Origin: Candidatus Babeliales bacterium
Lineage (GTDB): Bacteria > Babelota > Babeliae > Babelales > JACPOV01
Assembly: GCA_050250855.1 (NCBI GenBank)
Contig: JBFWNW010000004.1
Span: forward strand, 1 to 64,000
Reading direction: 5' to 3'
Length of the DNA: 64,000 nucleotides
The notes below the pieces were generated by a model. That model was not told the origin of the DNA, did not search any database, and saw nothing but the letters and a program-made list of their open reading frames with translations. This document shows, in pieces, positions 1 to 64,000 of this stretch. The translations under genes were made by a program, and so were the position numbers. Each line of letters starts with the position of its first letter. Positions within the stretch are counted from its first letter, which is position 1.

Positions 1-38
1 TATAATGATATTGTTTATAATAAATTGGAGGTTTTCTT

Positions 39-1016
39 ATGAAAATTAACTATGTAATATCTATATTTATACTATTTTTAGGGCTAGGAGTATCTGTTTA
101 TGCTTCTGAAAAACAGCCTAAAAAGCTAAGCCAAAACCCCAAGCGTTTTAGTATGATTCCAAGCAAAGCAGAGGATGTACAGGATACAAAGACGCAAAAG
201 GGTCGCAGCTATTCTATTTTAATGAAAGATTTTTTCAAGCAAAAAATGCAGCAGTTGCCATTAGTAAACTATAAAGATCCCAAGGTAGTAAAGCGCTTTT
301 CTAAACCTCAATCTGATAAGCGATGTTCTTTTTGGGATAAAGAAGAAGATCTTACTGTTGAAGCTTTTGATGTAAAAGCGATGCCGATAATTGATTCTGT
401 ATCTGATAGTATTGCTTTAGAATTTGATATGAGCAAGATATGCTCTGGTTCAGATTCAAATAGCAAGAAAAATTTAGCGTATCAAGAGCTTATTAAGGCC
501 TTAAAACAGATAGCACCTTCTATAACAATTGATGAAGGACAAAAAGCACTTGGCTTGCTTATGGTAAAAGGCAAAGATGTATATAATATTAATTTTAAAG
601 TTTTACCTTGTATTCTGGCTATTAAAAAAGGTTCAGAATATACAAAAGATCGTGAAGCTCTTATATCATTGATAACTAAAAATTTACCCTATATAGATGT
701 TGAACTATTGGTAAATTTATTTATTGATCAAGGAATGTCTTTTGATGAAATTATTAAGAAATTAAATAAAGATCTTACTGATATTCAAAGCATTTATAAC
801 AAAATAAAAAGTGAACGAGAACAAGAAAAAAAAGAAATAAAAACAGAACTTCGTCCTATTCTATTTAAACAGATGAAAGAATTTCTATTACAAGAAATAG
901 TTGGAAAAGCAGAAGGAAAATTAGGTATTTCCACCAAACAAGAAGTAGTAGAAAAAACATTAGACGATCTTTCGATGAGCTCAATGAGTGGGTTCAGTGA
1001 TGTTGAGGATGAATAA
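39..1016 (+). CDS. hypothetical secreted protein
   Basis: 325-aa ORF, GGAGG RBS, hydrophobic signal peptide ending VYA; no recognisable domain. Confidence 0.75.
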   Translation: MKINYVISIFILFLGLGVSVYASEKQPKKLSQNPKRFSMIPSKAEDVQDTKTQKGRSYSILMKDFFKQKMQQLPLVNYKDPKVVKRFSKPQSDKRCSFWDKEEDLTVEAFDVKAMPIIDSVSDSIALEFDMSKICSGSDSNSKKNLAYQELIKALKQIAPSITIDEGQKALGLLMVKGKDVYNINFKVLPCILAIKKGSEYTKDREALISLITKNLPYIDVELLVNLFIDQGMSFDEIIKKLNKDLTDIQSIYNKIKSEREQEKKEIKTELRPILFKQMKEFLLQEIVGKAEGKLGISTKQEVVEKTLDDLSMSSMSGFSDVEDE

Positions 1017-1068
1017 AGAAAATTGGATAATTTAGAATAATGTATACTGCTGATATTATCTGAAAAGC

Positions 1069-1101
1069 AATAAGGCCACCATTAAAACGTGGCCTTTATT
1101 A
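1069..1101. terminator. bidirectional intrinsic terminator
   Basis: aataaggccac-cattaaaac-gtggcctttatt hairpin between convergent genes. Confidence 0.65.
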
Positions 1102-1102
1102 T

Positions 1103-1990
1103 TTATTCAGCAAGAAGATTATCAATATATTCTTGCGCATTAAAGTGCTTAAGCTGATCTTCTTTTTCACCAAAGCTCATAAAGTAAACGGGAAGGCCAA
1201 GTTCTTGGCTGATAGCAAAGACGATGCCGCCTTTGCCGGTGCCATCCATTTTAGTAAGTACAATCCCATCAAGTTCAGTAGCTTCATGAAATAAACGTGC
1301 TTGTTCAAATGAATTTTGACCAAGCATAGCATCAACCGTAAGGAGGGTGCAAATTTTTGCTTCAGGCAGCTGTTTTTGTATAATGCGTTTTAATTTAGCC
1401 AATTCTTGCATTAAATTTACTTTTGTTTGCAATCGGCCTGCAGTATCAATAATGAGCGTATCATACGCTTTTTGCTTGTACTGAGAACATGCTTCAAAAA
1501 CAACCGCGCCAGGATCTTTTGCTTGTGAGCCCGTTATAACAGGAATATTGAGTTTTGTACCCCATTGTACGAGTTGCTCTGTTGCGGCTGCACGGAACGT
1601 ATCACCTGCAGCAAGAAGCACTTTTTTATTAGCTTTAAGCAAGGAATGGGCAAGTTTGGCACAAAAGGTTGTTTTACCACTGCCGTTAATGCCAACAAGC
1701 AGATAAACTTCAGCTTCAGGTTTTTCTGTAGGTTTGATACTAGCAAGGAGTTCCTGCGCTAGAGCCTCTTTTAAATCAGAACCCTGTTTGAGCAAGCCTT
1801 TCTGAAACTGCTCCTGTAGCGCATCTAAAATTCGCTTTGTTGTTTTTACGCCCGTATCGGCCTCGATAAGAATTTTTTCCAATTCCTTAAGCGTTTGGTT
1901 ATCGATATTCTTTTGTGTAAAAAGAGAGCCTATTTTATTGGTAAAGGTTGCGTAAATTGAACTAAAGCTGTTTTTTATAAAATTAAACAT
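1103..1990 (-). CDS. ftsY: SRP receptor GTPase FtsY (NG domain only)
   Basis: GINGSGKTT, DTFRAAA, DTAGRLQ, TKMDGTGKGG motifs. Confidence 0.97.
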   Translation of the reverse strand: MFNFIKNSFSSIYATFTNKIGSLFTQKNIDNQTLKELEKILIEADTGVKTTKRILDALQEQFQKGLLKQGSDLKEALAQELLASIKPTEKPEAEVYLLVGINGSGKTTFCAKLAHSLLKANKKVLLAAGDTFRAAATEQLVQWGTKLNIPVITGSQAKDPGAVVFEACSQYKQKAYDTLIIDTAGRLQTKVNLMQELAKLKRIIQKQLPEAKICTLLTVDAMLGQNSFEQARLFHEATELDGIVLTKMDGTGKGGIVFAISQELGLPVYFMSFGEKEDQLKHFNAQEYIDNLLAE

Positions 1991-2067
1991 GGAATTCCTG
2001 CTAAAAAATAATCAGTTTTTCTTCTTAATATAGTGTATAGTAAGTGTGATTGCTTGAAAAGGGTTGG

Positions 2068-2961
2068 TTATCTAAAAAAGTGATGGAAGAGCCATTGAAA
2101 GCCTAAAGTAAGGGTGGCGCACCCGAGGCCGATAAGGCAGGTTTGTTGTTTGGTAAACATGGTTGCTAAAGCTATATTTTTTTGTTCTAAGTTTTTTTGT
2201 GTTTCCCCTAGTTGCTGGTTGAGCAAAGTTTTCTCTTGTTCTAGTTGAGTAGTCTTTTTAGTTAATTTTTTGTTTGATTTTTGCAGCTTTTTAATCTCTT
2301 TTTTTTGTTCTATTTCTTTATAAATATGAGGAAGCTCTTGTTCCAATATAGTTAAGAGGTAGCTATTTTCAATTTCAACATTATGAAGACTTTTTCCTAA
2401 AGTTTTTAGAAGTAATGAAATTTGCTCTCTATTTTCTTGATAGACCTCAAGAGTTTTACAGGCTTTGTTAAAATTTTGATGCAAAGTATCATATGCCATA
2501 GTTTGTTGTTGTAGAGTATAAAATTTTTCAAAAAAAGAGGTAGATTTTTTGGCGCGACTTCGTACGACATTTTCAATGAGATTCCAAGCAATAAACGTTT
2601 TTTCTGAATCTTGTATGATAAATTCAGTGTTAGCTATTTCTTGTATGTAATCGCTGAGCCCACCTTCTTCATCTGGTAAGCTTGTTATGAATAGTACCTG
2701 ATTTTTGCTTGGCAAAGTATTGAGTATAGAAAATAATCCGTATTGATTATTGGGTATAGTTCCTGTGGTAGCGCATGAATATTTATTTGATTTTTTACGC
2801 ATTGTTGCAGGTGAACTAGTAATGCACTTACTTAGATAGTCATTGAAGCTTGAAGAACGGGGTCTACCAATTTTATTTTTGAGTAATTGATGATTATCCA
2901 TTCCCCTTAGTATAGGAGCCATAAAAAAAATGATACTAATGATCTGTTTATGATTTTTCAT
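2068..2961 (-). CDS. hypothetical signal-peptide, coiled-coil, C-terminal TM protein
   Basis: N-terminal signal, coiled-coil, C-tail KQQTCLIGLGCATLTLGFQWLF; paralog of 3772..4575. Confidence 0.75.
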   Translation of the reverse strand: MKNHKQIISIIFFMAPILRGMDNHQLLKNKIGRPRSSSFNDYLSKCITSSPATMRKKSNKYSCATTGTIPNNQYGLFSILNTLPSKNQVLFITSLPDEEGGLSDYIQEIANTEFIIQDSEKTFIAWNLIENVVRSRAKKSTSFFEKFYTLQQQTMAYDTLHQNFNKACKTLEVYQENREQISLLLKTLGKSLHNVEIENSYLLTILEQELPHIYKEIEQKKEIKKLQKSNKKLTKKTTQLEQEKTLLNQQLGETQKNLEQKNIALATMFTKQQTCLIGLGCATLTLGFQWLFHHFFR

Positions 2962-2984
2962 TAAATAGCTTTAATAATTAGGTG

Positions 2985-3587
2985 CTAAAGAGATTTTTGT
3001 ATCATGGGTTCAATACGTTGCAAGAAAAGTTTGAGTCTTCGGTAATCATTGCCACTCAGTAAAGAGAGTGTTTCTATAAAATGCTCTACTTTTTCTTTTG
3101 TTAAGATAGTATGCGTTGTCATATTTTTCAAGAGCGCCAGCAAAAGTTCATCAAGATTGCTTATTTGTTGTGAAAAACCAAACAAAAGATGTAAATAATG
3201 ATGCGAGTTAAAAAATTGGCGGTGTAGTTCTGGCGTTGCATGTTCAACAAATGCATGAATTTTTGGGGGCTCTGGTGCGCATTGATACGTAATAGTGCCA
3301 TCTTGCAGATAGCCGACTATTAAACATGAAAATGTAGTTTTTAAAAATTCAAAGATTTGCGGTTGTTCTGCTAAAAGTTCTTCTTCTGTTTTTTGATATG
3401 CAAATGGTTGGCGCGCAGGATCCATGGTGCCAGTTTGAACATGATGTACAATGCCAAATAAAATGCGTTTTTCAGTTTTTATGGTAACCAGTGAGCCAAA
3501 TTGAGGAAAATAGTTCCATTGCCAGCTTTGCGCAAGCCAACCGGTTAGCGAACTTTCAATAACTTCAGCAAAAGATTGTGTATGCAT
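2985..3587 (-). CDS. HAS-barrel domain protein
   Basis: AEVIESSLT...PQFGSLV...EEELLAEQPQIFEFLKTTF...PEPPKIHAFV pattern typical of standalone HAS-barrel proteins. Confidence 0.65.
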   Translation of the reverse strand: MHTQSFAEVIESSLTGWLAQSWQWNYFPQFGSLVTIKTEKRILFGIVHHVQTGTMDPARQPFAYQKTEEELLAEQPQIFEFLKTTFSCLIVGYLQDGTITYQCAPEPPKIHAFVEHATPELHRQFFNSHHYLHLLFGFSQQISNLDELLLALLKNMTTHTILTKEKVEHFIETLSLLSGNDYRRLKLFLQRIEPMIQKSL

Positions 3588-3604
3588 AGTTTTTACGTTT
3601 TTTG

Positions 3605-3720
3605 CCGTTCGTACCCTTCGACAAGCTCAGGGCGAACGGAATAAAAACGTTAGCATATAAAGCCGTTCGTGCTGAGCTTGTCGAAGCATTCGAACGGTAA
3701 TTAATAATTTATGAGTAAGT
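3605..3720. repeat. palindromic REP/MITE-like element, family A
   Basis: ccgttcgtacccttcgacaagctcagggcgaacgg ... ccgttcgtgctgagcttgtcgaagcattcgaacgg followed by taataatttatgagtaagt; recurs several times in the window. Confidence 0.85.
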
Positions 3721-3771
3721 TCTTAATGATTAAGTGTATAGCAAGTTGAAGGTATTGAGAAGTGCTCTACT

Positions 3772-4575
3772 TTATTTGAAGATATAATTAAAAAGTAATT
3801 GAGCACAAAAAGTAACAGTTACACATCCCATGCCGATTAGGCACGTTTGTTTTTTGCTGAACATGGTTGATAAAACCTTTTCTTGCTCAGTATTCTTTTG
3901 GTTTAATTCTGCAAGCTTTTTTTCTGCATGATCAAAAATTGATTCTATTAACAGTTGGTGTTGATCAAATATGGGAACTGTTTGTTCTTGTTGTTTTTGA
4001 TTACAATCCAATTGTGCCAAGCCAATTAATGGTGCTAAATGAGGGTGAGTAGAGCTCAGCTCATCAAAGTTAAGAATGTTTTCAGATGCAAATTCTAATC
4101 GTTGTGCTATGAGCTGCTCAAGAGCTACCAGATTAAATACGAGATTATTGTTTTTTTTCAAAAAGCATTCTGTTTTCGATATGTTTTTTATATAGTTTTC
4201 TTTATTGTTTTCGCCCAGGCAGGTAATTACTTGTAATGTATGAGAATCTGGCCAGTATCCCTGTGTTACATCAAAGAGGGTGAACCATTCTTGAGGTGGT
4301 ATGTACTCAGATGACTGTGTTATTTTTCCCACGTTATATTTAATATTATTTTTTGGATTTCTTGGCGAAAGTATAGGTGATTGATTGCCTCTTTGCTGTT
4401 GTCCACTAGCAAGATCTTGAACAATTTGATTTAAGCTTGAAGTTCGGCCAGTTTGTTTAAGAGTTTGTTTGAGATCAAACCATTTAGGTTTAGGGTTAGC
4501 AGTTGTAGGTTTTGTTTCTTCCATACTGTGCATGTTGTAACTAATACATAAAAGTAAAACTATTTTTTTATTCAT
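3772..4575 (-). CDS. hypothetical signal-peptide protein with C-terminal TM
   Basis: Start MNKKIVLLLC; C-tail KKQTCLIGMGCVTVTFCAQLLF; paralog of 2068..2961. Confidence 0.75.
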   Translation of the reverse strand: MNKKIVLLLCISYNMHSMEETKPTTANPKPKWFDLKQTLKQTGRTSSLNQIVQDLASGQQQRGNQSPILSPRNPKNNIKYNVGKITQSSEYIPPQEWFTLFDVTQGYWPDSHTLQVITCLGENNKENYIKNISKTECFLKKNNNLVFNLVALEQLIAQRLEFASENILNFDELSSTHPHLAPLIGLAQLDCNQKQQEQTVPIFDQHQLLIESIFDHAEKKLAELNQKNTEQEKVLSTMFSKKQTCLIGMGCVTVTFCAQLLFNYIFK

Positions 4576-4713
4576 AACGGTACACTCCAATTATATTTTT
4601 ATAAAAGATGTTACCATTACCATAATAAATTTATCGTCCAAATAGAAATAAAGTTAAGCGATAGGGTGATTTTTTGCTTAAATAATGCGCGTATTGCTTT
4701 TTATTTTTTATGG

Positions 4714-5421
4714 TTAAATAATTTCAGGCAATATGGTTGAGTTTGGCTGCCCAAACAAAGTCATTTGTTGCTGGTTGCTACTTTTTTGCTCCAAGAAGCT
4801 GTGGCGATGAAGTAAAGAAAATCCGTGCTGAGAAAGGGCGTCTTGATGTATTTTTGTGCCGTAGCCCTTATGTTGGGCTAAGCTATAGGCCGGAAAGAGG
4901 GGGCTTATCCTCTGCATAAGAGAATCTCTGGTAACTTTAGCAATAATGGAAGCAGCTGCTATAGAGCTTGATTTTTGCTCCCCTGAGGTAAAATGAAAAA
5001 TATCGATATCTTCATATGCTGTTTTGGCCAAGGAAAGGGGCATAGCATCAATTATTACTTTTGAAGGCCTCAGAGGGCATTTTGCCAAAAGGTGCATAAG
5101 GGCTCGTTTCATGGCCTTAAGAGAAGCATGATAGATATTAAGCCTATCTACTTCCTGAGTACTGGCCATTCCCCAGGCATAATAGCTATTTTTTACAAGC
5201 CAGCTATAGCCTTTCTGAAGTTCCTCTGGGCCAAGGAGTTTTGAGTCCTTGAGAAGCCTACTTTTCTTATTTGGCAATAAAATTACTGCCGCAGCCACGA
5301 CGGGTCCTGCCAGGCAGCCCCTGCCAACTTCATCGATACCTACCAAAACTTGACCGTGTTTCCAGGTTAAATCCTCAAAATAATCCTTATTGAATCTATT
5401 TTTATAGGAGATTGTGGCCAT
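4714..5421 (-). CDS. rnhB: ribonuclease HII
   Basis: GIDEVGRGCLAGPV, KDSK, SIAAASIIAKVTRD, HKGYGT motifs. Confidence 0.97.
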   Translation of the reverse strand: MATISYKNRFNKDYFEDLTWKHGQVLVGIDEVGRGCLAGPVVAAAVILLPNKKSRLLKDSKLLGPEELQKGYSWLVKNSYYAWGMASTQEVDRLNIYHASLKAMKRALMHLLAKCPLRPSKVIIDAMPLSLAKTAYEDIDIFHFTSGEQKSSSIAAASIIAKVTRDSLMQRISPLFPAYSLAQHKGYGTKIHQDALSQHGFSLLHRHSFLEQKSSNQQQMTLFGQPNSTILPEII

Positions 5422-5437
5422 AGGCTTATTTTTCCAT

Positions 5438-5465
5438 TTGACAAGAATATTTAATCGTGTACAAT
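5438..5465 (+). promoter_or_regulatory. sigma70-like promoter of the XRE/S24 gene
   Basis: TTGACA-16 nt-TACAAT upstream of an AGGAG RBS. Confidence 0.55.
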
Positions 5466-5531
5466 TAGAATTAATTATAGATGTTTAACCATACTATCAT
5501 ATTCAAGTAAAAATAGTAAGAGGAGCTCACT

Positions 5532-6206
5532 ATGTCTTCTTCAACAGAATTGCGAGTAAAAGAGTTACTCAGAGAAAAAGGTTGGACGACCAAGATATTG
5601 GCCGAAAAAACTGGGATGTCTGAAAGCTATTTGACGCACATAAAAAATGGAACAAGGCGCTGGAATGAAGATTCTTTGCGTAAATTGGCCAATGCTTTTG
5701 AAATAAGTCCTGTTGACTTATTTGCACAGCGCAAGCAACGCACTGATAACATTGACAACAATGTAAGCTTGCCAGAAAATTCTAATGTTGAACTTAAGGT
5801 TCAAATCGTACCGGTTGTAGGTGAAATTCCTGCAAACCCTTCTCCTTATAATAACCAGCTTATGCAAGTCACAAGCGGTCATAAGGATGAATTTGTTCCT
5901 GTTTTAAATGCTAATGATGCCGCTATGTTTGCATTTTCAATTGAAAGTAATACAATGGCACCTAATTTTATTAAGGGTGACGTTTTGATTATTTCTCCTG
6001 AAATGTGGACTCGCTCAGGTGATATCGCTGCCGTAGAATATGGTAACGATACCGTAGTGCGCTCTATTATGCAGGTAACCTATACTGAAGACTTTATAGT
6101 CTTAGAATCGGTTAACCATAAGCAGGCTCCGGTAGCCTTGATACGAGGCAAAGACCACTTCCGCGTTATAGGTCGTGTTGTTGCTCGCCATCAAAAGCTT
6201 GTGTAA
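5532..6206 (+). CDS. XRE-family HTH regulator with degenerate S24 (LexA/CI-like) C-terminal domain
   Basis: Cro/CI HTH (LAEKTGMSESYLTHIKNG); C-terminal VPVVGEI..GDVLII..VLESVN..RVIGRVV. Confidence 0.85.
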   Translation: MSSSTELRVKELLREKGWTTKILAEKTGMSESYLTHIKNGTRRWNEDSLRKLANAFEISPVDLFAQRKQRTDNIDNNVSLPENSNVELKVQIVPVVGEIPANPSPYNNQLMQVTSGHKDEFVPVLNANDAAMFAFSIESNTMAPNFIKGDVLIISPEMWTRSGDIAAVEYGNDTVVRSIMQVTYTEDFIVLESVNHKQAPVALIRGKDHFRVIGRVVARHQKLV

Positions 6207-6211
6207 ATTTT

Positions 6212-6276
6212 AAAGCGCTTCCAGGGAGAGCTTTACCTCAGGTAGGGCTTTTTACGGGGAGCGCTTTTGCTTTTTT
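6212..6276 (+). terminator. intrinsic terminator hairpin
   Basis: aaagcgcttcc...ggggagcgcttt stem followed by a T-run. Confidence 0.6.
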
Positions 6277-6412
6277 GGGCAAAAACTAGTAATTTAGGCT
6301 GTTTTTGCTATAATCATTTCTAGGAAGCACATTTCGTGTGCTTTTTTGTGTCTAAATAAAACATTGTTTTATAATGCACCTTGAGTGCATTTCCATTTAG
6401 TAGAGGGTCTTC

Positions 6413-6883
6413 ATGATCAAATATGAAACGCTTATTCTTGCTACGCCAGAGATCACTAAAGATGAGTCTTCTGCGCTAGAAACACAATATGAGCGTGCTG
6501 TTAAAGACAACAAAGGGGCATTGGTATCCTTTGAGCGTTGGGGTAAGTACAGACTTGCCTATCCTATCAGAAATAACGATTACGGCGTTTATTTCCTTTC
6601 TCGCTTTCAGGCAGAGGGAGCAGATGTTAATGCTATAATGAAAGAACTAGATTCTTTATTTAAGCTAAAATTGCCTCACGTTGTTATGCGTTTTATGAAT
6701 AGCAATTTAGGTTCAAAAACGTTTACCTATCAAAAACCAGAATCTCTTGAAGATATTCCAACACAAGATGTTGATACATTCTTGCGCGAGAATAAAATGG
6801 AAGGCTTGATAAAACCAGGTTCTTCTAGGGCAGATAAAGCTGCTGCAGTTCAAGAAAATGACTTTGAAAGCGATGAGGACTAA
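6413..6883 (+). CDS. rpsF: 30S ribosomal protein S6
   Basis: [26 protein letters not shown]; acidic tail. Confidence 0.95.
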
Positions 6884-6887
6884 TCTT

Positions 6888-7187
6888 ATGATGAAAAATA
6901 AAGTTTCAAAATTAAAAGTAAGTGGCCGCTTATTGCGTAAAAAAGCTCGTCGCCTCTCTTTTTCTCCTAAAAAACAGTGTCGTTTTTGTGGTGCTAAAGG
7001 TGAGCAGCTTGATATCTTGCTTGATTATAAAAACGTTCCTGTATTGAAGGCCTTTTTGACTGAGCGTGGGAAAATTCTTCCTTCACGTATTTCAGGTGTT
7101 TGTTGCCGTCATCAACGTGAACTATCAAATTCAATTAAGAAATCACGCACTATGGCATTATTGCCGTACTGTGCTTCTGGCTTCTAA
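6888..7187 (+). CDS. rpsR: 30S ribosomal protein S18 (Zn-binding type)
   Basis: [33 protein letters not shown]; start refined to ATG at 6888. Confidence 0.96.
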
Positions 7188-7218
7188 GAGTATCCTACTC
7201 TTTTAAAGATATACTACG

Positions 7219-7267
7219 GTAAGGGGTGAAGGCAGGGTTATTTACCTTGTAGCTACCCCTTACTTTA
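7219..7267 (+). terminator. hairpin after rpsR
   Basis: gtaaggggt...accccttac inverted repeat. Confidence 0.5.
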
Positions 7268-7356
7268 CTATTAGACATTTTTAAAAATTAGATATATGCT
7301 TATAGTATTCAGAAAATAATAATATTTAGGGACTTTTTACATAAAAATGGAAACCA

Positions 7357-9147
7357 ATGGAATCTTCAAAAATACGTAATATAGCTATTATTGCCCATGT
7401 TGACCACGGCAAAACAACCTTGGTTGATAAACTTTTAAGACAAGCAGGTATGCAATTTGATGCTTCTGCCGATCGTGTTATGGACTCAAACGCTCTAGAA
7501 AAAGAGCGTGGTATTACCATTCTAGCAAAGCAAACAGGTATCGATTATAACGGCTATCGCATTAATATTGTTGATACTCCTGGTCACGCTGATTTTGGCG
7601 GTGAAGTTGAGCGTACCTTGCAAATGGTAGAAGGTTTTCTTCTCTTGGTTGACGCTGCTGAAGGTGTATTGCCAGGTACTCGCTTTGTTCTTAAAAAAGC
7701 ATTGGAGCTTAATTTAAGACCAATGGTTTTAATTAATAAAATTGATCGTCCTGATGCTGAAATAGAAAAAACAGAAAGTTCTATTCATGATCTTTTCCTT
7801 GATTATGCAACAAAGGATGAGCAGCTTGATTTTCCTATTCTTTACGGTTCAAGCAAGCTAGGCTTTGTTGGTGATGTGCCAACCGTAAATAGTGGTGATA
7901 TGAGTTTAGCGCTCGATACTATTATTAAAAATGTCCCGGCACCACAATCAAAGGCTGACCATTTACAATTTTTAGTAACAAGTTTGGATCACTCAGATTT
8001 TCTTGGTCTAGTTGCAATTGGCCGCGTTTTTAGCGGAACCATTTCTGTTGGTCAAGATGTTATTTGCTGCAAAGATGACAAAGTAAGTAAGCCAACTCGC
8101 ATAACAAAAATTTATACATTTGAAGGATTGCAACGTAAAGAAGTGCAATCGGCAAGTGCTGGCGATATTATTGCCATAACAGGTTTTAACGAGCCTGTTA
8201 CAATAGGTACTACTATTTGTGAAGTTGATCATGCGTTACCATATCCGTATGTTAAAGTTGATGAACCAACCCTTTCCATTTTTATGTCGGTGAATGATTC
8301 ACCATTTAGCGGTAGAGAAGGTTCTTTATTGACATCTCGTCAAATTAAAGAGCGTCTTGAAAAAGAGCTAAAAACAAACGTTGCGCTTCGTGTTGAACCA
8401 ACTGATTCTCCTGAGACATTCAAGCTTTCTGGTCGTGGGCAATTGCATCTTGGTATTTTATTTGAAAATATGCGCCGTGAAGGTTTTGAGTTTCAACTTT
8501 CTGCACCTGAAGTAATTTTTAAAACTATTGATGGCCAAAAGTGCGAACCTGTTGAATATGTTATTCTTGAAGTTAACAGTGAGCACCAAGGTGTTGTTAT
8601 GGAAAAGCTTGGACCGAAACGCGCTGAGCTCAAACATATGGAGCCATTAAAAAATAATCGTTTACGCATGGAATTTGAAGTGCCATCACGCGGATTACTT
8701 GGTTTTAGAAGTCAATTCTTAACTGATACGCGTGGTACTGGTATTTTTAATACGCAATTCCATGGCTACAAACCGTTCAAAGGTGAAATGACTGCGCGTA
8801 ATAAGGGTGCTATCATTTCTATGGAAGCAGGAACTACAACGGGTTATGCTCTGAATAACGTTCAAGAGCGTGGTGTACTTTTTGTAGCGCCAGGGCAGGC
8901 TGTATATGAGGGACTTATTATTGGTGAAAACAGCCGTGATGAAGATATGGTTGTTAATCCTTGCAAAGGGAAAAAATTAACTAATATGCGTGCTTCTGGT
9001 ACGGATGATGCTATTAAGCTTGAGCCACCTCGTGTTATGGAGCTTGAGCGTTGCATGGAATGGATTTCACCAGACGAACTCATTGAAGTGACGCCACAAA
9101 CTATTCGTTTGCGTAAAAAAGTATTACGTGCTTCTCTAAGAAAATAA
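7357..9147 (+). CDS. typA: translational GTPase TypA/BipA
   Basis: [46 protein letters not shown] motifs. Confidence 0.98.
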
Positions 9148-9153
9148 TCAATT

Positions 9154-9900
9154 ATGAACCGGTATAAGCTTGTTGTTGCCTATGATGGAACCGATTATAC
9201 CGGTTGGCAAATCCAATCACATACACTTTCTATTGCTGCTGTTTTACAAAATAGATTTAAAAAAGTTTTTGGAAAAACAATAAAAATAGTTACCGCATCG
9301 CGTACAGATGCCGGTGTGCATGCATTAGCAAATGTAGTAAGTTTTTCTACTGATCTTGCTATTTCTACAGAAAAAATGATGTTTGCTTGGAATAATGCAT
9401 TGCCAGAAAACATATCTCTTCTTTCATTGCATAAAGTTCATGCTAATTTTCAACCACGCAAGAATGTAAACTACAAAACCTATTGGTATCATGTTTTTAC
9501 CGAACGTCCATTGCCGTTTTTTGCACGCTATGGTTATTATCATTATCAATCTCTAGATATAGAAAAACTAAAAAAAGCTCTAGCAATTTTTGTGGGCAAA
9601 CATGATTTTCGTGCATTTACGTGTGATGAACGAAAAGTAACGGTGCGTACCATTGATAGCATTACGCTTGAATATGTTGCAGAAATAAAGGCTTATCGTA
9701 TTATAGTAAAAGGGCGTAGTTTTTTGCGGCATATGATTAGGCGTATTGTTGGCGCTTGTTTAAAGGTTGCCAGCGATCCGACTTTATCATTAGATTTTTT
9801 ACGTATGGTTTTGGAAAAAAAAGACCCTAATCATTGGCTGCCAAATGCGCCAGCTCAAGGATTGACATTGCACAGCATACTGTATGAACATAACTCTTAA
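9154..9900 (+). CDS. truA: tRNA pseudouridine(38-40) synthase
   Basis: AYDGTDYTGWQ, RTDAGVHA, HDFRAF, FLRHMIR, APAQGL motifs. Confidence 0.96.
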   Translation: MNRYKLVVAYDGTDYTGWQIQSHTLSIAAVLQNRFKKVFGKTIKIVTASRTDAGVHALANVVSFSTDLAISTEKMMFAWNNALPENISLLSLHKVHANFQPRKNVNYKTYWYHVFTERPLPFFARYGYYHYQSLDIEKLKKALAIFVGKHDFRAFTCDERKVTVRTIDSITLEYVAEIKAYRIIVKGRSFLRHMIRRIVGACLKVASDPTLSLDFLRMVLEKKDPNHWLPNAPAQGLTLHSILYEHNS

Positions 9901-9914
9901 AGGAGAAATGTAGT

Positions 9915-10499
9915 ATGAAAATAGTTCAGCTGTTCAGTATATTTTTTATAACATGTTCATTGTTTGCTCAGGATTTTGAAGATTTTGTCGTAATCGGTGA
10001 AGGTCTTAATGATTTTGAATTGGTTGAACGTGGAGAAATTAAAGAAATTAAGCCTGTCGAAAATATAGAAGATAATTTTCATACTATTGATGGAACAGGT
10101 GAAGTGACACGTTATCTATTAAATCTACTTAAAGCAAGTGATGGTAATTTGTATTATGATTCTTATTTGGAACAGTGGACAAATAAGGCTTTAAATCGTT
10201 GGTTTTTTATTAGTACAAAAGAAATATCCGTTGGGGGAAGCTCTGATTTCTCAAAAGAAGCATTATCAAAGTCAGATTGCTTAAATCTTATAACAACTAT
10301 ATATGACGTTGAAGATACTCAACAAGTATACTTTAAATTAGTAACCGCATTTAAAAATGATCTTGCATCCTTGCAACAACAAAAAAGCAGGGGCGATGAT
10401 TTAGACCCATACACTAAATACTGTCAAGAAGGCAATGTGGTTTGTTTTACTACACGGTATCCTTTAATGGAATATCAAAAATTGTTAAACACTAAATGA
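9915..10499 (+). CDS. hypothetical secreted protein
   Basis: AGGAG RBS, signal peptide ending SLFA. Confidence 0.7.
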   Translation: MKIVQLFSIFFITCSLFAQDFEDFVVIGEGLNDFELVERGEIKEIKPVENIEDNFHTIDGTGEVTRYLLNLLKASDGNLYYDSYLEQWTNKALNRWFFISTKEISVGGSSDFSKEALSKSDCLNLITTIYDVEDTQQVYFKLVTAFKNDLASLQQQKSRGDDLDPYTKYCQEGNVVCFTTRYPLMEYQKLLNTK

Positions 10500-11071
10500 T
10501 AGAGATAACTATGAAACTGACTAAAAAATTATTGTATTATTTAGCAATAGGTTCTGTGCTGGGTGCTGTTGGTTACAGCGCATATTATTATATAACGCAG
10601 GATAAGGTAGTTATTTATGATTATAATTATCATAATGATGCCGCAGCTATCAAAAATATTTTCATGGAAGATCGTGATTTATTGCTAGCACCTGGTGCTG
10701 TGAACCCAGAGCAGTACATTGATTTTCTTCTTGAGCATCAGGCTGCTATTTTTGAGCCTAATATTCATGAAACTATCAAAGTATTGCATGAAGGAAAAAA
10801 GGTAGCAGGTTTTATAACCTATTCAAGAAAAAATTTCTATAGAGGAAAAATTCGTCTTTTGGGGATTGGTCGCGCTTATCGCGGTAAAGGTTATGGAACG
10901 CGCTTGCTTGAGTATGCTAAAAAAGATTTGATTAACCAAGGATGTACCGTTGTTTATTTGACAACACGCAAAGATAATTATCCTGCACAGAGTATTTATA
11001 AAAAAGCGGGTTTGAAACAAACAAAAGTTTTAGATGATGATTTTGTAAGATTTGAATATCAGGTTGATTAA
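10496..11071 (+). CDS. GNAT acetyltransferase with N-terminal TM
   Basis: YRGKGYGTRLL acetyl-CoA motif, NYPAQSIYKKAG. Confidence 0.85.
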   Translation: MIEITMKLTKKLLYYLAIGSVLGAVGYSAYYYITQDKVVIYDYNYHNDAAAIKNIFMEDRDLLLAPGAVNPEQYIDFLLEHQAAIFEPNIHETIKVLHEGKKVAGFITYSRKNFYRGKIRLLGIGRAYRGKGYGTRLLEYAKKDLINQGCTVVYLTTRKDNYPAQSIYKKAGLKQTKVLDDDFVRFEYQVD

Positions 11072-12564
11072 ATTATCCCCATATGTTTTAAAATAAATGG
11101 CGCAATATCACTGAGCTTTTTGAGCGATAATTTTTTCTTTTTTACTCCTTTCTCTATCATTAGAAATATAACAGGGTTGTTTGTGTGCGCTGTTTTTGGT
11201 TGCCCTGTTTTTTCATCAAACATTTCTTCTGCATTACCATGATCAGCTGTAATGTAGAGCGTTCCGCCACATTTTTCTACAACTTCATGGTACAACTGCG
11301 CTAGCTGATAATCAAGGCATTCTACTGCTTTGACCGTTGCTTTAAAGTTGCCAGAATGGCCAACCATATCAGCATTTGCATAATTAATAAGATAAAAATC
11401 ACAGGGATCTTTTTTAAGCGAAATAAGAACAGCTTTTGTAATCTGTGGTGCTGACATGCAGGGATGATTAACATAGTTTCTTGCCGGAATAGAAGGAATT
11501 AAAACACGTTTTTCATCTTTTAATTTTTTTTCACTGCCACCATTAAAAAAGTAGGTAACATGAGCATATTTTTCTGTTTCTGCAATAGAAAACATAGTTT
11601 TATGATGTTTTTCTAAAATATCTTTGAGCGTATTTTTTATGGACAGTGGTTTGAAAATAACAGTTGCTTTGAGATTTTTATCATAATCCGTCATGGTGGC
11701 AAACCAGGTAAGATTAAGTTTTTTTACAGGGAAATGATTAAACTTTTTTTCAGTAAAAGCTTCGGTCAATTGGCGAGCTCTGTCTGGGCGTATATTAAAA
11801 AATATAACCCCATCGCCAGGCTTTATAATGCTTGTATTATCAAGTTGTGTTGGTGGTATAAATTCATCAGTAATATCTTTTTTATAGTAATAGTTAAGTG
11901 CATCTTGCCAGGAGCTAAAAGTGGTTGGTTGTTTTTCCGTTAAACAATCATATGCTTGCTGCGTTCTTTTCCAATGCTTATCGCGATCCATAGCATAAAA
12001 GCGGCCTGTTATACTGCCAAGAGTTCCGATTTTTAATTTTTTACAAACAGTATCAAGTTTTTTTAAATAGATTGCAGCAGATTGTGGTGCAACATCGCGA
12101 CCATCTAAAAAGGCATGAATATAAACTTTTTTAATACCCATTTGTTTTGCTAACGTAATGAGTGCATAGGCTATTTTTTGATGTGCATGTACGCCACCAT
12201 CAGATAAAAGGCCCATTATATGTAACGCTTTGTTTTTTTTATGCGCTAGCTTTTTGAGTAATGAAACAAGAGTTTTATTAGTAAAAAAAGAACCATCATC
12301 TATTGCTTTTAAAACGCGCGTAATATCTTGCGTAATAATGCGACCAGCGCCAATGGTCATATGCCCAACTTCTGAATTACCAATGTACCCTTTTGGTAAT
12401 CCAACGGCAGTACCAGAAGCTTGTAAAAGCGTATGCGGATATTTTTTGAGCCATGCATCAAGATGAGGCATGCGAGCATGAAAAATAGCATTATATTTTT
12501 TCTTTTTGGAATAACCAAAACCATCGAGAATGACTAAAACTGTCGATTTTTTTTTAATAATCAT
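11068..12564 (-). CDS. gpmI: cofactor-independent phosphoglycerate mutase
   Basis: ILDGFG, GNSEVGH, DGRD, GRFYAMDRD, AETEKYAHVT, TADHGNAE motifs. Confidence 0.97.
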   Translation of the reverse strand: MIIKKKSTVLVILDGFGYSKKKKYNAIFHARMPHLDAWLKKYPHTLLQASGTAVGLPKGYIGNSEVGHMTIGAGRIITQDITRVLKAIDDGSFFTNKTLVSLLKKLAHKKNKALHIMGLLSDGGVHAHQKIAYALITLAKQMGIKKVYIHAFLDGRDVAPQSAAIYLKKLDTVCKKLKIGTLGSITGRFYAMDRDKHWKRTQQAYDCLTEKQPTTFSSWQDALNYYYKKDITDEFIPPTQLDNTSIIKPGDGVIFFNIRPDRARQLTEAFTEKKFNHFPVKKLNLTWFATMTDYDKNLKATVIFKPLSIKNTLKDILEKHHKTMFSIAETEKYAHVTYFFNGGSEKKLKDEKRVLIPSIPARNYVNHPCMSAPQITKAVLISLKKDPCDFYLINYANADMVGHSGNFKATVKAVECLDYQLAQLYHEVVEKCGGTLYITADHGNAEEMFDEKTGQPKTAHTNNPVIFLMIEKGVKKKKLSLKKLSDIAPFILKHMGII

Positions 12565-12643
12565 TGTAGGCCTTTATGAAAGAGGTATACTAAAAGTATT
12601 GCAAAAAAAAATAACATAATTCAAGGTTCAGGAGTTTTTTTAC

Positions 12644-12979
12644 ATGCGCAAAATTTTATGGGGATTCATTTTTATTAGTATACTTCATACTGTAAGCATA
12701 TTAACCAATGATGCTGATAATGCTGCTGCAGATAAAGACGAAAAAATAGCTTTTCAGCATGATCCGGTTGAACTATCAATGTTTGATGATATTGATATAG
12801 AATTTTCACCTGAGGAAATAGATGCTTATCAGCATGCACAACCACCATCTCGCCCCCTTATTCTTATGAGAGAAATTGGTATAGCATTGTACTTGCGTGC
12901 TATGTCGATCTATAATTTTTTTGGTGCAGTATTGGTAGGACTAAAAAAGGTGCTAACAGGTCATGAAAGAGAAGCATGA
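12644..12979 (+). CDS. hypothetical membrane/secreted protein
   Basis: 111-aa ORF with AGGAG RBS, overlapping the rsmE start. Confidence 0.6.
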   Translation: MRKILWGFIFISILHTVSILTNDADNAAADKDEKIAFQHDPVELSMFDDIDIEFSPEEIDAYQHAQPPSRPLILMREIGIALYLRAMSIYNFFGAVLVGLKKVLTGHEREA

Positions 12980-13706
12980 ATTTTCTCTCTATTATGAAGG
13001 GTTAAAAGATCTTTCTTTGCGTATTGGTAAAGAAATTACCATCAATAATGAGGATTTGTATCATAGAATAGTGCGTATACTGCGCTTAAAAGAATCAGAA
13101 TCATGTATTCTGTTTGATGCGCAGTGTCATATTCTTGTTACATTTCAAGGATCATTTAAAAAAAATAGTGTAACATTCACACTTATTGCCGTTGCCGATA
13201 ATCAGATTTTGCAGCCAAAAATAACTTTTTTACTTCCTTTGCTCAAGCGAGAAGCATTGCATGATGCAATCTATAGCTTAGTAGAAGGAGGTGCTTCAAC
13301 AATTCAGTTAATTGATACTAAAAAAGTGCATCAAAAATGGGGTGGTAAAAAAGAGTACGAGCGGTTGCATAAAGTTATGATTGCTGCAGCAGAACAATCA
13401 AAAAATTATGCACTTCCTGAACTTTTAGAGCCTCAATCTTTTGAAGATATTTTGCAAGAAGCCTCTAAAGCTCAGATTGTTTTTTTTGATCCAGAAGGAC
13501 ACGCTGCATTTTCTGTTATTGAACAATTAAAAAAAGGTTTAGCAAAAGAATTAATACTTATGGTAGGACCAGAAGGCGACTTAACGAATGAAGAGAAAGA
13601 GGTGCTCAAAAAGCATAATGCTCTTTTTTGTCGCCTTGGGCCAACTGTTTTGCGTGCACAACAAGCCGTTGTGGTAGCGTTAGGTTTAATGCGGTCTCTG
13701 CTTTAA
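12963..13706 (+). CDS. rsmE: 16S rRNA m3U1498 methyltransferase
   Basis: HRIVRILRL, AAAEQS, VGPEGD, LGPTVLRA motifs. Confidence 0.9.
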   Translation: MKEKHEFSLYYEGLKDLSLRIGKEITINNEDLYHRIVRILRLKESESCILFDAQCHILVTFQGSFKKNSVTFTLIAVADNQILQPKITFLLPLLKREALHDAIYSLVEGGASTIQLIDTKKVHQKWGGKKEYERLHKVMIAAAEQSKNYALPELLEPQSFEDILQEASKAQIVFFDPEGHAAFSVIEQLKKGLAKELILMVGPEGDLTNEEKEVLKKHNALFCRLGPTVLRAQQAVVVALGLMRSLL

Positions 13707-13707
13707 T

Positions 13708-14475
13708 TTAACGTTCAACATGATATTCAATGCCGTGAAGGGCACAGAACTCTTTTAAGTCTTTATCTGCTTGCTGACAATCAAAGTTTTTTACCTTTTC
13801 ATCACAATGGCTATAGCGCATCCCAACAAATGGAATATTGAGTTCATTGGCAATATGTTGAACACAGGTAAGATATTTTTCTTTATCATCCACAAAAACT
13901 ATTTTTTTAGGATAATACTTGAGGTGTTCAAAAATAGTTCTGAGAGATTCACCTTTATCATTTTGTCCGCAAAAAATAATACCATGTTTATAAAACAAGC
14001 GATCTTTTAGTTGTATATCAATAATCTCTTGTGATAGTCCAGTTGATGAAAAATCGATGCCAATTTCTTGGAGCTGCGCAATAGTTCTATCTATCAAAGT
14101 AAATGAACGTGCTGTAAGAGCGATAACATTCAGATTTTTTTCTTGTAAAGTTTTAACAAGTAAAGGCGTAGGTTCTTCTACTGGTTTTAAAGGAAGTACC
14201 ATTTGTATATAAAGATAAATAGGAAGAAATTCTGCAACCGCTTGGTTATCTATGGCGCCTGCATCCATATGCTTGCGAACTCTATGTTGAAAGCATTGGT
14301 CTGTTGCAATAAGTTCAGAGCCTTCTGCTAAGGTATTATCAATATCAAAAATTACCAATGTATCTTGATCTATATAAGGAAGAATATCATGCATGCATGA
14401 TGATTCAAAAATGTGAGCATAAAAAAAAGAAACATGAAAAAGAAGTGCTAATAAACCTATTTTTAATACTTTCAT
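13708..14475 (-). CDS. DUF2608-like HAD-family protein with signal peptide
   Basis: FDIDNTL, ALTAR, KIVFVDDK HAD motifs. Confidence 0.8.
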   Translation of the reverse strand: MKVLKIGLLALLFHVSFFYAHIFESSCMHDILPYIDQDTLVIFDIDNTLAEGSELIATDQCFQHRVRKHMDAGAIDNQAVAEFLPIYLYIQMVLPLKPVEEPTPLLVKTLQEKNLNVIALTARSFTLIDRTIAQLQEIGIDFSSTGLSQEIIDIQLKDRLFYKHGIIFCGQNDKGESLRTIFEHLKYYPKKIVFVDDKEKYLTCVQHIANELNIPFVGMRYSHCDEKVKNFDCQQADKDLKEFCALHGIEYHVER

Positions 14476-14534
14476 AGGAGCCTTTCATTATTATGGTAAA
14501 AAAATAAGTATAGTTCGTATGAGTAAAAAAGCAA

Positions 14535-15218
14535 TTAGTCAGTAATAGATTGCTGATAATGAAGTTGTTTTAAATAAAGAGGCAGGAGTTGAGATGCTCC
14601 TTTTTTGGTTTTTAACCATTGTTCATAAGCAGTTTGAGCAATAGCAGCAAGAGAAGGGTATGCAGGAAAAGGCTCAGGGAAAAATGTTTTTGCTCCAAAA
14701 GTATCGTCTATATTTTTTTTATATAATGTCGCACCATTGCCAATAAATCTAATCTGTTGATCATGCTGATACATGGTTTTTAATTCTTCAAGGAGCTTTT
14801 CTATATTTTTATAAGAATATCCGGATACAGTTCCTTTATGTTCATAAGCGAAATAAACGTCTTGATTAAAAGCATTAAGAAGAGCAACGGTAGAGGGCCA
14901 TGCTGGGTTATGATATTCTTGCATAAATGTTTTAAGTCCATCAACGCCAACAAGCGGTAAGCCCGTTGCAAAACTAAGACCATTGGCAGTAGCAATTACA
15001 ACACGCAAGGAAGTAAAGGGAGCGGGGCCCTGATTGACTGCTATAAAAGAAAAGTCTCTTAGATTCAGCATATTTTTTTTGCACAGTTGATCAAGAGCGG
15101 AAATAATTACCGTGCTTGCCATTTTTTTGTCATGGCTCACGGCATCAATACATTTATTGTCTTTAAAAATCCCTAATTCCAGCTGTTCATAGGTTGCTTG
15201 TAGTGCCAAATAATTCAT
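14535..15218 (-). CDS. tsaB: tRNA t6A biosynthesis protein TsaB
   Basis: IAVNQGPAPFTSLRV..ANGL..PLVGV..PLYLK. Confidence 0.9.
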   Translation of the reverse strand: MNYLALQATYEQLELGIFKDNKCIDAVSHDKKMASTVIISALDQLCKKNMLNLRDFSFIAVNQGPAPFTSLRVVIATANGLSFATGLPLVGVDGLKTFMQEYHNPAWPSTVALLNAFNQDVYFAYEHKGTVSGYSYKNIEKLLEELKTMYQHDQQIRFIGNGATLYKKNIDDTFGAKTFFPEPFPAYPSLAAIAQTAYEQWLKTKKGASQLLPLYLKQLHYQQSITD

Positions 15219-15397
15219 TATTTTTTGTTTTTACATTTTTGTTGTTGATAAAAAATACTAAATGCATCGTGCTCAATGGTTTTTTCTTTTTTAGGGATCA
15301 CTTTTCCACAATTAAGGCATTTCCAGGCCTCATAATTGAGAAAATGATCAAAGAATGATTGAAGGACCATAAGTCCTTCACACTTTTTACACTTCAT
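15218..15397 (-). CDS. small zinc-ribbon protein (59 aa; below the ORF-track cutoff)
   Basis: MKCKKCEGLMV...WKCLNCGKVI (two CxxC); AGGAG RBS at 15406-15410; stop overlaps the tsaB start (TAATG). Confidence 0.8.
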   Translation of the reverse strand: MKCKKCEGLMVLQSFFDHFLNYEAWKCLNCGKVIPKKEKTIEHDAFSIFYQQQKCKNKK

Positions 15398-15519
15398 CAG
15401 TACTGCTCCTTTTTTTAAGCATTGTCACAAGACAATTACCTTTTTATCCTAGCATAGCACAATTTGAGTGCAAAAGGATGATATTTTTAATAAAAAATAA
15501 AATATCAGTAAAAAATCTT

Positions 15520-15933
15520 TTATTGCTGCTGCTTTTGATACAGATAATCCAAATATGATTGCAAAATAAAAGCCGCAGCAACCGAATGAGCTTCTAGTTT
15601 TTCTTCTTTTGTTTTTGCATGCTTGAGCGTATCAGCTCTTTTACTAGTCAGTCTTTCATCCCACAAAATAAATGAAAGGTGCGGAAATTCTTGCTCAAGA
15701 GAATTCTTTAAAGCAACAACTTTTTTTGTTTGTTCACTCTCTGTTCCTTTGAGTGTAAGGGGATAACCGATAATAATAGTTTGTATTCCTAAGCGAGCAG
15801 TTTCTTGGTGTATAAAATTTTTTATATCTTTAAGCGTTACTGTTTTATATGGTTTTGCTGTGAGGCCTAGAGCATCAGAAACGGCAGTGCCGACCCATTG
15901 GTCGCCTGGGTCTAGCGCTAAAATTTTTTGCAT
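15520..15933 (-). CDS. ruvX: RuvX/YqgF pre-16S rRNA nuclease
   Basis: LALDPG..GTAVSD..GYP..WDERLTS..AAAFILQSYL. Confidence 0.93.
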   Translation of the reverse strand: MQKILALDPGDQWVGTAVSDALGLTAKPYKTVTLKDIKNFIHQETARLGIQTIIIGYPLTLKGTESEQTKKVVALKNSLEQEFPHLSFILWDERLTSKRADTLKHAKTKEEKLEAHSVAAAFILQSYLDYLYQKQQQ

Positions 15934-16009
15934 ATATCCTCAATTTTATTTATTAAATAATATTTAGTATGCTATTACTATACATATTTTTTAATAAAGG
16001 AATATAAAA

Positions 16010-17326
16010 ATGAATATCAATGATTTTGTAGTAGCGGTAAATCATGTTTTATGGGGTTGGCCTCTCATTATCTATATTTTAGCGGTTGCTGGTGCTGCTA
16101 CTGTAATGCTCAATTTTATTCAATTTACTCATTTTTTTGAATCCATTAAGCTTATGTTTTTTCCTGCAAAAAAAGAAACTACGGGCGATATGACCCCTTT
16201 TCAAGCATTAGTAAATGCGCTGAATACTTCTATTGGTAACGGGAGTATTGCTGGTATCGCAACAGCTATTTATGCAGGTGGTCCTGGTGCTGCTTTCTGG
16301 GTTTTCGTATTTGGCTTTTTGAGCATGTCTCTTCGTTTTGCTGAAGTATTCTTATCAACTTACTTTCCACCTAAGTTTGAAAAAACAGGAACAGTAGGTG
16401 GTCCTATGATTTATTTGCAAAAAGTTCCTGGGGGTTTAATTTTATCGTATGCTTTTGCTTTGTTTCTTTTATTTTTAGGATTAACGAGTGGTAGTGCGAT
16501 GCAAGCAAATTCTATTCGCTTGGGTCTTGAACGTATTTTGAATATTGCACCAGTTGTAACAGCTTTTGCATTATTAGCTTTTATTGCCTTTGTTATAGCA
16601 GGTGGTGCAAAGCGTATTGTAGAAGTTTCTGATAAAATTGTTCCCGTAAAAGTTGGTGTTTTTTTTGTTTCTTCCTTTATTATTCTTTTATATCATTGGC
16701 AATCTATACTTCCTGCATGCAAACTTATTGTACAAGGAGCTTTTTTTCCTGGGGCATTAGTTGGTGGGGCGGCAGGATATTTAGTCCAGCATGCTATGCG
16801 TTATGGTATTGTGCGATTAGTTAATGCAACTGAAGCAGGATTAGGAACAGCAGGAGTTCTTTTTGGCGGTACAGGTTCAGCTGAGCCTTTAAAAGATGGC
16901 ATCATGTCTCTTATGAGCGCCTTTATTGCAAATATGGTTTGCTTTATGGTTGCGCTTATGATTATAGCAAGTGGCGTATGGAACAATGGTCAAACAAGTT
17001 TGAACTTGACTATTTCTGCCTATGAAACGGTATTCGGTGTTCTTGGTGGATGGATTGTCACCTTTCTTGCTATAACATTTGGTATGGGTGTTATGGTTAC
17101 CTATGCTTATATTGCCCGTTCATGCTGGCTCTTTTTGACCAATGGGCGTTTTGAGTACGTTTTTAAACTATTGTTTTGCGCCGTAGTTTTTCTAGGATCT
17201 TTAGCAACAGTAGAGGTTGTTTGGAGTGCAACAGATTTGGTGAATGGTGGATTACTTATCGTTAACTTATTTGGTATTGCCTACTTTTTGCCACTGATAC
17301 GTTCGGCACTAAAAGCAGCTCAATAA
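16010..17326 (+). CDS. alanine/glycine:cation symporter (AGCS family)
   Basis: TPFQAL..IGNGSIAG.ATAIYAGGPGA.FW, GGPMIY, EAGLGT. Confidence 0.92.
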   Translation: MNINDFVVAVNHVLWGWPLIIYILAVAGAATVMLNFIQFTHFFESIKLMFFPAKKETTGDMTPFQALVNALNTSIGNGSIAGIATAIYAGGPGAAFWVFVFGFLSMSLRFAEVFLSTYFPPKFEKTGTVGGPMIYLQKVPGGLILSYAFALFLLFLGLTSGSAMQANSIRLGLERILNIAPVVTAFALLAFIAFVIAGGAKRIVEVSDKIVPVKVGVFFVSSFIILLYHWQSILPACKLIVQGAFFPGALVGGAAGYLVQHAMRYGIVRLVNATEAGLGTAGVLFGGTGSAEPLKDGIMSLMSAFIANMVCFMVALMIIASGVWNNGQTSLNLTISAYETVFGVLGGWIVTFLAITFGMGVMVTYAYIARSCWLFLTNGRFEYVFKLLFCAVVFLGSLATVEVVWSATDLVNGGLLIVNLFGIAYFLPLIRSALKAAQ

Positions 17327-17337
17327 TATAAACACCG

Positions 17338-18741
17338 ATGAAGCACATAATACCAGAACAATTTCCCGTTGCCTGTCACACCGATAATGTTGGGCCAGGG
17401 TCAACATTTGTTGCTATTAAAGGAATGAAGAGTAATGGTCTTTCTTATATTCCTCTTGCTTTAAGCAAAGGAGCAACAACAATTGTTGTAGATGAACAGG
17501 CTTTTCTTTCTGAATCTCTAAAAGATTTGATAGCGCATCATCATGCTACCATGGTAAAAACTTCTAATACGCGCAAAGCTTTGGCGCAATTAAGTGCTCG
17601 CGCATTAGGATTTCCTGCAAAGAAATTACGTATTCTTGCCGTTACGGGAACAAAAGGAAAATCAACAACAGTTTTTTTACTAGAGCATCTTTTAAGAAGT
17701 GCTGGGTATAAAACAGCGCTTTTGAGTACTATCTATAATAAAATTAATCATGAAATTCTAAAAACAAATCTAACGACGCAGCATCCCGATTATTTACATG
17801 TTTTTTTTGATGCATGTGTAAAGCAAAATGTTGACTATGTGATAATGGAAGTTGCTGCGCAAGCTTTAAGTTTGGAGCGTGTAGAAGGATTAAATTTTGA
17901 TGGCGCTTTATTTACTAATTTTGATTTGGAGCATTTAGAATTTTATGCAACCATGCACGATTATTTTCAAGCAAAATGTAGGCTTTTAGAGCATATGAAA
18001 AAAGATGCTCCTTTTTTACTGAATGTTGATAATGAATGGTGCAGAAATCTTAAAGGATCTAGTATTTATTCATTTGGCTTTGAGCATGAGGCTGATTATG
18101 CGGGAAAGCTTATTAATTCTACGCAGGGAATATTATTAATCATTAATAATGAAGAGTTTGTATGTCCTTCATTATTTGGAGAATTTAATGCCTATAATAT
18201 TTTAGGTGCATTATCGCTTTTGTTAAAACTTGGTATTTCTTTTGCAGTGCTCAAACAAGGATTACTACATTTTTCAGGGGTTCCTGGTCGCTTGCAACAA
18301 GAATTATTACCGAATGGCGTGCGAGCATTTATTGATAAAGCGCACAATCCTTCTTCATATAAGGCAGTTCTTGGAACTTTGCGTGCCATGACAGACCATC
18401 TTATTGTTGTTTTTGGTTGCGGTGGCGAACGGGATACCACAAAAAGACCTATCATGGGAGCTTTGGCTGCACAATTTTGTGATCTTGTTGTTATAACAAG
18501 TGATGATCCGCGCTCAGAAAATCCCCAAAGAATTATAGACGATATTTTAATGGGCATAGATGCTTGCATTATGGAAAAAGTTATTACTGAAGTTGATAGA
18601 GAAAAAGCTATTCGCTATGCTTACCAGCATGCAAAACCAACCTCTATTATTGCAATTTTAGGCAAAGGTTCTGATGAATATCAACTGATTAATGGTATTA
18701 AATATCCTTTTAGTGAGCGAGCACTATTACAATCGTTATAA
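17338..18741 (+). CDS. murE: UDP-MurNAc-tripeptide synthetase MurE
   Basis: VTGTKGKSTT, EHLEF, VPGRL, FGCGGERD, SDDPRSE motifs. Confidence 0.93.
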   Translation: MKHIIPEQFPVACHTDNVGPGSTFVAIKGMKSNGLSYIPLALSKGATTIVVDEQAFLSESLKDLIAHHHATMVKTSNTRKALAQLSARALGFPAKKLRILAVTGTKGKSTTVFLLEHLLRSAGYKTALLSTIYNKINHEILKTNLTTQHPDYLHVFFDACVKQNVDYVIMEVAAQALSLERVEGLNFDGALFTNFDLEHLEFYATMHDYFQAKCRLLEHMKKDAPFLLNVDNEWCRNLKGSSIYSFGFEHEADYAGKLINSTQGILLIINNEEFVCPSLFGEFNAYNILGALSLLLKLGISFAVLKQGLLHFSGVPGRLQQELLPNGVRAFIDKAHNPSSYKAVLGTLRAMTDHLIVVFGCGGERDTTKRPIMGALAAQFCDLVVITSDDPRSENPQRIIDDILMGIDACIMEKVITEVDREKAIRYAYQHAKPTSIIAILGKGSDEYQLINGIKYPFSERALLQSL

Positions 18742-18779
18742 AGGATTTATCTGCAGATTAGAAAGATGAAATTCATTAT

Positions 18780-18950
18780 GTTCGCACCCTTCGACAGGCT
18801 CAGGGCGAACGGAGTGAGAAGTTGGCGTAGTATTTAATCCTAAGTGCCGATTGAGCTAACAGAGAGAACAAGATGTATTTATATTAAAACCGTTCGTGCT
18901 GAGCTCGTCGAAGCATTCGAGCGGTTCTTAATAATTTATGTATAAGTTAT
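18780..18950. repeat. palindromic REP/MITE-like element, family A
   Basis: gttcgcacccttcgacaggctcagggcgaacgg ... ccgttcgtgctgagctcgtcgaagcattcgagcgg then taataatttatgtataagt. Confidence 0.85.
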
Positions 18951-19053
18951 AAAGATCAGCTATTAAAAAAGCTCCTACTTTACAAATCATGCTCTTAATA
19001 CTAATCTTAAGCTATCATAAAATTTAAGTATTCATTTTTTTAAGGAGTTTTCT

Positions 19054-21030
19054 ATGCTGCTGACCAGTTATTATGGTTTCATTTTTGCAACAGCATGTTT
19101 TGGCATAGTTGTTGTTGGCTACTTATTTTCCAAAATAAGTTCTATTGGTGTTGATAATCAAAAAGCACAATCTATTGCATCTGCTATTGCCCAGGGAGCA
19201 ATGACCTTTTTAGAAGAAGAATATAGTATTATTGGCTTGGTGGTAGCATGTACGGCTTTTTTAATGGGCTTATATATGTCTTGGCTTTCAGCAGCGGTAT
19301 TTGTTGCAGGGTCAGCAATTTCTTTAATGACAGGTTTTATTGGTATGCGTGCAGCAACACAAGCGAATGTGCGCACAACTATGGCAGCAAAAAAAACTGG
19401 TGAGCATGCTGCATTCTTAGTAGCTTTTTTTGGCGGCGGCGTGATGGGTTTTGCCGTAGCAAGTTTTGGCCTTTTGGGTCTTTGCACCGTTTTTTATTTG
19501 TTTGCTGGACGTCATGACTTTTTACAAATTCTCACAGCATTCGGTTTAGGCGGATCATTAGTAGCATTTTTTGCTCGTGTTGGTGGCGGTATTTATACTA
19601 AATCTGCCGATGTTGGAGCTGATCTTGTTGGTAAAGTGGAAGCAGGAATTCCAGAAGATGACCCTCGTAACCCTGCGGTAATTGCTGATAACGTTGGTGA
19701 TTGCGTTGGCGATACTGCTGGTATGGGTGCAGATATTTATGAATCATATGTTGGTGCTATGATTTCTGCGGTTATTTTGGCATCTTCTTTATCTATGTAT
19801 AATAATTTTTCTTATAAAATTCTTCCCTTGATGCTTGCAGCAATAGGGTTATTAAGTTCAGTAGTAGGGCTAATGACCAATTCAATTATGAAAGTAAATC
19901 CTGCTGCTATGTTGCGCAACGCAACGTATATTGCCATAGCAATATTTTTAGCAGCTGCATATGGTTATATGAATTTTATGGGTCTACATATGGCTCTTTT
20001 TGTTTCCATTGTTTTGGGTTGCTTGGCTGGTGTTATTATTGGTTCCATTACCGAATATTATACCGGCGGAAAGCCAGTAGAAAATTTAGCAGGAATATCG
20101 CGCTCGGGTGCTGCAACAAACTTAATTTTTGGTCTTTCTATTGGTATGGAATCAACGGCATTGCCGGTTATTATTTTAGCATTTGTTATTTTGTTATCAT
20201 TTAGCTATGGCGGTGGCTTGTATGGTATTTCTCTAGCAGCAGTTTCAATGCTTGCAACAGTTGGTATTACTATGACTGTTGATGCATATGGCCCTATAGC
20301 TGATAATGCTGGTGGTATTGCTGAGATGGCAGGCTTTGGGCCAGAAGTTCGCTCAATTACCGATAAATTAGATGCACTTGGTAATACAACGGCTGCAATT
20401 GGTAAAGGATTTGCTATAGGTTCTGCATTACTTACTGCGCTTGCATTATTCAGTGCATATGCGCAAGAAGCGGGTTTGACAGCGCTGAATATTTTAGATC
20501 CTTTTGTAATGGCCGGTATGTTTATTGGTGGCACAATGCCATTTATAGTTTCTGCGCTTACTATGCGTTCAGTTGGTCAAGCAGCATTACATATGGTTAT
20601 GGAAGTACGTCGACAATTTAAAGAGATTCCTGGTCTTATGCAAGGTACTGCTCAGCCTGATTATAAAAAGTGTATTGCCATCAGTACTAAAGCTTCATTA
20701 CGCGAAATGGTATTGCCCGGTGTTTTGACTATTGTATTGCCTGTTTTAATATTTTTCACGTTAGGTAAAGCGGCAGTAGGCGGATTGCTGGTAGGGTCTA
20801 CCGTTGTTGGAGTGCTTCTTGCCTTAATGATGGCCAATGGCGGTGGTGCATGGGATAATGCTAAAAAATATATTGAATCAGGACACTTTGGTGGTAAAGG
20901 TTCCGATGCTCATAGAGCTGCTGTTATTGGTGACACGGTGGGCGACCCATTCAAAGATACATCAGGTCCGGCATTAAATATTTTAATTAAGTTAATGTCG
21001 ATCGTAGCATTATTACTTGTTTCAAAATAA
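19054..21030 (+). CDS. hppA: membrane-bound ion-translocating pyrophosphatase (K+-dependent type)
   Basis: [42 protein letters not shown] motifs. Confidence 0.97.
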
Positions 21031-21038
21031 GTTTTTTA

Positions 21039-21071
21039 TCAGGGGATCTTTTAAAGGTCCCCTGTATTTTT
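21039..21071 (+). terminator. intrinsic terminator
   Basis: caggggatc-ttttaaa-ggtcccctg followed by tattttt. Confidence 0.75.
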
Positions 21072-21188
21072 GATCTCTTTTTTATTAAATTTCTTTTTGA
21101 AATTAAGATTGGGGCGGCATTAATTTTGGATAAAAAATCAAAATCTGTTAAGCTTTTAAATAAGGCTTTTAACTATATGGAGGATCTT

Positions 21189-21596
21189 ATGAAAAAAGCA
21201 GTAAATGTATCATTATTTTTACTTGTAGCCGTTGGTTTACCTATGCAGCTGCTTGGTGATTTTAAACCTATAAGCTGGGATTCAGGTTATGAATCGACTA
21301 AACCAGGTGAATTTCATGCAAGAAATTGGGATGAAGATAAAAAATCAACTACACCTTTAGATGAAAATTCTCAAGAAATAGACTCTTCTTCTTGGCAGGC
21401 TAAAATTTTTGATGGTATTTTTTATACAATATTAGCAGGCTTTGTGGCCCTTACTGCTTATAGTATCTATACATCAGATCCAGCTATGAAAAATAGTGAG
21501 TATGCAGGTAAGGCTCAGGATACGGGTATGTTTAACCCAAGGCCTTGGGGTTCTGGTTATGAATTAAACAGCTTAATTCATAAGAGAAGAATTTAA
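21189..21596 (+). CDS. hypothetical secreted/membrane protein
   Basis: GGAGG RBS before ATG 21189; signal peptide plus one TM segment. Confidence 0.65.
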   Translation: MKKAVNVSLFLLVAVGLPMQLLGDFKPISWDSGYESTKPGEFHARNWDEDKKSTTPLDENSQEIDSSSWQAKIFDGIFYTILAGFVALTAYSIYTSDPAMKNSEYAGKAQDTGMFNPRPWGSGYELNSLIHKRRI

Positions 21597-21615
21597 GAGA
21601 AGAATTATTTAAATT

Positions 21616-21702
21616 CCGTTCGTCCCGAGCAGTTGTGAGCTGACGAAGGGTCCGAACACAAAATATGATTTTTTGAATTTTTTGAATTTATGGATAAGCT
21701 CT
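21616..21702. repeat. half copy of family A element with terminal repeat
   Basis: ccgttcgtcccgagcag..ctgacgaagggtccgaac...aatttatggataagctct; reverse-complement match to 50704-50760. Confidence 0.75.
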
Positions 21703-21741
21703 AAGCAAGTAAATAATAATACATGCAACAGCAGAGGTACT

Positions 21742-23133
21742 ATGTACAAGAAAATGCTTTCTTTTTGCTTGCTTGTCTTTTCATTATCTTTCTTAACAGC
21801 AGGCGATCAGCTTGTTTTTCCAGAAGGCTTTTTAAAAGGTGTAGGTCTTTCAGCCTATCAAAATGGTGGCCGCAAAACAGGGCATAGTAACTGGTCAGAG
21901 TTTGAGCAGAGTTTTATAGCAATTAATGCTAAAACATTTTTTGGTCCAGCTATAAAAAATAATGAGCGCGTCGGACGAGCATGTGGTTTTTGGGACAATG
22001 CTTTTAAAGATATTGATCTTATACAAGAGCTTGGCTGTAACACGTTTCGTTTTTCTATCGAGTGGGCAGAAATAGAGCCGGTAGAAGGGTGTTTTAATTA
22101 TGCGATGCTTGATTTTTATGAACGCTTTGTTGATGAACTTCTTGCTCGTGGTATTAAGCCAATGATTACGCTTTATCATTTTGTACATCCTTATTGGTTT
22201 GAGCACAAGGGAGCCTTTGAAAAAGAAAAAGGAATTTCTTATTTTGTGCGCTACTGTAAAGTTGTTTTTGAGCGCTTGGGTAAAAAAGTAGATTTATGGT
22301 GCACCATAAATGAACCAACGGTTTCTTCTGCATGCGGCTACGTTTTAGGTATTCATCCGCCTGGTAAATTTGGTTATTTTAAACAAGCGGGACGTGTATT
22401 ATTGAATCTTTTAAATGCGCATGTTTCTGTTTACAAAGCACTTAAAAAAATGCCAGGTGGCAAAGAGGCACAGATTGGCCTTGTGCATCAACTTCTGCAG
22501 TTTGAAGCTTATAATCCTGAGCAGTCATCAAATAAATTTTTTGGTTCTTTAAGAAATTTTAGTGGGGCTCCATTGGCTCAATTTTTTAATTTTGCCTTTG
22601 CGCATGATGTGGTAAAAAGATTTTTAGCAACTGGTCACTTTTATTATGAAGTGCCGGGACCATTTTCAAAGCCTATCAAACGTTGTAATCCTGACGCTCC
22701 TCGCTCATATGATTTTATTGGTTTGAATTATTATTCGCGTGTTGTTTTTGGACCAGGACCTACAAACTATCCAGGGCAAGTTATGACTGATATGGAATAT
22801 CCCGTGCGCCCAGAAACTCTTTATGAAGCAATTGCCAATATTGCAGAGCTTGGTGTGCCAATTTATATTACAGAAAATGGCTTGGCTGATGCTCAGGATG
22901 CATATCGTGCTGAATTTATTAAAGGGTATCTATCCATGGTTCATAAAGCTATTCAGGATGGCTATGATGTCCGAGGATATTATTACTGGACGCTGATGGA
23001 TAACTTTGAATGGAATGATGGCTATTCTATGAAATTTGGTCTCTATGATGTTGACTTTAAATCGCAAAAAAGGACGCTGCGTGCAGGAGCATTACCCTAT
23101 AGAGACTGGTTTAAAGTAGCCCCTTGTGCATAG
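21742..23133 (+). CDS. glycoside hydrolase family 1 (beta-glucosidase-like) with signal peptide
   Basis: FRFSIEW, TLYHF, TINEP (acid/base), ITENG (nucleophile), DNFEW motifs; start refined to MYKKMLSF. Confidence 0.93.
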   Translation: MYKKMLSFCLLVFSLSFLTAGDQLVFPEGFLKGVGLSAYQNGGRKTGHSNWSEFEQSFIAINAKTFFGPAIKNNERVGRACGFWDNAFKDIDLIQELGCNTFRFSIEWAEIEPVEGCFNYAMLDFYERFVDELLARGIKPMITLYHFVHPYWFEHKGAFEKEKGISYFVRYCKVVFERLGKKVDLWCTINEPTVSSACGYVLGIHPPGKFGYFKQAGRVLLNLLNAHVSVYKALKKMPGGKEAQIGLVHQLLQFEAYNPEQSSNKFFGSLRNFSGAPLAQFFNFAFAHDVVKRFLATGHFYYEVPGPFSKPIKRCNPDAPRSYDFIGLNYYSRVVFGPGPTNYPGQVMTDMEYPVRPETLYEAIANIAELGVPIYITENGLADAQDAYRAEFIKGYLSMVHKAIQDGYDVRGYYYWTLMDNFEWNDGYSMKFGLYDVDFKSQKRTLRAGALPYRDWFKVAPCA

Positions 23134-23204
23134 TGGCTACCTATTCTACCCCCCTTGCATTATAGGGAATATATGGTAAAATATTTCTATATGAAATAAA
23201 CTAT

Positions 23205-23543
23205 ATGGAGGTTTCTATGATGCGTAAATTCTATTTCTTATCTGTTTTACTGATTGCTTTGAGCCCTGGGCTCCAGGCTTATCCACCAGTTAATGATCAT
23301 ATCATAAAAAATTCAGGAAGAGTCCTTGGTTGGACAGCTCTCGCTGTTTTTGTGGGCTATAGTGCTTATGAATTGTGGCATGTTTTTGCAGGGCAAGAAC
23401 AGGAAAAGCAAGAACGCAATTTTACTTCGAATATACTAAATTTTGATGCACAACCAACAAAATCAGCTCTTAGATTAGATAATAAAGAAAAAAAGCCTAA
23501 AAAAATTACTTTTGGTAAAAATACAGAGTATTTAATTAATTAA
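23205..23543 (+). CDS. hypothetical secreted/membrane protein
   Basis: GGAGG RBS, signal peptide, one TM segment. Confidence 0.6.
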   Translation: MEVSMMRKFYFLSVLLIALSPGLQAYPPVNDHIIKNSGRVLGWTALAVFVGYSAYELWHVFAGQEQEKQERNFTSNILNFDAQPTKSALRLDNKEKKPKKITFGKNTEYLIN

Positions 23544-23575
23544 TGTGAGCTTGGTCGGATGACTTTTTTTAAAGA

Positions 23576-23627
23576 TGCGCTCATGGTGAGTGATTTTTTT
23601 AAAAATCGTATCGAACCATAAAGCGCA
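23576..23627. repeat. palindromic repeat, family C
   Basis: gcgctcatggtgag-[hairpin]-tcgaaccataaagcgc; related to 42552-42697. Confidence 0.65.
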
Positions 23628-23647
23628 CCTTATTTCAGTTTAATTAT

Positions 23648-24649
23648 CTATTTTTTTCTATAACGGCTTGCTTTGCTGCTACGTGTTGACGTTTTTTTAA
23701 CATCTTGTGTTTTTGTAGCCGGAGCAGTTGTAGTAGTTTTTTGAGCGGGCATCATCTTTTTTTCTGCATTCATTTTTGCTATCATTTGCTCTTCACTCAT
23801 AATCACAATATTACCTTTTTTGCTGCTTACCTGATTAAAATAGCCTTTGATAACTATGGCGTCAGAATAGCCGGTGAATCGGGTAACTTCTTTACCGTCT
23901 TTATTAAAAAAAACGAGCGTAGGATATGCTTCAATTTTATATTTTGAAGCAAGAGACTTAAACATTTCAGCATCAATTTTTACGATAATAACATCGTTGT
24001 ATTCTTTTGCTAATTCCTCAAGAATAGGCTCAAGTTTTTTGCACGGTGCGCACCATGTAGTAAAAAAATCGTACATAACCGGTTGTTTTTTTGCCATGAC
24101 AGCATCAAGATCCGTTATTTTTTCAAGCATTATAATGCCTTGTTTTGCAGTAGGCATGCCAGTAGGTTCTTTGCACGTAAGTGATGGACAGTCTTCACTT
24201 TTTTTTGCTGGGGTGGGTGTCACTTCTTTTTTTACTGAAGGTTCACTTCCTTTTTTTGCTTTTGCAATAGCAGTTTCCATACGCTCTGGTGTTTCTCTGC
24301 CAACGATACGGTCAACTTCTTTGCCAGCCATATCTAAGAAAACAAAACTTGGAAAACCACGAACAGAATATTCAGTTTTTAGTTTTTCACCAAACGTCAT
24401 GGCGTCACCAGCATTCACCATAACAAAAAGAACATCTTTACCATGTTTTTTTTCAAGATTTTCTACCATTGGTTTTACGCGTTTACAAACGCCACACCAT
24501 TCAGCATAAAAATCTACCACCATAGGTTTTGTGCCTTTTAGAGAATCAAAATGTGCTCGATCTTTGATCATAATGATCTCAGCATTGAGCGTTTGTGAGA
24601 GTACTGTTAATGCTAGTATGGAAAACACACGAATAGATTGCATACCCAT
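23648..24649 (-). CDS. exported tandem thioredoxin-domain protein
   Basis: Signal peptide; WCGVC and WCAPC active sites; basic low-complexity tail. Confidence 0.9.
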   Translation of the reverse strand: MGMQSIRVFSILALTVLSQTLNAEIIMIKDRAHFDSLKGTKPMVVDFYAEWCGVCKRVKPMVENLEKKHGKDVLFVMVNAGDAMTFGEKLKTEYSVRGFPSFVFLDMAGKEVDRIVGRETPERMETAIAKAKKGSEPSVKKEVTPTPAKKSEDCPSLTCKEPTGMPTAKQGIIMLEKITDLDAVMAKKQPVMYDFFTTWCAPCKKLEPILEELAKEYNDVIIVKIDAEMFKSLASKYKIEAYPTLVFFNKDGKEVTRFTGYSDAIVIKGYFNQVSSKKGNIVIMSEEQMIAKMNAEKKMMPAQKTTTTAPATKTQDVKKTSTRSSKASRYRKK

Positions 24650-25143
24650 CTCCTTTGTTAGGGGTTTTTAGAATCTTGTTTTTATCATAGCTTGTTAGCA
24701 TGCTCTCTTCAACCTTGAATATTTTTTATGTATTATTTTGTCAAAAAAATTGCTCTATTTGAAATATTCACATATGTGATTTTTTTAAAAAATTAAGAAT
24801 ATGTTTTCCTAAAAAGAAGTAGACAATTTCCTTGCTTCTCCCGTATCATAGTGATAATGTTATGAGGGTAAAAGTCTGAATAAAAAACCCAGTTTGTAAT
24901 TTGTAATTATTTTAAATGAAGAATAATAGAGAATTCTTCTCAAGGATGAGTGTTCTTAAATTTTTGTTTTTTAAAACCATTGACGATTAAAATTTTGTAC
25001 TTGTAAGGTTGTTGCTAAGTCAAAAAAAAAGGAATAGAGAGTAAAAGGAGTTTAGAAAAATGAAGTAGATGCAGAATATATTTTGTCTGTGAAGCAAGTA
25101 AGAGAATTTAGGGGTTAAAAAAAATTAGCGGAAGGATTTTAAT

Positions 25144-27645
25144 ATGCAAGTGGTTTCTTCTGTCATCCAAAATAGTTTTAAAGATCAACAATTAATAACT
25201 ATTGTAAAGCGTAATGGAGAACGAGTTTCTTTTGATAAAAATAAAGTTTATGCTTCGCTTTTGCGTGCGTCAGTAGGCGTTGAGGAGTTTGTTTCTCTTG
25301 ATCGTATTGAAAAAGAGGTTTTGAGAAATATTTATGATGGCATTACAACGCGTGAAATAGAACAGGCTATGATTTTAGCCGCAGTATCATTTATAGAGCT
25401 TGATCCCGCCTATGATACTGTTGCAACAGCATTGCTTTTGCAAAAATCATATAGAGAATCTTTTGAGCAATCAATTGCTACAGCAGATATAGATTCTTTT
25501 GCAAAAAAATCTTTTATACGGGGCATTAAACGTGGCGTTGAACATGCTGTTTTATCGCCACGTTTACTTGAATTTGATTTAGAATTTTTATCACAAAACC
25601 TTAAAATTGAGCGCGATGGTCTGTTAACGTATCTAGGAATGCAGACCTTATATGAACGCTATTTTTTCAAAATTAATAAGCAACGTATAGAAACGGTACA
25701 AGCATTTTGGATGCGTATTGCTATGGGGCTTGCTTTAGAAGAAAGCAATAGAGAAGAACGTGCTTTAGAATTTTATGAAATTTTTTCTTCACTGCGTTAT
25801 ATTTCATCTACGCCAACGTTATTCCATTCTGGGTATCTTCGTCCTCAATTGAGCTCATGCTATCTTTCTACCGTGAATGATGATTTGCATCATATTTTTA
25901 AAGTTATAGGTGATAATGCGCAGCTTGCAAAATGGGCTGGTGGCATAGGAAATGATTGGACAAATATTCGTGGTACCGGTGCTTTTATTAAAAGTATTCA
26001 TGCAACAAGTCAAGGTGTTATTCCTTATTTAAAAATTGTAAATGACGTTGTTGTTGCTATTACGCGCAGCGGTATTAGGCGCGGTGGCACCTGCGTATAT
26101 TTAGAAACGTGGCACATTGATATAGAAGATTTTATTGATTTGCGTAGAAATACGGGCGATGAACGCCGTCGTGCTCATGATATGAATACAGCAAATTGGA
26201 TACCAGATCTTTTTATGAAGCGCGTTTTAGAGGATGCAGATTGGACCTTATTTTCTCCGCATGAAGTACCAGATCTGCATGATCTTTATGGTACAGCATT
26301 TGAAAAGCGCTATGAGCAGTATGAAAAAATGGCACGCGAAGGAAAATTTGAGCATTATAAAGTTGTTTCTGCAAAAAAACTGTGGCGTAAAATGCTGAGC
26401 CGTTTATTTGAAACAGGTCATCCATGGATAACGTTCAAAGATCCTTGCAACGTTCGCTCACCACAAGACCATGTTGGTGTTGTGCATAGTTCAAATTTAT
26501 GTACTGAAATTACACTCAATACGTCAGCTGATGAAACAGCAGTTTGTAATCTAGGTTCTGTTAATTTATCGCGACATATTGTTAATGGAGAGCTTGATAA
26601 AACCATGCTTGCTCAAACGATAAAAACAGCAATTCGTATGCTTGATAACGTTATTAGTCTTAACTTTTATCCAACAATAGAAGCTCAGAATTCAAACCAA
26701 CGTCACAGACCTATTGGTTTAGGCATGATGGGTTTTCAGGATATTCTTTTCCAATTAAATATTCCTTTTGGTTCAGAAAAGGCACTAGAATTTTCTGACA
26801 TGATAGGTGAGTTGTATGCATATTGTGCTATTGATGCATCAGCAGATTTGGCCCAAGAGCGTGGCACCTATCAAACGTATAAAGGTTCAAAATGGGATCG
26901 CGGTATTTTCCCACAAGATACTGTTGATCTTTTAGAGCAAGAACGTGGACAAGAAATACAAACTAATCGTTTTTCACGTTTAGATTGGCAACCATTGCGC
27001 GAAAAAGTAAAACAAGTTGGTATGCGTAATTCAAACGTTATGGCAATTGCACCAACGGCAACGATTGCAAATATTGCAGGCTGCTATCCTTCTATTGAAC
27101 CCATGTATAAAAATTTGTATGTAAAATCTAATATTTCTGGTGAATTTACTATTATCAATCGCTATCTTGTTGATGATCTTAAAAAAATAAACTTATGGCA
27201 TGAAGAAATGCTTGAGCAGATCAAATACTTTGATGGCGAACTTGAGAATATCAAAGAAATTCCACAAGCATTAAAAGATAAATATAAAGGTGCTTTTGAA
27301 ATTGATCCTATTCATATGCTAAAAATGACAGCATTGCGTGGTAAATGGATTGATCAAAGCCAATCGCATAATGTATTTATGAAAGGTGTTTCAGGAAAAA
27401 AACTTGAAGATATTTATATGGCTGCATGGCAGTTAGGCATGAAAACAGCTTATTATCTACGTACATTGGGAGCAACGCAAATAGAAAAATCTACGCTTGA
27501 TGCAAAAAAATATGGCTTTACCCAAAAACGAGACTTTGAGCAAACAAAATCTCAAGAAGTGGAAGAGCTTCCTGCAACTGAGCCACGTTATGCTGCAGGA
27601 GTTTCATGCAATCCTTTTGGTGGAGAATGTGAGTCTTGTCAATAA
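25144..27645 (+). CDS. nrdA: ribonucleotide reductase alpha subunit with ATP-cone
   Basis: IVKRNG ATP-cone, TPTLFHSG, QLSSCY, SNLCTEI, APTATI, TAYYLR, C-terminal CESCQ. Confidence 0.97.
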   Translation: MQVVSSVIQNSFKDQQLITIVKRNGERVSFDKNKVYASLLRASVGVEEFVSLDRIEKEVLRNIYDGITTREIEQAMILAAVSFIELDPAYDTVATALLLQKSYRESFEQSIATADIDSFAKKSFIRGIKRGVEHAVLSPRLLEFDLEFLSQNLKIERDGLLTYLGMQTLYERYFFKINKQRIETVQAFWMRIAMGLALEESNREERALEFYEIFSSLRYISSTPTLFHSGYLRPQLSSCYLSTVNDDLHHIFKVIGDNAQLAKWAGGIGNDWTNIRGTGAFIKSIHATSQGVIPYLKIVNDVVVAITRSGIRRGGTCVYLETWHIDIEDFIDLRRNTGDERRRAHDMNTANWIPDLFMKRVLEDADWTLFSPHEVPDLHDLYGTAFEKRYEQYEKMAREGKFEHYKVVSAKKLWRKMLSRLFETGHPWITFKDPCNVRSPQDHVGVVHSSNLCTEITLNTSADETAVCNLGSVNLSRHIVNGELDKTMLAQTIKTAIRMLDNVISLNFYPTIEAQNSNQRHRPIGLGMMGFQDILFQLNIPFGSEKALEFSDMIGELYAYCAIDASADLAQERGTYQTYKGSKWDRGIFPQDTVDLLEQERGQEIQTNRFSRLDWQPLREKVKQVGMRNSNVMAIAPTATIANIAGCYPSIEPMYKNLYVKSNISGEFTIINRYLVDDLKKINLWHEEMLEQIKYFDGELENIKEIPQALKDKYKGAFEIDPIHMLKMTALRGKWIDQSQSHNVFMKGVSGKKLEDIYMAAWQLGMKTAYYLRTLGATQIEKSTLDAKKYGFTQKRDFEQTKSQEVEELPATEPRYAAGVSCNPFGGECESCQ

Positions 27646-27661
27646 AACAAAGGAACAAACT

Positions 27662-28666
27662 ATGAAGAAAAAAAGAATCATAAATGATTCACAGACTGAC
27701 CCTAATAAAATATTACCAATGACCTATTTGTGGGCTCGTGAGCATTACAAAAATGGTATTGCGAATAATTGGGTTCCTGAAGAAATTTCAATGCAGCAAG
27801 ATGTAGAACAATGGCGCTCGCCTGATTTTTTAACGGAGCGTGAGCGTCGGCTGATTTTCTGGAATCTTGGATTTTTTTCAACAGCAGAGTCATTGACTGC
27901 TAATAATTTAGTACTGGCAGTTTATCGTCATGTAACAAATCCTGAATGTCGCCAGTACCTTTTACGTCAAGCATATGAAGAAGCGGTGCACACCGATACC
28001 TTTATTTATTGCTGTGATTCATTAGGTTTAGATCCTGATGAAATTTTTAATATGTATAATACTATTCCTTCTATTGCACAAAAAGATAATTTTGTTATTG
28101 ATTTAACAAAATCAATTTTTGATCCTAATTTTTCAACCCAAGGTATAGAAAATACACGGCGCTTTGTTCATGATTTAATTGGATACTACGTCATTATGGA
28201 AGGCATTTTTTTTTATGCTGGCTTTGCCATGATGTTAGCGCTTAAGCGTCAGAACAAAATGGTTGGTATTGGAGAACAGTTTGAATATATTATGCGTGAT
28301 GAAAGTATTCATCTTGCTTTTGGCTGTGATTTAATCAATACTATCAAAGCTGAAAATCCTGAAATATGGACGCAAGAGTTTCAAGATGAAATTGTAGCGC
28401 TCATTAAAAAGGCTGTTATTCTTGAAAAAAAATATGCTCATGATGCATGTCCAGAAGGATTACTAGGAATCAATGCTCAGCAATTTTCAGATTATGTAGA
28501 ATATATTGCAGATCGTCGTCTAGAGCGGATTGATTTGCCAAAAGTATATTTCAAAGAAAATCCATTTCCATGGATGTCTCAAGCTACTGACCTTAATAAA
28601 GAAAAGAACTTTTTTGAAACTCGAGTTACCGAGTATCAATCTGCAGGTTCTTTAGAGTGGGATTAA
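27662..28666 (+). CDS. nrdB: ribonucleotide reductase beta subunit, class Ic (R2c) type
   Basis: FFSTAES, EEAVHTDTF, EGIFFY, RDESIH, NFFETRVTEYQ; start refined to ATG 27662 after AAGGA. Confidence 0.95.
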   Translation: MKKKRIINDSQTDPNKILPMTYLWAREHYKNGIANNWVPEEISMQQDVEQWRSPDFLTERERRLIFWNLGFFSTAESLTANNLVLAVYRHVTNPECRQYLLRQAYEEAVHTDTFIYCCDSLGLDPDEIFNMYNTIPSIAQKDNFVIDLTKSIFDPNFSTQGIENTRRFVHDLIGYYVIMEGIFFYAGFAMMLALKRQNKMVGIGEQFEYIMRDESIHLAFGCDLINTIKAENPEIWTQEFQDEIVALIKKAVILEKKYAHDACPEGLLGINAQQFSDYVEYIADRRLERIDLPKVYFKENPFPWMSQATDLNKEKNFFETRVTEYQSAGSLEWD

Positions 28667-28693
28667 AAAAAAGAGGCCGTAAGGCCTCTTTTT
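28665..28693 (+). terminator. intrinsic terminator of nrdAB
   Basis: aaaaagaggcc-gtaa-ggcctcttttt. Confidence 0.85.
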
Positions 28694-28780
28694 CCTCTTT
28701 CTTAGATAATTATTTTTTTTCTCGTGTGCTTATATTATACAGCTATGTGTTTTTTCATATAAATAATGATAAGAGGGCCC

Positions 28781-29545
28781 ATGAATTATACTTTTAAACG
28801 ATATCATTTTTTTATCTTTATACTTGTTATTGTGCACTACAGCTGTGCCATGGAGCTTGAAATAAGTGAAAAGCCAACATTAAAGCAATCGGTCGCACTG
28901 CAGAGTAGCCTGAAAAGTAAAAGATTATTTGAAGGTGCTCTTGAGAAAGGCTGGAAGCCCAATGAGCAGTGGCAAGAGATTTTGCAAACGTATGGAATTT
29001 CAATATTGGATTTCAATGAAACACAAGGAAAAATAAAAAAATTAAAAGAAGAAGCACAAAAATCATTTGAGAACGCAACGAATATTGTTTCAGAGTATTC
29101 ATCTCAAAATTTTGAACCAAAAAATAATATAGGAGCTGTTTGCCAAAGGGCTGTAGAGGTTTATATTAGAGCAGCAGATTGTTATTTTAATTTGATAGAT
29201 CTTTTTAATGAAGATGAAGATAAAAAAGAATTTGTTGAACATATCATTACTATAAAAAATAAAATACAAGAACTAGAATCTGCGCGAGGTCGTTTATTGG
29301 TAAATAGCGAACAGATTCTTTTTATTCCAGCATCAAGTAATTTTTGGAAAAATTATCGTATATTGGTAGATAAATATCCTCAATGGATGAAAAGTTCTAT
29401 TATCTATGATCAGCATCTTAAAAAACTTGGAAAATATAGAACAACTTCATTTGGTAGTCAATTTAAAGAATCAATCAACAGTAATATTTCTAGCAAAACT
29501 ACAAAATCGAGCCTATTGCAACAGGTATTTACAAAAAATAAATGA
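28781..29545 (+). CDS. hypothetical secreted protein
   Basis: Signal peptide ending SCA-ME; helical composition. Confidence 0.7.
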   Translation: MNYTFKRYHFFIFILVIVHYSCAMELEISEKPTLKQSVALQSSLKSKRLFEGALEKGWKPNEQWQEILQTYGISILDFNETQGKIKKLKEEAQKSFENATNIVSEYSSQNFEPKNNIGAVCQRAVEVYIRAADCYFNLIDLFNEDEDKKEFVEHIITIKNKIQELESARGRLLVNSEQILFIPASSNFWKNYRILVDKYPQWMKSSIIYDQHLKKLGKYRTTSFGSQFKESINSNISSKTTKSSLLQQVFTKNK

Positions 29546-29641
29546 AATGCTATGAAACCAGAAATTTTAATTCCTGTTATGCAGCACGTAGAAAATCAAG
29601 ATAAAAAAGAATAGCCCGGAAAATTTTCCCGGGCCTTCTGT

Positions 29642-30418
29642 TTAAAAATCAAGACGCCTTTTTAAGCGTTTAATGCTATGCATGCCAAGAGCTATAGTAA
29701 AGAGAAAAATCATACCAAGGCATGCCCAAAAATTAAGCAAGCTTATCTGATTAAGCACAGCCATGCGTGTTGCTTCCATAACATAGATCATAGGGTTTAA
29801 CAGCGTGCAATAAGCAAGGAGAGGCCAGTAATTATAAAGTACTTGCAATGAATACTGAAAGCCGCCCAAGAACCATAATGGATAAATAAAGCGCATCCAG
29901 ATGCTACCAATTTTTTCCATTGAAGAAACCATACTTGCAAGCCATACGGTAAACGCTGCATAAAACATATTAAAGAAGATAAATATCAAAACCAACTTTA
30001 ATGGTTGTATACCACTTAAATCAATATGATGCCATGCAATAAGTTTACTTAAGGGGAGTACAAAGAAGCTAAGCATAGCAGTGTTGCAGCTAAAAAATAT
30101 CATATTACGGACAAACACGAGCCATGAAGGAATTGGTAAGGTCAAATAATATGATATCGTTTGATTGCCTTCAAAATCGCTTACCAATGAAATAGCAGAA
30201 CTGAATTGTTCAAAAAGTCCTGCACTGGCAAAAAGGCTTGCAGCCATAAAGGCACCATAAGAAAGTTGCAAGCCAAATGCCGGCATTAAGTATGCAGTTA
30301 CCCAAACCATGGTTGCTACCCAGATTGCTAAATCAATGATTTTGTCATGGATCGTGCGTTTGAATATTTTAAAATCAGTCAGTAAAAGATACCATAAGGT
30401 ATTCATATATGAATGCAT
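29642..30418 (-). CDS. ABC-2 type exporter permease
   Basis: Multiple TM segments, LLNPMIYVMEATR motif, adjacent to an ABC ATPase. Confidence 0.88.
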   Translation of the reverse strand: MHSYMNTLWYLLLTDFKIFKRTIHDKIIDLAIWVATMVWVTAYLMPAFGLQLSYGAFMAASLFASAGLFEQFSSAISLVSDFEGNQTISYYLTLPIPSWLVFVRNMIFFSCNTAMLSFFVLPLSKLIAWHHIDLSGIQPLKLVLIFIFFNMFYAAFTVWLASMVSSMEKIGSIWMRFIYPLWFLGGFQYSLQVLYNYWPLLAYCTLLNPMIYVMEATRMAVLNQISLLNFWACLGMIFLFTIALGMHSIKRLKRRLDF

Positions 30419-30420
30419 AA

Positions 30421-31158
30421 TTAATCCTTTTGTTCTTTAGTAAGTTCAAGAAACACATCTTCCAATTTTCCTTTTTGAAATGATGTCATTAAATTTTGTG
30501 GCGTATCAATGAGGCTAATTTTTCCTTGATGTAATACTACAACACGATCAGAAAGCTTTTCAGCTTCATCAAGATAGTGCGTTGTGAGCAATACGCATAC
30601 GCCACTTTTTTTCAAGAAAGTAATGTACTGCCACAATTGCTGACGAATATCAGGATCAAGACCTACCGTTGGCTCATCAAGGATGACAATTTTAGGTGAA
30701 TGCATTAATGTTCGTGCAATCATATAGCGCTGTTTCCATCCACCAGAAAGCTGATCTGAATACGAATGTAAAAACTTGTTAATACCAAGATGAGTATTAA
30801 GTTCTTTAATACGATTTTCAATTTCCTGATTGCTCATGCCATAATATTTTCCTGCAAACCATAAATTATCATAAATGGTAAGCAAAGGATTTAGGTTCGG
30901 CTTTTGAGGGCAGTAGCCAATCAGTTTTCTGAATGCCGGTATATCATTAGCTATTGAATGCCCATTATACGCAACCTCGCCACTTGTTGGTGGATGAAGC
31001 GTTGCAATAATGGAAGAAAGTGTTGTTTTACCAGCACCATTAACGCCCAATAAGCCAACAACTTCACCAGGGTAAAAATCTAATGAAACTCCCTTGAGTG
31101 CTTCAAAGCTGCCATACTTTTTTTTAATATTTTTCAGAGAAAGCAATGGTTGGACCAT
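30421..31158 (-). CDS. ABC exporter ATP-binding protein
   Basis: GVNGAGKTT, LSGG, ILDEPTVGLD, TTHYLDEAE motifs. Confidence 0.95.
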   Translation of the reverse strand: MVQPLLSLKNIKKKYGSFEALKGVSLDFYPGEVVGLLGVNGAGKTTLSSIIATLHPPTSGEVAYNGHSIANDIPAFRKLIGYCPQKPNLNPLLTIYDNLWFAGKYYGMSNQEIENRIKELNTHLGINKFLHSYSDQLSGGWKQRYMIARTLMHSPKIVILDEPTVGLDPDIRQQLWQYITFLKKSGVCVLLTTHYLDEAEKLSDRVVVLHQGKISLIDTPQNLMTSFQKGKLEDVFLELTKEQKD

Positions 31159-31555
31159 AACTTTATCCTTTCGGAATTTTGGTTTTTCTATAACAAACTG
31201 GTGATAAAAAGTTCAGAGCTTGCGTAATTATCGACAACTTTTTTGCTGTTTAAAGCAATAATAGTTGGAGATGCAGACTTATGCTGTGCTTGCTTGTATA
31301 TGGTTTTTATAAAGATTACAAAAGAGATATTTTGGAAAAAAGGAGATCGATAATCAATACAAGCTCTAAGAAGCTTTTACCCTAAATGTGACTATCGTTA
31401 TTACCATGAGAGGTAACTCCTTATATGGTTTTGATATTTGAATTATACTTAAAACTTTATCTTAGAAAAAATAAAAAGTCAATACCATTTGTAAAAAAAA
31501 ATGAGGCCTGGAAATCCAGACCTCAACAAAGGAAGCTTTAAAAGCTTTTACTTAT

Positions 31556-31690
31556 TCTACTTCGCCAGAAATCCAAGGCTTTTTAAGCCTGGGGGATGAA
31601 TGGCAAGTAGAACCCTTCGTAGCTTTAGCGTAGTAGGGTTGGCTTCGAAGAACTCCGCGCGAAACAACGGCTTAAAAGCCGTTGAGCGCT
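31556..31690. repeat. composite hairpin repeat (family B-like)
   Basis: ctacttcgcca..cccttcgtagctttagcgtagtaggg..ggcttcgaag and aacggcttaaaagccgtt hairpins. Confidence 0.55.
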
Positions 31691-32185
31691 TCATTTTTTC
31701 TTATATTCTGCTTGAGCAAGAACAAGGCGCTTGGTGTAGCTATGAGCGCGTGTTGCATAGTATGCCGCGTCACAAGCAACGCCTACTACGGCACCAAGCG
31801 TAAGGCCAAGAGCAACATAGCCTGCTTGTTTTAACGTTGAACGACCATTATAGCAGCCTGTAAAATAAAGTGCGCCAGGAGTAGCTATAGTGCAACTTGA
31901 TATTATCCCAGGAAGCGATGAAGATGAAAGCTGCTCATCTTTTATTTTCAAAAAGATTATCTTATCAAGTAGTGGCGCTTCTATAAAAAGGTCTACAATT
32001 TCATGGTACGGTTCCATTACTTGATACCAAGCAGTAAGGTCAGCCTGATTGCTTTTTTCTGCTACAAATATTTGGGTTGCAATAGCATCAATAACTTTAT
32101 TGAATTCATCATCCTCTTGTGCTTTAGTGAACCCTGAAAAGGCAAAAAAAGAGAGGAGTGCAAGAGACAAAGAGAGTGATTTCAT
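31691..32185 (-). CDS. hypothetical secreted/membrane protein
   Basis: Signal peptide ending TKA; C-terminal hydrophobic segment. Confidence 0.7.
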   Translation of the reverse strand: MKSLSLSLALLSFFAFSGFTKAQEDDEFNKVIDAIATQIFVAEKSNQADLTAWYQVMEPYHEIVDLFIEAPLLDKIIFLKIKDEQLSSSSLPGIISSCTIATPGALYFTGCYNGRSTLKQAGYVALGLTLGAVVGVACDAAYYATRAHSYTKRLVLAQAEYKKK

Positions 32186-32272
32186 AAAAAACCCTTGTTG
32201 TTTAAGATGGTTTACTTATAAGTAGTATAGGTTTTTTTTATAGTTTTGCAATCAAAGGGGGCTCTAATAGGC

Positions 32273-32971
32273 TTATTTCCTTCTATTAAGAAGCAAGATC
32301 ATGACAATAAGCAAAATAATATAAATATAGTGAATAAAAGGGTAGTTAATTGAGCCAAAAAGAGCAGAGCTAGCTGCCTCAAGCGTGTATTCCATAGCCT
32401 GCCCCCCATCAAGCAGAGGTATTGGCAATACATTAAAAGCTCCAAGCTCAATACTTATAGTAGCAATAAAAAATAAGAAAAAGCTGAACCCTTGGAGATC
32501 ATGGTGAAATATACTAAAGGCAGAAAGTTGTCCTTGAGAAGCGCTTTTCTTGCCAAGAAGGCCAAAAATAGTGGCAAAGCTTTTTCTTATAAGCTCCATA
32601 ACTGTTTTGGTTCCTTGCGCTAATGCAGGGAATAATCTTCTGTAGTCCAATAAAAAAAGCATACAAAGCAAAAACCAGCTGAGTAAAAAATTATTAAAAA
32701 TGCCGGCCAGTGTAATAATCATTTTTTGTGTATAAGAAGCTTTTTGTAAATCAGCACTATTAATGCTCACGTAACCACCTAGAGGAAGAAGGCTTATTTG
32801 AAATGTTGTTTGGCCTATTTGTTTTTTTATCAATGCCGGACCAAAACCCAAGGAAAATACTGGCGTTCGAATATTAAAAAATTTGCAGGATGCAAAGTGT
32901 CCTAGCTCATGAAAAAAAATAACAAATCCGAGCGCAAAAATGAGATACATAATACGGAGTAGTTTTGGCAT
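32273..32971 (-). CDS. site-2 (M50/RseP-like) metalloprotease without PDZ
   Basis: HELGH, FSLGFGP, LPLGGYV, NVLPIPLLDGG motifs. Confidence 0.9.
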   Translation of the reverse strand: MPKLLRIMYLIFALGFVIFFHELGHFASCKFFNIRTPVFSLGFGPALIKKQIGQTTFQISLLPLGGYVSINSADLQKASYTQKMIITLAGIFNNFLLSWFLLCMLFLLDYRRLFPALAQGTKTVMELIRKSFATIFGLLGKKSASQGQLSAFSIFHHDLQGFSFFLFFIATISIELGAFNVLPIPLLDGGQAMEYTLEAASSALFGSINYPFIHYIYIILLIVMILLLNRRK

Positions 32972-33135
32972 GATTTTCCTTAAAAGTAATTGTTCGTATG
33001 CTTTATCTTATAAACATAACGTACGAAAGAGCAATTATATAGCGTTAAATTTTTAATGCCCTTACCCTTTGTATTTTTTTTTAATAATTTATTATTATAA
33101 AATGCTATAAAAAAATTGTTATAAAAAAGGATTGT

Positions 33136-34449
33136 ATGAAGCGTCTTCTTTTTTCTTATAAAGATTCTGCTTTAATAAAGCAAGAAAAACTTGCTGCATT
33201 AGCAAAAGATTTAACGCCAGAAATTGAACACATACAAGATCAGCTGTTTTTGGGATATGCAACTGATTATGCATCATTAAATCTTCCAGCAGATAAAGCA
33301 TTGTATCAAGAAGTTGCCGCCATTGCTGCTGAAAAAAAAGCATGTGATCCTGAGCTTGTTATAGTATGCGGTATTGGCGGGTCTCAGCTTGGTACACAAG
33401 CAGTTGTTGAAGCATTAAGTGGTGTTCTTTATCATCAAAGAACTAAGCCTAAAATTTATTTTGCCGATACGGTTGATACTGCAGCAATACAACTACTTTA
33501 TGATAAAGCAGAGGAGTATTTAAAGCTTGGTAAAAATATCATTCTTAATGTAGTTACTAAATCAGGAACAACGACGGAAACTATAGCAAATTTTGAAATT
33601 TTTTTAGCATTGTTAAAAAAATATAAGCCAGATGCTTTTCATAAATTTGTTGTGGTAACAACAGATTATAATTCTCCTTTGCAGGCCTTGGCGCGAGATT
33701 ATAAATTTTCTATTCTTTCAATCCCTGAAAAAGTTGGTGGCAGGTATTCAGTTTTTTCTGCGGTTGGCCAATTTATTTTTATGCTTCTTGGTTTTGACAC
33801 GCAGGAGCTTTTGCAAGGAGCGCAAGATGCCTTGCAATGGTGCACTAATACTGACTATCAAGAAAATCCTGCAGCATTAAGTGCCATGATAAAATATGAA
33901 CAGTATACGCACAACAAAGTAATTATTAATGATTTTTTTGCCTTTTCATTACAGCTGGAATCTGTTGGCAAATGGTACCGCCAATTAGTAGGGGAAAGTT
34001 TAGGAAAAGAGTTTGACCGTGAAGGGAAAAAAGTTAACAGGGGTATAACACCAACAGTTTCGTTAGGCAGTAATGATTTACACTCGGTTGGGCAGCTTTA
34101 TTTAGGCGGCCCATTCGATAAATTCATTACATTCGTGAGCGTGCAAGAGTATAAAAGTCCTTTAGAAGTGCCACATTTTCCTGAATTTAATAATTTGGTT
34201 GCGAACATACAACAAAAAACGTTACCTTCTATAATGAATGCCATTGTGCTGGGGGTAAAAAATGCGTATAAAAATCAACAAAGACCTTTTTGTTCACTTG
34301 TATTACCTAAAATTTCGCCGTATTATATTGGGCAGTTGTTACAACTGTACATGATTGAAGTTATGTATTTAGGATACTTGCTAAAGGTAAATTGTTTCGA
34401 TCAACCGAATGTAGAATTGTATAAAATTGAAACAAGAAAGATCTTATGA
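33136..34449 (+). CDS. pgi: glucose-6-phosphate isomerase
   Basis: GIGGSQLG, KSGTTTET, VGGRYSV, ESLGK, DLHSVGQ, FDQPNVE motifs. Confidence 0.95.
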   Translation: MKRLLFSYKDSALIKQEKLAALAKDLTPEIEHIQDQLFLGYATDYASLNLPADKALYQEVAAIAAEKKACDPELVIVCGIGGSQLGTQAVVEALSGVLYHQRTKPKIYFADTVDTAAIQLLYDKAEEYLKLGKNIILNVVTKSGTTTETIANFEIFLALLKKYKPDAFHKFVVVTTDYNSPLQALARDYKFSILSIPEKVGGRYSVFSAVGQFIFMLLGFDTQELLQGAQDALQWCTNTDYQENPAALSAMIKYEQYTHNKVIINDFFAFSLQLESVGKWYRQLVGESLGKEFDREGKKVNRGITPTVSLGSNDLHSVGQLYLGGPFDKFITFVSVQEYKSPLEVPHFPEFNNLVANIQQKTLPSIMNAIVLGVKNAYKNQQRPFCSLVLPKISPYYIGQLLQLYMIEVMYLGYLLKVNCFDQPNVELYKIETRKIL

Positions 34450-35849
34450 TTGATTGTACCTTTATTATTCTTGGTGCAACGGGTGATTTGGCAAAGCGTA
34501 AACTTATTCCCGCTTTATATAAACTTGTGCAAGACAAAAAAATTCGCAATTTTTTAATTGTTGGCGCAGCGCTCGAGCAGGTAACTGCTGATGAATGTAT
34601 TGACCGTGGGCGCATCTTTATTCCCAATGTAGATGAAGAAATCTGGCGTCGTTTAAAAAAATCTTTTTATTATCAGCAGCTTGATTTTAATGACCATAAA
34701 GGGTTTAAGCATTTAAACCAATTTATTGATTCATTAGAAAAAGAGCACTCTTTTGCAGGCAATCGTTTAGTATATATGGCAGTTCCATCACTTTTTTTCT
34801 GTACTATAACTAAACATCTTGGTGCTTCTGGTATTGTTAAAAAATCTGACAGTAAAGGATTAGTAGGTGGCCATTGGCAGCGCATTATCTACGAAAAACC
34901 ATTCGGTACCAGTTTAGAATCTGCTCGTGATATTAATGCTTGCATACATGAATATTTTAATGAAAATCAAATTTATCGTATTGATCATTATTTAACAAAA
35001 GAGTTAGTAGGCAGTATTTTATTAGCGCGCTTTACGAATATGATTTTTGAACCACTATGGAATAGTAATTATATAGAAGAAGTGCAGATCATTTTAAGTG
35101 AAACACTCGGGGTAGAAGGAAGAGGAATTTATTATGATCAGTATGGTGTGTTAAAAGATATGGTACAAAATCATATGCTGCAACTGATGGCTCTTGTTGC
35201 CATGGAGCTTCCAGAGCAGCTTGATGCACATTATATTCGCGATCAAAAAGCAGCAGTACTCAAAAAAATAAAATGTGTAGGTGGCGTATTAGGGCAATAT
35301 GACGGGTACCTTCAAGAAAAAAATGTTGCTTCAAATTCGCAAACGCCAACCTTTGCCTTACTTGCTATGCATGTTGATACGCCTCGTTGGAAAGGTGTTC
35401 CTTTTTATATAAAAACAGGAAAAACATTATTTCACAAAAATAGTTCTATTCATATTAAGTTTAAAGAAGTTTCGTGTAAGTTGCGTGATCGTTGTATGTA
35501 TACTTCAGATTATTTGAGTATACAAATAGATCCTGATTCAAGTTTTTCTTTGCAATTGAATATTAAAAAACCTGGCCAAACCTATGAAGTAACGCCGGTT
35601 AATTTACATTTTAGTCATAATTATGTTTTTGGTACCACAACGCCAGAAGCATATGAAGTTCTTTTAGAACAAATTATGATGGGAGAACAATCGGTCTCAG
35701 TGCGTTTTGATGAAATAGAATCTTCTTGGCATATCATTGAGCAAATTGAGCAGCTTAAATTGCCAGTGCTCCCTTATAAGCAAAGTTCTCAAGGACCACA
35801 TGAAGCAGAACTTTTTGCAGAAAAACATAAATTATGGTGGCGAGCATGA
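34446..35849 (+). CDS. zwf: glucose-6-phosphate dehydrogenase
   Basis: GATGDLA, EKPFG, RIDHYL, DMVQNH, RWKGVPF motifs. Confidence 0.96.
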   Translation: MIDCTFIILGATGDLAKRKLIPALYKLVQDKKIRNFLIVGAALEQVTADECIDRGRIFIPNVDEEIWRRLKKSFYYQQLDFNDHKGFKHLNQFIDSLEKEHSFAGNRLVYMAVPSLFFCTITKHLGASGIVKKSDSKGLVGGHWQRIIYEKPFGTSLESARDINACIHEYFNENQIYRIDHYLTKELVGSILLARFTNMIFEPLWNSNYIEEVQIILSETLGVEGRGIYYDQYGVLKDMVQNHMLQLMALVAMELPEQLDAHYIRDQKAAVLKKIKCVGGVLGQYDGYLQEKNVASNSQTPTFALLAMHVDTPRWKGVPFYIKTGKTLFHKNSSIHIKFKEVSCKLRDRCMYTSDYLSIQIDPDSSFSLQLNIKKPGQTYEVTPVNLHFSHNYVFGTTTPEAYEVLLEQIMMGEQSVSVRFDEIESSWHIIEQIEQLKLPVLPYKQSSQGPHEAELFAEKHKLWWRA

Positions 35850-36742
35850 AAGTAGGATTTATAGGTTTAGGAAAAATGGGTTCTGCACTTGTAACGCGTG
35901 CATTGCAAGATGGTCACGAGGTTGTTGGCTTTGATACTCATAAAGAGAATTCACAAGATTTAAAGCAACATAAAAATTTTACGTTTGCACACGATTTAAA
36001 AAGTTTAGTAGATGACACACGGATACTCTGGCTCATGGTCCCGGCTGGCAAGATAGTGGATAACGTTCTTGATGAACTTAAGCCACATCTTGCTGGTCGC
36101 CCTATTATTGTAGATGGAGGCAATAGTAAATTTACTGACTCAATACGTCGCGCCAAAGAATTAGAAACGTGCGGCGTGCATTTTTTAGATTGCGGCACAT
36201 CGGGCGGTATACGTGGTAAAGAAATTGGTTTTTCATTAATGGTTGGTGGCAATCAAGATGCGTACGATGAAATAAAACCATTATTGCAATCATTAGCAGC
36301 ACCCAATGGTTTTGGGTACATGGGCCCTTCGGGTGCAGGGCATTATGTAAAAATGGTGCATAATGGCATTGAATATGCATTAATGCAAAGTTACGCAGAA
36401 GGATTTCATCTTTTAAAGGATGGACATTTTAAAGAATTAGACTTGGCAAAAATTTCTTCAGTTTGGTATAATGGCTCCGTCATTCGCTCATGGCTTTTAG
36501 AATTATGCCATGAAATTTTTCTGCACCCTGAAACATTACAAAAAATTTCAGGAAGCGTTGCAGAAAGCGGGATGGCTCAATGGACTATTGAAGATGCACA
36601 TAAGCATGACATTCCCGTTCAGCTCATTGAAGATGCGTTAGAGATTCGTTTTTGGTCACAGGAGACAGGAGGCAATTATGCTACAAAAGTTGTTGCAATG
36701 CTGCGCAATAAATTCGGCGGCCATGAAGTTCAAAAAAAATAG
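35846..36742 (+). CDS. gnd: 6-phosphogluconate dehydrogenase (decarboxylating, short type)
   Basis: GLGKMG, DGGNS, GTSGG, KMVHNGIEY, RNKFGGH motifs. Confidence 0.95.
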   Translation: MKVGFIGLGKMGSALVTRALQDGHEVVGFDTHKENSQDLKQHKNFTFAHDLKSLVDDTRILWLMVPAGKIVDNVLDELKPHLAGRPIIVDGGNSKFTDSIRRAKELETCGVHFLDCGTSGGIRGKEIGFSLMVGGNQDAYDEIKPLLQSLAAPNGFGYMGPSGAGHYVKMVHNGIEYALMQSYAEGFHLLKDGHFKELDLAKISSVWYNGSVIRSWLLELCHEIFLHPETLQKISGSVAESGMAQWTIEDAHKHDIPVQLIEDALEIRFWSQETGGNYATKVVAMLRNKFGGHEVQKK

Positions 36743-37031
36743 TTTACTGTTTATAGTTTTATGCAGTAGCCAGTTGGCATTAAGTTATCCACCACCATTT
36801 GAGTTGAGCAATAGAAAACCTCAACAACAAGAGATGTCAGAAAATGCTAGCACGAATCAGTTGCATAAGAAAAAAAATTTTGATTGTAATGATTGTTTAT
36901 CATGCAAGAAAAAAATGTGTGAGCGATTCTGGAAGCTAGACGAGGTAGTGTTTGCTGGACTCGCAATGGTTTTTCTAGGTGGTTGTAACTATTTATATGA
37001 ATCATGCAATGATAATACTCATTTAGAATAA
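36678..37031 (+). CDS. secreted cassette protein 1 (overlaps the gnd 3' end)
   Basis: AGGAGG then ATG 36678; shared leader MKFKK.SLL.IVLCSSQLA; alternative start 36723. Confidence 0.6.
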   Translation: MLQKLLQCCAINSAAMKFKKNSLLFIVLCSSQLALSYPPPFELSNRKPQQQEMSENASTNQLHKKKNFDCNDCLSCKKKMCERFWKLDEVVFAGLAMVFLGGCNYLYESCNDNTHLE

Positions 37032-37039
37032 GGTAAGTC

Positions 37040-37552
37040 ATGCTACAAAAATTGTTGCAATGCTGCGCAATAAATTCGGCGGCCATGAAGTTCAAAAAAA
37101 GTAGTTTACTGCTTATAGTTTTATGCAGTAGCCAGTTGGCAGTAAGTATGGATAAGCGCCAGCTAAAGCAGGGCCCAAAGGGTAATACTTTGAGTTCTTG
37201 CAAAGTTCTTGCAAAAAATGCAAAGAAAAATAAAAAACTTCAAGATTCAAAGAATTCTAAGATACAAAGAAATCGCCAGATGCCACAAGGAAACCGTCAG
37301 ATTTTGCCAAGAAACCTAGAACAAGGGGTTGAAGTTGTAGGAGAAATGGCGTTAATGCGAGATAATAATCATAATTATGCGCAATTTTTTAGATTTCCTG
37401 TGCTTTTTTCATTGATTATTTTTGTCATTTTCATGAATTTTAATAATGACACTAATAATACAAGACAAGAAATCCAGACTACAAAAGATTTCACTGGTCA
37501 TCATTTAGGATCACTTAAATCTACTTTTATGAATAATGAACCTAATCAATAA
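37040..37552 (+). CDS. secreted cassette protein 2
   Basis: Same leader, divergent basic body plus a TM segment. Confidence 0.65.
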   Translation: MLQKLLQCCAINSAAMKFKKSSLLLIVLCSSQLAVSMDKRQLKQGPKGNTLSSCKVLAKNAKKNKKLQDSKNSKIQRNRQMPQGNRQILPRNLEQGVEVVGEMALMRDNNHNYAQFFRFPVLFSLIIFVIFMNFNNDTNNTRQEIQTTKDFTGHHLGSLKSTFMNNEPNQ

Positions 37553-37567
37553 AAACAGGAGACAATT

Positions 37568-37954
37568 ATGTTGCAAAAATTGTTGCAATGCGACGCAATA
37601 AATTTAGCAGACATGAAGTTCAAAAAAAGCTGCCTATTGCTTATGCTTTTATGCTGCAGCCAGTTGGCATTAAGTATGGAAGAAGGTGGTTTCCGTAAAA
37701 GAAAGCCTCAAGAACAACAGATGACACAGAGCGAAGATTCTGAGTTTCAAAAAGAAGTTGCTCGCCAGCGAGAAATAAACGAAGCAATACAAAAGCGGCA
37801 AGAAGCGGAATTTAGAGCAAGGGATAATGATTGTACTAATGGTTGTTTTTGTTTGATTGCTTTAGGGCTTATCTGTTTTGAGTTTTTGCTGCAACCTCTT
37901 CTTATTGCTTCATACTATAGTGACAGAGGAGATAACTGGCGTCCACCATATTAA
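37568..37954 (+). CDS. secreted cassette protein 3
   Basis: Same leader; RKPQEQQM shared with cassette 1; Cys-containing TM. Confidence 0.65.
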   Translation: MLQKLLQCDAINLADMKFKKSCLLLMLLCCSQLALSMEEGGFRKRKPQEQQMTQSEDSEFQKEVARQREINEAIQKRQEAEFRARDNDCTNGCFCLIALGLICFEFLLQPLLIASYYSDRGDNWRPPY

Positions 37955-37985
37955 TCTTAAGATCTGAACCTTAAAATTAAATTTT

Positions 37986-38023
37986 AAAAAGGCTCAATGA
38001 TCAATGGTCATTGGGCCTTTTTT
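37986..38023 (+). terminator. intrinsic terminator after the gnd cassette array
   Basis: aaaaaggctcaatga-tcaatgg-tcattgggcctttttt. Confidence 0.8.
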
Positions 38024-38070
38024 GCGTTATACTGCTAGGAAATTATTAACAAAAAACTTTAGTTATTTAT

Positions 38071-38796
38071 ATGGTATATTTTTTTCTTTTATTTTTTTTA
38101 TTGCATACGAGCACTGATCTATGCCAAGAGTATGAAACTTATTTTCAAGAATTTCCTCAAGCAATAAATTTTCACATTCTTAATTATGTGATATCAAATA
38201 CAACAAAAGCCAAGCATAAAATTGCAAAAATAAGCAACGTTAAGCCATTTGATGAACTCTGTGCATGGGAGTGGTCTGATACAGAGCATCCACGGCCTTT
38301 GCGTATAGAAAGTGCAATTCTTGCTAGTACAGAAATTAATACTAAAAATATTGCAGGAATATTGAAGCGTGCTGATCAATTGAAAGATGAAAAGAAAAAG
38401 CAAGAATGCTATAACGCCTTGAACGTTGCAGATCCTTGGTATATGCACTTCTATAATGCTCTTACGTGTGGCAGCTGTACTCTTTGCAGCTGTAAAACAG
38501 CTGACAAGCTTCATGCTGAACATGTTAAAAGTTATGAAAATTTAGTAAGGAAAAAATATGGTATTGAAGCGCTTGATGAAGAAAAAATTAAAACTATGTA
38601 TAATTTTAATAGTTATGTAGAGAAAAAAAAGAATGCTCAGTGCTTTGTACCACTATGTTTAGGAGGGACTTTTTTGAGTTTTGTTTGTTTTCCTTGCTTA
38701 ATAGTTTCACTCAGTGCTCAACTCTATGAAAACTATTGTTGTAGTTGTTGTGTGCGCTGCTGTCGTGAGTGTGATGAGGTTTCTTTTGCACACTGA
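38071..38796 (+). CDS. secreted F-box-like, Cys-rich 'KYG' family protein
   Basis: FQEFPQAINFHILNYV..VKPFDELC; VRKKYG; poly-Cys C-terminus. Confidence 0.7.
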   Translation: MVYFFLLFFLLHTSTDLCQEYETYFQEFPQAINFHILNYVISNTTKAKHKIAKISNVKPFDELCAWEWSDTEHPRPLRIESAILASTEINTKNIAGILKRADQLKDEKKKQECYNALNVADPWYMHFYNALTCGSCTLCSCKTADKLHAEHVKSYENLVRKKYGIEALDEEKIKTMYNFNSYVEKKKNAQCFVPLCLGGTFLSFVCFPCLIVSLSAQLYENYCCSCCVRCCRECDEVSFAH

Positions 38797-38831
38797 ATTG
38801 CTAGAAAATTATTAATAAATCCAGGTTTTAC

Positions 38832-39488
38832 ATGAGAAGATTTTTTTTTCTAGTTGGTTTGTATAGTTCTTATTTTTTTTGCCAAGAAAAAGATCTCCAT
38901 AATCTTGCAGTCCAACCTTATGATATAAAAAATACTGTTATCGATTTTGTTATGCAGCTGCCACCCAATAGTTCATGGCAAGAAAAAAAAGCAGTGCTCA
39001 AAGATACGCTCAGTTTAATGCAGGTCAATAAAGAATTTAAGCAGTTAATAAATACTAAAAAAGAAAAGCTAGAGCTTCTTAAAAAAGTTGTACTATTATT
39101 ATCCCCTGATGCAAGACCGACTCCTAAAGATATAAAATTTTGCATGGATTATGCTGTACAACAGAATGATAAAATAGCTCTCGATCGTGCGTATCAAGCA
39201 ATTTCAATAGGCCAAAAAGATGCTTTTGATAGTGGCTCTTTGTTTGAATTATGCTGCTATTTTCCATCGACACAAGAAAAAAATCTTATCTTTACTAATC
39301 AGTTTAATGATGCAGTACAAAAAAAGTACGGATTACAAAAAATAGACTATGAGCAGTTGCAAAAATATGAAAGCTATGAAACTTTTATATTTTGGAGATG
39401 GATTTTCAATTGTATAGTATGCCCATGCTATGTAGGATGTAAGAATAAGCCTTGGCAAAAGGGCATGAAAGGAGCAAGAATTGAATAA
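38832..39488 (+). CDS. secreted F-box-like 'KYG' family protein
   Basis: QPYDIKNTVIDFV..LSLMQVNKEFKQLI; VQKKYG; upstream tgctag.aaattattaa duplicated from 38030. Confidence 0.7.
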   Translation: MRRFFFLVGLYSSYFFCQEKDLHNLAVQPYDIKNTVIDFVMQLPPNSSWQEKKAVLKDTLSLMQVNKEFKQLINTKKEKLELLKKVVLLLSPDARPTPKDIKFCMDYAVQQNDKIALDRAYQAISIGQKDAFDSGSLFELCCYFPSTQEKNLIFTNQFNDAVQKKYGLQKIDYEQLQKYESYETFIFWRWIFNCIVCPCYVGCKNKPWQKGMKGARIE

Positions 39489-40038
39489 GTATACTACGTT
39501 CTGGGGCATATTCTTTTTTTGTACGACCGTTTTCTGTATGGATGATTCTCAGTTTATGTTCCCTATAAATCTTCCCATGTCTGAGCATCAAATAGAACTT
39601 GATCCAACATGCTTTCAAAATATAGGGGATATGTGTACTTGTGTATTACCAGGACCTCATGAGAAAACACCCTTTCGAGCATATTGGGATGAAGAATGTT
39701 ATAAAGGATTTACCCAGCGTGTCCAAGAAAAATATGGCATTGATAAACCTATTCCAGAAAAAAGCTCCCATGATTATTTACACTATCGAGCATCAAGAGA
39801 AGAGTATTTGGGCTGTTGTTTGGCTGGGCTGATAAACTCTTTGAGATGTTGCTGCTGCCCTTGCTTGACAGCATATTCATGCTGCTGTGATGTTTGTCCG
39901 TGTTTAGATGTTTGCCCATGGGAAAGCTATGCATGCGAATGGTTTTTAAAACCTGTATGTTGTGATGAAGATGCGTGTATAGGGTATTCTTGTTCAGCGT
40001 GTTGTTTTTGTTGCTGCACCGTGTGTGATAGTCAATGA
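39481..40038 (+). CDS. secreted, extremely Cys-rich 'KYG' family protein
   Basis: VQEKYG; CCCCPC and CCFCCC runs. Confidence 0.7.
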   Translation: MNKYTTFWGIFFFCTTVFCMDDSQFMFPINLPMSEHQIELDPTCFQNIGDMCTCVLPGPHEKTPFRAYWDEECYKGFTQRVQEKYGIDKPIPEKSSHDYLHYRASREEYLGCCLAGLINSLRCCCCPCLTAYSCCCDVCPCLDVCPWESYACEWFLKPVCCDEDACIGYSCSACCFCCCTVCDSQ

Positions 40039-40106
40039 TTTACTAAAATCATACTCTTGAAATAGTTAGTTGAAATTTGATAATTGTATATAAAAAAGGG
40101 AATTAT

Positions 40107-40322
40107 ATGAATTATAAAGTAGTTGTACTGAATATTATTTTTTGTGCGTCCTGCTTATATGCGCAAGAAGATCAATCTATTCCATTACCAAAAAAAACAG
40201 ACGTAAATATTAAAAAAAATGGCTCTAAAGATCTTGAAAAATTGGGTGAGGCAGCAGCTTATGGCCTTCAAGAAGTATTAGCTATAGTTCAAAAGTACTA
40301 CCTTATGCTTACAACAGAATAA
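40107..40322 (+). CDS. small hypothetical secreted protein
   Basis: Signal peptide ending LYA. Confidence 0.5.
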   Translation: MNYKVVVLNIIFCASCLYAQEDQSIPLPKKTDVNIKKNGSKDLEKLGEAAAYGLQEVLAIVQKYYLMLTTE

Positions 40323-40345
40323 AGAATTCATTCCAAGGAGTTTGC

Positions 40346-40981
40346 ATGAAGATAATTGATATCAGTTGGCCTATCTCTGAAGCTATGACTGAATATAAGG
40401 ATGGCAAGTCGGTAAAACTTACGCCAACCAAAACTATGGAGCATAATGGCGTACGGGAATGGCTTTTGCAGATGAATAACCATACAGGAACGCATATAGA
40501 TGGCCCTGCGCATTTTCTTGCAACCGGGCAAACGATTGATAAGTTTGAATTGCAAAGTGTAATTGGTCCATGCCGCGTACTAGATCTAACCTCGGTGACC
40601 GAAAAAATAATGCCAGAAGATTTAGAGCCGTTTGGTATAGAAAAAAATGAAATTATTCTTTTAAAAACAACTAACAGTTTTCGCCAGCCTACCGATAATT
40701 TTACCTATAATTTTGCCTATATAAGTGACGCCGCTGCTCATTATCTTGCGCACGCACGCATAAAAGCGTTAGGCTTTGATTATCTTGGTATTGAGCGTAA
40801 CCAGCCAAACCATGATACGCACAAAGCATTTATGCAGTTTAATATTCCTATAGTGGAAGGATTGCGTTTAGGTGCAGTAAGTGCTGGTTCATATTTTTTT
40901 GTTTGTTTGCCACTGTATGCAGTTGGTCTTGATTCTGCACCGGCCCGTGCAGTGTTGCTTGAAGGGGTGAAAGTAACATGA
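40346..40981 (+). CDS. cyclase-family metal hydrolase (kynurenine formamidase-like)
   Basis: HTGTHIDGPAH, GFDYLGI, IVEGL, SAPARAVL motifs. Confidence 0.9.
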   Translation: MKIIDISWPISEAMTEYKDGKSVKLTPTKTMEHNGVREWLLQMNNHTGTHIDGPAHFLATGQTIDKFELQSVIGPCRVLDLTSVTEKIMPEDLEPFGIEKNEIILLKTTNSFRQPTDNFTYNFAYISDAAAHYLAHARIKALGFDYLGIERNQPNHDTHKAFMQFNIPIVEGLRLGAVSAGSYFFVCLPLYAVGLDSAPARAVLLEGVKVT

Positions 40982-41646
40982 AGAAGTTATGTATTATTTT
41001 TATGCTAGCAGGAACTTTGGGTGCAATGGAGCCGAAGAAATCTGACAAAGGTAAAAAAGAAACAACGCCATTGCTTAAAAAAGAGTCTAATTCATCTCAA
41101 TCGAGTGACTATCATAATTCAGGATTTGAGGTTTCTTCTTCTAGTGATGCTAGTTTGCTTAAGCCAACAACGCAAATGATGGAAGTTGAAGAGTGTGAAA
41201 AGAAGTATGAGCAAAGAAAAGAAATAATGCAGAAAGCTATAGCTGGCATAAAAGCATGTAGAAATAACATTGACAATGTGAAGCTTACTACTGATTATAG
41301 CTTTATTATTTGGGTTGCAAAAGATAAAGCTGAGGAATTTAAAAAATATTACTATCAGCTTGTTGCGGTGCAAAACTTACAACATAAAGATGAAAAGTGG
41401 GAAACATATCCTGTTTCTGGTAATTGTTGTTATAGCGGCACTCTTATAGAAAGAAAGACAGCTTCTATACGTCCAGTATTAGATGAAAACTGTTTGAGAA
41501 ACGAACTTGGTGATTTAGGTTGTTTACTCTATCGTGTTTTAACGGTATCTGAGTATGATGAATCATTGATGTTTTATTCTGATTTTCCTCGTAACGTTTC
41601 ACGAAATACCTTAACGGAGTATGTTAAAGAATCAAAACGTCATTAA
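40978..41646 (+). CDS. hypothetical secreted protein
   Basis: Signal ending LGA-ME. Confidence 0.7.
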   Translation: MKKLCIIFMLAGTLGAMEPKKSDKGKKETTPLLKKESNSSQSSDYHNSGFEVSSSSDASLLKPTTQMMEVEECEKKYEQRKEIMQKAIAGIKACRNNIDNVKLTTDYSFIIWVAKDKAEEFKKYYYQLVAVQNLQHKDEKWETYPVSGNCCYSGTLIERKTASIRPVLDENCLRNELGDLGCLLYRVLTVSEYDESLMFYSDFPRNVSRNTLTEYVKESKRH

Positions 41647-41666
41647 TAAAAAAGAGGGGGACGGGG

Positions 41667-42506
41667 ATGATAAAAAATATAATACTTATTATAGGGATAA
41701 TTATTAGCTCATCAGTAGAGGGCATGGAACCTGAAGAGCTATTTCAAAAGCGCGTTGATGAAGAACAAAAAAAGAAAACAAAAAATTCGCCAAGACCAGA
41801 ACTTAATAAAAGGCTTGCTGTTTCTGAAGAAACGATACAAGCACATGATAAAAAAAGAGGGTTAACAGAAGCGTCTTTACTTTTTGTGCATCAGAAGAGA
41901 AATAGCCAGAACATTCTACCCGAAGGTCTTTCAAAAAGAAACTCTTATTATCAAGAGTATAGTCAGCTGGTGGAACTTATTAACGAAATTCCAGATGATA
42001 CTAAACGAGAAAATTTTGTTAAAACTATAATAAATAATAAGCAAGAAGAAGAGTTTGTTGCAAAAATGATCAATATTATTAACGAAAATGTGGTTGACTG
42101 TGAGATTAAATATGTAAGTCATACTGTTGATTATGAATCTGGCTGCACCATTACCGTACGAGCTATCCATAGCAAACAGCTTAAAAAAATCTTTTTAACC
42201 TTAAATGAACTTTATAAGCAGGAACAAGAAAAAGTATCTCTAGAAAATAAGCCAAAAAAAGGATCGTTCCTTAATATTTTTAGTTGGTCATTTTCAGAAA
42301 AAAAATCAGAAAAAGTGCCTGAGTCTGTTTTCAAAGAAAAAGAATTTAAAAAATTTGATACATGCCAAGACAATATTCTTTTTGAGCTTGCAACAAAGGG
42401 CTGCTATTTTGATGGCAGAACGCATTATACTCTTGATGAAATATTTAAGTTTAGCAAAGAAATTTCACCATACTCAGAAAGCTCACAGAATTTGTTTGGT
42501 GAATAA
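41667..42506 (+). CDS. hypothetical secreted protein
   Basis: Signal ending VEG-ME. Confidence 0.7.
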   Translation: MIKNIILIIGIIISSSVEGMEPEELFQKRVDEEQKKKTKNSPRPELNKRLAVSEETIQAHDKKRGLTEASLLFVHQKRNSQNILPEGLSKRNSYYQEYSQLVELINEIPDDTKRENFVKTIINNKQEEEFVAKMINIINENVVDCEIKYVSHTVDYESGCTITVRAIHSKQLKKIFLTLNELYKQEQEKVSLENKPKKGSFLNIFSWSFSEKKSEKVPESVFKEKEFKKFDTCQDNILFELATKGCYFDGRTHYTLDEIFKFSKEISPYSESSQNLFGE

Positions 42507-42551
42507 TTTTGAAACTGAACGAAAATTCTATTTAAGAGTATGTATTTATTT

Positions 42552-42697
42552 CGTTCGTTCGTGGTGAGGGTTTTTCGTAGAAAAACGTCTCGAACCATAC
42601 GAACTCAAAATTAAAATATAATTTTTTATTTTTTGGTAAGTTGTCGTTATGGTTCGAGACGCAAACTAAAATAAGTTTGCTCCTCACCACGAACGGG
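42552..42697. repeat. inverted pair of family C palindromes
   Basis: cgttcgtggtgagg..cgtctcgaaccatacgaac / tatggttcgagacg..cctcaccacgaacg between convergent genes. Confidence 0.8.
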
Positions 42698-42704
42698 ATT
42701 GAAA

Positions 42705-43268
42705 TTAAGAATCACCCAAAGCTTTTTTAGTCAAAACGCGCATAATTCCTTGAGCAAACAGTTCTGCAGCTTTGGGACCTACGGCCGTTACTACAAGGCC
42801 ATCAGTGCAAATATCATGGCCCTTTGCATACTCTACGCCATTTCCTTTAAAAATAGTTTCTAATGCCAAATCATCATCCCAGCCCGTTGCCTTTTTGCCA
42901 GCAAGAGCATTTGCTTTTGCAAGAATGCGTGGTGCAATGCAAATAGCGCCATAAGGAATAGCATGTTTTTTTGCTTCAGATGCAATTTTGTAACTTATTG
43001 AATTATCAAGACAATCCATAGCACCAGGGCCGCCAATAAAAAATACGCCATCATAATCTGTTGGCTTAAGTTTATCAAGCGTACTATCAACGAGAGTGGT
43101 GGATTGATCAGATGCTACAGCACCACCGGGTTTATCACTTGCCGTAATAACCTTAATACCGTAACTTTCTAAAATTTTTTTGGGAACACCATATTCAATG
43201 GGTTGGTAGCCGTTTGATGCAATAATAAATACAACTTTTTTACCTTTGAGGTATTCTTTATGTTCCAT
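42705..43268 (-). CDS. DJ-1/PfpI family protein
   Basis: GYQPIE, FFIGGPGA, GAICIAP, GKKAT motifs. Confidence 0.92.
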   Translation of the reverse strand: MEHKEYLKGKKVVFIIASNGYQPIEYGVPKKILESYGIKVITASDKPGGAVASDQSTTLVDSTLDKLKPTDYDGVFFIGGPGAMDCLDNSISYKIASEAKKHAIPYGAICIAPRILAKANALAGKKATGWDDDLALETIFKGNGVEYAKGHDICTDGLVVTAVGPKAAELFAQGIMRVLTKKALGDS

Positions 43269-43289
43269 AGATTTTCCTTTTTTTTATAG

Positions 43290-43336
43290 TTTCATTTTAG
43301 CAGAATAAAAATTAATGTCCTGCTTGTCTACCTGGG
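43290..43336. repeat. 47-bp perfect direct repeat, copy 1
   Basis: tttcattttagcagaataaaaattaatgtcctgcttgtctacctggg, identical to 44421-44467. Confidence 0.95.
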
Positions 43337-43431
43337 ACAACCGGTCTCATTAGAAGTATTTTTTAATTGACATTATTACCTGGTATAGTACCATATTGTA
43401 ATATATGTTTTATAGTTTAAGGTGATTCTAC

Positions 43432-44400
43432 ATGAAAATAAAGCTATCTGTTGCGCTATTCTTTGCGTCTATTTGTAATCCTGTTTTTTCTTGGTGGCCT
43501 TTTGGCTCCTCAGGTAGTAGTTATGAGATTATTATCAATGGCAAAAGATATAGTAGTGAAAATAGTTGTTTTTCTAGCCAATTGACTGAAAAAGAGACTA
43601 GGACTGAGTCCGCATCAAATATTAAGAATCTTGATGCTAAGACTTCATCGGGAAAGATTGATGTTGTTGGCCAACCGTATATATCTGATGCAATAATTGA
43701 TATGGTTTTTAAAGCATCTCAAAAAGAAGAGATTGAACGCATGAAGAAAGCAGTTATTATTCAAAATAAAAACAATACGCTTTTTGTTAAAGATAATATA
43801 CCGCCCGATTGTTTTAGTTGTTCTATTGATTTTAATGTAAAAGTACCACAGCAAATTAATATTGATGCTTCTGCAGCTTCAGGTAATATTTCGGTTAAGG
43901 CTGTAACGGGTTTTCTTAAGTTTTTAACAGCAAGTGGAGATGTTACTACTAAGCATATAGGTGGTGGTATACAAGGAAAAACAAAGAGTGGCAATATTTA
44001 TGCCGAAAATATAAAAGGTGATGCAAATCTTAAAAGTTCTAGTGGTAAAATCTTTGCTGGTTTTGTTCAGGGAAATCTTTTTGCTACGAATTCTTCAGGA
44101 TCTATAAAAGCCCAAGATATTAAAAAGAACATTAGAACAGAAACAACTTCAGGTGATATTAAGGCTACAAACATAGGTGGCAATGCTGAATGCGCTAGCT
44201 CTAGTGGGAGTATTTTTATGGATGCTGTTAGAGGATCGCTTTGGGCGCGAGCTATTTCTGGAAGTATTAATGCTTCTAAGGTAAGAGATAGCTATGATTT
44301 CAAAACAACTTCAGGAAATATTTTTATTCAAAAGCATCCAGAGTTTAAAGGAGCTTTTCAACTAGCAAAAACAGTTTCAGGAAGAGTAAAATATAAATAA
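43432..44400 (+). CDS. secreted DUF4097/adhesin-like beta-strand repeat protein
   Basis: Repeated T.SG.I motifs; signal peptide; upstream TTGACA at 43367. Confidence 0.85.
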   Translation: MKIKLSVALFFASICNPVFSWWPFGSSGSSYEIIINGKRYSSENSCFSSQLTEKETRTESASNIKNLDAKTSSGKIDVVGQPYISDAIIDMVFKASQKEEIERMKKAVIIQNKNNTLFVKDNIPPDCFSCSIDFNVKVPQQINIDASAASGNISVKAVTGFLKFLTASGDVTTKHIGGGIQGKTKSGNIYAENIKGDANLKSSSGKIFAGFVQGNLFATNSSGSIKAQDIKKNIRTETTSGDIKATNIGGNAECASSSGSIFMDAVRGSLWARAISGSINASKVRDSYDFKTTSGNIFIQKHPEFKGAFQLAKTVSGRVKYK

Positions 44401-44414
44401 AAATATTTAATTAA

Positions 44415-45374
44415 TCATTTTTTCATTTTAGCAGAATAAAAATTAATGTCCTGCTTGTCTACCTGGGTTTGTATATGTAAAGCTGGAAAGGTAATATCTT
44501 GGTATGCCAATCTTTTTTCTAAAGGCGTAATAGTGATAGCAGAGCCAATCTGTTTTTTATAGATTCCTAGTCTGTGTAATGTTATATTTTTTTGTTCCAC
44601 AATTTTTTTTACCTGGCCATATGCGCGGTACAGCTTTTTGCTGCCATTGCCTTGCCAAGAAATCAGATAAAGATTTTTTACCTGCAGATGCATACACAAA
44701 GCGCATACCGCCTCAAAAGTAAGAATACTAGGCTGTGCAATAATAACATGCTCCAAGCAGATAGAGCCGAATTTTTTATGGAGTGTTGGTGCCAGTGTAT
44801 ATTCAATCCATGAAGGTGTTGATGCATAATGGCCAAGATAGCCAGGATCAATAAATACTAATCCATCTTCCTTTTTCATAACAGTAACCGTGCCGCGATT
44901 GCACGGTAGTTCAAGATAAGCTGAGCTTTCTTGCAGCCATGCTAAATATCCTATAAACAAATACAGCAATAATAAAAAGCTCCAGATTGCACGAACCATG
45001 CTTTTAGTATAATGCAGAATAAAAAATGCGCTTGCGACAAGCAATAGAAGTACTAACAAAGAAGGTTGCTTTAAACTAATGAGCCATCCTTGTGTATGAA
45101 ATGCTAAAAGAGAGCGCCAGCTATGCACAAGGTATTCAAGAAGATATACAAGCCAACTATTTGGCAGATGCAAAAGTTCTGCAAAAAAAAGCAATGAAGA
45201 GAGTAACAAAAATGCCATCAATAGCGGTGTGAAAATAAGATTAGCAAGAGGGCTCATCACCGATAACGGCAAGCCCCAACATATAAGAATAGGCAAAGAC
45301 CCCAGAGTAATAAAAAGCTGTACGTATAAAAAACGGATAAGGTAATGGTATAAAGCAGCGCTTTTTATGTTCAT
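44415..45374 (-). CDS. ComEC/Rec2-like membrane protein (partial competence domain)
   Basis: LPIL..LSVMSPLANLIFTPL TM pattern followed by a degenerate beta-lactamase-like region. Confidence 0.6.
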   Translation of the reverse strand: MNIKSAALYHYLIRFLYVQLFITLGSLPILICWGLPLSVMSPLANLIFTPLLMAFLLLSSLLFFAELLHLPNSWLVYLLEYLVHSWRSLLAFHTQGWLISLKQPSLLVLLLLVASAFFILHYTKSMVRAIWSFLLLLYLFIGYLAWLQESSAYLELPCNRGTVTVMKKEDGLVFIDPGYLGHYASTPSWIEYTLAPTLHKKFGSICLEHVIIAQPSILTFEAVCALCMHLQVKNLYLISWQGNGSKKLYRAYGQVKKIVEQKNITLHRLGIYKKQIGSAITITPLEKRLAYQDITFPALHIQTQVDKQDINFYSAKMKK

Positions 45375-45621
45375 AATGCCCCAGTATAGCGGTTTTTGGT
45401 ATATTCGTCATAATTTAAAAAATAAAAAAAGAGCCTTTCAGGTTAAAAAGGCCCAAAAAACCCTTTAATTTAAGCAAAATATTGCTTTTTTAGCTTCTTT
45501 TCTGGCACTCTGGTACATGAGGATGGTACTCATGAAGTGCCCCAAGTAATGAGGTAAAAAACATCTTGGGATTGTGGGTATCATTCTCGTAAGTAAATTG
45601 TTTAAAAATAAAGGATGAACA

Positions 45622-45852
45622 ATGAAGAAATTATTAGTAATGATTATGATGATAAGTTCTGTAGCTGGTCTTAAAGCAGTATGTTTTGATGAATCAACGT
45701 GTCCTGAAGTGACAATTCAGCAACAAGAAGAAAATAAAGAAACTGCTGATACTAAAAAGCTTGACACACAAGAAGCTAAAAAGCTATCAAAGGAAAAAGA
45801 AGATGCTTTGATTGCTGAAGCGTTGATCATTGAGCAAACAAAAGAGCAGTAA
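45622..45852 (+). CDS. small hypothetical secreted protein
   Basis: AAGGA RBS, MKKLL signal peptide. Confidence 0.6.
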   Translation: MKKLLVMIMMISSVAGLKAVCFDESTCPEVTIQQQEENKETADTKKLDTQEAKKLSKEKEDALIAEALIIEQTKEQ

Positions 45853-45874
45853 AACAATTTTTAAGGAGTTTGTG

Positions 45875-46510
45875 ATGAAGAAATTAATGATGGTTATTTT
45901 TTTAAGTGCGCCATTCACTGTAGGCGCAAATGATCTTGGATCTCTGTTAGGAAAATTGACGGGAAAAATCGACCCTCAAATTACGGTAGCAGAAGGTGTT
46001 GTTTCGCTATTAGGTTCTAAGTTTCCTCAATTAAAGCCATCATTAGAAGGTTTTATGAATAATATCAAGGAAGCTGAAAAGCTAATACAAAAACAACTTA
46101 ACCAAGCAGAATTGGAAAAGTTATTTAATACGGTTAGTAACGTTCGTACTCAGTTAAAAACGTTAGCAAGTACTGTTTTGCCTCAAATAAAATTAGGTGT
46201 AAGCAGAAAGCTGACTGCAGCTCAATCAGAAGCTAAAGGACTTTTCAATCAGTTAGAGGGTATTGTTACTGATTTCTTAGTTGGAAAAGCTGAAGGTCTT
46301 TATAAAGAAGCTCTCAAAAAAGCAGGGGAACAGCAAGACCAGTTTATTGCTAAGGCTCAGTTGATTCTTGGTGCTTTGTATACGCAGCAAGATTTAGATG
46401 CAGACCTTTTACGAGGTAAAGCATTAGATTTGAGTAATAAGCTTAATAACTTTATTAAGAGTAAGCCTCAGCTGAAAGCTAAGCTCGATAAATTAATAAA
46501 AAGCTCATAA
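45875..46510 (+). CDS. hypothetical secreted helical protein
   Basis: AAGGAG RBS, MKKLMM signal ending VGA. Confidence 0.7.
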   Translation: MKKLMMVIFLSAPFTVGANDLGSLLGKLTGKIDPQITVAEGVVSLLGSKFPQLKPSLEGFMNNIKEAEKLIQKQLNQAELEKLFNTVSNVRTQLKTLASTVLPQIKLGVSRKLTAAQSEAKGLFNQLEGIVTDFLVGKAEGLYKEALKKAGEQQDQFIAKAQLILGALYTQQDLDADLLRGKALDLSNKLNNFIKSKPQLKAKLDKLIKSS

Positions 46511-46584
46511 GGAAACTCCTTTTAAGGGAGACAAGAAAAGGGGAGTTGCAATACTTCCCTTTCTTGGTTTGTAAAGGTGATGTT

Positions 46585-47283
46585 ATGATAAAAAAAATTC
46601 TACCGATAATTCTTGGAGCATATTTTTCTTTAGGTGCGAGCGATTATATCATACGTCAACCCAAAACATCTGAAAGTGTAGTAAAGGGTGTGCATGTTCA
46701 AAACATTCTTTCTGCACAAGAACTTAATAAAGCTCTTGATACAGAACATAGAGAACAGTTGAGTGCTCTTATACGAAAAATTAAAGGAAAATCTACTGCA
46801 GAGGAACGGCTTGCTGAACTGAGTAATATCGGGCGACTTTCTTTTAAATATCCAGAATATGCACACGTCGTTGATTTTTTTAAAGATATGGAACGGCACA
46901 TGTTTTATATTTCAAAAACAACGGTAAATATCTTTGATCAACTACTTCCAAGTGTGAATATTTTGCATAATGCATTTATATTACTCTCACAATTGACAAC
47001 AGGTGAGGACCAAAAAATTTTCAAAACTCTCCATAACTTTTTTGAAGTAATTTTATTTGATTTAGCATGGCAGCGTTATCGTGAAGGCTTGTATTTTCGC
47101 AATAAAGGCGACAAGCAAGAATTTATTAACTATATAACGATTGCGCAAGCACTTATTTTTCGTCTCAAAGAAACTAATCCACGCGCAGCAAAATTCTTTG
47201 CAAAACTTGATACCTATCAACCAGTTCCTTTCATAAAAGAAATTCAACATCTTGGCGGTATGGCAAAAGGTGGTGGGTTTTAA
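46585..47283 (+). CDS. hypothetical secreted protein
   Basis: MIKKIL signal ending LGA. Confidence 0.65.
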   Translation: MIKKILPIILGAYFSLGASDYIIRQPKTSESVVKGVHVQNILSAQELNKALDTEHREQLSALIRKIKGKSTAEERLAELSNIGRLSFKYPEYAHVVDFFKDMERHMFYISKTTVNIFDQLLPSVNILHNAFILLSQLTTGEDQKIFKTLHNFFEVILFDLAWQRYREGLYFRNKGDKQEFINYITIAQALIFRLKETNPRAAKFFAKLDTYQPVPFIKEIQHLGGMAKGGGF

Positions 47284-47364
47284 ATCCCAATTTTTTATTG
47301 TTCTTTTTTTCTAAAAATTTTATGGTTATAAAGGTGAATTTTTCAAGAAAGAAAGATAAGCAAA

Positions 47365-47592
47365 ATGCATAAAAAAAGGCATCTAGTTATTTTGTGCTGT
47401 ATGTTCATGCAGATAGTATGCATGCAAGATGGTGGACAAAAAGTACCAAAGAATAGTGCACCAGCACAAAATCCTCCTGTCTCTAAACTTTCCCTCTATT
47501 ATGCAAATAAAGTAGGTAATGATGGGACGGTGCTACACTTTGTTGGTTCTAAAAAAGCGTGTTTTCAATTCTTAAAACAAAAAAAATCCTGA
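47365..47592 (+). CDS. small hypothetical secreted protein
   Basis: Signal ending IVC-MQD. Confidence 0.5.
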   Translation: MHKKRHLVILCCMFMQIVCMQDGGQKVPKNSAPAQNPPVSKLSLYYANKVGNDGTVLHFVGSKKACFQFLKQKKS

Positions 47593-47606
47593 AAAGAAGA
47601 TAAAGT

Positions 47607-49466
47607 ATGAATAATGCATTAGTAGACTTTTTAAATCATAAAGCTTATGCAATGCGTGTTTCTTCTTTACAGATGACAACGCATGCAGGATCTGGGCACC
47701 CAACATCAGCGCTATCAGCAGCTGATATTATGGCGGTGCTCTTTTTTTATACCATGCAGTATGATCCAAAAAATCATGATAATCCAAATAATGATCGTTT
47801 TATCCTTTCAAAAGGTCATGCATCGCCAATTTTATATGCAGCGTATAAAGAGTTAGGAATTCTTTCAGAGCAAGATCTTATGACCTATCGCACATTTGGT
47901 TCTGTGCTAGAAGGCCATCCAACGCCACGTTTTTCTTACAGTCAGGCGGCAACTGGTTCTTTAGGGCAAGGACTTTCTATTGCTGCAGGAATAGCATTAT
48001 CAGCTTTTATGGATAAACGTCATTTTTATACGTATGCATTATTAGGCGATAGTGAAGTAGCCGAAGGCTCCGTGTGGGAAGCAGTGGAAGTTGCAGCATA
48101 TTACAAACTTCATAACCTTGTTGCTATTCTTGATGAAAATCGTTTAGGACAAAGTACAGAAACTATAGATGGTTACGACAGTAATAAGTATGCACAAAAG
48201 TTTGAAGCATTTGGTTGGAACCCATTAATTGTTAATGGTCATAGTGTTATTGAATTAATGAATGCTTTTGACCAAGCGCAAAAAAGTAAAGACAAACCTT
48301 CCATTATTATCGCAAAAACTATTAAAGGATATGGCGTTCCAGAAGCTGAAAATAAAATGGGTTTTCATGGCAAAGCATTTTTGCACGAAGAGCTTCCTGG
48401 CATTTTAGCTGAAATGAAAAAAAAGTTTGCCTATGCTGCCAGCTATGCTGATTCTTATGCATGGCAGCCAAAATTGCCAAAAGAAGAAACAAAGAAACCA
48501 TTTAAAAAGATTTCACTATCGCTACCAACGTATAAAAAGGGTGATGAAATTCCTACGCGCAAAGCATATGGGCAAGCACTTGCTGCACTTGGTTTTGCAA
48601 GTCAAGAAGTAGTAGCTCTTGATGCTGAAGTAAAAAATTCTACGTATGCAGAAATTTTTGAAAAAGATCACCCAAAAAGATTTGTGCAATGTTTTATTGC
48701 AGAACAAAATATGATTGGCATGGCAGTTGGCATGACAACACAAGATAAAATTCCTTTTGCATCAACCTTTGGTGCTTTTATGACGCGCGCATTTGACCAA
48801 ATTCGCATGGCAGCAATTGGGCATGCACCATTGCGTTTATGCGGTTCACATGCAGGGGTCTCTATTGGCCAAGATGGGCCTTCACAAATGGCGCTTGAAG
48901 ATATTGCGATGATGCGCACCATCCCCGATTCTGTTATTTTTTATCCAGCTGATGCGGTTAGCACCTATAAATTGGTTGCTGTAATGGCCAATAATAATGA
49001 AACTATTTCCTATCTGCGCACAACGCGTGGTGCAACGCCAGTTTTGTATGACAACAATGAAGAGTTTAAAATAGGCGGTTGTAAAGTGCTGCGTCAGAGT
49101 GATCATGATACTGCTTTAGTTATTGGCGCCGGCATTACACTCCACAATGCACTTGAGGCTTATGAATGGTTAAAAAAAGAAAAGATTACGATTGCGGTTA
49201 TTGATCTTTATTCGGTAAAACCACTTGATCATGAAACAATTCTGAGCATGGCAAAAAAAGCTGGCAACTGCATCATTACCGTTGAAGATCATTATTTAGA
49301 AGGTGGTTTAGGCCAAGCCGTTACCTGTGCTTTACGCAATGAAAACATAGAAATAACCAATCTAGCTGTTCGCAAATTACCACGCTCAGGAGCGCCAGAA
49401 GAGCTTATGGCGTGGGAAGAAATTGACGCACAAGCAATTGTCCATGCTGTTAAAAAAATTTATTAA
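47607..49466 (+). CDS. tkt: transketolase (short, animal-TKT-like type)
   Basis: SGHPTS, LSKGHA, TGSLGQG, GDSE..EGSVWEA, IAEQNM, GQDGPSQMALED motifs. Confidence 0.96.
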   Translation: MNNALVDFLNHKAYAMRVSSLQMTTHAGSGHPTSALSAADIMAVLFFYTMQYDPKNHDNPNNDRFILSKGHASPILYAAYKELGILSEQDLMTYRTFGSVLEGHPTPRFSYSQAATGSLGQGLSIAAGIALSAFMDKRHFYTYALLGDSEVAEGSVWEAVEVAAYYKLHNLVAILDENRLGQSTETIDGYDSNKYAQKFEAFGWNPLIVNGHSVIELMNAFDQAQKSKDKPSIIIAKTIKGYGVPEAENKMGFHGKAFLHEELPGILAEMKKKFAYAASYADSYAWQPKLPKEETKKPFKKISLSLPTYKKGDEIPTRKAYGQALAALGFASQEVVALDAEVKNSTYAEIFEKDHPKRFVQCFIAEQNMIGMAVGMTTQDKIPFASTFGAFMTRAFDQIRMAAIGHAPLRLCGSHAGVSIGQDGPSQMALEDIAMMRTIPDSVIFYPADAVSTYKLVAVMANNNETISYLRTTRGATPVLYDNNEEFKIGGCKVLRQSDHDTALVIGAGITLHNALEAYEWLKKEKITIAVIDLYSVKPLDHETILSMAKKAGNCIITVEDHYLEGGLGQAVTCALRNENIEITNLAVRKLPRSGAPEELMAWEEIDAQAIVHAVKKIY

Positions 49467-49741
49467 TCAGAATATCCGGATTCATCATGGGAAGGATAAT
49501 CTGAATCAGGAAAACTATGAGAAGGTTTTTTGCAGCATGTATCGCATAATTCACAGCAAATTATAAGGCACAAAAATAGATTTGATGCTCCTTGTTTTTT
49601 TTGGGTAATGAGATTCGAATTTTCATTTGGACCAAGACCGTATTTAGCAGCTACTCTTGAAGTAAATTCTTTTGTGTCAGATTCCATGGCAAAAGAGTTA
49701 GTTGATGCAATTGCCAAGAGAATAATTAAATAATTTTTCAT
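49463..49741 (-). CDS. small secreted 'KYG' Cys-rich protein
   Basis: SFA-MES; RVAAKYG; CCELCDTCC. Confidence 0.6.
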   Translation of the reverse strand: MKNYLIILLAIASTNSFAMESDTKEFTSRVAAKYGLGPNENSNLITQKKQGASNLFLCLIICCELCDTCCKKPSHSFPDSDYPSHDESGYSD

Positions 49742-49831
49742 AGTGCAAATTAATCCTTACGAAGATGACATATTTTTTATTTTGAAAAGATGATTATAAC
49801 ATATAGATTGGTATTGTATATAGTATTTTTT

Positions 49832-50671
49832 TTACGATAATAGTTCTTCAAGCTGCTTTTTATTATTTTGAGATATAAATGTTGCGCGGCTCAGTAAATC
49901 CTTAGCAGTTTCGCCGTAGTTATTTTTTAATGTTTTTTGTGCACCATGGTTTAATAATGCTTGTATTATATCAACCACATTTTTTTGTGTATGCACCGTT
50001 GCTTTTTGTACAACATACATTAACGGCGTGTAACCCTTATGATTTTGTATATTGCAATCTGCACCCCATGCAAGAAGCTGGTCGGTAGCTTCTTTATGCA
50101 CACCCCATACGGCCCAATGTAAAGCTGTTTGTTTATTCTTATCTTGTTGATTAATAAGACATTTTTTTGTACCAAAAAGAAGTTTCATGATTTCAAGCTT
50201 ACCAGCTCCAGAGGCCCATTGAAAAGGTGTTTTTTCTTCATTATCTTTCAATTCGGGATTTGCACCGTTATCAAGAAGAAGCTGTGCCATACCAGTATGT
50301 CCTTTGTAACTTGCCCATGCAAGAGGAGTTTGTCCTTTGTTATTACGTGCATTTATTTGTACTTTTGGTTGTTTCAACAAGAGGGTAACAATATTAAAAT
50401 GATTATTGCCTGCGCTCCAATGCAAAGCGGTTTCGCCATTTTTATCAGTGCTATTTAAACAAGAAGGATTGGCTTCAAGTTTTTGGTTGACGGTGTCAAA
50501 ATCTCCATGGCCAGCGGCCCATTGAATAGAAATGTCATTAGATTTTTTATTAGGTGTTTGAAATGTTACTTTTGGTTTTTGGGGTTTTTTCTTTTTTGTT
50601 TCATCCATAGGCTGCGCTGTTTGAGCTGCAGTAAGGATGAAAAGAAAACCATAGCATAGTAAATTTTTCAT
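49832..50671 (-). CDS. secreted ankyrin-repeat protein
   Basis: Multiple G.T(A/P)LHWA..G ankyrin repeats; signal peptide. Confidence 0.93.
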   Translation of the reverse strand: MKNLLCYGFLFILTAAQTAQPMDETKKKKPQKPKVTFQTPNKKSNDISIQWAAGHGDFDTVNQKLEANPSCLNSTDKNGETALHWSAGNNHFNIVTLLLKQPKVQINARNNKGQTPLAWASYKGHTGMAQLLLDNGANPELKDNEEKTPFQWASGAGKLEIMKLLFGTKKCLINQQDKNKQTALHWAVWGVHKEATDQLLAWGADCNIQNHKGYTPLMYVVQKATVHTQKNVVDIIQALLNHGAQKTLKNNYGETAKDLLSRATFISQNNKKQLEELLS

Positions 50672-50703
50672 AAATGCTTCCTTTTACGTATAGTGTTTGT
50701 ATA

Positions 50704-50926
50704 AGAGCTTATCCATAAATTCAAAAAAATGATATTTTGTGTTCGTACCCTTCGACCCATTCGACAAGCTCAGGGCAGGCTCCCCTCGAATTGCCTTTAG
50801 TCCCGAGCAGCTGCAAAGCTGACGAGGGGTCAGGGCGAACGGAATAAAAAAAGCATTTATATTAAAACCGTTCGTGCTGAGTTTATCGAAGCATTCGAAC
50901 GTCAATTAATAATTTATGGATAAGCT
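50704..50926. mobile_element. MITE-like family A element with terminal inverted repeats and nested inserts
   Basis: agcttatccataaatt ... aatttatggataagct enclose the family A hairpins. Confidence 0.7.
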
Positions 50927-50973
50927 ATAAGTATAGCATAACATTTTATGTATGCATGATTCAAAAAAGAAAA

Positions 50974-51010
50974 AATAATGGATAGGCAGTTATTCTGCCT
51001 ATCCATTATT
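50974..51010. terminator. perfect palindromic terminator
   Basis: aataatggataggcag-ttatt-ctgcctatccattatt. Confidence 0.8.
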
Positions 51011-51051
51011 TGAATTATTTGTTTAGAGATAAAAGATTTAAAAGTTCTGTT
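51009..51051. repeat. 43-bp direct repeat of the ankyrin gene 3' end
   Basis: Matches 51894-51936 with 2 mismatches. Confidence 0.9.
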
Positions 51052-51872
51052 TATTCAAATACACCTTTTACGCAGCAGGTACATGGAAAAAATAACCAAC
51101 CATAAAACGTTTTGCCTTCTTCAAAATTTCTTTTTCCAGTAGAATCATATTTGTCATGACAACAGTCATGTGCTATTAGAGAGCCCACACAGCAAAGAGG
51201 GCAAAAGATCAGTTGTGTGGCGGTACGTGCACTACACATAAGAAGCCATATTCCGGTGCCTAAATAGTATTTTCTTGATTTTTTATATTCTTCATAATTT
51301 CCATGTTCCAATGTACTAGAAGAAGCGATGCCATATTTTTGTTTAATGCGTTTGGTGTAGTTTTCTTGGCAGATTTCATTCCATTTTTCTTCTTCTTCCG
51401 GCCATCGCATACACCATGGCACGGTGCAAATACAGCAATCTTGGCAAGTATCCAAACAGTCGGATTGATAATCCATTTTTTTGTAAGCTTTTTGCATTGT
51501 TATTTGATCATTATTTTTTTGAGCAATTTCAATAATTTTTTTTGCATTTTTTGGTGTTAATCTTAAATGTTGAGCAAGAAGCTTTTCAAGTTTGGGACTT
51601 CTTGAGTTTGAGAGTGGCTCAAGGTTGCTACACAATGTATGAAAATGCTTATTAGTTTTTGCCATTGCTTTAATTGTTTTTAAACTATCTTCACTGTCAG
51701 TGGCAATATATTCTAAGATGTGCAGTTGCACAGGAAGCGGCACCTCATTCAGATAATCATACGCAACTATTTCTTGTTTTGAATCTTTTAACAAAGGCGT
51801 AGTTTCTGATGTCATTGCATTAAAAGAATATGCTGCGGTAATTATTGTTAGGTACGTTATACATTTATTCAT
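51051..51872 (-). CDS. secreted F-box-like, Cys-rich 'KYG' family protein
   Basis: LNEVPLPVQLHILEYI..IKAMAKTNKHFHTLC; IKQKYG; Cys-rich tail. Confidence 0.75.
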   Translation of the reverse strand: MNKCITYLTIITAAYSFNAMTSETTPLLKDSKQEIVAYDYLNEVPLPVQLHILEYIATDSEDSLKTIKAMAKTNKHFHTLCSNLEPLSNSRSPKLEKLLAQHLRLTPKNAKKIIEIAQKNNDQITMQKAYKKMDYQSDCLDTCQDCCICTVPWCMRWPEEEEKWNEICQENYTKRIKQKYGIASSSTLEHGNYEEYKKSRKYYLGTGIWLLMCSARTATQLIFCPLCCVGSLIAHDCCHDKYDSTGKRNFEEGKTFYGWLFFPCTCCVKGVFE

Positions 51873-51899
51873 ATTTATCCCTGATAGTGTGATTTTGAA

Positions 51900-52778
51900 T
51901 TATTTGTTTAGAGATAAAAGATCTAAAAGTTCGGTTCTATTGTTTTCTGATATAAATTTTGTAAAATTTACTACATGATCAGCAGCAGATTCATTAAATT
52001 TATTTTTTAATGATGGATTTGCACCATGTTTTAACAATAACTGTATAATAGCAACTACATCTTTTTGAGTGAGTACACTTGCTTTTTGTGTGACACGCAT
52101 TAAAGGCGTGGTCTCATTATTATCAGTTGTATTACAATCAGCATTCCAAGCAAGAAGCTGTTCTACGGCTTTTGTATGAAGACCCCAGACTGCCCAATGC
52201 AGAGCGGTTTGACCAAAAGTATCTTTTTGATTAATAAGACATTTTTTTGTGCCAAAAAGAAGTTTCATGATTTCAAGCTTGCCAGCTCCAGAGGCCCACT
52301 GAAAAGGAGTTTTTCCTTCAACGCCTCCTAGTTCAGGATTTGCGCCAGCATCAAGAAGAAGCTGTACAATATCAGTATGTCCTTTGTAACTTGCCCATGC
52401 AAGAGGAGTTTGTCCTTTGTTATTACGTGCATTTATTTGTACTTTTGGTTGTTGTAGCAAGAGCTCAACAACTTTTTTTTGGTTATTGCTAGCAGCCCAA
52501 TGTAAAGCAGTTTCGCCACGTTTATCTGTGTTGTTTATTATAGATGGACTATCGATAAGCCATTCTTGGACCGTATCATAGTGACCATGACCAGCTGCCC
52601 ATTGAATAGTTATATCATCAAACTTTTCTACCATGGGTTTTTGTTCATAAAAATTCTGGCTCGTTTTAGCTTGAGGCATATATTTTTGTTGCGCTCGAGA
52701 AAGTTTTCTTTCCATAGCTTGCATTGATCCAGCAACAACAAGAAGGAAAAGAAGGGGATATTTTGTATAAGTATTCAT
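51900..52778 (-). CDS. secreted ankyrin-repeat protein
   Basis: Ankyrin repeats; paralog of 49832..50671. Confidence 0.93.
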   Translation of the reverse strand: MNTYTKYPLLFLLVVAGSMQAMERKLSRAQQKYMPQAKTSQNFYEQKPMVEKFDDITIQWAAGHGHYDTVQEWLIDSPSIINNTDKRGETALHWAASNNQKKVVELLLQQPKVQINARNNKGQTPLAWASYKGHTDIVQLLLDAGANPELGGVEGKTPFQWASGAGKLEIMKLLFGTKKCLINQKDTFGQTALHWAVWGLHTKAVEQLLAWNADCNTTDNNETTPLMRVTQKASVLTQKDVVAIIQLLLKHGANPSLKNKFNESAADHVVNFTKFISENNRTELLDLLSLNK

Positions 52779-52942
52779 ATAAACACTCCATTTAGTTATG
52801 CTTTTGTTTAATATCTATTAGTAATTATATCATAAAAAAAATAAAAGTAAAGGGGGTTTTATACCTGTAAAGAGAGCACAAAGCCCCAAGGCTTTTCAGT
52901 AGCTTTTGAAATACCTATTCTGGGGGTGCTCAGGATAGTCTT

Positions 52943-54580
52943 TTACAGACTTCTGGTTGCTACAAAGATAGGCAATTTTCCCTCTGCGCGCAAAGTTCCT
53001 TTAATAACATGAGCAACGGTATTAAATGCATCAACATCATTTTCATAGCCCATAATAAGAGCATCAGGTTGTAATTCTAAGAATAAGGGAATGCTATACG
53101 GTGTGCCAAAAAGAGCAATGATAACTGTTTTGCCCGATAAGTTTTTTAAGAATGTTAAAAATTCAAGGGAAAAACCATAGAGCTGTTTATTCTTTTCTGG
53201 GGCACAGGTAACAATAATTGTTTGATAGTTTTTAGTAAGCGCGGCACATTTAGGTATAGTTTCAGATGCTACGGTAAAAGAGGGTATTTCTAATATTCTG
53301 TCAAACATACTGTTGTGTGGCGTGCAATGAAAAATGCACGTATTTTCAGTATACGCGAGCGGCAGCATATTATTATTGCATATGAGTGTAATAGCTTTTT
53401 CAAAGGCCATTTTTTTCAGCTGACAGGCAGAAGCGTCATGTATGCGCGCTAAAGCTTGTTTTTCATCAATAAATTTTTCTTTATTCAGGTGAAGTTTTTC
53501 TTTTATCCGTAACAATTTAAGAACTTTTTTATTAACCTTTTTTTCTGAAAGTATACCCTCTGTAACAGCTTGTTCAAGATAGGCTATAGTTTCTGGGACT
53601 AAAATAGGACAGAGCAAAATATCGTTACCCGCTTGTAGTGCTTTCAATGCAACCTCTTGCGCTGAATAATGATTGGTAAGTGCTTTCATGCCCAAGCCAT
53701 CAGTGAATACAAGGCCTTTAAAGCCAAGTTCTTTTTGCAGAATATTTGTTACGACATTTCCAGAAAGGCTTGCTGGTAACGAATCATCAAAAGCAGGAAT
53801 AAGAAGATGAGCATTCATAACAGCAGCAACACCAGCATCAATAAGTTGTTTGAAGGGGTAAAGTTCTTGCGCGTGCAGTTCATCTTTATTTTTTAAAATA
53901 GTTGGCAAGTGATAATGTGAATCAAGATTAGTGTCACCATGCCCTGGAAAATGTTTTGCGCAAGCAAGAATGCCGGCATCTTGCAAACCATGCATAAATG
54001 TTGCCCCGCACGTAGCAACGTGTTCTTTCGTGTCGCCAAATGCACGATCATGAATTACAGGATTGTCAGGATTGGTATTACTATCAACAACCGGAGCAAA
54101 ATTAATATGAACACCAATAGCTTTGCATTGCTCCCCAATTTCTTTGCCAACGGCATAAAGCAATGCGTGGTCTTGCATAGCGCCAAGCGTAAGATTTTTA
54201 GGAAAGCGGACTGCATTTTCATGGCGCATAGCAAGGCCCCATTCGCAATCTTGTCCAACGAGTAGCGGAATTGCGCTCAATGCTTGGAATCTATTAGTAA
54301 GCTCTATTTGCCTACTGGTAGAACCTTTATATAAAAAAATAATGCCGCCAATGGAATACTGTTCTATGAGCAGCTCAAGATGATCATGATTGAGATTATA
54401 TGCAGATCGTTGTTGCCAATCAATTTGATCATGCGAAGGTGGTAAAACTGCTGCTGTTGTTGCCACCATGCATAATTGACCAATTTTTTGACGAAGTGAA
54501 AGGTGTGCAAGCGTTTCTTCTGCCCAACCGGCATGCGCGCTTGTTGAGAGTAGTATGATACTAAAAATATTTATTTTCAT
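52943..54580 (-). CDS. GH3 beta-N-acetylhexosaminidase (NagZ-like), exported
   Basis: KHFPGHGDT..DSH, NFAPVVD, FTDGLGM motifs; signal peptide. Confidence 0.9.
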   Translation of the reverse strand: MKINIFSIILLSTSAHAGWAEETLAHLSLRQKIGQLCMVATTAAVLPPSHDQIDWQQRSAYNLNHDHLELLIEQYSIGGIIFLYKGSTSRQIELTNRFQALSAIPLLVGQDCEWGLAMRHENAVRFPKNLTLGAMQDHALLYAVGKEIGEQCKAIGVHINFAPVVDSNTNPDNPVIHDRAFGDTKEHVATCGATFMHGLQDAGILACAKHFPGHGDTNLDSHYHLPTILKNKDELHAQELYPFKQLIDAGVAAVMNAHLLIPAFDDSLPASLSGNVVTNILQKELGFKGLVFTDGLGMKALTNHYSAQEVALKALQAGNDILLCPILVPETIAYLEQAVTEGILSEKKVNKKVLKLLRIKEKLHLNKEKFIDEKQALARIHDASACQLKKMAFEKAITLICNNNMLPLAYTENTCIFHCTPHNSMFDRILEIPSFTVASETIPKCAALTKNYQTIIVTCAPEKNKQLYGFSLEFLTFLKNLSGKTVIIALFGTPYSIPLFLELQPDALIMGYENDVDAFNTVAHVIKGTLRAEGKLPIFVATRSL

Positions 54581-54689
54581 AGTGCTTTCTGGTGCCGCGC
54601 TCAATCATTATTATCATTATATTTCAATTGAAAAAATACTCTTTTAATAGTATTATAATACTATATTTTTAACCACATGAGGTGAACCT

Positions 54690-55127
54690 ATGATTACCAC
54701 AACATTATATTGGTTGCTAGCAGCACTTTTATTATTATTTTTTGAGCTGGCAAGTCCCAGTCATTTTTTATTTTTTTCATTTTCATGTGGTGCTTTAGGC
54801 GGTGCTATTGCTAGTTGGTTGAATCTAACAATTTTTTGGCAGGCACTTATAGCATGTGCATTTACCATCAGTTCATTTATCTATTTGCGTTGGTGGTTGC
54901 AGGTGCATACTAAAAAGAAAGCGGAATATGAATCAAATATGTTTGCCTTGGTAGGTAAAACGGGAATTATTACCAAAGCAGCGCAAGCTCAAGAATTTGG
55001 GCAGGTTAAAATTGGCGGCCAAATATGGTCATGCCGCGGTGTACATGATCAAGCCATGCAAGAAGGAAGTAGAGTGCGTATCGTCCGTGTGCAAGGTGCA
55101 CATGTTGTTGTAGAACCTCTTGTTTGA
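54690..55127 (+). CDS. NfeD family membrane protein
   Basis: TM helices plus LVGKTG..GQVKIGGQIW OB-fold; upstream of an SPFH gene. Confidence 0.88.
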   Translation: MITTTLYWLLAALLLLFFELASPSHFLFFSFSCGALGGAIASWLNLTIFWQALIACAFTISSFIYLRWWLQVHTKKKAEYESNMFALVGKTGIITKAAQAQEFGQVKIGGQIWSCRGVHDQAMQEGSRVRIVRVQGAHVVVEPLV

Positions 55128-55139
55128 AAGGCTTAGATT

Positions 55140-56120
55140 ATGATCGAAATTGGTATTTTTCTTATAGTTCTTTTAGTTATTGGTGCATTTATTTTAGCGC
55201 AATCTGTCTATTTAATTCGCCAATCAGAGGCACTTATTATTGAACGTTTTGGGCGCTTTGACCGTGTATTAACGCCAGGGTTGCATATGATTATGCCATT
55301 CATGGACCGTCCTCATATGGTTGTTTGGACATTTTTGGTGCCTGATGGCCGTGGAAAATATATGCGCATTTTGCAAAACGTTACTAAAATTGATCTGCGC
55401 GAAGCGGTATATGATTTTCCAAAACAAAATGTAATTACCAAAGATAACGTAACCATGGAAATTAATGCCTTGTTATATTATCAAATTACTGATCCAAAAG
55501 CTGCTATTTATGAAGTGGCGAATTTGCCAGAAGCAATTGAAAAATTAACGCAAACAACGTTGCGTAACGTTATAGGTTCCTTGGACCTTGATGAAACATT
55601 GACTTCACGCGATCAGATCAATGAAAAGCTTCGTATTATTTTAGATGAAGCAACAGACAAATGGGGCGTTAAGGTAAACCGTGTTGAACTGCAGGAAGTA
55701 AATCCACCGCATGATATTCGTCAAGCAATGGAAAAACAAATGCGCGCTGAGCGTGATCGCCGTGCAAAGATTTTGGAATCTGAAGGTACTAAGCGTGCAG
55801 CAATTTTAGAAGCAGAAGGTATGCAAGAATCAAGTATTCTTAGAGCAAAAGGTATAGCAGAATCACAAGTTATTACCGCAACTGCAGAAGCTGAAGCCCG
55901 TTTAAAAATTGCTCAAGCTGAAGCAAAAGCTATTGAAATGATTCAGCAAGCAATGCCAGCTGGCGATCCCATGCATTATATGATTGCAACGCAGTATATC
56001 AAAGCCTTGCCAGAATTAACTAAAGGCAAAGATGATAAACTGGTGGTAATTCCTTACGAAGCAGCATCGCTGGCTGGTTCTGTAGCTTCTATTAAGAAAA
56101 TATTTCAGGAAGTGAAGTAA
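55140..56120 (+). CDS. SPFH/stomatin (QmcA-like) protein
   Basis: ERFGRF..PGLH, VITKDNV, TTLRNVIG, WGVKVNRVE, KQMRAER motifs. Confidence 0.95.
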   Translation: MIEIGIFLIVLLVIGAFILAQSVYLIRQSEALIIERFGRFDRVLTPGLHMIMPFMDRPHMVVWTFLVPDGRGKYMRILQNVTKIDLREAVYDFPKQNVITKDNVTMEINALLYYQITDPKAAIYEVANLPEAIEKLTQTTLRNVIGSLDLDETLTSRDQINEKLRIILDEATDKWGVKVNRVELQEVNPPHDIRQAMEKQMRAERDRRAKILESEGTKRAAILEAEGMQESSILRAKGIAESQVITATAEAEARLKIAQAEAKAIEMIQQAMPAGDPMHYMIATQYIKALPELTKGKDDKLVVIPYEAASLAGSVASIKKIFQEVK

Positions 56121-56126
56121 GTTTTA

Positions 56127-56277
56127 TACTTATTCATGAATTATTAACTACCGTCCGAATGCTTCGACAGGCTCAGCACGAACGACTGTAATGTAACTTT
56201 TTTTTTATCCGTTCGCCCTGCGGTGCCCGGCGTAGCTTTACGCAAAGCCTGGGAGCTCGTCGAAGGGTACGAACGGA
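56127..56277. repeat. family A element with nested family B insert
   Basis: acttattcatgaattattaa terminal repeat; cttcgacaggctcagcacgaacg; insert cccggcgtagctttacgcaaagcctggg. Confidence 0.8.
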
Positions 56278-56291
56278 GAATTAATCGAAGC

Positions 56292-57569
56292 TCAATCTAC
56301 ATCACTATATTTTCTGGGTAAATTTTTTTCTCCCTGATGTCTACCAATATTATAGATATCTTCCAAAGTTGGTTTATATTCAGAGGCTGGGGTATTTTGT
56401 TCAATCTGTTGCAATGATGTTTCAAGAGATGAAAGTTGTTTTTGGAGCGATTGAAGCTCAAGAGCAAGAGGACTTGCAGCAGGTGTTTCAATGGTAATAG
56501 GTTTTGTTACAGGAGCAGCCTTTACCGTTTTATCCCAACCATCTTTTCTTTGGTATATAAATAAATAGCCGCTTGCATTCGATTGGAGACCACCTTCAAT
56601 TTGTTCTTTGTGCTGAGAGTCATTAATTGATACTTGAAGTACTTGCTGGTCATCGCAACGATACCAGATGTTATTTGGTTGACGAACATAAGCCCAGTAA
56701 TGACCACCTTTTGCACCGCCACCTTGCACGATTACGCTTATTAATTCATAATCTGTCGGTTGGCCTTTTGTATTGACATAGTTTTTAATATCAAGTTTCT
56801 CAGGAATAGAAATTTGGTTGTGCAATTTTTGGCCAAAATTATCAAAGCGTTTTAGTGAAATAAAGAGAATTTCTGGTGCTTTGGACATTTTAAGTTGCTT
56901 GGTACAATCTGCGCGTTTTTCTTGTATGTTTGCTGCTGTTTCTTTCATACCTTTTTTGTATATGATGTATTCATCAATTTTTTCTATAGCAAAATAATTC
57001 TGTAGGCATTCTTGTAAGGAATTTAAGTTTTTTCCACTATTATTTTGTATCGGAAGGTCTAGGTTCTGGGCATCGTCTGTTTTAGGAACAGAAAAACCTT
57101 TATCTTGAGTTCTTGCAGGGCAATTGATCGTTGATATGAGTAAAAAATGAAAAAAATTTTTTATGGGCGAATTTTCTTTCTCTTTATCTGTGGCATATTT
57201 ATTATGTAATTTTTCTGAAAATTTCCATATAAATTCAGTAGCATCTTCTTGCGAACCACAGACAGGACCTTCTTCCTCTGATTTCATCAGTTCGTATGCT
57301 TGTTTATCCAGTGTTCCCAAAGTACCACTGCATCCAAATGTTTGTTGAGGAGTATTTCTAAACTGAGTAATAAGAGTAATATAATTACCAACAATAGTTT
57401 GATCCGTTGGTTTTTGTTGTATAAGAAAATTAGTCAATGGGGTGATGTTGTATAATGCTTGAAGGCTGGCATTTAAAAAGCAGGTGTTGCCACAATTTTG
57501 CAGCTTATGCGGTTGAGCGAAGGCAGTTTGTGTTGCCAAACACATAATAAAAAGAATAAGTTTTTTCAT
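56292..57569 (-). CDS. secreted eukaryote-like ubiquitin-specific protease (peptidase C19/USP)
   Basis: Cys box LQNCGNTCFLNASLQAL, QEDATEF, LQECLQNYF, ISLKRF, His box GGHYWAYVR..WYRCDDQQV, GYLFIYQR. Confidence 0.9.
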   Translation of the reverse strand: MKKLILFIMCLATQTAFAQPHKLQNCGNTCFLNASLQALYNITPLTNFLIQQKPTDQTIVGNYITLITQFRNTPQQTFGCSGTLGTLDKQAYELMKSEEEGPVCGSQEDATEFIWKFSEKLHNKYATDKEKENSPIKNFFHFLLISTINCPARTQDKGFSVPKTDDAQNLDLPIQNNSGKNLNSLQECLQNYFAIEKIDEYIIYKKGMKETAANIQEKRADCTKQLKMSKAPEILFISLKRFDNFGQKLHNQISIPEKLDIKNYVNTKGQPTDYELISVIVQGGGAKGGHYWAYVRQPNNIWYRCDDQQVLQVSINDSQHKEQIEGGLQSNASGYLFIYQRKDGWDKTVKAAPVTKPITIETPAASPLALELQSLQKQLSSLETSLQQIEQNTPASEYKPTLEDIYNIGRHQGEKNLPRKYSDVD

Positions 57570-57693
57570 AAAATCCCTTTTTTATAATGAATTATTTTTG
57601 AGCATACTATTTATTTTTTATGGTTTACAAGGATTTTAGGGCCCTACGGGCTAGTTTTTTTTGTTTATTATATTTTTTATATCTTAAGTTTTA

Positions 57694-57858
57694 CGACCCC
57701 TATTCGGGGCAGAACCAGCCCCTTTTGCTTGTACAAAAGGGCTGGACAAAAATACACCAACATGCTGTTGGATCAGCTTGCCCGCTCAGACATCAACCAC
57801 TCATCCTTCGGCTTTCAGCCTTGGCTTCAGGTCGCTGATTCGCTACCGGTGTGAATGT
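57694..57858 (-). ncRNA. candidate structured ncRNA of unknown family
   Basis: GC-rich island with nested stems; TATAAT just upstream on the minus strand. Confidence 0.4.
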
Positions 57859-57870
57859 ATAAATTATAAT

Positions 57871-58008
57871 TCGTTCGCCCTGAGCCTGTCGAAGGGGTGC
57901 GAACAAAAAGTAAGGCCATTCGTATGCTTCGACAAGCTCAGCACGAACGGAGTTAGTGTTGAGCATAGCGTTTACTACTGAGTTTATCGAAGTATCAGCA
58001 CGAACGGT
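57871..58008. repeat. cluster of family A palindromes
   Basis: cgttcgccctgagcctgtcgaagggg; cttcgacaagctcagcacgaacgg; ctgagtttatcgaag..cagcacgaacgg. Confidence 0.85.
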
Positions 58009-58020
58009 TAATTTTAATAT

Positions 58021-58233
58021 TATGCACCTTGAAAGCTCATATGTTTGAGAGCTTCTCAGTTTTCTTGCCCGGCGTAGCTTTTTTAAGCGAAGCCTGGGTA
58101 AAAACTGGAAGCCGAGTTATGAGCGCAGAGAGATACATAAGAGATCTTCTCTTATGTGCCCTTGTGTTAAGGGTATTGGGCACGCAATACCTTTGTGCCC
58201 TGCGCCTGGCATGAAGGCGTCGTGAGATATGCA
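58021..58233. ncRNA. candidate multibranched structured RNA carrying a family B insert
   Basis: At least six stems visible; insert cccggcgtagc..gcgaagcctggg. Confidence 0.35.
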
Positions 58234-58290
58234 AAAATAAAAAAATAGATGTTGTAGAAAGATAAAATTAATTAAATTAATTAAAAAAAA

Positions 58291-60345
58291 TTATTGAGCC
58301 CAATTTTTTTCTATTCCCTTTTTTAATAAAGAAACAACCACCTCTGTTTGGAGCGGGCTGCTCTCTACATTCCCATCCCAGGGTTCTTTGCGAGGCTCTT
58401 CAAGGCGTGAAATTCTGTTAAACCAAATGCCGTCATGCAAGCGCCAAAGATCACTAATTTTATGCACATCACTTTCTTGCTGTAGTTTAGAAAGTAGCAG
58501 GACAGGCAGCGAAATAAGATGAATATTATTGTTGGCCAACTGAGTGTAGTATCGGTAAAATTCGTTATTAAATGTAGCCATAATAACCGGTTCGTGTGCA
58601 GAACTAAGACCCGCCAAAATACCTTGATAAAACCAGTTGTGCGGTAAATTAATATTGTAAGCAGCAATAATACCGCCTGGTAGGATCGTATTAATCTGTT
58701 TTTTTATGAAAGTGCCAAGCTTGCGCGCTTGTTGCTGTAACGCTCCAAAATATTCGTCCATAAGTTTGTGCCGCATCAAGAAGCTGGTGCGTTCTTTGGT
58801 TGTTTTGAGTGTGAGCGCTTCTGGTTTGTTGGTAACTCTGCAATAACGGCTCCAAGATGTATCTGAAAAATCCATAAATTCGGTAAACTGTCCTGTTTGA
58901 TCTTGTGCATGATACATTTCAAAATCAAAAAAGATGCCAGCAAGCGGTAAACCGCTACCAAGTGAACTTTGCCATGCAGTAACAAACTCTTTGAGTACGT
59001 CAAACAGCTCTGGCTTCCAAAATCCTTTAACATCAAAAGGGTTTGGTACTTTATTGTAGACGTTTCCATACATATCAGTTGCAGGATCGTGAGGGCGGTG
59101 TGTCGCTAAATTTCCCGTCAGTTCCATGCCAACAAAAAGCTTTGGCACAGGGAGTTTAAGCTCTGCTGCTTTTGTACGTAAAGAACTGGTGAACTTTTTA
59201 ATGTCGCTAAAAAGTTCTTCCTTTTTTTCCTTGTTGACAGCTTTGGTGCTTAGATACGTTTCAGGATTGAGTTGCAGCCAGAGCATATTCATACCAGATT
59301 TTAGCAAGTGCTCAATTGCTTTGTCGTTATCAACGTATGGCGGAATACCCAGCCAACCGCACGCAACTCCTTTTTTTGTCCAATTATATGGTGGTGCCAT
59401 TATGTTACGCTGATCGTGCACCGTGTTTCTAAGTTTGGCAAAAGATTGAGCAAGGAGTGCTACAGGAACAGCTTTTTTTTCAGTAGGTTTTAGATTTCCG
59501 GTTGCGCTTGCTTGTGCACATTCATGCATAAATGCTTGGAGCCCTTCAAGAAGTGCGGTGCGCAAACGCAAATCTACAGGATTATACACAAAAGGATCTT
59601 TAATATCAGCAAACGTGACCGCATTGTTGGTTGTTATGAAAAATTGGTTGCCCGTAGCGCGATTTTTAATATAAAAACCGAGAGGATAGATTGGCCTGAG
59701 TGCGCTATCAAACATGCAATTTTGTAAGGGAAGTCCCGTTGCAACAAGTTCATTATTTTTTTTATAAAGCGGTTTGAGCTCAGTGAGTGCTGCCTCTTGT
59801 TTAGTATACGATGCGGGGAGCATAGAAGTATCATAAAGTCTACTTTTGCTTGCATCAGACTTGACCATATGCTGCAAGCCTTGCTTTAAAAAGGTATCAA
59901 AATCAGAAGACATGACCCGTTTTTCTTGTATGCCAAGGCGCCGTAACAGGTGGTGTGCAAGAGAAAAAGTTCCTATCGGATTTGCACCATGCGGCAAAAG
60001 AAGCATGATCGTTTTATTTTTTTGATCGCGAATTTTTTCAAAAAGTGTGAAAACATGCTGTAAAATTGGATTTTTTATGCTATGCTTATTGCTAAGTTCA
60101 CGCGCTAGAGCATGAAACATTGAGTTATCAAGTGCAATAATAATAGTTTGATACTGCTCAATATCGGGCGATTCTAGGTGATAAAAATGATGATACGTTG
60201 GGCGCAAGCCTGCTTGGCGCGCAAACGTCATGAGCGTGTGGTAAACGGAGGGGTTCTGATTGCCAGTATCAAGAATTAACAGATTGTTGGATGCTGCGCT
60301 ACTCACAAAAAAAGTACAGAGCATTAATGATAGAATGATTTTCAT
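58291..60345 (-). CDS. large secreted hypothetical protein (possible glycoside-hydrolase-like TIM barrel)
   Basis: 684-aa ORF, signal peptide, LAGIFFDFEMY strand-acid motif. Confidence 0.7.
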   Translation of the reverse strand: MKIILSLMLCTFFVSSAASNNLLILDTGNQNPSVYHTLMTFARQAGLRPTYHHFYHLESPDIEQYQTIIIALDNSMFHALARELSNKHSIKNPILQHVFTLFEKIRDQKNKTIMLLLPHGANPIGTFSLAHHLLRRLGIQEKRVMSSDFDTFLKQGLQHMVKSDASKSRLYDTSMLPASYTKQEAALTELKPLYKKNNELVATGLPLQNCMFDSALRPIYPLGFYIKNRATGNQFFITTNNAVTFADIKDPFVYNPVDLRLRTALLEGLQAFMHECAQASATGNLKPTEKKAVPVALLAQSFAKLRNTVHDQRNIMAPPYNWTKKGVACGWLGIPPYVDNDKAIEHLLKSGMNMLWLQLNPETYLSTKAVNKEKKEELFSDIKKFTSSLRTKAAELKLPVPKLFVGMELTGNLATHRPHDPATDMYGNVYNKVPNPFDVKGFWKPELFDVLKEFVTAWQSSLGSGLPLAGIFFDFEMYHAQDQTGQFTEFMDFSDTSWSRYCRVTNKPEALTLKTTKERTSFLMRHKLMDEYFGALQQQARKLGTFIKKQINTILPGGIIAAYNINLPHNWFYQGILAGLSSAHEPVIMATFNNEFYRYYTQLANNNIHLISLPVLLLSKLQQESDVHKISDLWRLHDGIWFNRISRLEEPRKEPWDGNVESSPLQTEVVVSLLKKGIEKNWAQ

Positions 60346-60458
60346 ACCGTGTCTTTCCTTATTTTTATCTTTAAAGACACTATAGTATAATAATCATTAA
60401 CCAAGCAAGTTGTTTTTTGGCAAAGAAATATATGCAGTATTTTGTAGAAGGATCGATT

Positions 60459-61376
60459 ATGAAAAAATTATTAATGGTGATGTTTTTTAGCCTACCAGTC
60501 GGTACAAGTTGGGGGATGGAAACTGAGAAGCCAAAAACACAAACCAATTTCACTCAACGTACTAAGAAAAATACTAGTACTTCAACGTCTCAAAAAGCCA
60601 TTACACCACGACATTTAGCTCAATTGGCAGAATTTGAAGTAGCTAAAGAAAATGCTCTCATGACAGAACGAAATAAACTCACCAATATGCATAATAGAAT
60701 TTATAATCATAGCATGCATGGTATGGATGATGGAATTGCTAAATTTTTTTCACAGATGCCACCAGTAATAGTTTTTGAGGGTTATAACCGTGCTTTTAAT
60801 TCTGATTATCAGCTAAAAAAGTCTTTAGAGCATAATAATATTACTGCCAAAGCTCAAAAAGATGTATTAAGTGCTTTAGATGGAAGAAAATCTTCTTATA
60901 TTGAACAGGAAAATGGGCAAGGGGTTGAAGCTCCAGAGTTAGCTGGACTTAGAAAATTGGTAGAAGAGGAGTGTTCTAATGAATTCAAAAAAAAATCGAT
61001 GCTAGGAACATTAGATGCTATTGATGAAATTATTCATAGTACCAAATTTTATGCTCAACAAAATCCGCAGCAAATGAAAGAAAAATTAGCAGCATTTAAT
61101 TATATGTTACAAGTAGATCTTCCTGTTCTAGAGAAATCTAAAGAGAAAGCAACATTTATTGATGATCTTGAGAATACAGTAAAAAAGTTATATGCATTGG
61201 TTACAAAAGCTCCTACTAGTTTTGAAAAATTCACAAATGAAGTAGAAAATGGAAAGGCTCTTCCTTTGGCAGTTATAGGAACTGCAGTAGGGGTGGGCAC
61301 TTTGTGTGTAGGTAAAATGATTTATGATGCAGTTACTACTTCTGTTGAAGTTGCTATTGCTGCCACTGAAGGCTAA
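60459..61376 (+). CDS. hypothetical secreted protein with C-terminal TM
   Basis: MKKLL signal ending SWG-ME; C-terminal LAVIGTAVGVGTLCV. Confidence 0.7.
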   Translation: MKKLLMVMFFSLPVGTSWGMETEKPKTQTNFTQRTKKNTSTSTSQKAITPRHLAQLAEFEVAKENALMTERNKLTNMHNRIYNHSMHGMDDGIAKFFSQMPPVIVFEGYNRAFNSDYQLKKSLEHNNITAKAQKDVLSALDGRKSSYIEQENGQGVEAPELAGLRKLVEEECSNEFKKKSMLGTLDAIDEIIHSTKFYAQQNPQQMKEKLAAFNYMLQVDLPVLEKSKEKATFIDDLENTVKKLYALVTKAPTSFEKFTNEVENGKALPLAVIGTAVGVGTLCVGKMIYDAVTTSVEVAIAATEG

Positions 61377-61378
61377 TC

Positions 61379-62125
61379 TTACCAATATTTTTTGATAAAA
61401 AGTGTATGCGCTGCTTGCAATAACAGCAGCGCATAGCAAAATGCATATAAACTGCCATACAAAAGCTGCGCCATAGCTAAAGGTAGCTGATGCACTACAG
61501 CATTTTTTATGTCAATTAAAGCAAGATCAGGAAAACAGTAATACAGTGCTGTGCCAAATACATAAAAAATTCCTTCTTTGTGTGCAAGAAGCTCGTACCA
61601 CGTATGATTTGTGTAAGCGATTGCATAAAAACTAAACGTTGCAAGGTATGCCATATTTACGGAAAGCAGTAAAGAAAAAAAGAAAGCAGCAGCAAGAAGC
61701 ACCATACATTCAAGCCCAATTCCAATAAAACCTGGTAGTATATGCCAGAACCATTGATCAGTCAGATAATACAGTACAACTACTGATACGCCATAAAATA
61801 CAACTACAGCACTGCCCAGTGCACTAAAAAAGCCGGTAACGGTTTGCCAAAAAAAAGATGAGCGTGAGGTAGTGCATAAAAAAAAGTCATAACTTTGATA
61901 GAGCTTTTGTTTTTCAAAATAAGGAATGGCGTATAAAAAGATTAAGCAAAAACAAAAGATCTGCAGAGCAAAAAAAAGAACATCAACTAAAACTTTTTCA
62001 TAACTTCCTAAAGCACTAAGGGCTGCCGTGTTTCCCACACTGACGCAGCCCAGCATTATGAGCGCAGCAAGCTGTATGATGTTATGCGCATACAGCTGCT
62101 GTAGCGTAAAAATTAATACGGTCAC
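61379..62125 (-). CDS. ABC-2-like multi-TM membrane protein
   Basis: About six TM segments, LYYCFPDL motif; GTG start at 62125 overlaps the upstream TGA. Confidence 0.65.
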   Translation of the reverse strand: MTVLIFTLQQLYAHNIIQLAALIMLGCVSVGNTAALSALGSYEKVLVDVLFFALQIFCFCLIFLYAIPYFEKQKLYQSYDFFLCTTSRSSFFWQTVTGFFSALGSAVVVFYGVSVVVLYYLTDQWFWHILPGFIGIGLECMVLLAAAFFFSLLLSVNMAYLATFSFYAIAYTNHTWYELLAHKEGIFYVFGTALYYCFPDLALIDIKNAVVHQLPLAMAQLLYGSLYAFCYALLLLQAAHTLFIKKYW

Positions 62126-62604
62126 GAAGCAACAACAGGAGGATTCGTAGAATACGTAGTGCCGCCTGGATTTTCCAAAATAGCAGGAATTATTCCTTGC
62201 TTGCATAATGAATGAATAAGAAGGCGCACAAAATTATCAAGCTGTGCTTGCGTAGGGTTTCCGCGTTTAGTTAGTTCATTCGCTATGTTGAGGATGCTAT
62301 CCACCATGCAGGTAGCGTTGAGTGTAATGTTTGCTTTATTATGACGGTCAATTAAAATTTTGCTAAAGCTTGCTAAAATACGCATAAATTGTCTGAAAAT
62401 AGCAATATCTGTTTTACGTTCTTCATTACTTTCTAGCGTATCTTCTTGAGCAGTAGAAGTGCTTTTTAAGATTGCAACTAGTTCTTCAGAAAGAGAAAGC
62501 GTTGCCATAAGATTTTCAGCCGTTAGATCAGTTTCTTGCTCAGTAGCATGTATATTCGAATTCATACCTGCTACTAAAAGGCCTATACATAACATTCGTT
62601 TCAT
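62122..62604 (-). CDS. hypothetical secreted protein
   Basis: AAGGAG RBS, signal peptide ending IHA. Confidence 0.7.
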   Translation of the reverse strand: MKRMLCIGLLVAGMNSNIHATEQETDLTAENLMATLSLSEELVAILKSTSTAQEDTLESNEERKTDIAIFRQFMRILASFSKILIDRHNKANITLNATCMVDSILNIANELTKRGNPTQAQLDNFVRLLIHSLCKQGIIPAILENPGGTTYSTNPPVVAS

Positions 62605-62622
62605 AGAGACTCCTTTTTTTTA

Positions 62623-62670
62623 CGTTCGCGTATTCCCTTCGACTCACTTTGTTCGCTCAGGGAGACCGAA
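62623..62670. repeat. degenerate family A palindrome
   Basis: cccttcgac-tcactttgttc-gctcaggg. Confidence 0.6.
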
Positions 62671-62709
62671 TACAATTAAAAAAAGTCTAAAAACCTAAAC
62701 CTTGTCAGG

Positions 62710-63999
62710 TCAAGAGATTACTGGTTCTTTTATAATGCGCACCTGAGAAACTCGTTTAGGGCTTGCTTGTTGCACTAAGAATTTATACTGTTTATAAATA
62801 ACTTCCTGGCCTTTTTGAGGAAGATGTTGCAGTTGTTCTGTTAAAAAACCTGCAATAGAGACAGCATCTTCTACTTCAAAAGTTATGCCAAGTAATTTGC
62901 TTAATGAATCAAGATCGATACTGCCATCAACAAGCCAATCCCCTTCACGCAAGGTAATTATTTTTTCTGGAACTGCTTCGTATTCATCACGAATTTCACC
63001 AACAATTTCTTCCAGAATATCTTCAAGCGTTACCAGGCCCATGATAATGCCATGTTCATTCAGTACAATAGCAATATGCATGCCTTTTTGACGAAATTCA
63101 CGTAATAATTGATTGATTTTCATGCTTTCTGGTACAAATAAGATGGGTCTTACTATTGATTCCAGGGGTTTTTCCTCATGTTTTGCCATGAGATTAAAAA
63201 TATCTTTTTGTAAAACCATACCAATAATATTATCTTTATTGCTTAAATAAACTGGCAAGCGAGAATATTGATATTTGCAAAACGTATCAAACGATTCTTC
63301 TATAGTATCTGTTGCATTAAGCAGAATAATATCAACAGCAGGTACCATAATTTCTTTAACTTGCTTAATTCCTAACTTGAAGACACTTTGTAACATTTCT
63401 GTTTTTTCTCGCTCCATGAGTCCTTTTTCATTGATGTAATCAATTAAAAAGCGAATTTCATGTTCAGTAACAAGCGATTCTGTTCCATGTGCTGGCCCAC
63501 CAAGTAGACGAATAACCGCGCTTGAAATGGAAACAAGAATTTTGACAAAAGGATACAAAAGATAAAAAGTAATGTTTGTTAGCCATAGTGTTGATCTAAA
63601 CAAACGTTCACCATGAACCTTTGCAATATTTTTAGGGATAACTTCACCAAAAATTAAAATTGCAATGGTACCAAAAGCGATACCCAAAGAGAATCCTAAG
63701 CCACCCGAAAAATGCAATCGAGCAAAAATGGTTTCCATAATATTGGTAATCAATGCTGCAGCACTAACGTTAGCAACACTATTAGCAATAAGCATGGTTA
63801 CCAGTACTTGCTGAGGATGCTCTTCTAGTGTTTTAAAAAGCTCTTTGTAACGAGATGTGGTTGATGCAAGTTCTTTAAGTTTAAAAAGACGTAATGCAGT
63901 AATGCTCGTTTCTAAGAAGGAAAAGAGTGCACAGCCAAGGAGTGCAATGAAAAATGCTATTACTTGTGGATATAAAAAACCTTGTAATAGGGCGTTTGG
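62710..63999 (-). CDS. HlyC/CorC (CNNM) family protein, DUF21+CBS+CorC; 5' end outside the window
   Basis: Frame open to the window edge (ALFSFLETSITAL); GEVIPK, YSRLPV, TLEDILEEIVGEI motifs. Confidence 0.93.
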   Translation of the reverse strand, partial: PNALLQGFLYPQVIAFFIALLGCALFSFLETSITALRLFKLKELASTTSRYKELFKTLEEHPQQVLVTMLIANSVANVSAAALITNIMETIFARLHFSGGLGFSLGIAFGTIAILIFGEVIPKNIAKVHGERLFRSTLWLTNITFYLLYPFVKILVSISSAVIRLLGGPAHGTESLVTEHEIRFLIDYINEKGLMEREKTEMLQSVFKLGIKQVKEIMVPAVDIILLNATDTIEESFDTFCKYQYSRLPVYLSNKDNIIGMVLQKDIFNLMAKHEEKPLESIVRPILFVPESMKINQLLREFRQKGMHIAIVLNEHGIIMGLVTLEDILEEIVGEIRDEYEAVPEKIITLREGDWLVDGSIDLDSLSKLLGITFEVEDAVSIAGFLTEQLQHLPQKGQEVIYKQYKFLVQQASPKRVSQVRIIKEPVIS

Positions 64000-64000
64000 T

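Follow-up and report, generated by a model that had tools for sequence, protein, structure and literature searches.

Shared 5′ regions and leader peptides joined to divergent mature parts are characteristic of the Borrelia erp genes, which possess an 'upstream homology box', and of the Mycoplasma vlp lipoprotein genes; the shared blocks carry promoters and lipoprotein signal peptides, and are located on prophage plasmids or in phase-variable loci. Conserved N-terminal extensions preceding a normal Sec signal peptide are known as the ESPR (PF13018) of autotransporters and TpsA proteins. With respect to gene origin, an overlapping orphan gene of E. coli O157:H7 and laoB are reported to be genes born by overprinting (PMC4683798, PMC5810103). 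An apparent long overlap between genes on the same strand almost always reflects an annotation error, and such overlaps are excluded by the rules of gene callers. According to the survey by Palleja et al. 2008 (PMC2478687), no real co-directional overlap of >60 bp occurred among the 715 analyzed, and most long overlaps resulted from a mispredicted upstream start, the correct one lying shortly downstream; the longest same-strand overlap accepted there as real, holD/rimI of Enterobacteria, spans 32–56 bp (i.e. ≤56 bp). The survey regards an N-terminal extension as real where it is kept in orthologues.

The locus described here comes from an uncultured protist-associated bacterium of the Babeliales, for which metagenome assemblies are the sole source (genome of 1.22 Mb; G000), and lies within a 64,000-nucleotide window, i.e. 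the whole stretch of DNA that was analyzed. Three ORFs, termed cassettes 1 to 3, follow gnd on one strand with spacers of 8 and 15 nt, and the first of them appears to begin within the 3′ end of gnd (Table 1). The order pgi-zwf-gnd is also present in a related species (G001). An intrinsic terminator occurs only after cassette 3, the last gene of the array, where the preliminary description had placed it; the hairpin was not picked up by a simple terminator scan and was recovered by folding. In G001, an inverted repeat read by eye lies downstream of its single cassette. The close packing on one strand behind pgi-zwf-gnd and the terminal terminator suggest that the cassette genes are probably co-transcribed with pgi-zwf-gnd. 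A promoter-like site inside gnd (36443–36472; matching at 11 of 12 positions, with TG preceding the –10) was discarded as evidence because it is made of the gnd codons W-Y-N-G and is absent from G001. Between 29 and 46 kb, ORFs of at least 110 aa were judged from their translations to encode metabolic, ABC-transporter, and orphan secreted proteins.

Table 1. Features of the gnd-linked array, with positions numbered from the first letter of the window.
Feature	Position (nt)	Strand	Details
pgi-like ORF	33136–34449	+	Named from the look of the translation alone; overlaps zwf
zwf	34446–35849	+	Pfam G6PD_N and G6PD_C matches; overlaps gnd
gnd, short-form 6-phosphogluconate dehydrogenase	35846–36742	+	Pfam NAD_binding_2 1.3e-40, 6PGD 1.2e-22
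AGGAGG Shine–Dalgarno (SD) motif	36667–36672	+	5 nt before ATG 36678; same AGGAGG in G001
Cassette 1 ORF	36678–37031	+	117 aa (102 aa from internal ATG); opens MLQKLLQCCAINSAAMKFKK
Module copy 1	36678–36785	+	Codons 1–15, leader MLQKLLQCCAINSAA; codons 16–36, signal peptide MKFKKNSLLFIVLCSSQLALS
Internal in-frame ATG (MKFKK), cassette 1	36723–36725	+	20 nt before gnd end; no SD, upstream bases TTCGGCGGCC
C-terminal hydrophobic segment, cassette 1	36936–36989	+	aa 87–104
Cassette 2 ORF	37040–37552	+	170 aa
Module copy 2	37040–37147	+	96% identical to copy 1
Transmembrane (TM) segment, cassette 2	37379–37447	+	aa 114–136
AGGAG SD, cassette 3	37557–37561	+	6 nt before ATG 37568; within the gnd-derived ~16 nt
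Cassette 3 ORF	37568–37954	+	128 aa
Module copy 3	37568–37675	+	81% identical
TM segment, cassette 3	37832–37912	+	aa 89–115
Intrinsic terminator, hairpin and U-run	37986–38022	+	–25.9 kcal/mol, z –4.77; 0/200 shuffles as good

Each ORF opens with a copy of the same module. A repeat search identified one direct-repeat family, with three copies of 108 nt, or exactly 36 codons; the repetition before two further ORFs had been recognized at the outset, and the size proposed at that stage (~120 bp) is corrected by this measurement. In the whole genome, just these three copies were found at E<1e-20, the next best match having an E of 0.0025 over 29 nt. The conserved block begins at the ATG in copy 2 and at the SD in copy 3, and ends in both at codon 36, the predicted cleavage site. 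A further ~16 nt upstream, including the SD, are common to gnd and copy 3 alone and are lacking from copy 2. Copies 1 and 2 share an exact stretch of 49 nt, which appears at approximately double depth in Logan contigs.

The second part of the module encodes an ordinary Sec-type signal peptide, with recognizable n- and h-regions: MKFKK (MLKK in G001) is followed by a hydrophobic core, for which a 15-aa Kyte–Doolittle window peaks at 1.87–2.2 in all four proteins (three cassettes and G001), and by ALS. The tripeptides A-L-S, A-V-S, and I-M-A precede the point at which the copies diverge, and provide a candidate c-region; no lipobox (small residue before Cys) was seen by eye. Every ORF also possesses a second hydrophobic segment near its C-terminus, in agreement with the preliminary description, and the combination of predicted signal peptide and C-terminal TM segment is kept in 4/4 genes. 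On these predictions, the products are small proteins (about 100–170 aa), Sec-exported and C-terminally membrane-anchored. We infer that they are cleaved and remain anchored on the periplasmic or surface side of the membrane, with a possible role there in host interaction.

Beyond codon 36 the copies have largely different bodies, as had been proposed for this constant N-terminus: pairwise DNA identities of 0.42, 0.53, and 0.48 compare with 0.44, 0.50, and 0.46 for shuffles. Similarity was detected among the bodies of cassette 1, cassette 3, and the G001 gene (z 3.1–5.7), and the body of cassette 2 gave no detectable similarity to the others despite its module being nearly identical to copy 1. 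G001, the only related species found among species-representative genomes, carries one copy with the same gnd overlap. A word-based protein search returned just the window's own three proteins, and a profile search of 1.84 billion protein representatives returned these and one 97-aa variant (P0005), which is identical to the G001 protein at 82/97 positions (85%) without gaps, all differences falling after residue 33. Metagenome scans yielded 414 pattern matches to the family alignment, of which 0 were confirmed, and 80 loci kept for gnd, with the best 55% identical and none from the genus. As judged from these searches, the family is a genus-restricted orphan family whose range covers two genomes and one further protein variant. 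The three genes are ordinary tandem paralogues.

The proteins are of low complexity. In a Pfam scan at E up to 0.1, cassettes 1 and 2 had no match and cassette 3 matched only DUF2514, below threshold (E 0.098), and the Atlas contained no feature-based look-alike, only weak helical ones to a poor model (pLDDT 0.63, pTM 0.26). Such properties could be expected if the ORFs were not genes at all, and instead were chance frames in an AT-rich spacer with a decaying duplication of the gnd 3′ end. We regard this as highly improbable, given (i) the signal peptide and C-terminal TM segment in all four genes, (ii) the orthologue with significant body similarity at the same place in G001, (iii) the ungapped agreement of P0005 with that orthologue, (iv) the tight packing with a terminator after the last ORF only, and (v) a pN/pS of 0.22 over the module.

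Near-identical or identical 5′ modules on dissimilar bodies, the 49-nt exact sharing between copies 1 and 2, and a copy number of 3 versus 1 between G000 and G001 might also point to a dedicated variation system (integron-like, or recombination-driven antigenic variation), in which the 108-nt module would be where mobile or shufflable cassettes recombine and are expressed. However, a repeat search of 36400–38100 found no inverted-repeat or attC-like sites at the unit boundaries, the sole inverted pair being an A/T-rich 18-mer (83%), and the genome holds three copies with no silent copies elsewhere. In addition, the bodies of cassettes 1 and 3 and of the G001 gene are diverged homologues, as plain tandem duplication predicts. 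No alternative joints appear in the Logan contigs of four DNA runs, from which rare variants are dropped: the array is tiled as assembled, free of joints or indels, in X1–X3, which belong to one study and of which X1 and X2 may be the source of the assembly, and the contigs of X4 cover conserved gnd parts only. Very little likelihood is therefore left to a variation system. The term cassette is unsuitable in its mobile sense because no recombination sites were found, and is retained here as a name only; likewise, the array cannot be called polymorphic on present comparisons, in which the two species differ in copy number alone and variant joints are absent from three runs. Comparison of the region downstream of gnd gave the same overlap with one copy in G001, and no variants in X1–X3.

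The front end of these tandem paralogues derives in part from gnd. The first 65 nt of module copy 1 (36678–36742) overlap gnd, whose stop codon occupies 36740–36742, and are read one base out of frame with it. Specifically, the gnd codons ACA GGA GGC AAT TAT GCT, for the conserved motif Thr-Gly-Gly-Asn-Tyr-Ala, spell AGGAGG-N5-ATG in the next frame, and the ORF from this ATG continues beyond the gnd stop into the hydrophobic segment. Of 100 gnd loci that gave a match, 98 were scored after removal of a partial one and another lacking a stop; the gnd tail GGNYATKVVAMLRNKFGGH is conserved across these 98, and relatives end at the same place. An ATG is present at the site in 15/98 loci and is followed by a frame open past the gnd stop in 4/98; the ATG occurs together with an SD of 6 nt and a long ORF in G000 (117 aa) and G001 (113 aa) alone, the remaining two open frames giving ORFs of 24 and 65 aa. 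These comparisons identify gnd as the donor of the module's first part. The proposal that an expression-plus-export module was born from gnd is thereby narrowed: the ribosome-binding site, ATG, and 15-codon leader are indeed supplied by gnd codons in another frame, but the gnd stop precedes both the hydrophobic core and the c-region. The start segment is reused before both further genes, each of which keeps the frame and ATG, and copy 3 also the SD.

Translation could start at the donated ATG or at the internal ATG. The 16S tail carries CCTCC, and SD use is genome-wide in G000, where an SD core of at least 4 nt precedes 50% of 810 first ATGs of long ORFs versus 6.6% of 5,284 internal ATGs. An SD with an ATG is no proof by itself, since 12 of the 16 AGGAGG-N4-8-ATG sites in the genome lead to ORFs of <60 aa. 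The same genes and history could be combined with translation from the internal ATG only (MKFKK or MLKK); the gnd-derived 45 nt would then be an untranslated passenger or a 5′ initiation region carried along by the duplications, and the upstream ATG an innocuous consequence of the gnd motif GG[ND]Y[AG]. The prior provided by Palleja et al. 2008 (PMC2478687) favors the internal ATG, and stored gene calls for both gnd-overlapping copies take the internal start, giving 102 and 97 aa, the latter listed publicly as a 'hypothetical protein'. Initiation at this site yields a textbook signal peptide, and in G001 the internal ATG is preceded, 5 nt away, by its own GGAGG SD. A cryptic SD (at least 4 nt) with an ATG recurs in 8/98 gnd loci, and outside the genus 5 of 6 such frames run for only 4–24 codons. 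Moreover, the G002 gene at the same position has no N-terminal extension, and a sister-genus gene with signal peptide and C-terminal anchor, though without sequence similarity, begins at its own MKK 39 nt after the gnd stop.

The leader sequence itself appears unconstrained between species. No extra constraint on gnd synonymous sites was detected in the overlap between G000 and G001 (pS 0.55, versus 0.63 elsewhere), and 35% of sliding windows of gnd have a pS as low or lower; leader conservation between these sequences is no more than gnd imposes, as would suit an internal start. The duplicates, by comparison, are free of gnd. Across the 15 leader codons, comparison of copies 1 and 3 gives a pN/pS of 0.19 for the cassette frame, against 0.81 for the gnd frame and 0.67 for the third. 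With G001 as outgroup, the 66 gnd-derived nt of the copy-3 lineage accumulated 8 changes; the cassette frame makes 5 of them silent, the gnd frame 1, and the third frame 3 (simulated P 0.006–0.03); the test is weak on the 15 leader codons alone, with 4 of 6 or 7 changes silent (P 0.02–0.12). As far as this small sample of changes can indicate, the frame under selection in copy 3 would be that of the cassette, in keeping with the earlier expectation, and the duplicates have not decayed, ATG and cassette frame being preserved in copies 2 and 3.

Further observations are at odds with exclusive use of the internal start. None of the three G000 copies has an SD at its internal ATG, and this ATG lies 53 nt (copy 2) and 60 nt (copy 3) from the previous stop, whereas termination–reinitiation is nearly abolished at distances of ~20 nt (PMC10666635). 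The upstream ATG of cassette 2 is 8 nt past the cassette-1 stop, and its weak AAGG/AGGT SD overlaps that stop. Copy 3 retained SD, ATG, and open frame though its body diverged to shuffle level, the substitutions in its lineage fit the cassette frame, and copies 2 and 3 are annotated by gene callers from the upstream ATG. G001 and both free copies retain the ATG, the frame, and MLQKLL; retention in orthologues is what marks a real extension in PMC2478687, and here it extends to both paralogues. Because the duplicates keep ATG and frame, copy 3 keeps its SD, and 5/8 copy-3 changes are silent, albeit in a small sample, we favor the upstream start over the internal MKFKK start with modest confidence, and consider translation from the internal ATG only to be unlikely. 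The internal ATG is possibly also used alongside the upstream ATG in copy 1.

Taken together, the best explanation of the locus, which we hold to be somewhat more probable than all others combined, comprises an orphan family, a gnd-derived start, tandem duplication, and upstream initiation. The founder gene would begin inside gnd, where in this genus the alternative frame is open into the signal peptide of the downstream gene. An early tandem duplication would have produced copy 3, and a recent one, or later gene conversion, copy 2, with each duplicate taking the 65-nt gnd tail along. Copies 1 and 2 share two derived bases, one of which is synonymous in gnd and changes Leu to Ser in the cassette frame, showing that the copy 2 module derived from the gnd-linked copy. 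Freed from gnd in the duplicates, the tail would have no role other than to provide a ribosome site, a start codon, and a pre-sequence of 15 residues before a normal n-h-c signal peptide. Initiation would occur at the upstream ATG of copies 2 and 3 and, probably, at that of copy 1. The stronger statement, that the leader is translated in a 65-nt same-strand overlap whose alternative frame was recruited and then copied twice as a free-standing start module, has in our estimation slightly less than an even chance of being correct.

If so, the overlap would exceed the longest real one identified in the 2008 survey (PMC2478687), and the free copies would amount to a natural experiment on an overprinted segment released from its parent gene. 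Two non-overlapping paralogues keep the disputed start, and thus offer rare internal evidence on the reality of an overlap. A conserved gene would have donated a ready-made translation start to a young orphan gene, and duplication would have spread it to further copies; a gnd tail read in another frame is an unusual way of building a gene front end, and our literature searches for the arrangement returned general work on overlaps and overprinting, with nothing on a gnd-derived leader or on the orphan family. The practical weight of the case is modest, as the family comprises members in two genomes and one additional protein. The locus represents a lineage-specific island of orphan membrane proteins with predicted export in a Babeliales genome, and such proteins are host-interaction candidates in a phylum of protist parasites.

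In comparison with known systems, the array resembles the erp and vlp genes in having multi-copy or tandem genes for exported proteins, a near-identical expression-plus-signal-peptide block that reaches to about the cleavage site, and fast-diverging bodies; selection and gene conversion probably maintain the similarity of the blocks. The array differs in possessing no promoter, lipobox, or switch within the block, part of which is instead a fossil of housekeeping coding sequence in another frame. The ESPR similarly extends an otherwise normal Sec signal peptide at the N-terminus, but the cassettes, which have no PF13018 match at E up to 0.1 in Pfam, encode tiny membrane-anchored proteins rather than large type V passengers, and their extension is lineage-specific and 15 aa long. 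Closest with respect to the overlap is holD/rimI (PMC2478687), where the downstream gene likewise starts in a different frame, well within the 3′ end of the upstream gene, and the overlap is kept among related species with a genus-specific length. However, holD and rimI are two old conserved genes whose overlap was never copied elsewhere, whereas the putative 65-nt overlap described here joins a housekeeping gene to an orphan exported protein and was duplicated away twice. Finally, the O157:H7 overprinted genes likewise placed new coding sequence in an alternative frame of an existing gene, although these are reported to be whole small genes, mostly antisense and embedded in the host gene (PMC4683798, PMC5810103); here, the alternative sense frame is limited to the first 21 codons, 15 of which precede the internal ATG, and the remaining codons are outside gnd.

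Three small ORFs, cassettes 1 to 3, lie in tandem behind the short-form gnd gene with gaps of only 8 and 15 nt between them, and none has a Pfam match at E up to 0.1. Each opens with a copy of a module that forms one direct-repeat family in a repeat search, at 36678, 37040 (96% identical) and 37568 (81%); no further copy occurs in the whole 1.22-Mb assembly (11 contigs). The preliminary description had placed a module of about 120 bp before all three ORFs, and the three copies are indeed there, at a length of 108 nt, or exactly 36 codons. After a 15-codon leader (MLQKLLQCCAINSAA) comes MKFKK-NSLLFIVLCSS-QLALS, laid out in n-, h- and c-regions like a Sec signal peptide. The proposed ribosome-binding site and start within gnd are likewise present: codons ACA GGA GGC AAT TAT GCT spell AGGAGG (36667-36672), a 5-nt spacer and ATG 36678, and 36678-36742 comprises the final 21 codons and stop of gnd, with the frame shifted by one base. 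The terminator noted after the third ORF corresponds to a hairpin with a U-run.

Features of the gnd locus and the cassette array
Feature	Position	Strand	Remark
pgi-like ORF	33136-34449	+	Named from look of translation only
zwf	34446-35849	+	Pfam
gnd, short-form	35846-36742	+	Pfam
Cassette 1 ORF	36678-37031	+	
Cassette 2 ORF	37040-37552	+	
Cassette 3 ORF	37568-37954	+	
Hairpin with U-run, array end	37986-38022		-25.9 kcal/mol, z -4.8
Orphan paralogue, tandem, after array	38071-38796		
Orphan paralogue, tandem, after array	38832-39488		
Orphan paralogue, tandem, after array	39481-40038		
Cyclase-like gene	40346-40981		3.6 kb further on from gnd; named from look of translation

Several other features overlap this region. 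A strong sigma-70-like site (36443-36472) sits within gnd, ~200 nt upstream of the cassette start; it matches at 11 of 12 positions (TTGGCA, 18-nt spacer, TATAAT) and has TG preceding the -10. It is made of conserved gnd codons and is absent from G001, a same-genus genome and the only relative with the locus among species-representative genomes. An eight-A run (36732-36739) immediately precedes the gnd stop codon, and an mRNA short of one A there would fuse the gnd reading to the cassette frame; since copies 2 and 3 have A7 there and G001 just A5, the run is probably incidental. A minus-strand ORF (36847-37203, TTG start, 118 aa), antisense to cassettes 1 and 2 and spanning module copy 2, is probably a chance frame.

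The cassette ORFs are most likely genes. The architecture is the same in all four proteins (cassettes 1-3 and their G001 counterpart), and pN/pS over the module is 0.22 in the cassette frame. Beyond the module, the bodies of cassettes 1, 3 and G001 resemble one another significantly (z 3.1, 5.2 and 5.7, equalled by 3, 0 and 0 of 300 shuffles); body 2 matches no other body (z at or below 0), apart from a short M-D-x-R start. The suggested pattern of constant N-terminus and variable bodies is borne out by the shared 36-codon module and by bodies 1 and 2, which stand at shuffle level (0.42 versus 0.44). Comparison of the region downstream of gnd among relatives revealed the same gene order in G001 (gnd 72% identical), with one cassette versus three in the window. 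The G001 cassette has its ATG at the matching -65 position and carries AGGAGG; its 113-aa ORF encodes a signal peptide, polar stretch, Cys motif and C-terminal hydrophobic segment, with an inverted repeat on the 3′ side. At the equivalent place in the sister-genus genome G002, a gene starting MKKFSLL, 39 nt past the gnd stop, encodes 169 aa; this protein also has a signal peptide and C-terminal hydrophobic segment but does not resemble the cassettes in sequence. A word-based search of 5.8 billion proteins returned nothing beyond the window's own three proteins, and a profile search of 1.84 billion representatives added only P0005, a 97-aa variant from a 1,433-nt public contig; two metagenome scans yielded no further family members. 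P0005 matches the G001 protein without a gap at 82 of 97 residues (85%): residues 1-33 are identical, with all 15 differences confined to the polar and membrane part.

Among 20 related Babeliales loci, nine have the cyclase-like gene (MKIIDISWP...) directly after gnd, its start overlapping the gnd stop by 4 nt in four of those nine. Its distance from gnd in the window argues that the cassettes belong to an inserted island of orphan exported-protein genes. The intervening 3.6 kb (36743-40345) consists entirely of orphan exported or membrane proteins; the G001 island is shorter, about 1.9 kb. The three paralogues after the array have a single G001 orthologue (L031:4434-5063). Each has a hydrophobic N-terminus and an invariant V..KYG motif, and its C-terminal tail is both hydrophobic and extremely rich in Cys (e.g. 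CCSCCVRCCRECDE); they contain no Pfam families, and the first found no homologue but itself in the 5.8-billion-protein search. On the 3′ side of the cyclase-like gene, two ORFs of 222 and 279 aa (40978-42506), each hydrophobic at its N-terminus, have no counterpart in G001 between the cyclase-like and DJ-1/PfpI-like genes, the latter name also coming from the look of the translation alone.

gnd is the donor of the shared segment because its tail (GGNYATKVVAMLRNKFGGH...) is conserved, with the same end point, across the 98 gnd loci scored, of which 20 belong to related genomes and 78 to metagenome contigs; 100 loci had matches, and a partial one and another that held no stop were left out. Copies 2 and 3 hold a fossil of the gnd 3′ end. 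Copy 3 retains ~16 nt 5′ of the module, i.e. the Shine-Dalgarno (SD) sequence (ACAGGAGACAATT versus ACAGGAGGCAATT), and similarity in copy 2 begins at the ATG. Polarised by the G001 orthologue, copies 1 and 2 prove to have two derived bases in common, one of which (TTT to TTC) is silent in gnd and, in the cassette frame, replaces Leu by Ser. The copy 2 module therefore derives from the gnd-linked copy, at a time when copy 3 had already diverged. Between modules 1 and 2 there are 4 mismatches in 108 nt, and such near-identity alongside shuffle-level bodies calls for recent module duplication or gene conversion.

As start codons we lean towards the upstream ATGs (36678, 37040 and 37568) over the internal ones (36723, 37085 and 37613), with dual use possible. 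The genome uses SD sites: the 16S tail has CCTCC, and an SD core of at least 4 nt precedes 50% of 810 long-ORF first ATGs versus 6.6% of 5,284 internal ATGs. The upstream ATGs carry AGGAGG (copy 1), AAGG/AGGT (copy 2) and AGGAG (copy 3), and none of the window's three internal ATGs has an SD. The previous stop lies 8 nt (copy 2) and 15 nt (copy 3) from the upstream ATG, versus 53 and 60 nt from the internal ATG; in one study, reinitiation is nearly gone by about 20 nt (PMC10666635). Copy 3 has kept SD, ATG and frame despite body DNA at shuffle level. As to which frame is under selection in this freed lineage, a test the preliminary description had proposed, 8 polarised changes fall in the 66 nt that come from gnd, and 5 of them are synonymous in the cassette frame, compared with one in the gnd frame and three in the third (simulated P 0.006-0.03). 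For the leader, pN/pS comes to 0.19 in the cassette frame versus 0.81 in the gnd frame, and gene callers start copies 2 and 3 upstream (170 and 128 aa).

However, other observations favour the internal start, which is enough by itself for a textbook signal peptide. No N-terminal extension is present in the G002 gene, and GGAGG precedes the internal ATG of G001. Restricted to the 15 leader codons, silent changes number 4 of 6 or 7 (P 0.02-0.12), and leader change between species tracks gnd synonymous drift; gnd pS is 0.55 in the overlap versus 0.63 elsewhere, with 35% of windows equally low or lower. A cryptic SD (at least 4 nt) plus ATG, a by-product of the GG[ND]Y[AG] motif, occurs in 8 of the 98 gnd loci, and 12 of the genome's 16 AGGAGG-N4-8-ATG sites lead into ORFs <60 aa. 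In the survey of Palleja et al., no real co-directional overlap exceeded 60 bp among 715, most being ascribed to mispredicted upstream starts, and the longest real one identified was at most 56 bp (PMC2478687). Stored calls for both gnd-overlapping copies begin at the internal ATG (102 and 97 aa). A common gene caller bars same-strand overlaps longer than 60 nt, a rule that would force such calls. Elsewhere in the genome that holds the window, only one further SD-preceded ATG opens a long ORF from a point 20-200 nt ahead of the stop of another, differently framed long ORF; it is on contig C2 (minus strand, start 183125; 343-aa ORF, overlap 41 nt).

Overall, the array is best read as a young orphan family of small exported proteins with a C-terminal anchor, in which the 5′ end of a founder gene slid into gnd and each tandem duplicate took with it the gnd tail, a ready-made source of ribosome site, start codon and pre-sequence. 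The envisaged expression-plus-export module born from gnd would hold for expression, the gnd tail spanning SD, ATG and leader, but the export signal is ordinary and mostly beyond gnd. The repeat search gave no sign of mobile-cassette machinery at the array. Architecture and the organism's lifestyle hint at envelope or host-facing roles. Having a 5′ module in common is a known pattern among divergent secreted paralogues; the new element here is a housekeeping coding sequence, read in another frame, that serves as part of the module and was then copied free of its parent.

Follow-up and report, generated by a model that had tools for sequence, protein, structure and literature searches.

Gene ends repeated beside small accessory genes in a Candidatus Babeliales bacterium: a probable tandem array and two probable single-gene insertions

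The DNA analyzed is a single 64-kb stretch (the window) of a Candidatus Babeliales bacterium (TM6; GCA_050250855.1, contig JBFWNW010000004.1, positions 1 to 64,000, forward strand), and it was compared with the syntenic locus L001 of the Babeliales MAG SW_22, with L002, and with the related proteins P0002, P0014, P0019, and P0176. In window sequence comparisons, the ends of three genes, gnd, a ComEC-like gene, and the ankyrin-repeat gene ank1, are repeated next to small accessory genes (Table 1). The reading frames of all three genes are whole, as an earlier note on this DNA had stated. That note also called the accessory genes secreted; N-terminal hydrophobic stretches are indeed present, and they are the whole basis of the terms "secreted" and "signal peptide" as used here.

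Table 1. Features of the three loci in the window
Feature	Position	Strand	Remarks
gnd, 6-phosphogluconate dehydrogenase	35834..36742	+	Pfam PF03446/PF00393; 72% aa identity to SW_22 gnd
S1, small protein gene, signal-peptide and C-terminal-hydrophobic	36678..37031	+	ortholog SW_22 14036-14377
R1 copy 1 (gnd tail and S leader), 108-nt unit	36678..36785	+	first 65 nt are the gnd end
S2, second array member	37040..37552	+	R1 copy 2 at 37040-37147, 96% identical to copy 1
S3, third array member	37568..37954	+	R1 copy 3 at 37568-37675, 81% identical
pfpI (DJ-1/PfpI family)	42705..43268	-	Pfam PF01965; 86% aa identity to SW_22 pfpI
R2, orphan copy of ComEC-like tail	43290..43336	-	21 nt upstream of pfpI ATG; in-frame end ..KMKL, stop
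Insert, 1,084 nt	43337..44420	+	95-nt upstream region, DUF4097-like gene 43432-44400, 20 nt; absent from SW_22
R2, copy in ComEC-like gene	44421..44467	-	codons directly ahead of final K and stop
ComEC-like membrane protein gene, 319 aa	44415..45374	-	ends K, TGA, as in SW_22
ank2, ankyrin-repeat paralog of ank1	49832..50671	-	70.5% nt identity overall
Terminator-like hairpin	50973..51011	-	17 pairs, then T run; directly after orphan ank1 tail
R3, orphan copy of ank1 tail	51009..51051	-	41/43 identical; begins at X stop codon, in frame with X
X, 273-aa Cys-rich protein	51051..51872	-	N-terminal hydrophobic leader
R3, copy in ank1	51894..51936	-	last 34 coding nt, stop codon, 6 nt beyond
ank1, ankyrin-repeat protein gene	51900..52778	-	Pfam match; N-terminal hydrophobic leader

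At the gnd locus, the start of S1 overlaps the last 65 nt of gnd, with an AGGAGG motif ahead of its ATG and a second ATG at 36723. In SW_22, a single small gene (14036-14377) overlaps gnd (14313-15206) by the same 65 nt, so that the overlap is ancestral and the "gnd tail" is the 5' end of the small gene itself. S1, S2, S3, and the SW_22 gene are mutually homologous in protein alignments and have the first ~130 nt of their DNA units in common. The R1 units are spaced 362 and 528 nt apart. S1 and S2 are 94 to 97% identical over the first 108 nt and 22 to 58% identical thereafter, with unalignable bodies, while the homology of S3 to the gnd end reaches ~16 nt upstream of its ATG, further than in S2, which indicates two multiplication events. 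The homologous units are adjacent and head to tail, and L001 retains the single-copy state. On this comparison, the gnd locus is best read as an ordinary three-copy tandem gene array with gene conversion or allele addition, and the insertion that the earlier note had seen there is not upheld. A small, fast-evolving secreted-protein gene with its native start 65 nt inside gnd would have been multiplied to three members in at least two events with differing left borders, so that the "gnd tail" supplies each copy with a ribosome-binding site, start, and leader of its own. The near-identical leaders of S1 and S2 beside unalignable bodies may have arisen by gene conversion or by the addition of a diverged allele.

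At the second locus, a perfect 47-nt direct repeat (R2) brackets the gene for a DUF4097-like protein of 322 aa, which has no Pfam match at E≤1, and most of its database homologs carry PF13349 (E down to 3e-32, 26 to 41% identity). In SW_22, pfpI directly follows the ComEC-like gene across a 136-nt spacer, and the DUF4097 gene is lacking; P0014 and P0019 are fused ORFs of ComEC-like and pfpI. The two genes are adjacent in three of the four relatives with a visible downstream neighbor, L002 being without pfpI. The empty site that the earlier note had proposed to seek, with the ComEC-like gene abutting pfpI, is thus directly observed in SW_22 and in the fused ORFs, and it comes from another species, since even the nearest relative is remote, with 59% aa identity in the ComEC-like protein. 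These comparisons argue for a true single-gene insertion of the DUF4097-like gene. The database contains no donor of the gene, the best homolog having 34% identity over 51% of its length. A promoter-like site (43367-43394) lies within the 95-nt upstream region of the insert, and a promoter-like motif sits within the repeat itself; such matches number 66 in the region against 60.4 ± 7.8 expected by shuffling, which is no excess. Past the repeat, the ComEC-like gene ends with K and TGA, identical to the SW_22 end and matching P0002, whereas the orphan ends with L and TAA, which fits incoming DNA that carried a genuine ComEC tail. The ComEC end would also be explained by a staggered target duplication of 53 to 55 nt if an 8-nt slippage then occurred in the orphan, and this counts against the homology-anchored reading favored below. 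A 7-nt motif is repeated with a period of 8 at the ComEC end, and the SW_22 empty site contains palindromic repeat units.

At the third locus, the 43-nt repeat R3 flanks the gene for X, whose family has an invariant KYG motif common to 38071-40038 and SW_22 13315-13944. The whole ank1-X-ank2 block is missing from SW_22, and the sole X homolog in the protein database is 50% identical and comes from a contig of 1,133 nt. The ank1 tail belongs to the native coding sequence and has its homolog in the C terminus of ank2, and the orphan copy has both of its mismatches within the first 14 nt and matches perfectly over the other 29. With an architecture like that of the ComEC-like locus, the ankyrin locus appears to be a single-gene insertion of X. 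The X-side junction lies exactly at the X stop codon, and the C terminus of X is full length compared with P0176; every insertion model has to accept such a junction as a coincidence, which counts against the favored one as well. Elsewhere in the paralogs, ank1 52373..52453 (minus strand) is perfectly identical to ank2 50293-50373, an 81-nt gene-conversion tract between paralogs of 70.5% overall identity (0.76^81 is ~2e-10).

An insertion in one replicative or break-repair step (a staggered break that was filled in, or template switching at a fork), with a long target duplication but without a homologous tail from a donor, is rather doubtful; the match at the ComEC end would then be due to chance or to a longer duplication trimmed by slippage. 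A single event per locus would suffice, the two duplications, of 43 and 47 nt, are alike in length and at most 6 nt from a stop codon, the period-8 motif makes an 8-nt slippage in the noncoding ComEC orphan plausible, and the palindromic units of the empty site could stall forks. However, a plain 47-nt duplication needs six post-repeat bases to equal the SW_22 K-TGA by chance (~1 in 1,000 by a base-composition estimate), and neither insert has a donor copy in the window or one with >50% identity in the protein database. It is very unlikely that the ComEC-like gene and ank1 were once duplicated in tandem and that the orphan tails are what decay and deletion left of the second copies. Although ank1 and ank2 are themselves duplicated here, tandem duplication was demonstrably active at gnd, and the ank orphan still encodes a peptide in frame, stop included, decayed duplicates require a duplication plus a deletion that ended exactly at the X stop, or 21 nt away from where pfpI starts, and left no further trace. 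In addition, the ComEC-like gene is single copy in all relatives examined, and such decay leaves unexplained how an unrelated gene came between the copies.

All three repeat sets reported in the earlier note were recovered, and they are far longer than chance. The 64-kb window contains 21 local exact repeats of at least 14 nt spaced 30 to 4000 nt apart, and all seven of at least 24 nt fall at the gnd, ComEC-like, and ank1 loci or in the ank1/ank2 paralogy; the longest exact repeat in 100 third-order Markov simulations had a mean of 15.6 nt and a maximum of 19. In a further test on 60 ORFs, in which the terminal 60 nt of each, plus 10, was aligned to the following 3 kb, the control maximum of 15.5 was exceeded by gnd (62.5), the ComEC-like gene (47), and ank1 (38) alone. 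The remaining 57 of the 60 scored ≤13, which gives no sign of older, degenerate gene-tail copies, and gene-tail repeats are absent from 41 kb of two relatives' loci. The repeats are also mutually unrelated, as had been claimed: the similarity of R2 and R3 has a P value of 0.054 by shuffling and 0.041 against the window background, and the R1 unit resembles neither in pairwise comparison. The source is probably a MAG, but the repeats are extremely unlikely to be assembly artefacts of a metagenome-assembled contig, given that the flanking ORFs are intact, the junctions are sensible (a ribosome-binding site before X, a terminator after its orphan, and the pfpI ribosome-binding site after the other), and the repeats of 43 nt and 108 nt have mismatches, unlike the product of an assembler overlap error. 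The ComEC-like, DUF4097-like, and X proteins are each listed on two contigs, which may be one assembly deposited twice.

In agreement with the earlier note, Pfam families of integrases, transposases, and recombinases were not found among the 57 longer ORFs scanned in the window (20 proteins at E≤0.01 and 37 at E≤1e-5), and the window contains 0 tRNAs and 0 Rfam matches. Neither insert has a pair of terminal inverted repeats within both of its ends; the sole near-terminal pair is 12 nt long and 83% identical (51053-51064 and 51889-51900), and 7 nt of one arm lie inside the repeat. Folded as single strands of DNA, the repeats are no more stable than shuffled sequences (z of -1.34 to +0.38). The inserts measure 842 nt (X) and 1,084 nt (DUF4097-like), each with one intact gene and 21 to 115 nt of noncoding DNA, and they contain no remnants of integration or transfer modules and no Pfam match. 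The GC content, GC3, and codon usage of the inserted genes are native, which suggests a related donor or long residence, and the insert ends match no other sequence examined; the lack of a matching donor for either insert counts against the model favored below.

Direct repeats that include the 3' end of a protein gene and leave the gene intact are also a described signature of site-specific integration (PMC5704250), and remnants with att flanks but no integrase already have a name, CIMEs. We consider it unlikely that the two inserts are miniature att-flanked elements of this kind, in which a site-specific recombinase encoded elsewhere in the genome, or since lost, integrated circles whose attachment site bore a copy of the target 3' end, and the repeats are attL/attR cores. 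The 8- to 60-bp direct repeats, protein-gene 3' ends, undisrupted gene, and integrase-less attL/attR described in PMC5704250 fit the two loci, and the element-side ComEC tail (K, TGA) restores a genuine gene end. However, no recombinase occurs among the 57 ORFs in 64 kb, the small one-gene inserts leave no space for decayed integration or transfer genes, the unrelated repeats would require two different specificities, and such repeats are absent from the relatives' loci. An integrase could nevertheless act in trans from outside the 64 kb, which counts against the favored model.

Starting from what is seen directly (the repeats, the intact genes, the ancestral gnd overlap, the ComEC-pfpI empty site, and the nearby gene conversion), we give roughly an even chance to two ordinary processes in a compact genome whose neighboring genes share border sequence: a tandem array at gnd and recombinase-independent, homology-anchored insertions at the ComEC-like gene and ank1. 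At the latter two loci, one complete gene would have been added without a recombinase right where the upstream gene ends, duplicating 43 to 47 nt of that end, possibly 53 to 55 nt originally at ComEC. Donor DNA from a related genome, linear or circularized, may have brought the accessory gene together with the genuine 3' end of its neighbor, pairing inside the gene end while its other side was joined, presumably illegitimately, immediately upstream of the tail already present. This resident tail would have been displaced and kept beside the signal that follows it natively, either the pfpI start region or the terminator of ank1. The same product would result from a template switch in replication that returned ~45 nt behind its departure point. 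Selection may have kept only the products in which both neighbors were functional, so that the survivors look like slotting-in at gene ends. The earlier note had likewise placed the orphan tails beside their original downstream elements, which holds for the pfpI start region and the terminator-like hairpin; its promoter-like motif lies inside the ComEC repeat itself, and such matches do not exceed the shuffles.

The earlier note had read the three loci as one insertion phenomenon and as a general, possibly undescribed route. Two probable single-gene insertions survive from this reading, and gnd, as a tandem array, does not. The analysis does not establish generality, as only two events remain, with none among the other 57 of 60 ORFs or in the 41 kb of relatives; gene content also differs from SW_22 at other places, for example 40978-42506, without any such repeats, and most accessory differences are without them. 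Nor does it establish an undescribed route, given that 3'-end direct repeats that spare the gene are known from site-specific integration and CIMEs (PMC5704250). The two insertions can be regarded as a curiosity for which known routes of recombination suffice. It is quite unlikely that single effector-like genes of this Babeliales lineage move as recombinase-free units of gene tail plus gene, released as circles by recombination between the 43- to 108-nt tail repeats and re-entering any genome with the same conserved gene end by RecA-type pairing. If this were true, gene ends would be portable, sequence-independent attachment sites, and an obligate intracellular bacterium without visible mobile-element machinery would gain a general way of shuffling secreted proteins.

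Among known systems, tandem duplication with gene conversion resembles the gnd locus in its head-to-tail units, its single copy in a relative, and a sharply bounded near-identical tract among diverged paralogs, whereas the gnd-locus unit begins within a preceding essential gene, so that the copies carry a piece of gnd, and the bodies have diverged beyond DNA alignment. The minimal mobile elements of Neisseria are accessory genes between core genes that lack a mobility gene and are exchanged through flank homology. The two insertions likewise place accessory genes among conserved genes without a mobility gene; natural transformation is putative in this Babeliales bacterium, and such sites in Neisseria are not known to be flanked by a duplicated gene tail. 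Transposon target-site duplications, usually 2 to 14 bp, also flank an insert with short direct repeats, but 43 to 47 nt is far longer, and terminal inverted repeats are lacking. A DDE transposon or insertion sequence was rejected, with no inverted repeats within both insert ends and no transposase in the window. Integron gene cassettes share the single-ORF inserts, and they were rejected with no attC-like hairpin (the z range given above) and no IntI or other integrase in the window. CIMEs, as described in PMC5704250, are matched by the 47-nt and 43-nt direct repeats at the ends of the intact ComEC-like gene and ank1, but the inserts here are single genes of 0.84 to 1.08 kb with unrelated repeats, no trace of integration or transfer, and no recombinase in 64 kb. 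The orphan C-terminal modules of rhs and cdiA, as described in PMC3967940, differ in that the upstream genes here encode ComEC-like and ankyrin proteins and not polymorphic toxins, the orphans are the bare last 43 to 47 nt without an alternative tip or immunity gene, and the repeats fall far below the 522 bp given in that paper; an Rhs/CdiA toxin-tip module was rejected on the nature of the upstream genes and the bare tails. The two insertions share with these modules a fragment of the upstream gene end left downstream after the addition of DNA, and a shared segment that can support homologous recombination.

All three sets of direct repeats that the earlier note described, at the ends of gnd, the ComEC-like gene and the ankyrin gene ank1, are present in the window at the positions it reported. 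The interpretation placed on them is partly supported: the ComEC-like and ank1 loci are two real single-gene insertions with unusually long tail duplications and no mobility gene in 64 kb, but the gnd locus is a tandem array. Local exact repeats of at least 24 nt occur in the window only at these three loci and between ank1 and its paralog ank2, and the longest exact repeat was at most 19 nt in all 100 Markov simulations. When each of 60 ORF tails was aligned to its own downstream 3 kb, tail copies were found only for gnd (62.5), the ComEC-like gene (47), and ank1 (38); the other 57 of the 60 ORFs gave at most 13, and the control maximum was 15.5. Older, degenerate tail copies were found neither at the 60 window ORFs nor in the relatives' loci L001 and L002. 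The reported absence of recombinases and transposases near the repeats was confirmed by a Pfam scan (0 of 57 ORFs), as was that of a tRNA attachment site, with no tRNA and no Rfam match in the window. The repeats are unstructured as single strands, with no attC-like hairpins and no accompanying terminal inverted repeats. They are also mutually unrelated, as had been proposed: similarity between the 47-nt ComEC-like repeat (R2) and the 43-nt ank1 repeat (R3) was judged not significant (p=0.054 and 0.041), a result on which a shared attachment motif was rejected, and both are unlike the gnd unit.

The window (GC content, ~36%) is a core chromosomal stretch of a Babeliales (Dependentiae/TM6) bacterium. 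The ComEC-like protein has 54 database relatives, one of which bears the name "Candidatus Babeliales bacterium," and its closest nonself match is 59% identical. Across the Babeliales relatives, the protein is ~320 to 340 aa long and weakly matches the end of the Competence domain in Pfam. When one genome per species was scanned with a seven-sequence ComEC-like alignment (A3), three loci emerged: L001 in a Babeliales MAG (isolate SW_22; 59% identity in the ComEC-like protein), L002 in a TM6 MAG (31%), and L003 on a short contig. L001 is syntenic, in inverted orientation, with positions 30.8 to 56.1 kb of the window, and both contain pgi, zwf, gnd, one small gene, a cyclase gene, pfpI, the ComEC-like gene, and the genes for a 241-aa protein, transketolase, a GH3 hydrolase, NfeD, and an SPFH protein. 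The gap between the GH3 hydrolase and transketolase genes is 3,476 nt in the window versus 393 nt in L001. Among the differences from L001 (see the table), tail repeats border only the array of small genes beside gnd (S1, S2, and S3), the DUF4097-like gene, and X, which encodes a 273-aa Cys-rich protein between ank1 and its displaced tail copy; none were found at the two-ORF block following the Cys-rich array or at the outer borders of the ank block. Two genes of the SW_22 MAG, the GH3 hydrolase gene and pgi, appear as a pair of ORFs each, reflecting either frameshifts or assembly errors. A eukaryote-like UCH (ubiquitin C-terminal hydrolase) domain protein is encoded in both genomes, with 36% identity between them.

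Features of the window and of the syntenic locus L001 (SW_22), with their differences
Feature	Window	L001	Window relative to L001
gnd	35834-36742	14313-15206	shared
S1; single 113-aa ORF in L001	36678-37031	14036-14377	shared
gnd/small-gene overlap	36678-36742	14313-14377	shared
S2 and S3	37040-37552, 37568-37954		extra
Cys-rich protein array	38071-40038 (+)	13315-13944 (-)	extra/different (larger)
Two ORFs	40978-42506		extra/different
DUF4097-like gene			extra
R2, orphan copy and ComEC-like end	43290-43336, 44421-44467		
ComEC-like gene	44415-45374 (-)		shared
Genes beyond the ComEC-like gene	45622-46510		different
ank1-X-ank2 block (entire)			extra
ank1/ank2 perfect tract	50293-50373, 52373-52453		
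R3, orphan copy and ank1 end	51009-51051, 51894-51936		
X	51051-51872 (-)		
Orphan ank1 tail with 9-bp stem	51009-51064		
UCH domain protein	56292-57569 (-)	20-883	
GH3 hydrolase and pgi, two ORFs each		2592-4263, 16602-17916	
ORFs with leader motif	37085, 37613, 39481, 40978, 41667, 49832 (-), 51872 (-), 52778 (-)	14036-14377, 8820-9737, 12719-13306	
Palindromic repeat units	3607-3725, 18780-18952, 50750-50930, 56153-56193, 57918-57958; also 42553-42700, 23578-23620	9825-9911, 10984-11081	

On the minus strand, the 47-nt repeat forms the end of the ComEC-like gene except for a final K codon and TGA. The DUF4097-like gene is convergent with it, ending 14 nt past the ComEC-like TGA, and the 95-nt region upstream of the DUF4097-like gene adjoins the second, orphan repeat copy, which runs on as L-TAA and is followed by the pfpI ATG 21 nt past the repeat. 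As the earlier note held, the host gene is intact and the orphan tail stays beside the original downstream element. In L001, pfpI lies 136 nt after the ComEC-like gene with no gene between, and two palindromic repeat units occupy this spacer, which is the empty site. In addition, the ComEC-like and PfpI proteins are predicted as one ORF in the database proteins P0014 (530 aa) and P0019 (522 aa), and L002 lacks pfpI. The empty site that had been suggested as a check is therefore found in three of the four relatives with a visible downstream neighbor, which identifies the 1,084-nt segment as inserted DNA. The DUF4097-like protein has only distant relatives, mostly annotated as DUF4097, with the best showing 34% identity over 51% of its length.

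The ComEC end constrains how the insertion arose. The six bases past the repeat at the real gene end (K, TGA) are identical to those in L001, and the database protein P0002 also ends in KMKK. If the target duplication was simply 47 nt long, the insert would have to begin with six bases that match the ancestral gene end by chance, which is expected in ~1 in 1,000 cases by a base-composition estimate. This coincidence would be avoided if the incoming DNA brought a genuine ComEC tail, or alternatively if the original duplication was 53 to 55 nt long and 8 nt were then lost by slippage in the noncoding orphan; a 7-nt motif repeated with a period of 8 at the ComEC end is the proposed slippage site. 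The tail DNA is more conserved than the rest of the comparison would predict: it matches L001 at 40 of 47 nt by our own count (blastn, 89.7% over 39 nt), against 67% identity for the entire gene. We hypothesize that a pfpI promoter lies inside the repeat; the promoter-like sites there that face pfpI are weak (score, 9 of 12), and their regional count is at the level of shuffled sequence.

At the ankyrin locus, the 43-nt repeat ends ank1, taking in the stop codon and 6 nt beyond, and X starts 21 nt past it with an AGGGA motif ahead. The orphan copy adjoins the X stop codon and leads straight into a 17-pair hairpin (50973-51011) with a T run after it; the stem takes its lowermost bases from the orphan tail, in agreement with the claim that this tail stays beside the original terminator-like hairpin. 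With the whole ank1-X-ank2 block absent from L001, the relatives do not bear on an empty site at this locus. Homology with the C terminus of ank2 shows the ank1 tail to be native coding sequence. Both mismatches of the orphan copy fall within its first 14 nt, with the remaining 29 nt being perfect. The sole homolog of X is the database protein P0176 (50% identity), to which it aligns at full length, and X belongs to the same family as the Cys-rich array and its L001 counterpart, at 21 to 26% identity. No Pfam match at an E value of ≤1 was found for X, its paralogs, or the DUF4097-like protein; in a protein atlas, the top match for X is an F-box cluster (score, 0.80), which is a lead only. By eye, KYG is invariant in the Cys-rich family, whose members also show an F-box-like stretch close to the N terminus. 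The orphan tail is in frame with X. The final 9 nt of X form an exact reverse complement to the orphan tail end plus 2 nt, which puts the tail in a loop closed by a 9-bp stem, a fold no stabler than shuffles (z scores, -0.44 and -0.05).

The proposal of an insertion at gnd did not hold. S1 starts inside gnd in the same arrangement as the single L001 ORF, which starts 65 nt inside gnd, and the AGGAGG (Shine-Dalgarno-like) ahead of the S1 ATG also codes conserved Gnd residues. The overlap is conserved out of frame. S1, S2, S3, and the L001 protein align, with an MLQKLL start, a hydrophobic leader, an RKPQ-like motif, and a C-terminal hydrophobic segment in common. Since the small gene natively starts inside gnd and S1 to S3 are homologous, the supposed gnd tail belongs to the small gene as its 5' end, and what stands at the locus is that gene in tandem array. 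S3 retains ~16 nt of gnd sequence ahead of its ATG, whereas S2 homology begins at the ATG; these different left borders imply two separate events. The first 108 nt of S1 and S2 are 94 to 97% identical and the sequences are unalignable beyond that, a pattern consistent with a conversion tract or with a diverged allele having been added. Near this locus, the tandem paralogs ank1 and ank2 show 70.5% identity overall and an 81-nt perfect tract, indicating recent gene conversion between them. Tandem duplication and conversion would explain the gnd locus with nothing further needed. The case is a cautionary one, as a gene starting inside its upstream neighbor can, after plain tandem duplication, mimic a gene-tail insertion.

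Secretion is predicted for all the accessory proteins from a hydrophobic stretch at the N terminus of each. By eye, 8 of the 14 accessory proteins that were inspected have a small residue, M, and E/D (e.g., A-M-E or S-M-D) after the hydrophobic leader, a count that takes in X, whose motif is M-T, and the motif also occurs in several SW_22 proteins; it is possibly a leader or cleavage motif specific to the lineage. Short palindromes built on motifs like GTTCG and CGAACG make up REP/MITE-like families of intergenic repeat units that are common to the window and SW_22, yet located at different intergenic sites.

Little work has been done on the Dependentiae (TM6), which are obligate parasites of protists, and we know of no account of the way in which their many secreted, eukaryote-like proteins are acquired and reshuffled. 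The two clean insertions reveal that new genes can join operon junctions with both neighbors undisturbed and no mobility gene nearby, and if the pattern is frequent genome-wide, it would point to a homology-anchored way to add genes. A recurrent, undescribed route, as the earlier note envisaged, is not shown: there are two events, older examples are absent, the relatives' loci hold none, and the signature is missing from most accessory differences. A nonexhaustive literature search found nothing on integrase-less single-gene inserts with 40- to 50-nt gene-tail repeats in Dependentiae. On present evidence, the ComEC and ank cases are a pair of isolated events explicable by known mechanisms such as homology-facilitated illegitimate recombination and microhomology-mediated template switching.

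At both loci, the product consists of the upstream gene with its tail, the insert, the orphan tail, and the original downstream signal. Homology-anchored addition, by way of either a linear fragment joined illegitimately at one end or a circle that would integrate through the tail, is preferred in view of the ComEC end. The same product can come from a template switch, a staggered break, or duplication followed by deletion. Selection probably shaped which products survived, as the conservation of the ComEC tail, its weak promoter-like sites facing pfpI, and the share of the orphan ank tail in the putative terminator stem would suggest. The inserted genes look native in composition, and distant horizontal transfer is not indicated; searches of the insert ends, pfpI leader, and terminator against the window and L001 to L003 (blastn-short) returned only self matches and chance matches of 10 to 17 nt. 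A site-specific recombinase acting in trans on integrase-less att-flanked elements (CIMEs) can also account for the arrangement, in agreement with the integration of site-specific elements at the 3' ends of protein genes described in PMC5704250, but there is no recombinase among the 57 ORFs scanned in the window, no module remnant, and no likeness between the two sites. The orphan-tail geometry observed here is similar to that of the displaced rhs fragments, as these are described in PMC3967940.
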